Of a stretch of 64,000 nt of DNA, positions 1 to 64,000 are shown one piece after another. Position numbers and translations under genes: made by a program. The stretch is taken from assembly GCF_947568905.1 (NCBI RefSeq), contig NC_079170.1, positions 1,798,001-1,862,000 of the forward strand, given 5' to 3'. The notes under the pieces are model-generated. The model was not told where the DNA came from and searched no databases. It was given only the letters and a program-made list of their open reading frames with translations. The DNA is from Ostrea edulis. Lineage: Eukaryota. Positions within the stretch are counted from its first letter, which is position 1; each line of letters opens with the position of its first letter.

Positions 1-2128
1 CATTTACTAAAACTAACACAGAGGAAGAAAACAGTAACCACGTTGGAGATTGGCATTTCTTCTCAAATTCTGCAAAAGTTTCTTCATCGAATAGTTTTGA
101 AATTGTGGATGATTTTTCCATGCATTCAGTTTCATGTAAATCTCCAAAGAGATGCTGATTTTTTTTAATCCATCGAAGCGAGGAGATATGTAAACAATCA
201 CAATCTAAAGGGTTCCCTTTGATAAAAAGCTGCGCTTTTTTGAGATTGTGGAGTGTGTGAAAATCAGAGGGTTTCAATGACGAAATTTTGTTAGATTGAA
301 GATATAAATGCGTTAGGTTGAGTAAAGGTTCTACTACAGATGGAATAGACGATAAATAGTTGTTCTCAAGATAAAGACCGGATAAATATGTTTGATCTTT
401 CAAAAGAGATGGCGGAAGTTTATGAATGAAAAGTTTTCGCAGGTCTAGCTGACGAAAGTTTTTCAGACCTCGGAAGATTTTACTCATGTTTAGTCCAGCA
501 TTTAAATTCAAGTTCGTGTTTGACGCTCCAAATTGTTCCAATTTTGTTAATTTTTGTAATAACTAAAACGAAATATCAGTGCAGTTGTTGTCAGAAATAT
601 CAAGAATTTGCAACTGGGGGAAATTCATCTGCCTAGAATTCTAAATGGAAAATTTGTTTGAGACATATTCAGCACCTTCAATCCTTCGCCTACAAAGTTC
701 AAATGAATCTTATAAGAATCACTGAGAACGTGAATGTGATTGTGAGAAAATAGCAAAGTTTCTAATTCCTTTGAAAACGTAAATGTAATAGTCGGTCTCC
801 CGTTCAAATGCGTTTGTTCTGAACCATCAGCGATATCCGCCACACACCTTATGTTATTAAAACTAAGATCTAAGTATTTTAGTTTAGGGTAATTTTGCAA
901 AAATTTAATTAAATTAATCAAATTGAGCACAATAGAGAAGCCTATGACTTCAATTCTGTTATGGGAGAGATTAAGATGTTCAATACATTTTCCCATGGTT
1001 GAGCCTTGTGGTTCTACGGAAATACCTGCGATTCGGTTACTGCTAAAATCTACTTCCTTGACGCAGACACTCAGCAGATATTCGCAATTACTTTCATTTA
1101 GAATAAATGGTTGATGGATAATATTCCGAACATTTTCAATAGCATGTATATAGTCTATACTTCGGTTTTGCAGACACTTTAAGGTTCTAAGTACTGCACT
1201 CAAGCCACACTTACCGCCAAAGTTGATTTCAACACCCTTTAGATATGGAAAATAACAAAGGAGATATTCACTGACGTCACAATGCACGTCGTACACAAAT
1301 ATCATCCTCAAGTTATGGATGGGTGAATCTGATAATCCGCTAAATGTGTTGTTGGTTAAGTGGAACATGGACCCGGTGGTATAGAATTCCACATCGCTCA
1401 ATTTTTTTAGACGTTTAAAATCGTTTTTAAATACAAATCCTTCAAATACATCGATATGAAGCGTTTTCAAAGCTAGCAATCTCGTTATTTCTCGATCAGG
1501 ATAACCTTTACGTCTGTTGCGGATTTTGTGAAAGACATTACCTTGTGCGTATAAAATTTCCAATTTTCCAAGATTTGAGAATGCACATTCTCTGAGAGAA
1601 GCTGTGTGAAGTTTACAGTATGAAACATCCAGAACACACAGTTTATACAGCCATTTAAAAGAAAAGCTACCTATAATTTGTAGTTCATTATATCTGAAGT
1701 ATAAAGCTGTTACGTTCCTCAAAAGCCCTTTCTTGACACCTGTGAAAGTAGTTTGGGAAATCGATGTAAACTTATTTCTGGAGAGGTCAATCGAAAAAGT
1801 TCTGTCTTCAGTTTTTCCTGTGGTGAGACTAGGAATTCGTTTTAAGTTCAATTGACTACAATTCCATAACCATCCGCTATTATTGCATTCATCTGTATAA
1901 CGTTGAAGTCTACAGTTTGCTTCTTCATTGCTTTCTAAAACTTAAAAATATTGAAGATATTTAGAATGAAGTATAAACACCATAGATACATGTCAATAAA
2001 ACAAATGTTAAAATTCAATTATCTCAAAGGACATGAATATTCTGAATTACATATATTAAAATCTTCAAACACTTACTTGAAATTCGAAAAAGAATGATTA
2101 GGCAGCAAGTAAATTGTGTTGTTATCAT
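1..2128 (-). pseudogene. TLR: Toll-like receptor A1, disrupted; runs off the window at position 1 (TM onward outside)
   Basis: Exon 1 2128-2077 (MITTQFTCCLIILFRIS, GTAAGT donor), exon 2 from 1940. Close paralogue of A2/A3. 1-bp deletion at ~634 (cctagaatt vs cctaagaatt) gives FRILGR-stop at 625; a second lesion CAG>TAG at 563-565 lies in the restored frame; in-frame 18-bp insertion near 900-917. The remaining frame to position 1 encodes LRRs, LRRCT (GNPLDCDC) and the start of the TM. Confidence 0.9.
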
Positions 2129-2220
2129 GATTTCAAATACAATCTGAGCATCCTTTTCTAACTATCACCTTTTCTATTTTGTTTTCAACAAGACAATGGA
2201 GGAAGATATTTGAAAAGATT

Positions 2221-2320
2221 AGATGACAGGGAAAATAGATTAAGATATTGCAGTAAATCATGTTATGATAAGATGACAGGGAAATTAGATTAAGATATTG
2301 CAGTGAATCGTATTATGGTA
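2221..2320. repeat. 50-bp tandem duplication upstream of A1
   Basis: AGATGACAGGGAAA(A/T)TAGATTAAGATATTGCAGT.AATC.T.TTATG.TA twice; once in units II and III. Confidence 0.9.
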
Positions 2321-2340
2321 AGATATCCCGATATGACACG

Positions 2341-2950
2341 GTGAAGATAACGATTAGTCATTAATCTCTTATACGAAACACTCCAAAATAAAATCAAAAG
2401 TTTGGCAAACACAGAACCCTGGATATACCAGAGGTGGGATCAGACAAACACAGAACCCTGGATATACCAGAGGTGGGATCAGACAAACACAGAACCCTGG
2501 ATATACCAGAGGTGGGATCAGACAAACACAGAACTCTGGATATACCAGAGGTGGGATCAGACAAACACAGAACCCTGGATATACCAGAGGTGGGATCAGG
2601 TGCTTTTGGAGGAGTAAGCACCCCCCTGTCGACCGGTGAAGTCCACCGTGAGCCAAATGTCTTGATCAGATAAACGGAGTAATCCGTAGTCAAAATCAGT
2701 GTGTAAAGAACGACCTAACAATCGGTTTGAAACTCGTCAGACACTATTTGACCCAATGATAGTTTGTATTGACAAACTAGATCGTTCGAAGTATCATACA
2801 ATTTCCTCTGTTACATGAACTTTTGTGTCAGTAGCCTGCCTCGATTTTAAAAAAAAACCTCACCATACACAGAGCAATCCCTTTCGTAATGAGTCAGTTG
2901 AAAGACATAAACATCATATAATGCGATAATGGGATATATATCCAAATAAA
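2341..2950 (-). mobile_element. Naiad-like 3' end ~210 bp upstream of the A1 start (copies ~23590-24060 and ~46405-47080)
   Basis: gtgaagataacga..caaacacagaaccctgga..gaggagtaagca..gaccgg terminal motif plus RT C-terminal remnant. Confidence 0.7.
2407..2600. repeat. 39-bp minisatellite, 5 copies
   Basis: CAAACACAGAACCCTGGATATACCAGAGGTGGGATCAGA x5; single copy in units II and III. Confidence 0.95.
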
Positions 2951-5689
2951 AGTACCAATATTACACACCAGATTAATTTCATCAACTCAACTTCAGTGAT
3001 TCAGATATCTAAGGTGATATGTCAAATAGATTCATTGCTTTGGAATTAAGGAATATCGGAACTATAATTATTGGCTCTTCAGAAAAAATTACGAAAATTG
3101 TACTCTAGTAGGGTAACTTTTGTACAAAAATATTAGTGTTGGCTACATGTAAATAGGATTCATTGTGAGAAAAATCCGCCTGCGTTAAAGATTTTTTTTA
3201 ATTATTACACACACATATAATCATATCATATGAGTATCAATCTATTATCCACGTAGCAATAGAGGGTGGGATCGGGGGATGCTCACTCCCACGTTTTTGG
3301 GAATTGAACTTAGCTCAATTTTCAAAGTATTGGGCATAGCGTGTATGATCATATTTAGAGGGCGTTTTGAACGAGCCGCACCGCATCTTTACCTTTTTTC
3401 ATACATAACGGACATGATAGAAAACCTCCACTCACAGATACAATCCTACACGTGTATTCAAAACTTCATTCCAATAAAAAAGTATTTGTTTCATCAAGTT
3501 TAAACAGCATCACATATAATACAGAAACTTGGATTTATTTTTTTTTCCAGATTAGTGTGTATGTATAAATAAAATGATATTCATCTTTAATCTTCACTGA
3601 CATGAAACTTCAAACTTGCAGGCTAAACACTATCTCGACGAGTTAATTGCCAGTTAGAGTAGCTGACAGTAATAACATATTACATGTACGTAATGTGTCC
3701 GAGTCTCTGTATGTATTAGATAAAGAATATATATAGATTTATTTAATCAATGTTAACTGAACAAAATTTCTTGAAAAAAATATTAAAGAAAATAGAGGAA
3801 GATTTTTTATATATAATTATTTTTTTCTTTAAATGTTTGAACAGTTCGACTCCCAGACATCAGTCCGTACATTCATATGTTTTCTGTGTGCAAAGATGAA
3901 TTTATTGGTATTTATATAGCAATAGCAATATAATTTTACTTCTAAAACGTAATTTGATTGTCTGAGCACACTTATGAGAAATAGTTTATAATGTATAATG
4001 TCATTTGGTATGCAGACACCCCCCCCCCCCCATTGACTACACTAGACGGCACTACTTTTTTTTTCACTTTCCAACACTGTTAAAATCAACAGAATTAAAC
4101 CGGCACGATAATATATTTTTTGTTAGGCAATGTTTTGTCATGATTTCAAACAAAACGTATATTTTCTTACAAGACACCAACTGTAAAAATTCAATACAAA
4201 CTCCTATACAACGATATCATATGCGAAATAATGATATATCAAATATTTGAAATTTTGCTGTTTCATTATGAAATATATTATCACTTGGGGGGAGGGGGGG
4301 GGGGAGTGCTTGATCCGCCTATCACAAAACAAAAATCTTTCACGTCTTGCAAAATTTACGTCACATCGAATGACATGCATGTGGATCACTATCTGTGAAT
4401 TGCTGACATATCGTCCTGTGTCGGGTTTAAATGAAGACCATGTTATATTTTATAAGATATGGAAACTTTTATAGAATCAAAAATCAAAAATTATATTGCC
4501 ATTTCTGGTAGCCGTACACAACGTAGTTTTGTGTGATGGTACTTTCTGTCGGAGCGTTTTCAAAGTCAATCTTGCTCTGGGAACTAATCATTAGGCCTAC
4601 AGCTATAGCGAAAACATAACTTATATAATCAACTTTCGTCACAAACTCAACCTCACATTTTAAAATTTGATAAATAAATACATGCTCCAGTTGTGCGAAA
4701 AACACGGCTTCCTTCGTGGTCGTCACTTCGTCTGTATGTTGCTAAACGAATCCCTGCGTGGTGCAAGAAATTTATATTTATCAGCGTTTATTAAACGTTA
4801 TTTATACGCTATAAACTTGCACAGTGTAGCTTTGTCTTCTAATTTGCATTAAATGACAAGGAATGAAGATAATTTTGACCTACATGTATGTTATATGATG
4901 TTATATAACTTGGTGAGGGTTACGCCCCTTACATGTACGCGTGACCCCCCCCCCCCCCACGGATTATAAAGCGTAAACGGCACCGAACTAAAACATATCT
5001 AATAGCATAGGTCAAGCTTAACTTCAAATGAATGGTAGTGGGAATGTGAGGTTGAACAGATGAGGATAAACACTTGGCAGCCACTAATGTGTTTAAAAGT
5101 TTGAGCAGAGGTACTTTTATTTATTGCTGATTCAGATTTTTCAGACAAATTAGAGTCATAGAAACTATATGTTATTTTGCACTTTATAGATTAATAAAAT
5201 AATAATAATAATAATAATAATTGTCTCCGTATGCGCCTTGTAGAAACCCCCCTTACACAAAAGACTCATACTTTAAGTCTAATGAGGCAATCGTTGTTTG
5301 AAGAGAGACTTATAACAGCGGGAAAGTCGCGCCATGGACAAATACTTCAGGCAATTTTAGAAAATGGATTACAACCTAGAGTTGTACATTTACTACCCAA
5401 ATGCCAAAATGGCCATTTGTGTATAATATGTTCAATCAAGGTGGGGGATCCAAGCCACTTTACTTCCCTCTAAATTTGCCATTTCTCTTAGTAACACCGG
5501 AATCATTTATTTTCCAATTCGTACGACGGACGTGAATAGAAATAATTTGTTTTGTAGTAACTTCCGCAACTAGCAAATCACATATGTTAGCAGATATTTA
5601 ATGAAGAAAGAATTGTTGAATAAACAATGAAAAATTGAAGGAAATAAGTGTCGCAAATGAATTATGTAATAGGAATGAAATATTCTTAA

Positions 5690-6935
5690 AAAAAGAAATC
5701 AAATTTAGACAATATATGCTTCATTTTTTTTAATAAATTTGAAACAATATTCCATATGATTTAGCTAGACGTCCATGCACGATAATATCAGATACAAAAA
5801 GTCTGAACATTCGTCTCGTCTCGAAGGAAAAAAAAGAAAACAGTCTTACAAACACGTTATACTAGGGACTTAATTAAAAACGGAATTAACAAAGCAAAAT
5901 CACATGAAAGAAAATACCTCTTTACAGTGAAAAATGCATGTAAATCTATTAATTGTGTCATACCATACGTCTCAACAGATAACCTCAAAAATCCGAAAGT
6001 TTTTAAAACTTATCCAAAATGACTTTGCTATCTTACAAGCCAACAAGGACACGAAAAACAAAATCATCAATAGTAAAGGACAGAAACCTTCATTAAAATT
6101 CATTCTAACCAGAGACTGTTTTATCAGTAATATCAAAGAAATCCTATCATCACTAAATGCAACAAAACAAGATGCGCTACATGCCCGTACATAGCACAAG
6201 GGTCCCAATTTTTCTGGTAAAACGGAAGTAACTTTACGGTGAAAACGTCAAGACATGCAGTAGTCCCCCACCTTATGGTATTCTCTGTTCCAGATGTTGT
6301 GAGAATTACATGCAAATCTGGTGCATCAAAATTGGTACCGTATAAGTTTTACATTATGACCCCTGGGTCGAGGCCTCTGCTGGTGGACTGTTAGTCCCCG
6401 AGGGTCTCTACAGCCCAGTAGCTAAGTACTTCGTTTCTAGCTTCAAAATACGGATGTATATTTAGTTCCTGTTATAAAATGTAGAAATTCATTTCAAAAA
6501 TTAAGGATAATCTCCCTCACGCATAGCTCTTATCCTTAGTAGAATTTCACTCCACTTTCTTTGGCACATTGTTTTCCCTATAATAGCCCTTAAACTTCAT
6601 TGTTATTTCGGATTTCAAATATTTCGGTTGAGCATCACTGCAGAGGCATTATTTGTCGAAATGCGCATCCGATGCATCAAAATTGGTACCGTATAAGTTT
6701 TACATTGGCCACACAGAAGACATCGTGAGACACCGCACGATCGTTCACCAACAGATCCCAAAACCTAAATACCAGTGCATCCATGTATTAAGGAAACGCA
6801 TTAGAACTGTTGCAAAAACATAAATCCTCATGTCATCGTTTTCCCATTTATAAATTTAACAATGGCCAACAGAAAAAGAAACCAAAAGAAAAAATATTCA
6901 CTCTAAAATATAAACCTTACTTGAATGCTACATAA
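5690..6935 (+). mobile_element. Degenerate Penelope-like element with C-terminal GIY-YIG endonuclease (Neptune/Penelope type), interrupted by R1
   Basis: Frameshifted translation: LARRxCTIISD, NGINKAK, VIPYVST, KCNKTRCATCPYI, TCSS..YGILCSRCCENY|IGHTED..RHR..VH, FPFYK, KYKPYLN-stop; matches the RT thumb, Cys knuckle and GIY-YIG order of EN+ PLEs. Confidence 0.75.
6312..6705 (+). mobile_element. Retrozyme-like hammerhead repeat R1 (one 351-nt monomer plus 36-nt tail)
   Basis: Two ATC/TGGTGC-type cleavage sites at 6318 and 6669; HHR at ~6632-6675 has the core mutated to CTGCAGA; flanked by duplicated TTACAT (6306-6311, 6700-6705). Confidence 0.85.
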
Positions 6936-7321
6936 TTTAGTTTTACAAAGTAACACCATTTTTATTTCTCCCTGGCAATTATTCAAAAATATGATTTTCC
7001 CGTATTATTTAGCCTAAGTTATACCATGACATTATAATAAACTTTACTTTGAAATCACTCATCGTCGGAACCCATGACTTTTCTTTCCGTTACACTACGC
7101 GTTGAATGCAGTGTGACAAAGAAAATTTGGTGGGTTCCAATGACGGTACACATTGTGTAAATGTGTTACCAAACAATATTCATTACACTAGACCGGTTGA
7201 CCGTTTAGGCAAGCGAAAAACTCGCTTTCAAATTACTCCATGTACTTGCCACGTTGTCACCCGATCCGACTTTTTCGATTAGTATAACTAGCCTAAGTAA
7301 CAAATAAAACTCTAATCACCC

Positions 7322-7957
7322 CAAATAATGTCTCTTCAGTGATGATTGAAAATACGGATGTATATTTAATTGCTGTTATAAAATTTAGAAATTCATTTCA
7401 AAATTAAGGATTATCTCTCTCATGGATAGCTCTTATCCTTAGACGAATTTGACTCCACTTTTTGACACACTGTTTTCCCCTATAATAGCCCTAAAACTTC
7501 ATTGGTATTACGGAATCCAAATATGTCGGTTGAGCATCAATGAAGAATCATTATTTGTCGAAATGCGCATCTGGTTCATCAAAATTGGTACCGTATAAGT
7601 TTTACATTATGACCCCTGTGTCGAGGCCTCTGCTGGTGGACTATTAGTCCCCGAGGGTCTCTACAGCCCAGTAGCTAAGTACTTCGTTACTAGCTTGAAA
7701 ATACGGATTTATATTTAATTGCTGTTAAAAATTTAGATATTCATTTCAAAATTAAGGATTATCTCCCTCATGCATAGCTTTTATCCTTGGATGAATTTGG
7801 CTCCACTTTTTTGGCACGCTGTTTTTGGATATATTTAGCTCTAAAATTTCATAGTTATTTCGGATTTCAAACATTTCGGTTGAGCATCACTGAAGAGACA
7901 TTATTTGTCGAAATGCGCATCTGGTGCATCAAAATTGGTACCGTATAAGTTTTACAT
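7322..7957 (+). mobile_element. Retrozyme-like hammerhead repeat R3 (~1.7 monomers, short inverted piece at the 5' end)
   Basis: Cleavage sites at 7571 and 7921 (350 nt apart); ends at TTTTACAT; 7322-7344 is the reverse complement of the HHR core/stem II. Confidence 0.87.
7880..7932 (+). ncRNA. Minimal type I hammerhead ribozyme with fully consensus core
   Basis: TTGA-GCATCA CTGAAGA GACA-ttatt-TGTC GAAA TGCGCA TC|TGGTGC-a-TCAA: stem I GCATCA/TGGTGC, core CUGAnGA, 4-bp stem II, GAAA, palindromic short helix III, AUC cleavage triplet. Confidence 0.85.
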
Positions 7958-9005
7958 CATAGACAGTTGCTTCTTTAATAAAAATGGAAAATGCAAATAT
8001 TCCTATCTAGTGATAAGTCATCCAAAAAAAAACATACTTTGCTTTCACACACAATTATCCTGAAGTTGAAATAAAAAATATGCTAGAGTTCCTCATGGAA
8101 AATATCTTCGTGGTCTTTGGTAATCAGGTCTTCCAACAATCTCTTGGAATGCTAATGGTTACGAATTCTGCTTCCTTGCTAGCTGACCTGTTTTTATATT
8201 CATTTGAAGCAGAATTTATTTAAAAACTTCTACACGAGAAGAAATAATCGACATTTAGCTATATACATGATATATTATCTATTAACTTTAATACTTTTCA
8301 TTCATGAAAGGTGAAGATAACGAACAGTGATCAATCTCATAAATCCTATAAGCAATACAAAATAGATCGTTTGGCAAACACGGACCCCTGCCCACACCAG
8401 AGATGGCATCAGGTGACTAGAAGTACTAAGTGTCCCCTGTTGACCGGTCACACCCGCCGTGAGCCCTATATCCCGATCAGATAAACGAAGTTATACGTAG
8501 TCCAAATCAGTGTGCCAAGAACGGTCTAACAATCGGTATGAAACATGCCAGCCAGCATCTGACCCAATGATAGGTTGTATTATCAATTCAATACATCCCA
8601 GTCAACTCGAAAAGACGCCACAGGGTCGTCCACTTTCGCTTCATACTAAGATATTTAATTGAAAATAGATATTAACGGCAATCTAACAACTCAACTTCAT
8701 GACAAACGGGATGATTGCAGCATCTCTATCGTCAACTTCCCATATTTATGTAGCAATATTCCATTATCACCTGTATATGGTGTTTCTATATCTCAAATGA
8801 TTTGATACGCAATAGCTTGTTCTACGTATGTTCAGTTCTTAAATCGAGGAAGTCTACTGACAAACAGCCTGATGGTGGAGGGATTGTTTTAAATCAGCAT
8901 TTAGTAAATTCTATGGTCGTTATAACGATCTAGTTTGCCAATACAACCTATCATTGGGATAAATGCTGGCTGACGTGTTTCATGCCGTTTGCTATGCCAT
9001 TCTTA
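7958..9005 (+). mobile_element. Naiad-like RT fragment split by an inverted terminal copy (8306-8583, minus); unit II copy 29484-30530
   Basis: MLEFLMENIFVVFGNQVFQQSLG..LADLFLYSFEAEF before, and DKRDD..IVNFPYLCSNIPLSP after, the inverted gaaaggtgaagataacg... block. Confidence 0.75.
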
Positions 9006-9569
9006 CACAATGTCTAATTAGGTCGAAAACTGAATAACTACTAAATCTGAAACCTATATTTATATGATTTAATTCTTATTATATCCTTGTCTCTGATCGA
9101 TCACATTCCAATTGAGGAATGCAGGTTATTTTTGTATAATCTGGTTTGGTATAGGGACATACCCCCTTGACAACCAGATGCCGGAACTATTTTTCTCTCT
9201 CTAAATGTACATCGCAGCACTGTTTTCAGCCTTCTATGGACTAGATAATCAGCGTGAACAATAAGTTACTTTGGTTTGATACACATATTGTTTTCTCCTT
9301 GTCAATATTAGCATCTACTTGTACGAAAATAACTGTTGTAAAAGATCTTTTTCTGTATGATGGTTGAAAAATAGATTAAAACTAAGATATTATATCAGTT
9401 TTGATGATTTACCAAGTAAGCACTGTCCTGTACATTTTGAAATGCATTTCTCACTGGGGAGAGGGGGTCAGTGCTTGTTCCGCCTTTCAACAAAACAAAC
9501 AAAAAATAATACGTCACATTTTATCACATGACGTTAGTCACATTGACATGTGGATCGCAATTTGCCACT

Positions 9570-10010
9570 TGCTTATACCTGAAGGGTGAAAATAACAAAC
9601 AGTGATCAATCTAATAACTCCTATAAGCAATACAAAATAGATAGTTGGGCAAACACGGACCCCTGGACACAACAGAGGTGAGATCGGGTGCCTAGGAGGA
9701 GTAAGCATCGGACCGGTCACACCCGCCGTGAGCCCTATACCCTGATCAGGTAAACGGAGTTATCCGTAGTTAAAACCAGTGTGCCAAGAACGGCTTAACA
9801 ATCGGTATGAAACATGTCAGACAGCATTTAACCCAATAATAGGTTGTACTGATGAACTAGATAATTATAACGACCATAGAATTTGCGAAATGCTGACTTC
9901 AATCGAGACTGTTGAAACCCCTGTACCATCAATTTGTTTGTCAGTAACTTGCCTTGATCTAAAAAAAAAAATGACTATACACAGAACAAGCTCTTGCTTA
10001 TCGAATGAGC
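9570..10010 (-). mobile_element. Naiad-like 3' end (unit II copy ~31108-31540)
   Basis: Terminal motif plus reverse-complement GFQQSRLKSAFRKFYGRYN-coding sequence. Confidence 0.72.
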
Positions 10011-10487
10011 TACATATAATTTCTTGTGTTGGATTTAATAATAGCGACAACGTTGCATGCAATGGCAAGTTTTCATGATGTAGAATTCTTTACAGAGTTA
10101 AATGTCTCAAAGTATTGTAATTTCCGATATTTGAAGATGTATTTTGGGTAGGCCTAAACAATGGAAGTTCCCGTATTTTTTCAATGTGTGGGAGATGAGA
10201 GACTTCAAAGTCGATCTCTATTTCTAAAGGGCAGCGAAAGACACATTGCATGTATAGTCTACACATATTTTCTATCATGACAAACTTCACCTTCGATACA
10301 ATATTTTTATCAATAGGCTAGGTTCGTAGACCTACATTGTAAGATTAAAGATGGCGAGCTTCACAGCTAGACGCTTCGTCGTTGTTGCTAAGTAAATCAT
10401 TACGCGGCTCAGTTGACTTGTATTTTTCCGAGTTTATGTACATTATGATAAACGAAGGTTAGTATCTTTGTCTCTTGTACTAAATCA

Positions 10488-10650
10488 TAAGGAATTACTT
10501 TAATTTTAGGGCAAGTTATACGAGTATAACCTGGTTTGGGTCAGTGTGCGCTCTTTGATAATCCGTTTCGCTTCGAGGATTATAAAGCGTAAACTGATCC
10601 AAACCAGGTTTTACTCGCATAACTTGTCCCAGAATTAAATTCATTTCTTA
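10488..10650. repeat. 163-bp imperfect palindrome / foldback element (unit II copy 32016-32178)
   Basis: taaggaatt..caagttatacgagtataacctggtttgggtcagt pairs with actgatccaaaccaggttttactcgcataacttg..ttctta; ~75-bp arms. Confidence 0.8.
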
Positions 10651-10914
10651 AATATTTCTCTGGAAGTTTGATAAGCATCAAAGTTCTGGCAATCATTTTT
10701 ACAAAACAGAATGCATGAACACCAAAGATGATTTTCATGTAAGCTTTCCAACTTCATTTATAAAAGTTATATTTCCCAAAGTCGCATGCATTAGTTACAT
10801 CGGTTCTGTAACATGTCAAAATGCTTACTCTCAAGCTTTACTGTAGTTCATTCATATATATTTTGATATATTATTATGAATTACATAGCTTACATGAGAA
10901 ATATCTTTTATTTA

Positions 10915-11340
10915 CAATCGATAGCTTACAGAAACAAAGTCTTTGTTTGTAAAGTTTATTATTGCCACTGCATTTTAGACGAATTTGCATAATTCCAAAT
11001 TTAGTAACTCTGCTTATGCTCCAAGATCCTTTGAAAAGGTGAAATTCTACAACAACATGATTCCGTATTAACCACGTTTAATATCCCAGTTAGTAGGATG
11101 ATATGACTATGAATTGATATACCTATATTGAATTAAGTTTCACAAAATCCTTACACCCTGATATATGTTCTACGGTCCAGTAATTGTTTTACGAACCCCT
11201 ACATTTGCTCCTCGTGAAAATATTAACAACTGTTAAGGAGAAAATTCTAATGTATTTTGCCACAACATATACCAGAAGTGATGTGAATGGAATGTGAATT
11301 CTAAAAAAAAGCCAAATCTACAAGGTCCACACAAAGCTGA
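10915..11340 (+). mobile_element. Old Naiad-like RT N-terminal fragment (unit II ~32445-32830)
   Basis: Degenerate VFVCKVYYCHCILDEF, ILQQHDSVLTTFNIP, YLY.I.KFHK, SGVNGM.IL motifs. Confidence 0.55.
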
Positions 11341-12372
11341 AGGTTTTTCAAAGACTTATGTCTATATTATAATGGATTATAACTAACAATTTCCATTTCT
11401 TTATTTCTTAATTTGCCCTTTCTACAGATATTCTGCTTTTGGCCTTTGTATAGCAAAATTGTATTCTCTTTTTTGAGATGGGGTAAGAATGAATGGGGTA
11501 CCATGTGCTAATTCTTCTGGAAGGTTTTCAACTATATTAAATCCTTCTTCCGTCAGGATCAAATCAACAGCTTATAAATTCTTACAGATATCACAAAAAT
11601 GCTTAATTAGATTGTGATAACGATCATAAAATTAACAAAATGCCGACTTTAAACGAGACTGTTTAAACTTCTGGAAGGTTACATGCTAGTTATCTGTAGC
11701 AGTCTGCCTCGGCATAAAACAACTTGAAATAAATGCATCTTCAATCCCTGACTCCACTGTATAGTGCAAACAGTACACTACAACATTGTTATAAATAAAC
11801 AAGTATGTGCGCACGTGTGCTTGTCTTCGCCTTTCCAATTGTGGGGGTATCTAAACCAGAAAACAAAAACTCTCTAGATAATGTTCAACTTAACCTTTAT
11901 TTACAACAGCATATTCAGTATGTTAGGTACAGATGATTAGATTTATATACAATGACAGATCGATTTGTTATTCAAAGCATACTTAAAGTCATGTGGTCCG
12001 ACTTTCGACAAATTCTGTCCACCTTGTAAAAATACTCTTTGATTATCATGCGCACGTGTCTATTAAGCAGTGCGAAATATTTTACATTATTTCACCTGTT
12101 TTAGCCAGAATAATTTAGTTTGAAATTAATGTTTACAAACAGTGACACTCGGCCATTTCTAACGCATAATCAGACAATAAATCAAGTGGAAGTTGAGATT
12201 GGAGGCCCAGTTCAGACCTCCAGAGGAAAGATCAATGGCAGGTTTACTCGGTGTAAAGCCATGAATTCGGTATTACAGCACGTGTCATAAGTGTTTCACG
12301 TTTTTGTTTAAGAGAAACAAATGTACACCATGTCTCATAGTAATAATTAAAAACATATTTGCTGTTTTATGC

Positions 12373-12490
12373 TAGGCACCTGATACAAACTCTGGTATAT
12401 CCAGGGGTCCGTGTTTGTCCAACTCTCTATGTGTATTACTTATAGGAATTATGAGATTGATCACTAATCGTTATCTTTACCTTTCATTTC
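12373..12490 (+). mobile_element. Solo Naiad-like terminus downstream of B1 (similar pieces ~19103-19216, ~33897-34012, ~40825-40895)
   Basis: aggcacctgat..ccaggggtccgtgtttg..gagattgatcact..ttatcttt/cacctt motif. Confidence 0.65.
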
Positions 12491-13128
12491 AAACCTAAAT
12501 ATGGACAGTTTCGTCAAATCTGCGAGAAATGATATAATGTTTAACAGAGCAGATCAAACGCTTGGAAAACGAAGAAAAATTATCTTGATATGATACATCT
12601 ACATAACCAGACTCTATGCTTCACTACTTGAATCGAATTTCATACACATGCGCAGAAGTCCCCACTACGAGTGGCAAGTTTACGTACATATTCCTACTAT
12701 GTGTATTTTCTAAACCTTCTAACTTTTTTCATTTACATGTAAATATTTTCAACCATTCATTTAGGGAAAGTTAATATCTTTTAAAACTAATTAAGCTGCA
12801 TTAAAAAAATCATTGCAAAAAAAAATCTCAGATGAACATAAGACCACACAGCTATAAATGAGTACAAGAACAAATAAATCCACGAAACATAATAGACAAT
12901 TACGCAATTGCATTGTGATACGAACAATAAAATGAATCATACATATTTCACTGTGACAAAAAAAAAAACCTTATACAACTGTATTGCATTATGATCAAAA
13001 CTAAATTAATGGATCATTATACAATTAAGACAAAAATACAATTAATCTTTCTACAAACGGCAAATCATTTGGCATTGCATTGAGTCGATTCTGTAGATCT
13101 TCTATGTCAACTCATTGAAAGATTTAAT

Positions 13129-15719
13129 TTACGGTGATCGTAAGGCGGCTGCAACATCTTCCCAAAAGCTGTCTAAGTCTTGTACCTGTTGAACCTCTGG
13201 CCATCTTATACTGAATATGCACCACCAGATATACCGCAAGTCTTTCGGCATTCTTTCTATTGGAATGTTGTCCTTGATAATCACTATGATGGATCGTTTT
13301 CGACGGTTATGAAAAGCATGGGTCACCGCCATCTGGACGGCGTACGAATTCCAACCACTGTCTAGGAAATTTTCTGTGATGACAAAGACAACTTTCCGAC
13401 TGTGGTCAATACCCTGCACCAGCTGTTCAGCTTTATTCACTCCAGGAATAAAGTCTTTATCGGGAATGCTAATTTGAAATCCTAAATTTGTCAGCGCTTG
13501 ATACATTGTTGTGCAAACCAACTGGTAATCATCTTCAGAGTACGATATGAAAGCATCAAACTGGAAGGTGTTACTCTCATCTGAACGTACCACACCTTTC
13601 CATCTGTTACGCAGACGTAAAACGACATAGTCAACATGCACACGATATCTCTTGATAGCAATTCTAATCACCAGTCCAATTATTATAAAAAACAACATCA
13701 AGGAAGAAGTAATCAACCACACCCCAGTTTGACATTTCTTTTCGAAAATAGCAAATTGTTTTACTTGAAGGAGTTCTGAAAAATTCGAAGATTTTTCGAT
13801 GCAATCGGTTTTGTTAAGATCCGCAAAGAGATGCTGATGATTCTTCATCCAACGAAGCATAGAAATATGACTACAGTCACAATCTAAAATGTTTCCTTGG
13901 ATGAAAATGTTTACTCTTTTAAGACTTCGAAGTACACGAAAGTCGGATGTTTCTAATGACTTGATTTTGTTATTTTGAATGTATAATTCTTTGAGGTTTC
14001 GTAAATGTGTCACTGCTTTGGGAATGGATGATAAGCAATTGTTATTAAGGTAAAGGAACTTTAACTTTGTTTGTTCTTTGAATAAAGTGGTTGGAAAATG
14101 ATGAATAAAATTATCCTGTAAATCTAAGAGTTCTAAGTTTTTGAGACTGTCGAATAAAGCTCTTTTGCTTGATTCGGCTATAAAACCGAATTTCATTTTT
14201 GACGCTCGCAAAACCTTTAATTTGTTTAAGGGTTTAAAAATCTGGGAAGAAATATTGGTGCAGTCATTGTCGGAAATGTTCAAAACTTCTAAGTGGGGAA
14301 AGTCCATTTGCCAAATCATACTACAAGGAAAACTTGTTCCATACAGGTCCAGCTCTTGTAAAACCTCACCTACAATGGTCAACTGAAACTGATAAAGAGC
14401 AGGTACTCTGTGCATATAATTGTTGGAATACCGTATTACTTTCAAAACATTTGAAAGAGTGAACGTAATATTTGACTTCCAAATTGAATAGTCTAGAAAT
14501 GAGCCGCTGGTTATATCACTAATACACACATTTTTGTGATTAACAATGAGATACTGGAGTTTAGGGTAATTTTGCAAGGAATCTATCACAAAGGACGGTT
14601 CAATATACCCAATAGGATTTTGGGAAATGTCCAAATATTCAATGCATCTTCCAAATGTAGATTTAAGTAAATTTACAGATATGCTTGTAATCAAGTTTTT
14701 ACTAAGATCGATAAACTTGACACACACGTTAAAGAGATATATAGAATTACTTTCATTTAATATGAGGTGTTGTCTAACAAGAGCTGGAATATTTGAGGCT
14801 GCGATGATTTTTTCAATCTTTCGATTTTGCAAGCACTTTAACGTTTTTAGCACAGCATTCAAATCGCATAGACCCCCAAAACTTATCGTAGTCCTCTTTA
14901 GAAAAGGAAATGAGCACAGTATATCTTCACTGACATTACATTGTACGTGATGATCAAATTTCATTGTCAGATTATCAATGGGAGATTCCGATAATCCATT
15001 AAACGTGTTGTTGTTTAAGTAAAATCTAGAAATTGGGTAAAATTTAAGTTTCCGTAAATGCTTTAAACTTTGAATGTGCTTCTGAATGTAAATCCTTTAA
15101 ACACGTCGATGTGCAATTCTGTTAAAGACGATAGTCGTGATAGTTCGTTTTCCGGATAGGTATAATTAAAAACGTGACCATAAAATTCATTGCCATGTAT
15201 GTAGAGAATTCTCAATTTCTTCAGATACGAAAATGCCCACTTTCTTGGGGTGTATACTTTCAATTTGCAAAACGAAAGGTCGAGAACGCACAGCCTAGGA
15301 AGACGCCTGAAAGAAAATCTATCTATACATTTTATGGCATTGTTCTTCAAATATAATGCTGAGACATTCCTTAATAAAGTTGTTTTGATGCCTGCAAATG
15401 TTTTTGTTGATATCCAAGTAAACTTATTCCATGAAAGGTCAATTGATACTGTTTCGCCTTTAAACATTGTATTGAAATCAAGAGGAATCCTTCGATAGTT
15501 GAGGTGCCTGCAATTCCACAACCAACCCCGGTTTCCACACTCATCTCTCTGATGTGTAACTTTACAAAGACTTTCTCCTGTTGTAACTGCATCTAAAATA
15601 AAGGTTTTAATGTAATATGAAAAGGATGATGGAATTCAAATTTTCAAATAGAAATGCATACACTTACAATTAACTTGAAGCATCGTAAAGAACAATGTGT
15701 AACAGACGTTCCACTTCAT
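13129..15719 (-). pseudogene. TLR: Toll-like receptor B1, single frameshift
   Basis: Exon 1 15719-15668 (MKWNVCYTLFFTMLQVN, GTAAGT), 75-bp intron, exon 2 from 15592. ORFs 15063-15521 and 13129-14964 join if one base missing at ~15068 is restored (aaacttt vs aaacgttt in B2/B3). LRRs, LRRCT (GNILDCDC), TM and TIR (FDAFISY, PDKDFIPG, FWED) otherwise intact. Could be a sequencing error. Confidence 0.85.
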
Positions 15720-16329
15720 CTCCCAATTCTCTACACATTCACCTTCTATCTCAATTGAAATCGGTCTGGTATCATCAACAATTAAGCAGTGCTAGTTTCC
15801 TTTTTGATTTTAATTAAGGAAATGTGTCTAGCAACAAAACTGAAAAGCATGCATAAGATGTTGACGAATAGTTCTAGCGGGAACATATATAAAAATCAAA
15901 TTAACGTAACAAGTACTAATTGTAGCAGGGAACAATAAAAACACCAAAAGCAAACAAATTTTTTTGCCTTCAAGCAAGTGTTCTGTGTTCTTACAGGTAC
16001 CTCTAAACGAATTTATTAAGAAACAAAAAATGTATAGAAGCTGAAATATCATTAATTGAGAATGTGCATGCACACAAAGGCTTGTTGTGAATTATGACTA
16101 TGTTTATTAATTAAAAATCTTTAGATTTACGTACAGTCTAATCATCAGCATATTTAATCCGATATATAAGGTGACTGTTCGTTGTCTTCATCTCTCATAT
16201 AGAGAATAATTTAGCGATTCCTGTTATTGACTAATGTTATATTATGTATGTCTTTTTTGCTCCTCAACATACAATTTTCGTGTTTTTTTTAAAATAAGTA
16301 TCCCTCTGAACAGCGATGTTATGATCGCA

Positions 16330-17664
16330 ACGATACATTGCCGGATCCAGTAAAAATTCTACCAAGCCCCTATCTTTGCTCCTCGCGAACATATCAACAG
16401 CTGTGAAGGAGAAACCTCAAACGTACTGTGCGACTACTTATGCCAGAAGTGGTGAAAATCAAATGTGCATTCTGAAACATTCTAAATAACTTTTAGGAAA
16501 CTTGAAATCACAAAACTTTTCTTAAATCAACAACACCAAAACGTATGCCTTTTCAACTATTTACACGATCATTCCTCACCATAAATTAAAGTTTAGACTT
16601 ATTGACATCAAAGACTGTTCCTTCTTGAACAAAAATGAAAAACGCAAATATTCCTAACTAGTGATCAATCATCCAAAAAACTACTTTGTTAAACGCCACT
16701 CTGATTTATCTCACAAGCATCCTGAAGCTGAAATACAAAGATGCTGGAGTTCCTCATTGACATTATCTTCGTGGTTTTTGGTGATCAGGTCTTCCAACAG
16801 TCTGTTGGAATACCCATGGGCACGAATTCTGCTTCTGTGCTAGCTGACCTGTTTTGTATTCCTTTGAAGCAGAATTTGATCAAAAACTTCTACACGGGAA
16901 GACAAAATCGACATTTAGATATCGATAATGTATTATCTATTAACAATAATAATTTTCATTCATATGTCAATTCAATGTAAAATGGCTGAAATATTGCCAA
17001 AACGGCGTGAAACCTCGATCAATATATTCAATATATCTCAGTGTACTTGAAATAAAAGAAAACACAGAGTCGTCCGATTTTGCTTCATACGTAGATATTT
17101 TATTGAAAGTCGATCTTAACGGGAAACTAACAACCCAACTGTATGACAATACGGATGATTTCAACTTCTCCATTGTCAACTTCCCATATTTATGTAGCAA
17201 TATTCCATTATCACCTGCATATGGTGTTTACATTTCTCAACTGAAGCAATACGCAATATCTTCTTCTGCATATGGTCAGTTTGTAAATTGAAGCAAGCTA
17301 CTGACAAACAAGTTGATGGTACATGGGTTTCAACAGTATCGATTGAAGTCAGCATTTCGCAAATTCAATGGTCATTATAAGGATATTGTTCGTCAATGCA
17401 ACATATCACTGGGTCAAATGCTGTCTGACGTGTTTCATACCAATTGTTAGACCGTTTTCGGCACACTGAATTTGACTACGGAGAACTCTGTTTACCTTAT
17501 CAGGATATAGGGTTCACGGCGGGTTTGACCGGTCGACAGGGGATGCTTACTCCTCCTAGGCAACTGATCCCACTGCTGATGTGCCCAGGGGTCCGTGTTT
17601 GCCCAACTATACATTTTGTATTGCTTATAAGAGTTTTGAGATTGATCACTGTTCGTTATCTTCA
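16330..17664 (+). mobile_element. 5'-truncated Naiad-like PLE (C-terminal RT plus ~200-nt terminal region)
   Basis: Broken frames give STKPLSLLL, YARSGENQM.ILK, TY.FST.YT.IPH, QQSVGIPMGTN, (Y)IDD-like motif, DDFNFSIVNFPYLCSNIPLSPAYGVYISQL, ending VFHTNC-stop with no endonuclease after it. Confidence 0.75.
16977..17023 (+). mobile_element. Short SINE-like 3' tail inside the Naiad RT (copy 38477-38529 with CAATTC TSD)
   Basis: gtaaaatggctgaaatattgccaaaacggcgt(a/g)aaacc..caat interrupts NFHSYVNSIY coding sequence. Confidence 0.5.
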
Positions 17665-17909
17665 TATTCCAAATAAGATGAAGCTCCACTTAACACTACT
17701 TAGTGACAAATACAGCTTAGGAATTTTTTTTTTTACATTTAATACAATTTGTTTCCAGAGATGTATATTGACAAGAAAAAAGCAAGCCCGGAAAAATTGT
17801 GGTGACCAACTTGAATCAGTAATTTCAATATTTGTAAATAACCTTGTAATCTGAGTGTGCCCCAGATATTGAATTTACTACGATATTCGCCATCATTCTT
17901 TTCTCCGAT

Positions 17910-18348
17910 GTGATCAATCTCATAACAAAATTGAGTGATGGACAAACACAGACCCCTGGATACACCAGGGGTGAGATCAGGTGCCTAGGAGGAGTAGTAA
18001 TCCCACGCCGACCGGTCACACCTGCAGTGAGCCCTATATCTTGATCAGGTAAAGGGACTTATCCGTAGTAAAAATCAGTGTGCCAAGAACGGCTTAACAA
18101 TCGATATGAAACACGTCTGACAGCATTTGACCCAATGATAGGTTGTATTGGTAAACTAGAACGTTATAACGACCATAGAATTTGCGAAATGCTGACTTTA
18201 AACGAGATTGGTTGAAACTCTTGTACCATCAAGTTGTTTGTCAGTGGCTTACCTCGATTGAAAAACTAACCATAGGCAGAGCGAACTCTTGCGTATCGAA
18301 TCAGCTGAGAGAGATAAAACCTCGTAAACACCATATGCAAGTGATAAC
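17910..18348 (-). mobile_element. Naiad-like 3' fragment, tail-to-tail with 16330-17664
   Basis: Terminal motif and RT C-terminus in reverse orientation; absent from the unit II spacer. Confidence 0.7.
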
Positions 18349-20508
18349 GAGATATTACTACATAACTATGGGAAGTTGAGGATGGAGAAGCTGAAATCCT
18401 CCCGTTTATCATAAAATTGAGTTGTTAGTTTGTCGTTAATATCTGCTTTCAATAAAATATATAGGTATGAAGCAGAAGTGGACGAATCTGTGGTATTGTT
18501 TTTTATTTCAAGTTCACAGGGATATATCGAATCGACATATAAATGAAAATTATTACTGTTAATATCGTAAACAAACGAACATAAGATGGAACGGCATATA
18601 CTTTACAAACTCATAACTCCTACAAGCAATACATATACGTCACACACTCAGTATGCAGGACACGTTGACCCGCTAAGAAACATCAAGAGAGCGCACGGAA
18701 AAAAGTAATGACAATTCAGAGAAAAATGGTACTAAATTTCATTTATCGCAAAACACGCACAAGAGCATATTCTGTGAAATACTTGTAGCTTGATATTTCT
18801 ATGTGATAAGAATACTAGTATGTATTACATATCCACTCCTTTCTCCAGTGGATATAACCCATTACATGAACTTTGATTATTACTCTACATTTCCCTACAC
18901 TAGAAAGCAAAACATGAAAATGCAAGGAAGCAAATTTCGCAAAATACAGTGACGTAAATGATTAACCGGGGAGGGGATATTTAACATGTGATAAAAAGAA
19001 TATTTCTTGGTTTGTGCTTTGATATGATTTATATCAAACTCGTTGTATGTTTTCTATTTCCTCGCAAAGGTTTTCGGATAGAAAACACACACCTCGTATA
19101 TATAGGCACCTGATCCCATCTCTGGTGTGGCCAGGGCTCCGTGTTTGACCAACTATCTATTTTGTATTGCTTATAGGAGTTATGAGATTGATCACTGTTC
19201 ATTATCTTCACCTTGCATATAGGTCCAATGTAATAAAAAAAATCGCTGATTGGCCTTATATTACAGGTTTAAAAAATTTAGAAAACGATCCCATGTCAAC
19301 AGTGTGTTGATTGTAAAGAAGACATTAGAACAATAGACTATTGTTCAGAATCTTAATCCGTAATACAATGATTAAATGTTTCAACATTCGTATACATAGC
19401 AAATAAATGTGATCAAAGTTTGCTGCATGTTTGACCCTCCTGTATTCAGATAAATAGAAATGGCGGATACACATTTTGTGGTAGCAAAAGATGAAATTAA
19501 AATAATTCTTCAAAATAGGGACACCAAGACCATAGAAAAAATATGTGTTCATCTTTTTCTAGAATAATTGCATCAAATTATGTTTACTTATTTTCATTTT
19601 ATGCTTGTTAAAACTCTTATACGCCAGTTACATGACTCTTGATCTGCTGCTTTATTTATAAAATGGCGAGGTTTTCTGATTTGACTGATGATGAAACACA
19701 GAACATATTAGATGAAAAGCAGAACTAAACACGTAAATTATAGTTATTAATTAGGATATTAGCAACGTTTCTTTTGACCATATGGATCCGGTGTTGAATG
19801 TATGCACACTGTCCCGTTCAAAGTCAACAAACCATGTGCACCTAGTGAAACCAGCCTAAGTATGAAGGTGTATAACAATACAGTACAATATACTACATCG
19901 ATTAGATTGTTTCCTATATGGGGTATAACAAACAATTGACGACTGGTTCTCGGGCAGCAGATATAGGCCTTCGGTCTTGGGCAACGGTGTGCTTAACGGT
20001 CCGACATATCAACAGTTGCCCTCAACCCCAGTCAACAACTGCATATCGTTATAAGTCCATAAATACACAGACCTACTAGATTCTAACGCAGAGGAAATCA
20101 TAAAGGTGGAATTAAATTGAGGTAATTAATCTAGGCCAAAGAGATGTTACTTTTCGGGATAAGAAAATGGGGTCGTTGGGATTGTAGGAGGATTATTTTT
20201 TACGCTAACACCTCTGTAGATGTATATGTATCTCGATTTTCCGCTATAAGTGCAAGCTGCTTGTTGCGCTTGCTATGATTTCATGGACTCTCCAGACCAC
20301 AGACACAACTTATCAGTTACAGGCATGTCTGAAGGAAGCACATAAGATAGGATTGGGGATTCATGTAGGCAATATTTCTTTTATGATTTCAAAAAAACTC
20401 GGCAGGAGACGTCTCCCTATTCCTACAGAACTGACAGGAGACTTTAGCTAAGTACCTTTAATCGTTTTTTTAAAAAACACAATGCCCAAAATGTATGTCA
20501 AAAAGTAC

Positions 20509-20514
20509 TTTATT
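20509..20514 (-). promoter_or_regulatory. Candidate poly(A) signal of A2 (A3 equivalent 43308-43313)
   Basis: AATAAA ~285 nt after the stop in both copies, followed by T/GT-rich sequence; not tested against transcripts. Confidence 0.4.
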
Positions 20515-20797
20515 AATATGAAATATCATAAAACGAAAAAAATACGACATTGAAAGATAAAAGTGTAAATAACATGTAGATGTAAAATTAGTGAAGTTGA
20601 AACTCGATAAAGGGACTGGAAATTTTTGCATGCATATTATTTTCCAATGAAATAAAAAAAAAATCAACCAAAGTAATAAAAAGTCTACAGTTGTAATATA
20701 TTCCTAAATTGATTACAAATTTCATATATCAGTGAGGTCAAAAGATGCCTCTTTGACATGTGATTGTTAAATGAATTTCAAATGAGCTTTACATATT

Positions 20798-23449
20798 TCA
20801 AACTGAGGCCAAGGTGGTAGCAAGATCTTCCCAGAAACCATCCATTAGTTCTAAAGTATCTGGCCACCTGATGCTCAATATGCACCACCAGATATATTGC
20901 AAGTCTTTTGGCATTCTTTCTATTGGAATGTTGTCCTTGATAATCACTATGATGGATCGTTTTCGGTTGTTATGGAAGGCATGGGTCACCGCCATCTGGA
21001 CGGCATACGAATTCCAGCCACTCTTTAGAAAGTTTTCTGTAATGACCAAAACGACTTTTCGACTGTGGTCAATAGATTGTATCAGCTGGTCAACCTTTGA
21101 CATTCCAGGGATGAAGTCTTTATCAGGTAGGCTTATTTCAAAACCTAAATTTGTCAGGGCTTGATAAAGGGTTGACGTCACCAGCTTGTAGTCATCTTCA
21201 GCGTATGATATGAAGGCATCGAACTCAAAGCTTTTGTTCTTGGGCAAATGTATACCTTTCAATCTGTTACGAATACGCAGAATAATGTAGTCCACATGCA
21301 CGCGGTATCTCTTTATAAGCGCTGATACAATGATTAAGGCATTTATTAAAACTAACATAGAGGAAGAAAAGAGTAACCACATTTGAGATTGGCATTTCTT
21401 CTCAAATTCTGCAAAATTTTCTTCATCGAATAGTTTTGAAATTGTGGATGATTTTTCCATGCATTCAGTTTCATGCAAATCTCCAAAGAGATGCTGATTG
21501 TTTTTCATCCATCGAAGTGAGGAGATGTGTAAACAATCACAATTTAAAGGGTTTCCTTTGATAAAGATCTGCGCTTTTTTGAGATTCTGGAGTGTGTGAA
21601 AATCAGAGGGTTTCAATGACGAAATTTTGTTAGATTGAAGATATAAATGCGTTAGGTTGAGTAAAGGTTCCACTGCAGATGGAATAGACGATAGATAGTT
21701 GTTCTCAAGATAAAGACCGGATAAATGTGTTTGATCTTTCAAAAGAGATGGCGGAAGTTTATGAATGAAAAGCTTTCGCAGGTCTAGCTGACGAAGGTTT
21801 TTCAGACCTCGGAAGATTTTACTCATGTTTAGTCCAGCATTTAAATTCATGTTCGTGTTTGACGCTCCAAATTGTTCCAATTTTGTTGTTTGTTGTAATA
21901 ACTGAAACGAAATATCACTGCAGTTGTTGTCAGAAATATCAAGAATTTGCAACTGGGGGAAATTCATCTGCCTAAGAATTCTAAATGGAAAATTTGTTTG
22001 AGACATATTCAGCACCTTTAACCCTTCGCCTACAAAGTTCAAATAAATCTTATAAGAATCACTGAGAACGTGAATGTGATTGTGAGAAAATAGCAAAGTT
22101 TCTAATTCCTTTGAGAACGTAAATGTAAAAGTCGGTGTCCCGTTCAAATGCGTTTGGACTGAATCATCAGCGATATCCGCCACACACCTTATGTTATTAA
22201 AACTAAGATCTAAGTATTTTAGTTTAGGGTAATTTTGCATCAAATTGAGCACAATAGAGAAATCTATAACTTCAATCCTGTTACGGGAGAAATTAAGATG
22301 TTCAATACATTTTCCCATAGTTGATCCATGTGGTTCTACAGAAATACCTGCGATTCGGTTACTGCTAAAATCTACTTCCTTGACGCAGACACTCAGTAGA
22401 TATTCGCAATTACTTTCATTTAGAATAAAAGGTTGGCGAACAATATATGGAACATTTTCAATAGCATGTATATAGTCTATCCTTCGGTTTTGCAGACACT
22501 TTAAGGTTCTAAGTACTACACTCAAGCCACATATACCTCCAAAGTTCATTTCAACACCCTTTAGATATGGAAAATAACAAAAGAGATATTCACTGACGTC
22601 ACAATGCACGTCGTACACAAATATCATCCTCAAGTTATGGATGGGTGAATCTGATAATCCGCTAAATGTGTTGTTGGTTAAGTGGAACATGGACCCGGTG
22701 GTATAGAATTCCACATCGCTCAATCTTTTTAGACGTTTGAAATCGCTTTTAAAGATAAATCCTTCAAATACATCAATATGAAGCGTTTTCAAAGATAGCA
22801 ATCTTGTTATTTCTCGATCAGGATAACCTTTACGTTTGTTGCGGATTTTGTGAAAGACATTGCCTTGTGCGTATAAAATTTCCAATTTTCCAAGATTTGA
22901 GAATGCACATTCTCTGAGAGAAGCTGTGTGAAGTTTACAGTATGAAACATCCAGAACACACAGTTTATACAGCCATTTAAAAGAAAAGCTCTCTATAATT
23001 TGTAGATCATTATATCTGAAGTATAAAGCTGTTACGTTCCTCAAAAGCCCTTTCTTGACACCTGTGAAAGTAGGTTGGGAAATCGATGTAAACTTATTTC
23101 TGGAGAGGTCAATCGAAAACGTTCTGCCTTCAGTTTTTTCTGTGGTGAAACTAGGAATTCGTTTTAAGTTCAATTGACTACAATTCCATAACCATCCGCT
23201 ATTATTGCATTCATCTGTATGAGGTTGACGTCTACAGTTTGCTTCTTCATTGCTTTCTAAACCTTAAAATATTGAAGATGTTTAGAATGAAGTATAAACA
23301 CCATGCAAACAGGTCTATAAAACAAATGTTAAAATTCAATTATCTCAAAGGACATGAATATTCTGAATTACATATATTAAAATCTTGAAACACTTACTTG
23401 AAATTCGAAAAAGAATTATTAGGCAGCAAGTAAATTGTGTTGTTATCAT
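20798..23449 (-). CDS. TLR: Toll-like receptor A2, intact, single-cysteine-cluster type, ~838 aa, two exons (23449-23398, 23262-20798)
   Basis: The 791-aa ORF starts at a TTG, but the frame is open up to an AG acceptor at 23263-23264; a 52-nt exon with GTAAGT donor gives an in-phase signal peptide. LRRNT (C..C..WLWNC), LxxLxLxxN repeats, LRRCT GNPLNCDC, TM WLLFSSSMLVLINALIIVSALI, TIR box1 FDAFISY, BB loop DFIPG, box3 FWEDL. Confidence 0.95.
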
Positions 23450-25733
23450 GATTCCAAATCCAATTTGAGCATTCTTTCCTAACTGTCACCTTATCTATTT
23501 TGTTTTCAACAAGACAATGGAGGAAGGTATTTAGACAGTTTAGATGACAGGGAAATTAGATTAAGATATTGCAGTGAATCGTGTTCTGATAAGATATCCC
23601 GATATGAAATGGGGAATATAACGAATAGTGATTAATCTCGTATAAGGAACACTCAAAAATAAAATCAAGAGGTTGGAAAACACAGAACCCTGGATATACC
23701 AGATTTGGGGTCATGTGCTTTTGGAGGAGTAAGCACCCCCTGTCGACCGATGACGTCCACCGTGAGCCAAATGTCTTGATCAGATAAACGGAGTAATCCG
23801 TAGTCAAAATGAGTGTGTAAAGAACGGCCTAACAATCGGTTTGAAACTCGTCAGACAGTATTTGACCCAATGATAGTTTGTATTGACAAACTAGATCGTT
23901 CGAAGTATCATACAATTTCCTCTGTTACATGAACTTTTGTGTCAGTAGCCTGCCTCGATTTTTAAAAAAAAACCTCACCATACACAGAACAATCCCTTTC
24001 GTAATGAGTCAGTTGAAAGACATAAACATCATATAATGCGATAATGGGATATATGTCCAAATAAAAGTACCAATATTACATTAAGATTAATTTCATCAAC
24101 TCAACTTCAGTGATTCAAATATCTAAGGTGATATGTCAAACAAATTCATTGCTTTGGAATTAAGGATTATCGGAACTATAAATTTTGGCTCTTCAGAAAG
24201 AAAAAAATACGAAAATTGTACTTTAGTATGGTAACTGTTGTACAAAAATATTAGTGTTGGCTACATGTAAATATGATTCATTGTTAAAAAAATCTGCCTG
24301 CTTTCAAGATTTTTTTAAAATTGTTACACACACATATAATCATATCATATGAGTATAAATTTATTATCCACGTAGCAATAGAGGGTGGGATCGGGGGATG
24401 CTCACCCCCACGTTTTTGGGAATTGAACTTAGCTCAATTTTCAAAGTATTGGGCATAGGGTGTATGATCATATTTAGAGGGCGTTTTGAACGAGCCGCAC
24501 CGCATCTTTACTTTTTTTTCATACATAACGGACATGATAGAAAATCTCCACTCACAGATACAATCCTACACGTGTATTCAAAACTTCATTCCAATAAAAA
24601 AGTATTTGTTTCATCAAGTTTAAACAGCATCACATATAATACAGAAACTTGGATTTATTTTTTTTCCAGATTAGAGTGTATGTATAAATAAAATGATATT
24701 CATCTTTAATCTTCACTGACATGAAACTTCAAACTTGCAGGCTAAACACTATGTCGACGAGTTAATTGCCAGTTAGAGTAGCTGACAGTAATAACATATT
24801 ACATGTACGTAATGTGTCCGAGTCTCTGTATGTATTAGATAAAGAATATGTATAGATTTATTTAATCAATGTTAACTGAACAAAATTTCTTGACAAAAAA
24901 TATTAAAGAAAATAGAGGAAGATTTTTTTTATATAATTATTTTTTTCTTTAAATGTTTGAACAGCTCGACTCCCAGACATAAGTCCGTACTTGGATATGT
25001 ATTTCTGTGTGCAAAGATCAATTTTTTGGTATTTCTATAACAATAGCAATATAATTTTACTTCTAAAACGTAATTTGATTGTCTGAGCACACTGATGAGA
25101 AATAGTTTATATTGTATAATGTCATTTGGTATGCAGACACCCCCCCCCCCCTTTACTACACTAGACGGCACTACTTTTTTTTCTTTTTTTACTTTCCAAC
25201 ACTGTTAAAATCAACAGAATTAAACCGGCACGATAATATGTTTTTTGTTAGGCAATGTTTTTTCATGATTTCAAACAAAACGTATATTTTCTTAAAAGAC
25301 ACTAACTGTAAAAATTCAATACAAACTCCTATACAACGATATCATATGCGAAATAATGATATATCAAATATTTCAAATTTTGCTGTTTCATTATGAAATA
25401 TATTATCACTTGGGGGGAGGGGTGCTTGATCCACCTATCACAAAACAAAAATCTTTCATGTTTTGCAAAATGTATGTCACATCGAATGACATGCATATGG
25501 ATCACTATCTGTGAATTGCTGACATATCGTCCTGTGTCGGGTTTAAATGAAGACAATGTTATATTTTATAAGATATGGAAACTTTTATAGAATCAAAAAT
25601 CGCAAATTATATTGACATTTCTGGTAGCCGTACACAACGTAAGTCTGTGTGATGGTACTTTCAGTCGAAGGGTTTTCAAAGTCAATCTTGCGCTGGGAAC
25701 TAATCATTAGGCCTACAGATATAGCGAAAACAT

Positions 25734-26171
25734 TATATAAATATTGTATGTAGTTGAGGGTAACATTGAAAATTTTCATCCCCGAGAAAACCTTTGTCAA
25801 CCGAGGCGTAGCCGAGGTTGACAATAGTTTCTCGAGGGGTGAAAATTTGATGTAAACAGGAAAGCAGAAAAACTTACGTCTGTTGACATTTGATCAATCA
25901 CTGTCATACGACATTTCGTATATCGATGCGGGTATTCCTGTTTATTACAAACGCTCAAATGACATTGTCTAACAATCTACGTCGAACCGTTCGCGCATAA
26001 ATTTGACGCATGTGATAATTTTTTATAATATCACCCGTAGTCGAGTACTGTTACCCGTTGCTAGATATTATCACCCTGGGGCGCGTGCTTTCTGTTCTCA
26101 GAGGGGAACAATATGTTTTTTCAAATGCTTCTCGACCAATCAGATTCGAGTATTTTAAATGAAAGTATAAT
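25734..26171. mobile_element. Non-autonomous element with internal palindrome (Crypton-like), unit II only
   Basis: AAAACAT direct repeats at 25727-25733 and 26172-26178; hairpin gtcaaccgaggcgtagccgaggttgac; absent at 4610-4630 and 48980-49000. Confidence 0.55.
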
Positions 26172-27239
26172 AAAACATATTATAAACTTTCGTCACAAAC
26201 TCAATCTCACATTTTAAAATTTGATAAATAAATACATGCTACAGTTTTACGAAAAACACGGCTTCCTTCGTGGTCGTCACTTTGTCTGTATGTTGCTAAG
26301 CGAATCCCTGCGTGGTGCAAGAAATTTATATTTATCAGCGTTTATTAAACGTTGTTTATACGCTAAAAACTTGCACAGTGTAGCTTTGTCTTTAAATTTG
26401 CATTAAATGACAAGGAATGAAGCTAATTTTGACCTACATGTATGTTATATGATGTGATATAACTTGGTGAGGGTTACGCCCCTTACATGTACGCGTGACC
26501 CCCTCCACGAATTATAAAGCGTAAACGGCACCGAACTAAAACATATCGAATAGCATAGGTCAAACTTAAATTCAAATAAATGGTAGTGGGAATGTGAGGT
26601 TGAACAGATGAGAATAAACACTTGGCACCCACTAATGTGTTTAAAGTTTGAGCAGAGGTACTTTTATTTATTGCTGATTCAGATTTTTTCAGACAAATTA
26701 GAGTCATAGAAACTATATGTTATTTTGCGCTTTATAAATAAAATAATAATGATAATAATTGTCTTCGTATGCACCTTATAGAAACCCCCCTTACACAAAA
26801 GACTCATACTTTAAGTCTAATGAGGCAATCGTTGTTTGAAGAGAGACTTGTAACAGCGGGAAAGTCGCGCCATGGACAAATACTTCAAGGGCGGATCAAG
26901 GGAATTTTAGAAAATGGATTACAACCTAGAGTTGTACATTTACTCCCCAAATGCCAAAATGGCCATTTGTGTATAATATGTTCAATCAAGGTGGGGGATC
27001 CAAGCCACTTTACTTCCCTCTAAATTTGCCATTTCTCTTAGTAACACCGGTATCATTTATTTCCCAATTCGTACGACGGACGTGAATAGAAATAATTGGT
27101 TTTGTAGTAACTTCCGCAACTAGCAAATCACCTATGTTAGCAAATATTTAATGAAGAAAGAAGTGTTGAATAAACAATGAAAAAATGAAGGAAATAAGTG
27201 TCGCAAATGAATTATGTAATAGCAAGGAAATATTCTTAA

Positions 27240-28460
27240 AAAAGAAATCAAATCTAGACAATGCATGCTTCAGTTTTTTTTAAAGAGATTTGAAACAATA
27301 TTCCATATGATTTAGCTAGACGTCCATGTACGATGATATCGGATACAGAAAGTCTGAACATTTGTCTCGTCTCGAAGGGAAAAAAAGAAAACAGTTTTAC
27401 GAAGACGTTATACTAGGGACTTAATTAAAAACGGAATTAACAAAGTAAAATCACATGAAAAAATACCTTCTTACAGTGAAAAATGCATGTAAATCTACCA
27501 ATTGTGTCATACCATACGTTTCAACACATAACCCTAAAAATCCGAAAGATTTTAAAACTTATCAAAAATAACTTTTCTATCTTAGAAGCCAACAAGGACA
27601 CGAAAAACAAAATCATCAATAGTAAAGGACAGAAACCTTCATTAAAATTCATTCTAACCAGAGACTGTTTTATCAGTAATATCAAAGAAATCCTATCATC
27701 ACTAAATGCAACAAAACAAGATGCGCTACATGCCCGTACATAGTACAAGGGTCCCAATTTTTCTGGTAAAACGGAAGTAACTTTACGGTAAAAACGTCAA
27801 GACATGCAGTAGCCCCCCACCTTATGGTATTATCTGTTCCAGATGTTGTGAGAATTACATGCACATCTGGTGCATCAAAATTGGTACCGTATAAGTTTTA
27901 CATTATGACTGGTGGACTGTTAGTCCCCGAGGGTCTCTACAGCCCAGTAGCTAAGTACTTCGTTTCTAGCTTGAAAATACGGATGTATATTTAGTTGCTG
28001 TTATAAAATGTAGAAATTCATTAAAAAAAATTAAGGATAATCTCCCTCACGCATAGATCTTATCCTTAGTAGAATTTGACTCCACTTTCTTTGGCACACT
28101 GTTTTCCCTATAATAGCCCTTAAACTTCATTGTTATTTCGGATTTTGAATCGGTTGAGCATCACTGCAGAGGTATTATTTGTCGAAATGCGCATCCGGTG
28201 CATCAAAATTGGTACCGTATAAGTTTTACATTGGCCACACAGAAGACACCGTGAGACACCGCACGATCGTTCACCAACAGATCCCAAAACCTAAATACCA
28301 GTGCACCCATGTATTAAGCAAACGCATTAGAACTGTTGCAAAAACATAAATCCTCATGTGATCGTTTTCCCATTTATAAATTTAACAATGGCCAACAGAA
28401 AAAGAAACCAAAAAAAAAATATTCACTCAAAAATATAAACCTTACTTGAATGCTACATAA
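27240..28460 (+). mobile_element. Unit II copy of the GIY-YIG PLE remnant
   Basis: Collinear with 5690-6935, interrupted by R2. Confidence 0.72.
27861..28231 (+). mobile_element. Retrozyme-like repeat R2 (unit II copy of R1, small internal deletion)
   Basis: Same insertion site as R1, same CTGCAGA core mutation, ends at TTTTACAT. Confidence 0.85.
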
Positions 28461-28846
28461 TTTAGTTTTACATAGTAACACCATTTTTATTTCTCCCTGG
28501 CAATTATTCAAAAATATGATTTTCCCGTATTATTTAGCCTAAGTTATACCATGACATTATAATAAACTTTACTTTGAAATCACTCATCGTCGGAACCCAT
28601 GACTTTTCTTTCCGTTACACTACGCCTTGAATGCAGTGTGACAAAGAAAATTTGGTGGGTTCCAATGACGGTACACATTGTGTAAATGTGTTACCAAACA
28701 ATATTCATTACACTAGACCGCTCGACCGTTTAGGCAAGCGAAAAACTCGCTTTCAAATTACTCCATGTACTTGCCACGCTGTCACCCGATCCGATTTTTT
28801 CGATTAGTATAACTAGCCTAAGTAACAAATAAAACTCTAATCACCC

Positions 28847-29483
28847 CAAATAATGTCTCTTCAGTGATGCTTGAAAATACGGATGTATATTTAATTGCTG
28901 TTATAAAATTTAGAAATTCATTTCAAAATTAAGGATTATCTCCCTCATGGATAACTCTTATCCTTAGACGAATTTGACACCACTTTTTGGCACACTGTTT
29001 TCCCCTATAATAGCCCTAAAACTTCATTGGTATTACGGATTTCAAATATGTCGTTTGAGCATCACTGAAGAAACATTATTTGTCGAAATGCGCATCTGGT
29101 TCATCAAAATTGGTACCGTATAAGTTTTACATTATGACCCCTGGGTCGAGGCCTCTGCTGGTGGACTATTAGTCCCGGAGGGTCTCTACAGCCCAGTAGC
29201 TAAGTACTTCGTTACTAGCTTGAAAATACGGATTTATATTTAATTGCTGTTATAAAATTTAGATATTCATTTCAAAATTAAGGATTATCTCCCTTATGCA
29301 TAGCTCTTATCCTTGGATGAATTTGGCTCCACTTTTTTGGCACGCTGTTTTTGGCTATATTTAGCTCTAAAATTTCATAGTTATTTCGGATTTCAAACAT
29401 TTCGGTTGAGCATCACTGAAGAGACATTATTTGTCGAAATGCGCATCTTTTGCATCAAAATTGGTACCGTATAAGTTTTACAT
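28847..29483 (+). mobile_element. Retrozyme-like repeat R4 (unit II copy of R3) with two HHRs
   Basis: CTGAAGA cores at 29065 and 29416; cleavage sites 29096 and 29447 (351 nt apart); same 5' inverted piece. Confidence 0.87.
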
Positions 29484-32400
29484 CATAGACAGTTGCTTCT
29501 TTAATAAAAATGGAAAATGCAAATATTCCTATCTAGTGATAAGTCATCCAAAAAAAAAACATACTTTGCTTTCACACACAATTATCCTGAAGTTGAAATA
29601 AAAAATATGCTAGAGTTCCTCATGGAAAATATCTTCGTGGTCTTTGGTAATCAGGTCTTCCAACAATCTCTTGGAATGCTAATGGTTACGAATTCTGCTT
29701 CCTTGCTAGCTGACCTGTTTTTATATTCATTTGAAGCAGAATTTATTTAAAAACTTCTACACGAGAAGAAATAATCGACATTTAGCTATATAGATGATAT
29801 ATTATCTATTAACTTTAATTCTTTTCATTCATGAAAGGTGAAGATAACGAACAGTGATCAATCTCATAAATCCTATAAGCAATACAAAATAGATCGTTTG
29901 GCAAACACGGACCCCTGCCCACACCAGAGATGGCATCAGGTGTCTAGAAGGACTAAGCGTCCCCTGTTGACCGGTCACACCCGCCGTGAGCCCTATATCC
30001 CGATCAGATAAACGAAGTTATACGTAGTCCAAATCAGTGTGCCAAGAACGGTCTAACAATCGGTATGAAACATGCCAGCCAGCATCTGACCCAATGATAG
30101 GTTGTATTATCAATTCAATACATCCCAGTCAACTCGAAAAGACGCCACAGGGTCGTCCACTTTCGCTTCATACTAAGATATTTAATTGAAAATAGATATT
30201 AACGGCAATCTAACAACTCAACTTCATGACAAACGGGATGATTTCAGCATCTCTATCGTCAACTTCCCATATTTATGTAGCAATATTCCATTATCACCTG
30301 TATATGGTGTTTCTATATCTCAAATGATTTGATATGCAATAGCTTGTTCTACGTATGTTCAGTTCTTAAATCGAGGAAGTCTACTGACAAACAGCCTGAT
30401 GGTGGAGGGGTTGTTTTAAATCAGCATTTAGTAAATTCTATGGTCGTTATAACGATCTAGTTTGCCAATACAACCTATCATTGGGATAAATGCTGGCTGA
30501 CGTGTTTCATGCCGTTTGCTATGTCATTCTTACACAATGTCTAATTAGGTCGAAAACTGAATAACTACTAAATCTTAAACCTATATTTATATGATTTAAT
30601 TCTTATTATATCCTTGTCTCTGATCGATCACATTCCAATTGAGAAATGCAGGTTATTTTTGTATAATCTGGTTTGGTATAGGGACATACCCCCTTGACAA
30701 CCAGATGCCGGAACTATTTTTCTATCTCTAAATGTACATCGCAGCACTGTTTTCAGCCTTCGATGGACTAGATAATCAGCGTGAACAATAAGTTACTTTG
30801 GTTTGATACACATATTGTTTTCTCCTTGTCAATATTAGCATCTACTTGTACGAAAATAACTGTTGTAAAACATCTTTTTCTGTATGATGGTTGAAAAATA
30901 GATTAAAACTAAGATATTATATCAGTTTTGATGATTTACAAAGTAAGCACTGTTCTGTACATTTTGAAATGCATTTCTCACTGGGGAGAGGGGGTCAGTG
31001 CTTGTTCCGCCTTTCAACAAAACAAACAAAAAATAATACGTCACATTTTATCACATGACGTTAGTCACATTGACATGTGGATCGCAATTTGCCACTTGCT
31101 TATACCTGAAGGGTGAAAATAACAAACAGTGATCAATCTAATAACTCCTATAAGCAATACAAAATAGATAGTTGGGCAAACACGGACCCCTGAACACATC
31201 AGAGGTGAGATCGGGTGCCTAGGAGGAGTAAGCAACGGACCGGTCACACCCGCCGTGAGCCCTATACCCTGATCAGGTAAACGGAGTTATCCGTAGTCCA
31301 AACCAGTGTGCCAAGAACGGCTTAACAATCGGTATGAAACATGTCAGACAGCATTTAACCCAATAATAGGTTGTACTGATGAACTAGATCATTATAACGA
31401 CCATAGAATTTGCGAAATGCTGACTTCAATTGAGACTGTTGAAACCCCTGTACCATCAACTTGTTTGTCAGTAACTTGCCTTGATCTAAAAAACAAAAAT
31501 GACTATACACAGAACAAGCTCTTGCTTATCGAATGAGCTACATATAATTTCTTGTGTTGGATTTAATAATAGCGACAACGTTGCATGCAATGGCAAGTTT
31601 TCATGATGTAGAATTCTTTACAGAGTTAAATGTCTCAAAGTATTGTAATTTCCGATATTTGAAGATGTATTTTGGGTAGGCCTAAACAATGGAAGTTCCC
31701 GTATTTTTTCAATGTGTCGGAGATGAGAGACTTCAAAGTCGATCTCTATTTCTAAAGGGCAACGAAAGACACATTGCATGTATAGTCTACACATATTTTC
31801 TATCATGACAAACTTCACCTTCGATACAATATTTTTATCAATAGGCTAGGTTCGTAGACCTACATTGTAAGATTAAAGATGGCGAGCTTCACAGCTAGAC
31901 GCTTCGTCATTGTTGCTAAGTAAATCATTACGCGGCTCAGTTGACTTGTATTTTTCCGAGTTTATGTACATTATGATAAACGAAGGTTAGTATCTTTGTC
32001 TCTTGTATTAAATCATAAGGAACTACTTTAATTTTAGGGCAAGTTATACGAGTATAACCTGGTTTGGGTCAGTGTGCGCTCTTTGATAATCCGTTTCGCT
32101 TCGAGGATTATAAATCGTAAACTGATCCAAACCAGGTTGTACTCGCATAACTTGTCCCAGAATTAAATTCATTTCTTAAATATTTCTCTGGAAGTTTGAT
32201 AAGCATCAAAGTTCTGGCAATCATTTTTACAAAACAGAATGCATGAACACCAAAGATGATTTTCATGTAAGCTTTCCAACTTCATTTATAAAAGTAATAT
32301 TTCCCAAAGTCGCATGCATTAGTTACATCGGTTCTGTAACATGTCAAAATGCTTACTCTCAAGCTTTACTGTAGTTCATTCATATATATTTTGATATATC

Positions 32401-34651
32401 ATTATGAATTACATAGCTTACATGAGAAATATATTTTATTTACAATCGATAGCTTACAGAAACAAAGTCTTTGTTTGTAAAGTTTATTATTGCCACTGCA
32501 TTTTAGACGAATTTGCATTATTCCAAATTTAGTAACTCTGCTTATGCTCCAAGATCCTTTGAAAAGGTGAAATTCTACAACAACATGATTCCGTATTAAC
32601 CACGTTTAATATCCCAGTTAGTAGGATGATATGACTATGAATTGATATACCTATATTGAATTAAGTTTCACAAAATCCTTACACTCTGAGATATGTTCTA
32701 CGGTCCAGTAATTGTTCTACGAACCCCTACATTTGCTCCTCGTGAAAATATTAACAACTGTTAAGGAGAAAATTTTAATGTATTTTGCCACAACATATAC
32801 CAGAAGTGATGTGAATGGAATGTGAATTCTAAAAAAAACCAAATCTACAAGGTCCACACAAAGCTGAAGGTTTTTCAAAGACTTATGTCTATATTATAAT
32901 GGATTATAACTAACAATCTCCATTTCTTTATTTCTTAATTTGCCCTTTCTACAGATATTCTGCTTTTGGCCTTTGTATAGCAAAATTGTATTCTCTTTTT
33001 TGAGATGGGGTAAGAATGAATGGGGTACCATGTGCTAATTCTTCTGGAAGGTTTTCAACTATATTAAATCCTTCTTCTGTCAGGATCAAATCAACAGCTT
33101 ATAAATTCTTACAGATATCACAAAAATGCTTAATTAGATTGTGATAACGATCATAAAATTAACAAAATACCGACTTTAAACGAGACTGTTTAAACTTCTG
33201 GAAGGTTACATGCTAGTTATCTGTAGCAGTCTGCCTCGGCATAAAACAACTTGAAATAAATGCATCTTCCCTGACTCCACTGTATAGTGCAAGCAGTACA
33301 CTACAACATTGTTATAAATAAACAAGTATGTGCGCACGTGTGCTTGTCTTCGCCTTTCCAATTGTGGGGGTATCTAAACCAGAAAACAAAAACTCTCTAG
33401 ATAATGTTCAACTTAACCTTTATTTACAACAGCATATTCAGTATGTTAGGTACAGATGATTAGATTTATATACAATGACAGATCGATTTGTTATTCAAAG
33501 CATACTTAAAGTCATGTGGTCCGACTTTCGACAAATTCTGTCCACCTTGTAAAAATACTCTTTGATTATCATGCGCACGTGTCTATTAAGAAGTGCGAAA
33601 TGTTTTACATTATTCCACCTGTTTTAGCCAGAATAATTTAGTTTGAAATTAATGTTTACAAACAGGTGTCACTCGGCCATTTCTAACGCATAATCAGACA
33701 ATAAATCAAGTGGAAGTTGAGATTGGAGGCCCAGTTCAGACCTCCAGAGGAAAGATCAATGGCAGGTTTACTCGGTGTAAAGCCATGAATTCGGTATTAC
33801 AGCACGTGTCATAAGTGTTTCACGTTTTTGTTTAAGAGAAACAAATGTACACCATGTCTCATAGTAATAATTAAAAACATATTTGCTGTTTTATGCTAGG
33901 CACCTGATACCAACTCTGGTATATCCAGGGGTCCATGTTTGTCCAACTCTCTATGTGTATTACTTATAGGAATTATGAGATTGATCACTAATCGTTATCT
34001 TTACCTTTCATTTCAAACCTAAATATGGACAGTTTCGTCAAATCTGTGAGAAATGATATAATGTTTAACAGAGCAGATCAAACGCTTGGAAAACGAAGAA
34101 AAATTATCTTGATATGATACATCTACATAACCAGACTCTATGCTTCACTACTTGAATCAAATTTCATACACATGCGGAGAAGTCCCCACTACGAGTGGCA
34201 AGTTTACGTACATATTCCTACTATGTGTATTTTCTAAACATTCTAACTTTTTTCATTTACATGTAAATATTTTCAACCATTCATTTAGGGAAAGTTAATA
34301 TCTTTTAAAACTAATTAAGCTGCATTAAAAAAATCATTGCAAAAAAAAATCTCAGATGAACATAAGACCACACAGCTTTAAATGAGTATAAGAACAAATA
34401 AATCCACGAAACATAATAGACAATTACGCAATTGCATTGTGATACGAACAATAAAATGAATCATACATATTTCACTGTGACAAAAAAAAACCCTTATACA
34501 ATTGTATTGCATTATGATCAAAACTAAATCAATGGATCATTATACAATTAAGACAAAAATACAATTAATCTTTCTACAAACGGTAAATCATTTGGCATTG
34601 CATTGAGTCGATTCTGTAGATCTTCTATGTCAACTCATTGAAAGATTTAAT

Positions 34652-37243
34652 TTACGGTGATCGTAAGGCAGCTGCAACATCTTCCCAAAAGCTGTCTAAG
34701 TCTTGTACCTGTCGAACCTCTGGCCATCTTATACTGAATATGCACCACCAGATATACCGCAAGTCTTTCGGCATTCTTTCTATTGGAATGTTGTCCTTGA
34801 TAATCACTATGATGGATCGTTTTCGACGGTTATGAAAAGCATGGGTCACCGCCATCTGGATGGCGTACGAATTCCAACCACTGTCTAGGAAATTTTCTGT
34901 GATGACAAAGACAACTTTCCGACTGTGGTCAATACCCTGCACCAGCTGTTCAGCTTTATTCACTCCAGGAATAAAGTCTTTATCGGGAATGCTAATTTGA
35001 AATCCTAAATTTGTCAGCGCTTGATACATTGTTGTGCAAACCAACTGGTAATCATCTTCAGAGTACGATATGAAAGCATCAAACTGGAAGGTGTTACTCT
35101 CATCTGAACGTACCACGCCTTTCCATCTGTTACGCAGACGTAAAACGACATAGTCAACATGCACACGATATCTCTTGATAGCAATTCTAATCACCAGTCC
35201 AATTATTATAAAAAACAACATCAAGGAAGAAGTAATCAACCACACCCCAGTTTGACATTTCTTTTCGAAAATAGCAAATTGTCTTACTTGAAGGAGTTCT
35301 GAAAAATTCGAAGATTTTTCGATGCAATCGGTTTTGTTAAGATCCGCAAAGAGATTCTGATTATTCTTCATCCAACGAAGCATAGAAATATGACTACAGT
35401 CACAATCTAAAATGTTTCCTTGGATGAAAATGTTTACTCTTTTAAGACTTCGAAGTACACGAAAGTCGGATGTTTCTAATGACTTGATTTTGTTACTTTG
35501 AATGTATAATTCTTTGAGGTTTCGTAAATGTGTCACTGCTTTGGGAATGGATGATAAGCAATTGTTATTAAGGTAAAGGAACTTTAACTTTGTTTGTTCT
35601 TTGAATAAAGTGGTTGGAAAATGATGAATAAAATTATCCTGTAAATCTAAGAGTTCTAAGTTTTTGAGACTGTCGAATAAAGCTCTTTTGCTTGATTCGG
35701 CTATAAAACCGGATTTCATTTTTGACGCTCGCAAAACCTTTAATTTGTTTAAGGGTTTAAAAATCTGGGAAGAAATATTGGTGCAGTCATTGTCGGAAAT
35801 GTTCAAAACTTCTAAGTGGGGAAAGTCCATTTGCCAAATCATACTACAAGGAAAACTTGTTCCATACAGGTCCAGCTCTTGTAAAACCTCACCTACAATG
35901 GTCAACTGAAACTGATAAAGAGCAGGTACTCTGTGCATATAATTGTTGGAATACCGTATTACTTTCAAAACATTTGAAAGAGTGAACGTAATATTTGACT
36001 TCCAAATTGAATAGTCTAGAAATGAGCCGCTGGTTATATCACTAATACACACATTTTTGTGATTAACAATGAGATACTGGAGTTTAGGGTAATTTTGCAA
36101 GGAATCTGTCACAAAGGACGGTTCAATATACCCAATAGGATTTTGGGAAATGTCCAAATATTCAATGCATCTTCCAAATGTAGATTTAAGTAAATTTACA
36201 GATATGCTTGTAATCAAGTTTTTACTAAGATCGATAAACTTGACACACACGTTAAAGAGATATTTAGAATTACTTTCATTTAATATGAGGTGTTGTCTAA
36301 CAAGAGCTGGAATATTTGAGGCTGCGATGATTTTTTCAATCTTTCGATTTTGCAAGCACTTTAACGTTTTTAGCACAGCATTCAAATTGCATAGACCCCC
36401 AAAACTTATCGTAGTCCTCTTTAGAAAAGGAAATGAGCACAGTATATCTTCACTGACATTACATTGTACGTGATGATCAAATTTCATTGTCAGATTATCA
36501 ATGGGAGATTCCGATAATCCATTAAACGTGTTGTTGTTTAAGTAAAATTTAGAAATTGGGTAAAATTTAAGTTTCCGTAAATGCTTTAAACGTTTGAATT
36601 TGCTTCTGAATGTAAATCCTTTAAACACGTCGATGTGCAATTCTGTTAAAGACGATAGTCGTGATAGTTCGTTTTCCGGATAGGTATAATTAAAAACGTG
36701 ACCATAAAATTCATTGCCATGTATGTAGAGAATTCTCAATTTCTTCAGATACGAAAATGCACACTTTCTTGGGGTGTATACATTCAATTTGCAAAACGAA
36801 AGGTCGAGAACGCACAGCCTAGGAAGACGCCTGAAAGAAAATCTATCTATACATTTTATGGCATTGTTCTTCAAATATAATGCTGAGACATTCCTTAATA
36901 AAGTTGTTTTGATGCCTGCAAATGTTTTTGTTTATATCCAAGTAAACTTATTCCATGAAAGGTCAATTGATAGTGTTTCGCCTTTAAACATTGTATTGAA
37001 ATCAAGAGGAATCCTTCGATAGTTGAGGTGCCTGCAATTCCACAACCAACCCCGGTTTCCACACTCATCTCTCTTATGTGTAATTTTACAAAGACTTTCT
37101 CCTGTTGTAACTGCATCTAAAATAAAGGTTTTAATGTAATATCAAAAGGATGATGGCATTCAGATTTTCAAACAGAAATCCACACACTTACTATAAACTT
37201 GAAGAATCGTAAAGAAAAGTGTGTAACAGACGTTCCACTTCAT
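34652..37243 (-). pseudogene. TLR: Toll-like receptor B2, early nonsense mutation
   Basis: Exon 1 37243-37192 (MKWNVCYTLFFTILQVY), 75-bp intron, exon 2 from 37116. TCA>TAA at 36934-36932 (WIS>WI*) after ~78 aa; the downstream 740-codon frame is intact, with 10 aa differences from B1 over the shared 611 aa. Confidence 0.87.
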
Positions 37244-37839
37244 CTCCCAATTCTCTACACATTCACCTTCTATCTCAATTGAAATCGGTCTGGTATCATC
37301 AACAATTAAGGAGTGCTGGTTTCCTTTTTGATTTTAATTAAGGAAATGTGTCTAGCAACAAAACTGAAAAACATGCATAAGATATTGACGACTAGTTCTA
37401 GCGGGAAATTATATAAAATCAAATTAACGTAACAAGTACTAATTGTAGCAGGAAACAATAAAAACACCAAAATAAAAAAAAATGCCTTCCAGCAAGTGTT
37501 GTGTGTTCTTACAGGTACCTCTAAACGAATTTATTAAGAAACAAAAAATGTATAGAAGCTGAATTATCATTAATTGAGAGATTACTCTTGTTGTGAATTA
37601 TGACCATGTTAATTTGTTAAAAATCTTTAGATTTACGTACAGTTTAATTATCAGCATATTTAATCCGATATATCAGGTGATTGTTCGTTATCCTCATCTC
37701 TCATATAGAGAATGATTTAGCAATTCCTGTTATTGACTGATGTTATATTATGTATGTCTTTTTTGCTCCTCAACATACAATTTTCGTGGTTTTTTTAGGA
37801 GGTATCCCTCTAAACAGGGATGTTATGATCGCAAATGTA

Positions 37840-39172
37840 CATTGCTGGATCCAGGAAACATTCTACTAAGCACCATCTGTGCTCCTTGCGAAAATATCAA
37901 CAGCTGTGAAGACGAAACCTCAAACGTACTGTGCGACTACATATGCAAGAAGTGGTGAAAATCAAATGTGGATTCTAAAACATTCTAAAGAACTTTTAGG
38001 AAACTTGAAATCAGAAAAAATTTTCAAATCAACAACATCAAAACGTATGCCTTTTCAACTCTTTACACGACCATTCCTCACGATAAATTAAAGACTAGAC
38101 TTATTCATATCATAGACAGTTCCTTCTTGAACAAAAATGTAAAATGCAAATATTCCTATCTAGTGATCAATCATCCAAAAATACTTTGTTAAAGGCCACT
38201 CTGATTTCACTCACAAGTATCCTGAAGTTAAAATAAAAAATATACTGGAGTTCCTCATTGACATTATCTTCGTGGTCTTTGGTGATCAGGTCTTTCAACA
38301 GTCAGTTGGAATTCCCACGGGCACGAATTGTGCTTCTGTGCTAGGTGACCTGTTTTATATTCTTTTGAAGCAGAATTTATTCAAAAACCTCTACACGTGA
38401 AGACGAAATCGACATTTAGATATATCGATGATGTAGTATCTATTAAGAATAATACTTTTCATTCATATGTCAATTCTTCGCCGTAAAATGGATGATATAT
38501 TGCCAAAACGGCGTAAAACCTCAATCAATCAATTCAATATATCTCAGGGAACTCGAAATAAAAGACACCACATAGTCGTCCGCTTTTGCTTCATACTTTG
38601 ATGTTTTATTGAAAGTCGATATTAACAGGAAACTAACAACCCGACTTTATGACAAACGGGATGATTTCAACCTCTCAATTGTTAACTTCCCATATTTATA
38701 TAGCAATATTCCATTATCACCTGCATATGGTGTTTACATTTCTCAACTGATTCGATACGCAATATCTTCTGCGTATGATCAGTTTTTAAATTGAGGCAAG
38801 CTACTGACAAACACTTGGTGGTACAAGGATTTCAACAGTCTCGATTGAAGTCAACATTTTGCAAATTCAATGGTCGTTATAACGATATAGTTCGTCAATG
38901 CAACCTATCATTGGGTGAAATGCTGTCTGGCATGTTTCATACCGATTGTTAGGCCGTTTTCGGCACACTGATTTTTACTACGAAGAACTCCATTTACCTT
39001 ATCAGGATATTGGGCTCACAGCGGTTGTGACCGGTCGTCAGGGAATGCTTACTCATCCTAAACACCTGATGCCACCTCTGGTGTGTCCAGAAATCCGTGT
39101 TTTGCCCAACTATCTATTTTGTATTGTTTGTTGGAGATATGAGATTGATCACTGTTCGTTTTCTTTGCCTCT
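37840..39172 (+). mobile_element. Unit II copy of the Naiad-like PLE upstream of B2
   Basis: ORFs 37879-38091 and 38609-38794; RYIDDVVSI at ~38418; same terminal sequence. Confidence 0.75.
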
Positions 39173-39815
39173 CATGAGACCGATTGAATATCGGATCGGA
39201 TCAGTCAATGTTCGAATTGGCCTGCTTGTCCGTGATTCGGAACTGGTGGTATGTTTCAGAACAGACCTATTGACTTGGTCCGGAAATGCATTTAGACCTG
39301 TGATCTTTACAACAATTGTCAGATAAATTATATAAATGTTTCATTTGAGAAATTTCTGATCTTCTCATAAGAAGAATGAAACCAAAATTATCTTCGTGTT
39401 ACCGCCAGCAATCGTTAATGAAAATGTGATCCGGAACTAGGCAAATGACAGTATATTTAGTCTTGAAATAGCAATTACACATGTATGTAAATGTACAAAT
39501 ACAATTTTAAATACATTCACTGAATTTTGTTATTCATTTCTTCATCAAATAAGGAACTTCTATACACAGTGCTTTGAACACGTAAACTAAGCAACATATT
39601 ATCACATTTGTGGTTTAAACAATGTCTTAGAGAAACACAACCTGCTGGGTGTCAAGTTCCTATTTATTCCCATATTTTCCTATAAATTTGAAGGTTCCTA
39701 TATTTTCCCTATAATTCATTAAAATCCCTATAAAGCCCTATATATCCAACAACAAGAAATGAGTCCTATTTTCAAAAATGATAAGAAAAAAAATTTTGGA
39801 GCTGATGCCAGATTG

Positions 39816-40590
39816 TTATGGAAAAGTCATATAGAATCACTTATGAACAAGATTTCCAAGAGAATTGGCATTTTAAGAAGAATAAGATATTTTATGTCAA
39901 ACGATGCGTTGCTGAAGATTTTTAATACTATGATTTGTCCACATTTTACATATTGTTGTACTATATGGAGCAATCCAAGAAATGCTGAAAATGTGAATAA
40001 GCTTTTTATATTGCAAATCCGAGCTGCAAGGGTAATTCTTAACATCAGAAATTTTGAAACACCATCTAATGTCATGTTTACAGAACTTAACTGGTTGCCT
40101 CTATCAGATTACTTTGTCTATAGAAAAGTAATTTTAGTGTATAAAGTTTTACATGGTTTAATGCCAGATTATTTAAATGTTTTTAAATATGTTTCAGAAG
40201 TCAGTCAGAGGCAAACTAGAAATTCTTATTCAAATATATTGTATATACCCAGGGCAAAAACAGAATATTATAGAAGATCTTTCAGCATTTCAGGGAGCAC
40301 AGTGTGGATTGCCTTGAGTCAAAATATAAGAAACTCAACGAGTGTTGCGTGTTTTAAGAGAAATTATCTTAGAGATTATCACCATACTTTTTAAGCTTCA
40401 TTTTGCATTCTATTTATCTTACATTCATAATTATTTCTTAAGTTTATATGTATTCTACTTCTTTTAATCTGTGTTTATTTTACTAATATCTGTCTATGTA
40501 TGTTATAAACAGGACCACATTGAAAACTAGCGTTATCGCTAAATATGCAATCCTGGATAAATAAAGGTCTTATTATTATTATTATTATTA
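39816..40590 (+). mobile_element. 5'-truncated CR1/L2-clade LINE with (TTA)n tail
   Basis: ORF 39759-40394: WKSHI..ISKRIGIL, PHFTYCCTIW, LQIRAARVI, LNWLPL, YRRSFSISGSTVW; 3' UTR ends in AATAAAGGTC(TTA)n; ttatg at both junctions; unique to this spacer. Confidence 0.8.
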
Positions 40591-42362
40591 TGAAGAGAAT
40601 AACTATGATGATTGCATAAGAACTGTCTGTTGGATGGAAAACTGTCTAGATGTGAAATGATTTTGTTTATGTTTAATGTTATTTCTTCTACAGTAAGATA
40701 CAATGATTGCGATATTTGTATACAGAAACAACAAACCTTTTCACGAATTCTTTTATAAAAACTCTATTTATTTCTATAAATCTGCTGTAAAAATCCATAT
40801 ATTTGCCCTATAAACTGCAAAACATTTGCCCAACTACCTATTTTGTATTGCTTATAGGAGTTATGAGATTGATCACTGTTCGTTATTTTCATCTTATTAT
40901 TTTACTAAATTATTAATATGTGCATGTATTCCAAGGGGCATTAGCTGTCATTTTGTCACCAAAACTCATATTCATCGAAAATTGCTCAATATTATATATT
41001 TCAGCAGTAACAGCACGATTTGATTATTTCAAACACTTTTTATCCCCAAAGCAGGAACATGAATTAAGTAATTTTGGTGATTAAATATTTGGTGATGTCT
41101 TGCAAGGCAATTATTCTTCGTTGCACATTTTGTTACTCCAAAAGCGGTTATCAAACGTAGTCTTATGAGAGTTTCTCTTGTTTTTGTACAATATAAAAGT
41201 TTTTATAAGTCATTAAAATACATGTATATTCCTATGCCATTGAGAGATGTTGAGTATAAAAAAAATTACCATCACTTTCACAGTTAATGTTCCTTTAACA
41301 AAATAGAATATTGGTTATTTTACATAATCAGGTGATTTTGAATATATGTCTCATTGTTTTACAATGCAAAAGTTCAAGAAAGCAAAACAAAAATGTAATT
41401 GCTGGCTTCTTTCTTTTACCATACCACCTGAAAAGTATGTTAAAAATAAATTATAATATCATAAATAGTAAATCGCTTGCTCGCCCCGATTGTTTTGGTC
41501 ATTTGTCCGAAGAACAAGAAATTTTATTAGTGTCGCCTTACGAATTTCCATAGACACAAGTGGTAAACTTCTCTCTTATAGTGCAAATGTGAATGGCGTT
41601 GTTGATTTTTATATCGATTGAATGTGCTTGCTAAAATAACTCGACCCTGCCTCAACTAATAGGAGAGGGAGCCGTCACCATGTTTTACATCACCGGGCCT
41701 GCCTGAAATTAACTAGATATGAGCGGTTACAATTTCCAAACACTGGAAATTCAAAATTATTATTTTCTGTAGCACAAAAGTATAGATCTCTTTAATTAGA
41801 TCCACCACTTCCTCTTTTGTGTGACAACAGCATACAAAGACGGTAGTGGATTTTGATATACCCCTATAAAACAGTTCCTATAGAACTCCTTACGAAAAAA
41901 GCGAACATTTTGACTGTTCTAGCGACTGCTAGACCAGGAACTGTTAAAATTGACTGTTCACCGATGACGTCAGATGGCGCTAACTCGAATCATGTTTTTC
42001 TGTCATTTAGATAAATAGAAATGGCAGATGCACATTTTGTTGTAGCGAAAGATGAAATTAAATTAATTCTTCAAAGTAGGGACAGCAAGAACATAGAAAA
42101 ATATGTGTTCATCTTTTTCTAGAATAATTGCATCAAATTATGTTTACTTATTTTCATTTTATGCTTGTTAAAACTTTTATACGCAAGTCACATGAATCTT
42201 GATCTGCTGCTTTACTTACATAATGGCAAGGTTCATTGGTCTAACTGATGATGAAACACAGAACATATTAGATGAAAAGCAGAACAGAAACTCTAAACTA
42301 TAGTTATTAATTAGGATATTAGCAACGTTTCTTTTGACTTTGTGGATCCGGTGTTGAATGTA

Positions 42363-42599
42363 TGCTGTTATAAAATTTAGAAATTCATTTCAAAATTAAG
42401 GATTATCTCCCTCATGCATAGCTCTTATCCTTTGACGCATTTGACTCCACTTTTTTGACACGCTGTTTTTGACTATAATAGCTCAAAATTTCATTGTTAT
42501 TTCGGATTTCAAACATTTCGGTTGAGCATCACTGAAGAGACATTATTTATCGAAATGCGCATCTGGTGCCTCAAAATTGGTACCGGATAAATTTTACAT
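42363..42599 (+). mobile_element. Retrozyme-like repeat R5 (5'-truncated, near-intact HHR)
   Basis: Core CTGAAGA at 42532, one mismatch in stem II, cleavage site 42563; absent from the homologous site at ~19805 (gtatgcacact). Confidence 0.87.
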
Positions 42600-43590
42600 G
42601 CACACTATTCCGTTCAAAGTCAACAAACCATGTCCGCCTAGTGAAACCAACCTAACCATGAAGGTGTATAACAATACAATACAATATACTACATCCATTA
42701 GATTGTTTCCTTTACGGGGTATAACAAATAATTGTGGACTGTTTCTCGGGCAACATATATAGACCTTCGGTCTTGGGCAACTGTTTGCTTACCGGTCCGA
42801 CATACTAACTGTTGCCCCCAACCCCAGTCAACAACTGCATATCGTTAAAAGTCCATAAATACACAGACCTACTAGATTCCAACGCACGGGGAATCTTAAA
42901 GGTAGAATTAGATCGAGGTAATTAATCTAGGCCAAAGAGATATTACTTTTTGGGATAAGAAAATGTGGTCGTTGGGATTGTAGGAGAATTATTTTTGACG
43001 CCAACACCTCTGTAGATGTATATGTATCTCGATTTTCCGCTGTAAGAACAAGCTGCTTGTTGTGCTTGCTATGATTTCATGGACTCTCCAGAGCACAGAA
43101 ACAACTTATCAGTTACAGGCATGTCCGAAGGAAACACATAAGATAGGATTTGGGATTCATGTAGGCAATATTTCTTTTATGATTTCAAAAAACAAAACTC
43201 GGCAGAAGACATCTCTCTATTCCTATGTAACTGACAGGAGCCTTTAGCTAAGTACCTTTAATTTTTTTTTTTAAAAACATTGCCCAAAATGTATGTGAAA
43301 AAAGTACTTTATTAATATGAAGCATCCTAAAACGAAAATACTCGACAATGAAAAATAAAACTGTAATGTACATGCAGATGTAAAATTAGTGAAGTTGAAA
43401 CTCGATACACAGGCTGGAAATTTTTGCATGTATATAATTTTCTGATGAAATACAACATTAACCAAAGTAATAAAAATTCTACATTTGAACATAGTTCTAC
43501 ATTGACTACAAATTCCATTTCTCAGTGAGACCAATAAATTCCTCTTTAACATGTGATTGTTAAATGAATTTCAAATGAGCTTCACATATT

Positions 43591-46243
43591 TCAAACTGAG
43601 GCCAAGGTTGTAGCAAGATCTTCCCAAAAACTATCCATCAGTTCTAAAGTATCTGGCCACCTTATGCTCGATATGCACCACCAGATATATTGCAAGTCTT
43701 TTGGCATTCTTTCTATTGGAATGTTGTCCTTGATAATCACTATGATGGACCGTTTTCGGTGGTTATGAAAGGCATGGGTCACCGCCATCTGGACGGCGTA
43801 CGAATTCCAGCCACTCTTTAGAAAGTTTTCTGTAATGATGAAAACGACTTTTCGACTGTGGTCAATAGATTGTACAAGCTGGTCCACCTTTGACCTTCCG
43901 GGGATGAAGTCTTTATCAGGTAGGCTTATTTCAAAACCTAAATTTGTCAGGGCTTGATAAAGGGTTGACGTCACCAGCATGTAGTCATCTTCAGCGTATG
44001 ATATGAAGGCATCGAACTCAAAGTTTTTGTTCTTGGGCAAATGTATACCTTTCAATCTGTTACGAATACGCAGAATAATGTAGTCCACATGCACGCGGTA
44101 TCTCTTTAGAAGCGCTGATACAATGATTGAGGCATTTATTAAAACTAACACAGAGGAAGAAAAAAGTAACCACATTTGAGATTGGCATTTCTTCTCAAAT
44201 TCTGCAAAAGTTTCTTCATCGAATAGTTTTGAAATTGTGGATGATATTTCCATGCATTCAGTTTTATGCAAATCTCCAAAGAGATGCTGATTTTTTTTCA
44301 TCCATCGAAGTGAGGAGATGTGTAAACAATCACAATTTAAAGGGTTTCCTTTGATAAAGATCTGCGCTTTTTTTAGATTCTGGAGTGTGTGAAAATCAGA
44401 GTGTTTCAATGACGAAATTTTGTTAGATTGAAGATATAAATGCGTTAGGTTGAGTAAAGGTTCCACTGCAGATGGAATAGAAGATAAATAGTTGTTCTCA
44501 AGATAAAGACCGGATAAATGTGTTTGATCTTTCAAAAGAGATGGCGGAAGTTTATGAATGAAAAGCTTTCGCAGGTCTAGCTGACGAAGGTTTTTCAGAC
44601 CTCGGAAGATTTTACTCATGTTTAGTCCAGCATTTAAATTCATGTTCGTGTTTGACGCTCCAAATTGTTCCAGTTTTGTTGTGTGGTGTAATAACTGAAA
44701 CGAAATATCAGTGCAGTTGTTGTCAGAAATATCAAGAATTTCTAATTGGGGGAAATTCATCTGCCTAAGAATTCTAAATGGAAAATTTGTTTGAGACATA
44801 TTCAGCACCTTCAATCCTTCGCCTACAAAGTTTAAATGAATCTTATAAGAATCACTGAGAACGTGAATGTGATTGTGAGAAAATAGCAATGTTTCTAATT
44901 CCTTTGAGAACGTAAATGTAATAGTCGGTGTCCCGTTCAAATGCGTTTGGACTGAACCATCAGCGATATCCGCCTCACACCTTATGTTATTAAAACTAAG
45001 ATCTAAGTATTTTAGTTTAGGGTAATTTTTCATCAAATTGAGCAAAATAGAGAAACCTATAACTTCAATTCTGTTATGGGAGAGATTAAGATGTTCAACA
45101 CAATTTCCCATGGTTGATCCATGTGCTTCTACGGAAATACCTGCAATTCGGTTGCTGCTAAAATCTATTTCCTTGACGCAGACACTCAGCAGATATTCGC
45201 AATTACTTTCATTTAAAATAAAAGGTTGACGGATAATATGCGGAACATTTTCAATAGCATGTATATAGTCTATTTTTCGGTTTCGCAGACACTTTAAGGT
45301 TCTAAGTACTACACTCAAGCCACACTTACCGCCAAAGTTCATTTCAACACCCTTTAGATATGGGAAATAACAAAAGAGATATTCACTGACGTCGCAATGC
45401 ACGTCGTACACAAATATCATCGTCAAGTTATGGATGGGTGAATCTGATAATCCGCTAAATGTGTTGTTGGTTAAGTGGAACATGGACCCGGTGGTATAGA
45501 ACTCCACATCGCTCAATCTTTTTAGACGTTTGAAATCGCTTTTAAAGATAAATCCTTCAAATACATCAATATGAAGCGTTTTCAAAGATAGCAATCTTGT
45601 TATTTCTCGATCAGGATAACCTTTACGTTTGTTGCGGATTTTGTGAAAGACATTACCTTGTGCGTATAAAATTTCCAATTTTCCAAGATTTGAGAATGCA
45701 CATTCTCTGAGGGAAACTGTGTGAAGTTTACAGTATGAAACATCCAGAACACACAGTTTATGCAGCCATTTAAAAGAAAAGCTATCTATAATTTGTAGCT
45801 CATTATATCTGAAGTATAAAGCTGTTACGTTCCTCAAAAGCCCTTTCTTGACACCTGTGAAAGTAGTTTGGGAAATCGATGTAAACTTATTTCTGGAGAG
45901 GTCAATCGAAAACGTTCTGCCTTCAGTTTTTCCTGTGGTGAGACTAGGAATTCGTTTTAAGTTCAATTGACTACAATTCCATAACCATCCGCTATTATTG
46001 CATTCATCTGTATAAAGTTGACGTCTACAGTTTGCTTCTTCATTGCTTTCTAAAACTTAAAAATATTGAAGATGTTTAGAATGAAGTATAAACACCATAC
46101 AAACAGGTCTATAAAACAAATATTAATATTTAATTATCTCGAAGAACATGGATATTCTGAAATACATCTATTAAAATCTTGAAACACTTACTTGAAATTA
46201 GAAAAAGAATTATCAGGCAGCAACTAAATTGTACTTTTATCAT
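43591..46243 (-). CDS. TLR: Toll-like receptor A3, intact, ~838 aa, two exons (46243-46192, 46055-43591)
   Basis: Same architecture as A2; exon 1 MIKVQFSCCLIILFLIS with GTAAGT donor, AG acceptor at 46056-46057; complete LRR-LRRCT-TM-TIR without stops. Confidence 0.95.
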
Positions 46244-47641
46244 GATTCCAAATACAATCTGAGCATCCTTTCCTAACTGTCACCAGATCTATTTTGTGTT
46301 GAACAAGACAATGGAGGAAGGTATTTAGACAGTTTGGATGACAGGGAAATTAGATTAAGATATTGCAGTGAATCGTGTTATGATAAGATATCTCGATATG
46401 GAACCGTGAAGATAACGAATAGTCATTAATCTCTTATACGAAACACTCAAAAATAAAATAAAAAGTTTGGCAAACACAGAACCCTGGATATACCAGAGGT
46501 AGGATAAGGTGTCTAGGAGGAGTAAGCATCCCCAACGTTAGCCAAATGTCTTGATCAGATAAACGGAGTAATCCATATTCAAGAACGGTCTAACAATCGG
46601 TTTGAAACTCGTCGGACAGCATTTGACCCAATGAAAGGTGAAGATAATGAACACATAACATAAGTAAGGATCCCCTGTCGACCGGTCACAATTGATGTGA
46701 GCCCTATATCCTGATCAGGTAAACGGAGTTATCTGTAGTCAAAATCAGTGTGCCAACGATGGCCTAAGAATTGGTATGAAACATGTCAGACAGCATTCAA
46801 CGCAATGATAGGTTGTATTGACGAACTAAATCGTTATAACGACCACAGAGTGTGGGAAATGCTGATTTCAATCGAGACTTCTGAAACCCCTGTACCAGTA
46901 ACTGATAGGTTGTACTGACAAACTCGATCGTTCGAAGTACCATACAATTTCCCCATTTACATAAACTTTTTTGTTAGTAGCCTGCCTCGATTAAAAAAAA
47001 AAACTTGGGATACACAGAACAATCGAGTAAGTTGAAAGACATAAACATCATATTCACTGTACATACGATAATGGAATATATGTCGAAATAAAATTACTAA
47101 TATTATACACAAGATGAACGAAAACTGATTAATTCCATCAACTCAATTTCAGTGATTCAGATATCTGAGGTGATATGTCAAACAAATTTTATGCATTGAA
47201 ATTCCTATAAAACGTAAAAACGATTTACGGAATATCGGAACTATGAAATTTTGGAACTCTTAAGGTTTATGTACATACTTGATATATCTTAACAAACAGG
47301 TTCTATAATATACAAGTAATCGCGGGCCTTTCCATAATAGATAAAGTACCTTGTACTTACGAAAATTATACATTAATAGGGCAACTTTTGTACACAATTA
47401 TTAATGGTGGCTACATGTAATTATGATTCATTATGAAAAGAATCTTATTGCTTTAATATTTTTTATTGTTGCAATCAAATATTAGAGCACTAAAACCACG
47501 TTATATCGGAGGGAAGTTTCAAAGTATCACTGTACCCGGTAATTGAATTTTGTCTACCGTATCTGGATTTTATTCACTTTGTTTGATTTCCTCGAGTCAT
47601 AAAACCGACCGAGCTATGCAATATTATAAAACTCATATGAC

Positions 47642-47667
47642 ATATATATATATATATATATATATAT
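47642..47667. repeat. (AT)n microsatellite, expanded in unit III
   Basis: atatatat... replaces short atcatatcatat of units I/II. Confidence 0.85.
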
Positions 47668-50084
47668 GAGTATCAATCTATTATCCCCGTAGCAACATAT
47701 GATGGAATCGGGGGCTGCCCACCCCACGTTTTTGGGAGTTGAGCTCAATTTTCTAATTATTGGACAGTGCGTTTATTATCATAGTTAGAGGGAGTTTTGA
47801 ACGAGCCGCAGCACATCTTTACCTTTTTTCCATACATAACTGGGCATGATAGAAAACCCCCACTCAGAGATTCAATTCTACACGAGTATTCAAAACTTAA
47901 TTTCAACAAAGAAATATTTGTTTACTTAAGTTTAATCAGCATCACATATGATACAGAAACCGGGATATTTTTTTCCAGTTTAGTGTGTATGTATAAATAC
48001 GATGATATTCATCTTCCATATTCACTGACATGAAACTTCAAACTTGCCGGCTAAACACTATCTCGACGAGTTTTGTCCGAATCTTTGTATGTATTAGATA
48101 AAGAATATATAGATTTATTGAATCAATGTTAACTGCCCAAAATTTCTTGAAAAAAAAATATTAAAGAAAATACAGGAAGATTTTTGATATATAATTATTT
48201 TTTCTTTAAATGTTTGAACAGTTTGACTCCTAGACATATTCTGTTCTTTGATATGTATTTCTGTGTGCAAAGATCAATTAATTGTGATTTTTATAGCAAT
48301 AGTAATATAATTTTACTTGCAAAACGTAATTTGATTGGCTGAGCACACTGATCAAAAATAGCTGATATTGTACAATGTCACTTGGTATGCAGACATCCCC
48401 ATTGACAACACAAGACGGCACTTCTTTTTTCTTTTTTTTTTTACTTTGCAACTCTGTTAGAATCAACGGAATTAAACTGGCACGATAATTTATTTTTTGT
48501 TAGGCAATGTTTTTTCATGATTTCAAACAAAAGGAATATCTTCTTACAAGACACTAACTGTAAAAATTCAATACATACTCCTATACAACGATATCATATG
48601 CAAAATAATGGTATATCAAGTACATTCAAATTTTGCTGTTTCATTATAATATATATTATCACTTCGGGAGGGGGTGATTGATCCGCCTATCAAACAATAA
48701 AATACTTCATGTCTTGCAAAATGTGTGTCACATCGAATGACATGCATGTACATCACTATCTGTGAATTGCTAACATATCTTCCTGTGTTGGGTTTAAATG
48801 GAGACAATATTATATTTCATGGTAAGATATGGAAACTTTTATTGAATCAAAAATCGCAAATCATATTGCCATTTCTGGTAGGCCTACACAACGTAATTTT
48901 GTGTGATGGTACTTTCTGTCAAAGCGTCTTCAAAGTCAATATTGCGCTGGGAACTAATCATTAGGCCTACAGATATAGCGAAAACATATCTTATATTATC
49001 AAGTTTCGTCACAAACTCCACCTCACATTTTCAAATTTGATAAATAAGTAGATACTCCAGTTGTGCGAAAAACACGGCTTCCTTCGTGGTCGTCACTTCG
49101 TCCGTATGTTGCTAAGAGAATCCTTGTGTGGTGCAAGAAATTTATATTTATCAGTGTTTGTTAAACGTTTTTTTATACGCTAAAGACTTGCACAATGTAG
49201 CTTTGTCTTTTAATTTGCATTAAATGACAAGGAATGAAGCTAATTTTGACCTACATGTATGTTATATGATGTGATATAACTTGGTGAGGGTTACGCCCCT
49301 TACATGTACGCGTAACCCCCTCCACGGATTATAAAGCGTAAACTGCACCGAACTAAAACATATCGAATAGCATAGGTCAAACTTAATTTCAAATGAATGG
49401 TAGTGGGAATGTGAGGTTGAACAGATGAGGATAAGAACTTGGCACCCACTAATGTGTTTAAAGTTTGAGCAGAGGTACTTTTATTTTTTGCTGATTCAGA
49501 TTTTTCAGACAAATTAGAGTCACAGAAACGTTATGTAATTTTGCGCTTTATAAATGAATGAAATAATAATGATAATAATAATAAGAAGAAGAATAATTAT
49601 CTCCGTATGCACCTGATAGAAACTCCCCCTTACATAAAAGACTCATACTTTAAGTGTAATGATGCAATCGTTGTTTGAAGAGAGACTTATAACAGCGGGA
49701 AAGTTGTGCCATGGACAAATACTTAAAGGGTATATCCAGACAATTTCAGAAAATGGATTACAACCTAGGTTTGTACATTTTCTCCCCAAATGCCAAAAAA
49801 TGGCCATTTGAGTAGGATATGTTAAATCAAGGTGGGGGATCCAAGCTACTTTACTTCCCTCTAAATCTGCCATTTCTCTTAGTAAAACCGGAAACATTTA
49901 TTTTCCAATTCGTACGACAGACGTGAATAGAAATAATTGTTTTTGTAGTAACTTCCGCAGCTAGCAAATCACCTATGTTAGCAAATATTTAATGAAGAAA
50001 GAAGTGTTGTGTAAACAATGAAAAAATGAAGGAAATAAGTGCCGGAAATGAATTATGTAATATCAAGGACATGTTATTTAAAAA

Positions 50085-51121
50085 AAAGAAATCAAATCTA
50101 GATAATGTATGCTTCAGTTTCTTAAAAGTTTTGAAACAATATTCCATATGATTTAGCTAGACGTCCATGCACGATGATATCAGATACAGAAAGTCTGAAC
50201 ATTCGTCTCGTCTCGAGGGGAAAAAAATAGTCTTACAAAGACGTTAAACTAGGACTTAATTGAAAACGGAATAAACAAAGCAAAATCACATGAAAGGAAA
50301 TCCCTCCTTACAGTGAAAAATGCATGTAAATCTATGAATTGTCTCATACCATATGTTTCAACACATAACCCTAAAATTCCGAAAGTTTTTAAAACTTATC
50401 AAAAATAACTTTTCTATCGTAGAAGCCAAAAAGGACATGAACAAAATGTTTGTAAAAATTCCAAAATAATCAAATGTAAACGACAAAATCCTTCATTAAA
50501 ATCCATTCTAACCAGATACTGTTTTATCAGTAATATTAAAGAAATCCTATCATCATTAAATGCAACAACACAAGACGCGCTACCTGCCCGTACATAACAC
50601 AAGGGTCCGAATTATTCTGGTAAAACGAAAGTAATTTTACGGTAAAAACGAAAAGGCATGCGTTAGCTCCAACCTTACGGTATTGCGTGCGCCAGACAGA
50701 AGACATTGCGAGACACCGCATGATCGTTCACCATCAGATCCCAAAAGCTAAATCACATGGCCTCTCACATTTGGTCGGCGCAGATTCGAATCCCGCTCCC
50801 ATCGGTAAGTGACAAAGTTTCCAGTTTACTTTCGGAAGGTCGATGGTCTCTTCCCAGGTACATTGTATCTGGGTTCTCTCTTTCACCAATAAAAACTGGA
50901 CGCCACCAGATAACTGAAAAAAATTGTTGAGTGTGGCAGAAAACATCAATCAATTAATCAATACCAGTGCACCCATTTATTAAGCATTAGAACTGTTGAA
51001 AAAACATAAATCCTCATGTCATCGTTTTTCCCATATATGAATTTAACAATGGCCAACAGAAAAAGAAACCAAAGACAAAATACTCATTCAAAAATATAAA
51101 CCTTACTTGAATGCTACATAA
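50085..51121 (+). mobile_element. Unit III copy of the GIY-YIG PLE remnant
   Basis: Collinear but more diverged; lacks the retrozyme and ~25 bp around ENYIG, and carries a SINE. Confidence 0.65.
50754..50962 (+). mobile_element. 5'-truncated tRNA-derived SINE (V-SINE-like) with CAAT-type tail, unit III only
   Basis: Box B-like GATTCGAATCC, ..caccaataaaaactgg..ataactgaaa..ttgttga..aaacatcaatcaat; empty site ctaaat|accagtgc in units I and II. Confidence 0.6.
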
Positions 51122-51867
51122 TTTAGTTTTACAAAGTAACAACATTTTTATTTCTCCCCTGCAATTGTGAAAAAATAAGATTTCCCCGTATTATTTTGCC
51201 AATGTTATATCATGATATAATAATAAACTTTACTTTGAAATCACTCATCATCAGAAACCATGGCTTTTTTCTCCGTTACACTACGCGTTGAATGCAGTGT
51301 AACAAAGAAAAATCGGTGGGTTCCAATGACGGCAAACACTGTGTAAATGTGTTACTAAGCAATATTCATTACACTAGACCGCTTGACCATTTAGGCAAGC
51401 GAAAAACTCGCTTTCAAAGTACTACATGTACTTGCCACGCTGTCACCGGATCCAGAGTCATTGCAATTGGAAATGGCATAAAGATATTTAAGAGGATTAT
51501 ACAAGATACGCACTGCATTTGAAATGTTTTATACAAAACACAAAACATATAAAACACAAAATTACTATTTTTTCGATTAGTATAACTAGCCTAAGTAACA
51601 AATAAATCTCTAATCACCCCAAATCTGCCAAAAAAAAGTCACTCTTTTTGGGATTTTATTTCCTTGCGCATTGAATATACTCCGCAGATAAAAAAAAGTT
51701 CGACATAAGGAAATAAAGAACAACTTAGAATAGTCTTTGAATAATAATGTTAAAGATAATGAACAGTGATCAATCTCATGAAAGGTGAAGATAACGAACA
51801 GTGATTAATCTCATAACTCCTATAAGCAATACAAAATATATAGTTGGGAAAACACGGACCCCTGGAC

Positions 51868-52950
51868 CAGTGCTCCCACTGGACCAAAATTCCCTTTCGC
51901 CACTTTTTCGGGGTGCGGCGCGGCGCAAATAATCTCATGCTTTACAATTATTTCCATCATATTATTTTATTCATTACACTGATTTTAGCATTTTGAATCA
52001 GTTACATTACTTAATCATATCCAGCTATCATACCTAAACACTTCTTTCTGAATTGTTAAGAAGTTGATTTGTTTTTTGATAAATTCTATTATGAAAATAA
52101 AAAAATCAGATAATAAATCATATAAATAAAAACTTCATGATACTACGCCCCTCAGTGAAAACATTGTGTACATTTCCCGAAATGCAGATGTCACAAAACA
52201 TTAAGCCCAATTTAGAGTCGTATCTCAACCATTCCCTATCAAATTTCCGTTTTGGTATGGAAGATTTTGCAATTTGGACAGAATAAGATGTTTGAGCAGG
52301 TGGGGTTGACTGTAACGCCAAACATAGATATTTTTTTGAATTCTAGACTGACTATGGTCAGAAGCTACGAGTTTAGTGGCAAAATAGAATGGGGTGCATA
52401 GTCTTATGAGATTAACATTTTTATACTGTTGTGCACCGAACTTCAAAGAATTTTTTTTATTAAAATTGCTATGTCCATATCAATGGTGACCGACCGCATT
52501 GTTTATGAAATATTCGAACTAAAATCAAACACATCAAAATCAAAATCTTGTAATCAACGAGCTTGGCCGCAAAAACAAACAATTGATGTATATACATTAT
52601 ACACAATAAGACGGCCAACTTAATTACCGGTCGGTTCTGTGGTAATGTGAAGATGATAACACGCTAATGAATAAGACTTTAAATGTTAAATAATTGACCA
52701 CAGCAGGGTACACAGCTGTCCGATGTACTTTATTACATAATCATCGACTTTTTTGCAACCATACCTTACCTAAGGCTATTGACCAGCTCTGTGTGCACTG
52801 GGGCTACGCGGGATTTCCGGTCGCACGCGCTGACTGAATAAACAGATTTTGACTGCATAAACAAACAGGCGATAAAATGTCACTGACAAAGGAAAACACA
52901 AGACATATTTTAAAATACAATTTACTGCAAACAGGGATTTTCGCCACTTT
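51868..52950 (-). mobile_element. DNA transposon remnant (hAT-like, TTF-type zinc finger) inserted in a Naiad terminus
   Basis: Starts CAGTGCTCCC; ORF 52118-52321 has KRKFDREWLRYDSKLGLMFCDIC..VFTEG; the Naiad terminus is split at 51867/52951. Second TIR not found. Confidence 0.45.
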
Positions 52951-53049
52951 GACACACCAGAAGTGGTATAAGGTGCCTAGGAGGAGTAGGGATCCCCTAT
53001 ACAGTTATATATAAAGTTATAAAGTTATATAGTTCCTACAAACTTATAA

Positions 53050-53865
53050 AGAATGCAAAATTAAGAGTAGGACAAACATGAACCCCTATAGACAAACCAG
53101 AGGTGGGTTCAAGTGCCTAGAAAGAGTAAGCATCCCCTGTTAAGAAGTCATACCGCCGTGAGCCCTATATCTTAATCAGATATATAGAATAAACCATTTT
53201 CAAAATCAGTGTTTAAAGAATGGTTCCAGTAGCTATGAAACATGTCAGACAGCATTTTATCCAATGACATGTTGTTTTGGTAAATTAGGTTGTTATAATA
53301 GGTATAGAATTTGCGAAATACTGACTTTAAACGAGAAGGTTGAAATCCCTGTAACCTCAGCTTATTTTTTGGTAGTGTGCCTTGAAACTTATCGTTCGAA
53401 GAATAAGCTCTAGCGTATCGAATCAGTGGAGAAACATAAACACCATATGCAGGTAATTATGGAATATTGTTACATATGGAAACGTCATCGTTTTTAGGGG
53501 AAAATGAACTTATCCAATACTATGCCAGATCATAAAGGGAAATGTAGACTATTTAGACAAAAGTTAAGTCATATTTCATCAGATATTTAGCAGATCAACG
53601 AGTTAAGATACCTACATCCTAAAATGTCCCTCATGTGCCTGATGATCCTAAGATGTCCATTATGTGCCTGATGATGTCTCAGATGAAGTTTCTGATGTTA
53701 GTGGATAAAAGGTGAAGATAACGTGCAGCTATAGATATCATGATTCCAATAAAGAATTCAAAATTTTGGACAAACTGGAGAATGAGGAGTAAACGTTCCC
53801 TGTCAACCGGTCACATCCGCCGTGAAGCCTATATCCCGATAAGGTAAACGGAGCAATCCGGTTAA
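53050..53865 (-). mobile_element. Cluster of Naiad-like 3' fragments in unit III (also 51751-51867, 52951-52995, 58611-58672)
   Basis: Repeated terminal motif and RT C-terminal remnants. Confidence 0.6.
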
Positions 53866-55271
53866 CTCTTGGAATGTTAGCAGCCTAACTGCCTTATTTA
53901 TAAAAATGTACATAAATACATGTTCGATCCCTGACTCCACTCTGTAGTGTAATACAAAGCAGCACACTACATCATTTTCATAAATAAACAAGTCCTTGCG
54001 CACTTTTGTTTGTCTGCGCTTTTGCAAGTGTATCTGTTGATGTCAAAGTATCAAATGGAAGCAACGTGCGTGTAAATCTAATGTTAACAGCGAAAGGAAA
54101 ATGTTAATGCCAATTTAGAATAGCGCATTGTTAGAAAACTACTAATTATGCCAATCATCACATTTTCATTAAAAATGTGAGGTGTCTATATCAGAAAACC
54201 CAAACTCTTTAGATAATGTTCAACTTAACCTTTATTTACAACAGCAGATTCATTATGTTAGGTATAGCTGATTACATCGATATACAATGGCAGATCGATT
54301 TGTTATTCAAAGTATACTTAAAGTCATGTGGTCCACCGTTTGACAAATTCTGTAAACCTTGTAAAAATACCCTTTGATTATCACGCGCACGTGTCTATTA
54401 AGCTGTGCGAGATTTTGTTTTACATTATTTCGCGTGTTTTAGTTCGAATAATTTAGTTTGAAATGAATGTTTACAAACAGGTGTCACTCGGCATTTCTAA
54501 CGCATAATCAGACAATAAATCAAGTGGAAGTCAGATCCCCAGTTCAGACCTCCAGAGGAAAGATCATCGGCAGGTTTACTCGGTGTAAAGCCATGTATTG
54601 GGTTACTACAGCACCGTGTCATGTGTTTCATGTTTTTGTTTAAGAGAAACAAAAACATTAAATACTTCTTAGTAGTAATCCTGTATATCTTTGTTTATCT
54701 TTTAATTTAGACAGTAGCTTTTAATCTATGCATGCATGCGGAACTATTTCTTAATGCATAAAAATACGGCTGCAAATCTGCGAGAAGTGACAAACTTATA
54801 GCAGAACAGGTCAAACGTATGAAAAACGAAGGAATATTAACTTGATATGATACATCTACATAACCAGACTTGATGCTTCACTACTTGAATCGAATTTAAT
54901 ACACATGCGCAGGAATCCCCACCACGAGAGGCAAGCGTACGTATATATTCTTACTAATTACTTTTTAAATGTTCTAACTCTTTATTTAAATGCACATCGT
55001 TTCAAGCATTTCATTTAGGGAAAGTTAATAATTTTCAAACTAATGAAGCTGGATTAAAGAAATTATGTACACTTTGTACCCCCCCCCCCCTTAGATAAAC
55101 ACAAGACCTCACATCTTTAAATGACTGCAAGAAATTGAAGTCCAAGAAACATAATAAATCATTCTGCAATTGCATTGTAATACAAATAGTCAAATGAATT
55201 ATACAAATTTTACTGTGACAACAAGAAAAAAACCCCGATACAATTGTATTGCATTGTGAACAAAACTAAAT

Positions 55272-55275
<4 letters not shown>

Positions 55276-55347
<72 letters not shown>
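55276..55347. repeat. (AT)n microsatellite at the B3 stop codon
   Basis: ~35 AT units with one C interruption. Confidence 0.95.
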
Positions 55348-57938
55348 CGGTGACCGTAAGGCGGCCGCAATGTCTTCCCAAAAACTGTCCATCGCCTGTA
55401 CCTGTTGAACCTCTGGCCATCTTATACTGATTATAAACCACCAGATATATCGCAAGTCTTTCGGCATTCTTTCTATTGGAATGTTGTCCTTGATAATCAC
55501 TATGATGGATCGTTTTCGACGGTTATGAAAAGCATGGGTCACCGCCATTTGGACGGCGTACGAATTCCAACCACTGTCTAGAAATTATCTGTGATGACAA
55601 AGACAACTGTCCGACTGTGGTCAATACCCTGCACCAGCTGTTCAGCTTTATTCACTCCAGGAATGAAGGCTTTATCGGGAATGCTAATTTGAAATCCTAA
55701 ATTTGTCAGCGCTTGAAACATTGTTGTGCAAACCAACTGGTAATCATCTTCAGAGTATGATATGAAAGCATCAAACTGGAAGGTGTTACTCTCATTAGAA
55801 CATACCACACCTTTCCATCTGTTACGCAGACGTAGAATGACATAGTCAACATGAACACGGTATATCTTGATAGCAATTCTAACCACCAGTCCAATTGTTA
55901 GAAACAACAACATCAAGGAAGAAGTAATCAACCACACCCGAGTTTGGTATCTCTTTTCGAAAATAGCAAATTGTCTTACTTGAAGAAGTTCTGAAAAATT
56001 CGAAGATTTTTCGATGCAATTGGTTTCATTAAGATCCGCAAAGAGATTCTGATTATTCTTCATCCAACAAACCATAGACATATGGCTACAGTCACAATCT
56101 AAAATGTTTCCTTGGATGAAAATGTTTACTGTTTTAAGACTTCGAAGTACACGAAAGTCGGATGTTTCCAATCACTTGATTTGGTTACTTCGAATGTATA
56201 ATTCTTTGAGGTTTCGAAAATGTGTCACTGCATTTGGAATGGATGATAAAAAATTGTAATTAAGGTAAAGGAAATTTAATTTTGTTTGTTCTTTGAATAA
56301 AGTAGTTGGAAAATGATCAATAAAATTGTGCTGTAGATCTAACAGTTCTAAGTTTTTGAGACCGTCAAATAAAGCCCTCCTGCTTTATTCGGCTATCAAA
56401 TTGGAATTCATTTTTGATGCTCGCAAAAGTTTTAATTGTGTTAGGGGTTTAAAAATCTGAGACGAAATATTGGTGCAGTCATTGTCTGAAATGTTCAAAA
56501 CTTCTAAGTGGCAAAAGTTCATTTGCCTAATCCTACTACAAGGGAAACTTGTTTCATACAGGTCCAACTCTTTTAAAGCCTCACCTACAATGGTCAACTG
56601 AACCTCATACAAATCAAGTCCTCTGTGCATATAATTGAAGGAATATAGTATTACTTTCAACAATTTTGAAAGAGTGAGCGCAATATTTGCCTTCCAAATC
56701 CAATGGTCTAGAAATGAGACGCTGATTACATCTCTAATGTCCACATTGTTGTGATCAAGATTGAGATACTGGAGTTTAGGATAATTTTTCAAGAAATCTA
56801 CCGCAAACGACGGTTCCATATACCGAATGTGATTTTGGGAAATGTCCAAATGTTCAATACATCTTCCAAATGTAGATTTAAGTAAATTTACAGATATGCC
56901 TGCAATCCCGTTATCACTAAGATCGATAAATTTGACACAGACGTTCAAGAGATATTTACAATTATTCTCATCTGTTATAAAAACTTGTCTTATAAAAACT
57001 GGAATATTTGAGGCTGCGTAAATTTCTTCCATCCTTCGATTTTGTAAGCACTTTAACGTTTTTAACACCGCATTCAAGTCGCATAGACCCCCAAAACTCA
57101 TCGTAGTTCTCCTTAGAAAAGAAAATGAGCACAATATATCTTCAATGACTTCACGTCGTACGTGATGATTAAACTTCATTGTCTGATTAAAGATGGGAGA
57201 TTCCGATAATCCATTAAACGTGTTGTTGTCTAAGTAGAAAATGGATGAAGTTGGGTAAAATTTCAGTTTACTTAAATGCTTTAAACGTTTGAATTTGCTT
57301 CCGAATCTAAATCCTTCAAACACATCGATGTGCAATTCTGTTAAAGACGATAGTCGTGATAGTTCGTTCTCCGGATAGCTATAATTAAAAACGTGTCTAT
57401 CAAATTCATTGCCATGTATGTAGAGAATTTTCAATTCACCCAGATACGAAAATGCCCCCTTTCTTGGGGTGTGTATTTTCAAGTTGCAAAACGAAAGGTC
57501 AAGAACGCACAGCCTAGGAAGACGCCTGAAGGAAAATCTATCGATACATTTTATGTCATTGTTCTTCAAATATAATGCTGAGACATTTCTTAATAAAGTT
57601 GTTTTGATGCCTGCAAATGTTTTTGTTGATATCAAAGTAAAATTATTCCATGAAAGGTCAATTGATACTGTTTCGCCTTTAAACATTGTATTGAAATCAA
57701 GAGGAATCCTTCGATAGTTGAGGTGACTACAATTCCACAACCAACCCCGGTTTCCACACTCATCTCTCTGATGTGTAACTTTACAAAGACTTTCTCCTGT
57801 TGTAACTACATCTGAAATAAAGGTTTTCATGTAATATCAAAAGGAAGATGAAATTCCGATTTTCAAATAGAAATGCATACACTTACAATTAACTTGAAGC
57901 ATCGTAAAGAACAATGTGTAACAGACGTTCCACTTCAT
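55345..57938 (-). pseudogene. TLR: Toll-like receptor B3: open signal peptide + LRR frame (~492 aa), decayed LRRCT/TM/TIR
   Basis: Exon 1 57938-57887, exon 2 from 57811. Lesions: TCA>TAA 56387-56385, TCA>TGA 56174-56172, 1-bp deletion ~55581, and the native stop replaced by (TA)n at ~55345. Confidence 0.9.
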
Positions 57939-58212
57939 CTTCCAATTCTCTACATATTCACCTTCTATCTCAATTGAAATCGGTCTTGTATCATCAACAA
58001 TTAAGCAGTGCTAGTTTCCTTTTTAATTTTAATTAAGGAAGTGTGTCTAGCAACGAAACTGAAAAATATGCCTGAGATGTCGACGACTAGTTCTAGCGGA
58101 AAAGTATATCAAAATCAAATTAATGTAACAAGTACTAATTGTTGCAGGAAACAATAAAAACACCAAAACTACACCAAAACATCGCCTTCAACCAAGTGTG
58201 TTATGTTCTTAC

Positions 58213-58432
58213 CTACCTACCTACCTACCTACCTATCCTCTTCGCTCCAGTCGGAGCACAAGATTAATACAAGACTTCGCCACTCAGCTCTGTTTTTTGC
58301 TTTTGCCTCTGCTTCGCCCCAAGTTAAGACTCTTTAACTCATTTTCGACCGTCTTTCGCCAGGCTGTTTTTGGTCTTCCCCTTGGTCTTTTGCCTAGTGG
58401 TGTCGAACGTAAAGCCCTTTTTTGTATTGTTA
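58213..58432 (-). mobile_element. 5'-truncated RTE-clade LINE end with (GGTA)n tail, ~275 bp upstream of the B3 start
   Basis: Reverse translation GKRPRGRPKTAWRKTVENELKSLNL; (CCTA)n at 58212-58235; TTCTTAC duplicated at 58206-58212 and 58433-58439; empty site in the B1 and B2 promoters. Confidence 0.75.
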
Positions 58433-58674
58433 TTCTTACAGGTACCTCTAAAAGAATTTATTAAGAAACAAAAATGTATAGAAGCTGAAATATCATCAAT
58501 TGAGAATGTGCGTGCACACGGAAGCTGGTTGTGAACTATGACTATGTCAAATTGTTAAGCATTTTATATTTACGTACAGTTTAATCATCAGGATATTTAA
58601 TCCGATATATGAGGTCAAATAACGAACAATGATCAATCTTTTAACTCCCATAAGCAATACAAAATAGAGAATTA

Positions 58675-58760
58675 GGCATTTCACCAAAATACGAAAATCC
58701 CCACTTTCCTGGAGTATATACCACCAGGTTACAAAACGAAAGGTCAAGAAAACACAGCCT
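58675..58760 (-). pseudogene. Orphan ~90-bp fragment of a diverged TLR-B-like LRR
   Basis: Translates RLCFLDLSFCNLVVYTPGKWGFSYFGE vs B1 RLCVLDLSFCKLKVYTPRKWAFSYLKK and B3 ...FSYLGE. Confidence 0.7.
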
Positions 58761-58814
58761 ATATTGTTCTGCCTGAATAAAACTACTACTACTAAACTAC
58801 CACTATACTGGTAA

Positions 58815-59276
58815 AATTGCAACATATGATTAACATATGTTAAACATATGATTACCATATGTTTTGAAACATATGATGATCATATAAAAGGAGCACTTAA
58901 AGGTCAAAGCATGTTTTTAAACATATGATTAACATATGTTTACAATATGAATAACATATGTTTGTATTATATTATGATAAACATATAATTTGTTCATATG
59001 ATATTCACGTGTTTTTCTTACGAATTTCGTATTATCTACATGCAAAATTGTAACATCATGTTTATATTAAACATATGTTTAACGTGTAAAACTTATACGG
59101 TACCAATTTTGATGCACAAGATATGCATTTCGACAACAAATGTATCTTCAGTGATGCTCAACCGAAATGTTTGTAATCCGAAATAACAATGAAGTTTTAG
59201 AGCTATCTAGGGGAAAACAGCGTGCCAAAAAAGTGGAGTCAAATTCGTCTAAGGATAAGAGCTATGCGTGAGGGAG
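58815..59276. repeat. CATATG-rich block plus retrozyme, duplicated at ~61075-61525
   Basis: aacatatg(a/t)tt degenerate repeats and shared unique sequence (aaaaggagcactta.aggtcaa), followed by the retrozyme at the same site; the motif continues at 61741-61860. Confidence 0.8.
59084..59276 (-). mobile_element. Retrozyme-like repeat R6 (partial, degenerate HHR)
   Basis: Reverse complement reads CTGAAGATACATTTGTTGTCGAAATGCATATC; same 3' terminus as the other copies. Confidence 0.8.
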
Positions 59277-60607
59277 CGCTAAACTGACTTCATGAATTAT
59301 GTCTGTAATGTTAATGAGCAGGAACAACAGTAAAAAAAAATCCATCCATTATTCTTTATTTTCACACAACTAAATAATACATTATTTTCTGTAAGGAAAT
59401 AACGAATATGGATTGGAAACAATGTCCTGAAACTTTTCAACATGGTAAAATATAAACTTTATATGATGTTGTTAAAAACAATGGTCACTGTAATAATTGT
59501 GGTCCCACCCGGAACTACAACCCTGTCATTGGATCATGAAATTTAAAATTTGGTAAAGAACACTTACTCTTTTAAATATCTATAATCAGAATACGTCAGT
59601 TTCGAGATACGTTCGAGTTATTTCCCTTTGAAGAACTGTCGTACATAGTAAGGCGCGAAACAAATTGTTTACATGTGGGAGTGTGACGAATATTCATCAT
59701 TGCATAAGTTAATATATTCAGTATTTTTTTTCATACGCTGTTTCCTCACCTGAATTTAGCTGATACACAAACGAAGTAAGTAATAAGAATTCAGGGAATA
59801 ATTAAATACACGAATTCTTCTTATATCACGTGATTTCGTTTTTCATAGGTATCATACCCAGGGGTATTACTTTCAATATGACATTATTTTTATGTTTCTA
59901 CTTTAGTAAACCATTTCTTTTGATATTATTTTGTATTTTTTACATTTACACATCAAAAGAGAAGTTTTTTTTAAATATATTCCATCGTCTTCCTCATTAT
60001 ATCTAGGTTCATTATGTCCCACTTAGGCACTCAAAGTTCTATTAAATGTACCCCCTACACAGGAGAGCTCTTATATCGAAACTGACGTATTTAGTACCAA
60101 TAGCATTACCACCGCTGTGGTTGTCTAGAGGTAGTGTTCGCCCTGTATGCGGACGGTCGGGGTTCGAATCCCGGCCGCGACAGACCTAGGTCGTTAAAAC
60201 AGGTAATGACAGTTCCATCGCCAAACTCTCGGCATCAGGTGTCAATGTCATGTGTTCTCGGAGATGGCCTTAAACATGGATGTACTGTGTCACAGTGGGT
60301 GTGGCGCGCTAAAGAACCCTCACTGCTAAATGGCTGTATGCACCGACCAAAGTCCTAAATTTTGCAGCCCATCACCGGTCTTGGTGACGTCTCCATATGA
60401 ATTAAAAATTATGGAGAGGGACGTTAAACAAGATACAGCAAATCAATAGCATTAAAGGCTATCTTAATCAAATATGTACACATAAACACTTTATACCCAG
60501 TTTGGCCCCACCCATCTTCCCAAATATAGGGTTTCTGATCCATGCCGCTGCGGACCCCACCCTGGATCATGAAATGCTCTACATGACTAAACATTTTTTT
60601 TCTTACA
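59276..60607. repeat. Local direct duplication, second copy 62663-64000 (runs to window edge)
   Basis: Collinear from gcgctaaactgacttcatg to ttcttaca.atgt, including the SINE; offset ~3.39 kb. Confidence 0.9.
60109..60443 (+). mobile_element. tRNA-derived SINE, full length, 11-bp TSD CAATAGCATTA
   Basis: Box A-like TGGTTGTCTAGAGG, box B GGTTCGAATCC (60161), TSD at 60098-60108 and 60444-60454. Confidence 0.8.
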
Positions 60608-61331
60608 GATGTGATGTAGAGAAGAATAGTTTTGGAAATTTGTCAAGATTTGGCAGAAAATGCAAAAACAGTTGTAATGGTAGTTTTCGGTAAAAAGTGT
60701 TCAATTGTCATTACGCAACTAATTTACTGTTGTGTTCCAGTTTAATAGTATATGAAATATTTGTAGAATACAACTAAAATGAAACAAATCTATAGTTTGA
60801 TACATACATGTATGTCAAATAATAATAGAAAGAAACAAACAAGAAATTGGACAAAAAAGAAAAATACACGTCACCAAATACACTAACTAACAAGTGCCAC
60901 AGATATTCATGTCAAAACAAACTAATAATGCAGGCCTATGAAACACTTCATTTCATCCATTCATCACCTCACCGGATATCATTTAGATACACACATAAAT
61001 ATACATCTGTATGACTTGTACTACAGAACCCAGTGCATAATTATCTACATATAGCAGTCAAACCATGGAAGCAGAATTGTAACATATGTTAAACATATGA
61101 TTAACATATGTTTTGAAAGATATGATAATCATATAAAAGGAGCACTTAGAGGTCAACGCATGTTTCAAACATATGATTAACACATGTTTACAATATGAAT
61201 AACATATGTTTGTATTATCTTATAATAAACATATAATTTGTTCATATGATATTCACGTGTTTTTCTTATGAATTTCGTATTATCTCCATGCAAAATTGTA
61301 ACATCGTGTTTATATTAAAAATATTTTTAAC

Positions 61332-61740
61332 ATGTAAAACGTATACGGTACCAATTTTGATGCACCAGATGCGCATTTCGACAAATAATAACTGTTCAGT
61401 GATGCTCAACCGAAATGTTTGAAATCCGAATTAACAATGAAGTTTTAGAACTATTCAAGGGGAAAACAGTGTGCCAAGAAAGTGGAGTCAAATTCGTCTA
61501 AGGATAAGAGCTATGCGTGAGGGAGATAATCCTTAATTTTGAAATGAATTTCTAAATTTTATAACAGCAATTAAATATACATCCGTATTTTCAAGCTAGT
61601 AACGAAGTACTTAGCTACTGGGCTGTAGAGACCCTCGGGAACTAACAGTCCACCAGCAGAGGCCTCGACCCAGGGGTCATAATGTAAAACTTATACGGTA
61701 CCAATTTTGATGCACCAGATGCGCATTTCGACAAATAATG
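61332..61740 (-). mobile_element. Retrozyme-like repeat R7 (full 350-nt monomer plus partial)
   Basis: Cleavage sites at 61718 and 61368; complete HHR has core CTGAACA (G8 mutated). Confidence 0.85.
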
Positions 61741-62262
61741 ATTAATGTATGTTTGACACATGTTTATCATGTATCAAACATATGTTTAACATGTATTAAA
61801 CATGTATTTAACATGCATTAAAAATATATTTAAGATATGTTAAACATATATTCATCATGTTGAGAAACACAATAATCGTGAAGTGACACACAGTATATAT
61901 ATGTTTTTGAACATTTCTTTAGCTTGTTTGTTGATAATATACAGTAGGGAAATGTTAGTATTACTCCGTGATCAATAAATATCTATTTTGTTTAGATGAT
62001 TTCTATGATGTTGATATACATGCCATCAACGTTTACCATCTTTTGGTCGCACATGCAATTTAGAAGTACCTCTCCAGAAAAAAAGAAAACAATTCATATC
62101 GGAAGGAATAAGCATTTATTTATGTCGCTGAGTACATAGTTATTATTCGGTTTGCGCTGCAACTTTAATCCACGTCCAGTAGTAGTGGCTGCATGATTGC
62201 AATGCCCTCTGTATCAACTTTCTTGGTGTCTACTTATTTCTGAAAGAAAAAAACTAAGATAC

Positions 62263-62609
62263 TTGTTTACATAAATTAATACCCCACTGTGTCCACTTAT
62301 TGGGCTTCCCCCAATTAAATATAAAAACAAAATCTAGATACATTTACACCACATCATTCTATTTTCTATGGACTTTGCCCCGTCTTTAAAAAAATGTCAT
62401 GTTTCTTACTTAATTTAAATTCTTTATGGTCCCAGGATTGGTTTAAAAAATGTTGTAGTGAAATGAAAAACATTATGAAATGTCAAGGTCAAACATTCTG
62501 AGAATCAAAAAAGAATGATGTGGTGTTAATGTATCTAGATTTTCTTTTTACAGTTAATTGGGGGAAACCCCATAAGTGGATGCAGTGGGACATTAATTTA
62601 TGTAAACAA
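62263..62609. mobile_element. ~345-bp MITE-like foldback with ~105-bp inverted arms
   Basis: tgtttacataaattaat..cccccaattaa..aatctagatacatt.acaccacatcattct recurs in reverse complement at 62505-62609. Confidence 0.75.
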
Positions 62610-63495
62610 TTTTTAAAAAAAATACCAACAGAAATAAATCAAAGTACTGAAAGTACTGAAAAGCGCTAAACTGACTTCATGAATTATGTCTGTAATGTAA
62701 AAGAGCAGGAACAACAGTAAAAAAAACTTCATACGTTATTCGTTATTTTCGCACAAATGAATAATACATTTTCTGTAAGGAAATAACAAATATGGATTGG
62801 ATACAATGTCCTGAAACTTTTTAACATGGTAAAATATAAACTTTATATAATGTTGTTAAAAACAATGGTCACTATAATAATTTTGGTCCCACCCGGAACT
62901 AAAACCCCTGCATTGGATCATGAAATTTACAATATGGTAAAAAAAACCCACCTGCTCTTTTTAAATATCTATAATCAGAATACGTCAGTTTCGAGATACG
63001 TTCGAGTTATTTCCCTTTGAAGAACTCTCGTACATAATAAGGCGCGAAACAAATTGTTTACATGCGGGAGTGTGACGAATATTCATCACTGCATAAGTAA
63101 ATATATTCATTATTTTTTTCATATGCTTTTTCATCACCTGAAATCAACTGATACGCAAACTAAGTAAGTAATAAGAATTCAGGGAATAATTAAATACATG
63201 AATTCTTCTTATATCACGTGATTTCGTTTTTCATAGGTATCATACCCAGGGGTATTACTTTCAATATGACATTATTTTTATGTTTCTACTTTAGTAAACC
63301 ATTTCTTTTGATATTATTTTGTATTTTTTTCATTTACACATCTGAAGAGAAGGCATCTTTCATACATTTTATCGTCTTCCTCACTGACTGTAGGTTCATT
63401 CTGTCCCACTTAGGCACTCTAAGTTCTATTAAATGTACCTCCTGCACAGGAGGGCTCTTATCTCGAAACTAGCGTATTTAGTACTAATAGCATTA

Positions 63496-63833
63496 TCACC
63501 GCTGCTGTGGTCTAGAGGTAGAGTGTTCGCCCTGTATGCAGACGGTCGGGGTTAGAATCCCGGCCGCGACAGACCTAGGTCGTTATAACAGGTAGTGCCA
63601 GTTCCATCGCCAAACTCTCGGCATCAGGTGTCAATGTCATGGGTCCTCGGCGATGGCCTTCAAAACGGATGTTCCGTGTCACAGTAGGTGTGGTGCGCTA
63701 AAGAACCCTCACTGCTCAATGGCCGTATGCGCCGAACAAAGGCCTAAATTTTGCAGCCCATCAACGGTCTTGGTAACGTCTCCATATGAATTGAAAATTA
63801 TTGAGAGGGACGTTAAACAAGATACAGTAAACC
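63496..63833 (+). mobile_element. Second copy of the same SINE insertion, duplicated with its flanks
   Basis: Same sequence, same AATAGCATTA TSD and flanks. Confidence 0.8.
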
Positions 63834-64000
63834 AATAGCATTAAAGGCTATCTTAATCAAATATGTACACATAAACACTTTATACCCAGTTTGGTCCCAC
63901 CCATCTTCCCAAATCTAGGGTTTCTAATCCGCGACGCCGCGGCCCCCAACCTGGATCATGAAATGATCTACATGACTAAGCAATTGTTTCTTACAAATGT

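What the first reader, a model, noticed from the sequence alone, without database searches (positions are those of the whole stretch)
13129..57938. A paired TLR module: divergent ectodomains, homogenised TIR
Seen: A and B alternate in every unit and share exon sizes (52 nt + 2465 nt), but their LRR regions are very different. In the TIR, A2 20910-20965 and B1 13247-13302 are identical over 56 nt, within a ~144-nt stretch showing about 10 differences, synonymous sites included; the flanking TIR sequence is clearly more diverged. Established: gene conversion homogenises the C-terminal/TIR part of tandem TLR1/TLR6-type paralogues in vertebrates. Inferred: repeated A-B conversion keeps signalling surfaces matched, as expected for a co-acting pair with different ligand surfaces.
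Basis: partly seen in the sequence, partly recalled or inferred. Interest (0 to 1): 0.75.

Follow-up and report, generated by a model that had tools for sequence, protein, structure and literature searches.

The report
Short gene-conversion patch in oyster TLRs
Two neighbouring Toll-like receptor genes of the flat oyster, long diverged elsewhere, share a 138-base near-identical patch in their signalling domain that is best explained by one old copy-and-paste (gene conversion) event, an ordinary process in tandem immune-gene arrays.

Summary
The window is Ostrea edulis OX387710.1:1,798,001-1,862,000. It holds three ~22-kb tandem units, each with an A-type and a B-type TLR gene on the minus strand.

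**Observation: confirmed.**
- The 56-nt identity, the ~10 differences in ~144 nt, the 52 + 2465 nt exons and the A/B alternation all check out.

**Gene conversion: supported.**
- Among codons encoding the same residue in A and B, only 3-4 of 38-39 differ inside the 138-nt tract (A2 20879-21016).
- Elsewhere 46-50% of such codons differ.
- Saccostrea and Crassostrea relatives, and an O. edulis paralogue 4 Mb away, have saturated synonymous divergence in the same tract. A nucleotide-level constraint is therefore unlikely.

**"Repeated conversion matching a co-acting pair": not supported.**
- All A-B pairs are about equally distant (7-11 mismatches), which fits one event before the unit was amplified.
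- The direction was probably B to A.
- The tract encodes the most conserved protein segment of this TLR family across oyster species, so conversion changes almost nothing at protein level.
- B1, B2 and B3 each carry disabling lesions in this assembly, although one B copy upstream is intact.
- No RNA data were available.

**Verdict:** a new member of a known kind (compare vertebrate TLR1/TLR6), and of modest interest.

The parts
1..2128 (-). A1: A-type TLR, a pseudogene. Its TM/TIR end is cut off by the window edge. Exon 1 is 2077-2128 and exon 2 starts at about 1940.
   Evidence: 94% identical to A2 and A3. It has a stop at reference codon 454, a 1-nt deletion and an 18-nt insertion. Exon 1 and its donor were checked.
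13129..15719 (-). B1: B-type TLR. Exon 1 is 15668-15719 and exon 2 is 13129-15592 (2464 nt). The frame is broken by a 1-nt deletion near 15068.
13216..13353 (-). Conversion tract in B1 (138 nt).
   Evidence: 7-9 mismatches to A3 and A2.
20798..23449 (-). A2: intact A-type TLR (838 aa). Exon 1 is 23398-23449, the intron is 135 nt and exon 2 is 20798-23262.
   Evidence: It is 99% identical to NCBI 'toll-like receptor 2 [Ostrea edulis]' (P0001).
20879..21016 (-). Conversion tract in A2 (138 nt, 46 codons). It aligns with the alphaC - betaD - DD loop - alphaD part of the TIR, between box 2 and box 3.
34652..37243 (-). B2: B-type TLR. Exon 1 is 37192-37243, the intron is 75 nt and exon 2 is 34652-37116 (2465 nt). 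It has a single nonsense codon at 36932-36934.
   Evidence: The nonsense letter was not seen in contigs of three other runs.
34739..34876 (-). Conversion tract in B2.
43591..46243 (-). A3: intact A-type TLR. Exon 1 is 46192-46243 and exon 2 is 43591-46055.
43672..43809 (-). Conversion tract in A3.
55345..57938 (-). B3: B-type TLR pseudogene. Exon 1 is 57887-57938 and exon 2 is 55345-57811. It has two nonsense codons (reference codons 484 and 555), a 1-nt deletion in the TIR near 55581, and its stop codon has changed from TAA to TAT.
55432..55569 (-). Conversion tract in B3.

Best explanation
A and B are old tandem paralogues of a single-cysteine-cluster Toll-like receptor in the flat oyster. 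Their synonymous sites are saturated (pS about 0.6-0.8). A single short non-crossover (ectopic) gene-conversion event copied about 138 nt of the TIR-coding sequence between the two lineages, most likely from B into A. This happened after B split from the C-type genes further along the array and before the A-B unit was amplified into the present tandem copies. The patch fell where it did because this segment (alphaC to alphaD of the TIR) is the most conserved protein segment of the family. It therefore offered the longest stretch of pre-existing nucleotide identity for heteroduplex formation. The event changed little or nothing in the protein and is best seen as a by-product of array recombination, not a device that keeps a receptor pair compatible. 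Shown here: the tract, its two boundaries, the deficit at synonymous sites, the absence of that deficit in the controls, and the equal distance of all A-B pairs. Inferred: the mechanism, the direction and the timing.
For: (1) Nei-Gojobori pS between A and B is 0.18-0.26 in the tract and 0.53-0.67 in the rest of TM+TIR. Along the whole gene it stays at 0.65-0.8 and dips only here. (2) Among codons with the same residue in both genes, 3-4 of 38-39 differ in the tract. In the rest of the gene 46-50% differ (P 2e-7 to 1e-5), and in the rest of TM+TIR 37-46% differ (P 2e-5 to 2e-3). (3) The controls show no deficit. O. edulis against Saccostrea or C. virginica has tract pS 0.75-1.0. O. edulis paralogue D, 4 Mb away, has 0.66-0.77. 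B against C has 0.39 in the tract and 0.35 in the flanks. (4) Both boundaries lie inside the coding sequence: the 5' flank is 77% identical, and the 3' tail is 60% identical with a 6-nt indel. That is a patch, not a single crossover breakpoint. (5) Site patterns AB|C: BC|A are 9-11: 1-4 in the tract and 14-16: 45-51 in the TIR flanks (Fisher P 3e-5 to 1.5e-3). The ectodomain tree is (A,(C,B)) at 100/100 support, and an A+B clade is rejected with AU p = 1.7e-59. The best tract tree is ((A,B),C). (6) Direction: Bx-C1 identity is 88.4% in the tract and 87.4% in the flank, so it is unchanged. A2-C1 identity jumps from 78.3% to 88.4%, the same value as B-C. (7) A single old event: all A-B pairs have 7-11 mismatches whether or not the genes are adjacent. 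Tract pS (0.18-0.26) slightly exceeds the B1/B2-B3/Bx flank pS (0.13-0.17). (8) There is no Rfam match in or around the tract.
Against: The tract holds only about 35 synonymous sites, so direction and timing rest on few changes. AU tests on the 138-nt and 405-nt partitions do not reject the alternative topologies (p 0.20-0.25). Three of the four fixed A/B differences in the tract are non-synonymous (N/H against R, and Q against R). That is odd for such a conserved segment. It could mean two or three shorter patches, or selection after the event. pS in the proximal TIR (0.5-0.55) is somewhat below the ectodomain values, so older and wider exchanges cannot be excluded. Only 5 of the roughly 8 or more units of the array were examined for the tract.
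Confidence: 0.75

Rival explanations
1. One reading: A and B act together (for example as a heterodimer) with different ligand surfaces, and recurrent A-B conversion is maintained by selection to keep their TIR signalling surfaces matched.
For: A and B are inherited as a unit and alternate through the array. The tract aligns with the alphaC helix and DD loop region of the TLR2 TIR; from my own knowledge, those elements are implicated in TIR-TIR contacts. The B lineage was under purifying selection until recently (TM+TIR pN/pS 0.19-0.31). One B copy, Bx (P0003), is intact. The B2 nonsense letter was not seen in three other runs. A vertebrate precedent exists (Kruithof 2007, PMC2077338).
Against: All A-B pairs are equally distant and no pair is recent, so recurrence is not seen. 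The tract protein is conserved across oyster species without any sharing of nucleotides (pN 0.09-0.13 and pS 0.75-1.0), so selection on residues suffices to keep it matched. The BB loop and box 1 lie outside the tract and differ more between A and B. B1, B2 and B3 are all disrupted in the assembly. There is no expression or interaction evidence.
Confidence: 0.08
2. The tract is a nucleotide-level functional element embedded in the coding sequence (a regulatory RNA structure, small-RNA target or splicing element). It would then be conserved by selection on the DNA or RNA, not copied.
For: Synonymous sites are conserved among all A and B copies.
Against: Synonymous sites in the same tract are saturated against Saccostrea, Crassostrea and the O. 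edulis paralogue D. B against C shows no deficit (pS 0.39 against 0.35; 10/37 against 29%). There is no Rfam match even at E<=1.
Confidence: 0.04
3. Chance, codon bias or a local mutational cold spot within a strongly constrained protein segment.
For: The tract is the most conserved protein segment of the family.
Against: Permutation and Fisher tests restricted to silent codons within TM+TIR give P of 2e-5 to 2e-3. A cold spot or codon bias would also lower pS across species and between B and C, and it does not.
Confidence: 0.02
4. Several separate, shorter conversion events (a mosaic of two or three sub-tracts), or a wider and older homogenisation of the whole TIR on which the 138-nt patch is superimposed.
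For: The fixed A/B differences sit at two codons that split the tract into runs of about 48, 63 and 18 nt. Proximal TIR pS of 0.5-0.55 is lower than in the ectodomain. Other mosaic genes exist in the array, for example C2.
Against: There are too few sites to tell this from one tract followed by four substitutions. pS above 0.5 is near saturation and uninformative.
Confidence: 0.1

Closest known systems
Gene conversion between mammalian TLR1 and TLR6 (Kruithof et al. 2007, PMC2077338), and avian TLR1A/B and TLR2A/B (Huang et al. 2011, PMC3125219)
   Same: The genes are tandem TLR paralogues in the same orientation. The ectodomains have diverged while the C-terminal part is homogenised at the DNA level. 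The signal is seen at synonymous sites and as a discordance between the trees of different gene parts.
   Different: In vertebrates the homogenised region is about 300 aa (LRR14/16 through TM and most of the TIR) and arose independently and repeatedly in many lineages. Here it is 46 codons inside the TIR, excludes the BB loop, TM and LRRs, and looks like one event predating array amplification. The oyster genes are not orthologues of TLR1/6; their best solved relatives are TLR3 and the TLR2 TIR, at E 6e-24 and 9e-19.
Birth-and-death plus domain shuffling in expanded invertebrate immune-receptor arrays (oyster and sea-urchin TLR expansions; zebrafish NLR arrays, PMC4852459 listed)
   Same: This is a large tandem array with intact genes and pseudogenes side by side. 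Identity between units is mosaic, and there is a hybrid gene, C2.
   Different: The present case is a bounded intragenic patch between two old paralogue types, not an exchange of whole domains or exons.

Membership tests
Toll-like receptor (single-cysteine-cluster type) | Signal peptide, LRR ectodomain with a C-terminal cysteine cap, one TM helix and a cytoplasmic TIR domain with boxes 1-3 | tested here: met
   Pfam LRR_8, LRR_4, TIR and TIR_2 all score above their cut-offs in A2 and B2. Exon 1 encodes a hydrophobic leader. The CDC cap motif, the TM stretch, FDAFISY, the DFIPG box and the FW box are visible in the translation. The best solved relatives are TLR3 and the TLR2 TIR.
Interlocus (ectopic) gene-conversion tract | A local excess of identity bounded on both sides within otherwise diverged paralogues | tested here: met
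   Identity is 93-95% in the tract, against 77% in the 5' flank and 60% in the 3' tail. Run-length permutation gives P<=1e-4.
Interlocus (ectopic) gene-conversion tract | Synonymous sites are homogenised, and this is not explained by constraint seen in orthologues or distant paralogues | tested here: met
   The tract pS is 0.18-0.26 for A against B. It is 0.75-1.0 across species and 0.66-0.77 against paralogue D.
Interlocus (ectopic) gene-conversion tract | Phylogenetic discordance between the tract and its flanks | tested here: inconclusive
   The site-pattern switch is significant, and the ectodomain tree rejects an A+B clade. AU tests on the short tract and flank partitions are not decisive (p 0.20-0.25).
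TLR1/TLR6-type recurrent C-terminal homogenisation | A homogenised block of about 300 aa from the distal LRRs through TM and most of the TIR | tested here: not met
   The tract is 46 codons. The TM, LRRCT and proximal TIR have pS of 0.5-0.7.
TLR1/TLR6-type recurrent C-terminal homogenisation | Independent, repeated events in different lineages or copies | tested here: not met
   All A-B pairs have 7-11 mismatches. Saccostrea and C. virginica paralogues show no significant tract-specific deficit.
Co-acting (heterodimeric) receptor pair | Both partners intact and co-expressed | tested here: inconclusive
   B1, B2 and B3 are disrupted in this assembly. Against that, Bx is intact, and the B2 nonsense letter was not seen in three other runs. 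No RNA run was available.
Co-acting (heterodimeric) receptor pair | Physical or functional interaction of A with B | not testable with these tools
   This needs co-IP and reporter assays.

The most novel reading that the evidence does not exclude
The alphaC-betaD-alphaD patch is a compatibility module. Array members with newly diversified ectodomains are kept plugged into one shared TIR dimer or adaptor interface by occasional selected conversion, and A and B signal as a heterodimer. That would be an invertebrate parallel to vertebrate TLR1/6-TLR2 logic, arising independently.
Probability: 0.07. Interest if true: 0.6.

Novelty: new member of a known kind. Interest (0 to 1): 0.3.

Why it matters
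This is a clean, well-controlled example of a short ectopic conversion tract in a mollusc TLR array. My searches of the held paper library found no description of this for bivalves. It shows that TIR-based trees of expanded invertebrate TLR families can mislead about paralogue relationships. It also shows that recombination in such arrays works at several scales: a 138-nt patch, domain hybrids such as C2, and 8-kb homogenised blocks. It does not change how TLR signalling or TLR evolution is understood.

Tried and rejected
- **Nucleotide-level element.** An Rfam scan of the tract at E<=1 and of the whole window at gathering threshold found nothing. The cross-species synonymous comparison also argues against it.
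- **Expression of B2.** No RNA run holds the locus. The one possible RNA run laid no contig on it.
- **Checking the B1/B2 lesions in other individuals.** Only short Logan contigs were available, and paralogous B copies map together. The absence of the B2 nonsense letter is therefore suggestive only.
- **AU topology tests on the tract and TIR flanks.** These partitions are too short to be decisive.
- **Blastn of the Saccostrea locus against the window.** It gave no hit, so protein-guided codon alignments were used instead.
- **Mistaken allele.** I first took L003 (P0001) for an allele of A2. The 100% match of L008 to the window showed that the window comes from the same assembly and that P0001 is a different copy, A0, one unit upstream.
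- **Intergenic ORFs.** Pfam scans of 39759-40391, 17444-17851 and 38946-39323 gave no families.
- **Bug in one count.** The amino-acid identity counts wrongly excluded Asn. For the tract I rely on the direct translations.
Full report
**Where the window lies.** The A2 protein is 99% identical to NCBI 'toll-like receptor 2 [Ostrea edulis]'. A locus fetched for the 611-aa B ORF matches window 24652-46487 at 100%. The window is therefore OX387710.1:1,798,001-1,862,000 of assembly GCA_947568905.1.

A self-comparison shows three tandem units of about 21.5-22.8 kb. All genes lie on the minus strand, in the order A1-B1-A2-B2-A3-B3. The array continues on both sides:
- A0 (P0001) lies one unit upstream.
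- Bx (P0003), an intact B-type copy, lies about 4 units upstream.
- Two C-type genes, C1 (P0002) and C2, lie about 30-40 kb beyond the window end.
- The next paralogue, D (P0128), lies 4 Mb away on the same chromosome.

**Gene models.**
- A2 and A3 are intact. Each has a 52-nt exon 1 encoding a hydrophobic leader, a GTAAGT donor, a 135-136-nt intron and a 2465-nt exon 2.
- B2 has the same 52 + 2465 nt layout with a 75-nt intron.
- Pfam finds LRR and TIR domains in both types. The nearest solved relatives are TLR3 and the TLR2 TIR.
- A and B proteins align end to end at 55% identity, or about 52% in the ectodomain.

**Lesions.**

| Copy | Lesions |
|---|---|
| A1 | stop codon, 1-nt deletion, 18-nt insertion |
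| B1 | 1-nt deletion |
| B2 | one nonsense codon (36932-36934) |
| B3 | two nonsense codons, a 1-nt deletion in the TIR, lost stop codon |

The lesions differ between copies. B-B comparisons give pN/pS of 0.19-0.31 in TM+TIR. The B lineage was therefore constrained until recently, and at least one intact copy (Bx) survives.

**The observation.**
- The 56-nt identity is exact.
- The homogenised stretch is 138 nt (A2 20879-21016 and its homologues in the other copies). A-B pairs show 7-11 mismatches.
- A-B nucleotide identity by region is 62% in the ectodomain, 77-78% in the proximal TIR, 93-95% in the tract and 60% in the 3' tail, which also has a 6-nt indel.
- Nothing beyond the coding sequence is shared between A and B.

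**Is it more than protein-level constraint?** Sliding Nei-Gojobori pS between A2 and B2 is 0.65-0.8 over most of the gene and about 0.5-0.55 in the proximal TIR. It falls to 0.2-0.3 only in the tract.

Among codons that specify the same residue in both genes, the fraction that differs is:

| Region | Codons differing | P against tract |
|---|---|---|
| Tract | 3-4 of 38-39 | - |
| Rest of gene | 46-50% | 2e-7 to 1e-5 |
| Rest of TM+TIR | 37-46% | 2e-5 to 2e-3 |

The same tract was then compared in sequences fetched from Saccostrea echinata, Crassostrea virginica and C. gigas, and in O. edulis paralogue D.
- The residues are very conserved there (pN 0.09-0.13, against 0.21-0.25 in the flanks).
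- The synonymous sites are saturated: pS is 0.75-1.0 across species and 0.66-0.77 against D.
- B against C shows no deficit either (0.39 in the tract, 0.35 in the flanks).
- No Rfam family matches.

Nucleotide-level constraint, codon bias and a mutational cold spot are therefore rejected.

**History.** Over the whole gene, sites that unite B and C against A dominate (about 460-530 against about 180). In the tract the pattern reverses to 9-11 AB|C against 1-4 BC|A (Fisher P 3e-5 to 1.5e-3).
- The ectodomain tree is (A,(C,B)) with full support, and an A+B clade is rejected at AU p = 1.7e-59.
- The tract tree is ((A,B),C) with moderate support, and AU tests on such short partitions are not decisive.
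- Bx-C1 identity is the same in the tract and the flank (88.4% and 87.4%). A2-C1 identity rises from 78.3% to exactly the B-C value of 88.4%. This is what B-to-A transfer predicts. A-to-B transfer would have lowered B-C identity.
- All A-B pairs are about equally distant whether or not the genes are adjacent. Tract pS (0.18-0.26) slightly exceeds the divergence among B copies (0.13-0.17).

One event before the unit was amplified is therefore sufficient. Both boundaries lie inside the coding sequence, and at 138 nt the patch has the size of a single non-crossover tract. That size comparison rests on my own knowledge of metazoan tract lengths.

**Function.** By alignment to the human TLR2 TIR, the tract covers alphaC, betaD, the DD loop and alphaD. 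The BB loop (box 2) and box 1 lie upstream, outside the tract. A and B differ at only two residues within it. One of these (Q in A) is an A-specific change, since R is present in B, C, D and Saccostrea.

This segment is conserved across species without any nucleotide sharing, so purifying selection on residues already keeps the surface matched. Conversion most plausibly occurred here because the identity was highest. I see no evidence that it is maintained by selection or that A and B act as a pair. I also cannot exclude that, because no expression data were found.

Contigs from three other runs all carry a sense codon at the B2 nonsense position and show no B1-type deletion. Paralogous B copies co-map, so this only hints that those lesions are young or polymorphic.

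**Comparison with known cases.** Gene conversion that homogenises the C-terminal part of tandem TLR paralogues is established for mammalian TLR1/TLR6 and for avian TLR1A/B and TLR2A/B (PMC2077338, PMC3125219). Those tracts are about 300 aa long, include the TM and distal LRRs, and recur independently in many lineages. The oyster tract is far shorter and looks like a single event. My searches of the held library found no report for bivalve TLRs.

**Verdict.** Recurrence and the adaptive pair model are not supported. This is a new member of a known kind, of modest interest.

Noticed in passing
L001:17420-19933 (C2, about 30 kb beyond the window end): C2 is a mosaic gene. Its N-terminal LRR part (alignment codon columns 90-240) is 89-96% identical to the B-type copy Bx. 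Its TM+TIR is 92-98% identical to C1. Domain-scale exchange therefore also occurs in this array, in line with the neighbouring note s1-301906.
   Followed up: partly
window 36932-36934 (B2 nonsense codon): All contigs from three other public runs that cover 36933 read the sense letter (TCA, Ser, as in B1, B3 and Bx), and none reads the reference nonsense letter. No row shows the B1 1-nt deletion either. Because paralogues co-map, this only suggests that the lesions are young or polymorphic.
   Followed up: partly
window 7600-15600 against 29100-37100: Units 1 and 2 share an 8-kb block of about 99% identity that contains B1 and B2. It is flanked by 88-97% identity on both sides. This is either block homogenisation between units or a staggered duplication.
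   Followed up: partly
window B1 13129-15592 against B2 34652-37116: The ectodomains of B1 and B2 differ by 15 non-synonymous and 0 synonymous changes. The non-synonymous rate matches the roughly 1% neutral divergence of the surrounding block. About 4 synonymous changes would be expected.
   Followed up: no
window 6310-6705, 7563-7957, 27909-28231, 29088-29483, 61332-61740: A repeat family of about 390 nt occurs in both orientations, at 87-93% identity. An Rfam scan of the whole window at gathering threshold found no family.
   Followed up: partly
window 34703-34904 (the two depth bins that hold the B2 tract, 34739-34876): Summed contig depth in three DNA runs is roughly 3-10 times that of the middle of the gene. 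This fits k-mers shared by many array copies, but summed contig depth is not a copy number.
   Followed up: no
window 55345-55347 (B3): The B3 stop codon has changed from TAA to TAT, in addition to its internal lesions.
   Followed up: no
window 20814-21164 (+): A 116-aa antisense ORF overlaps the A2 TIR. It is listed for A2 only and not for A3 or the B copies, so it is probably chance.
   Followed up: no
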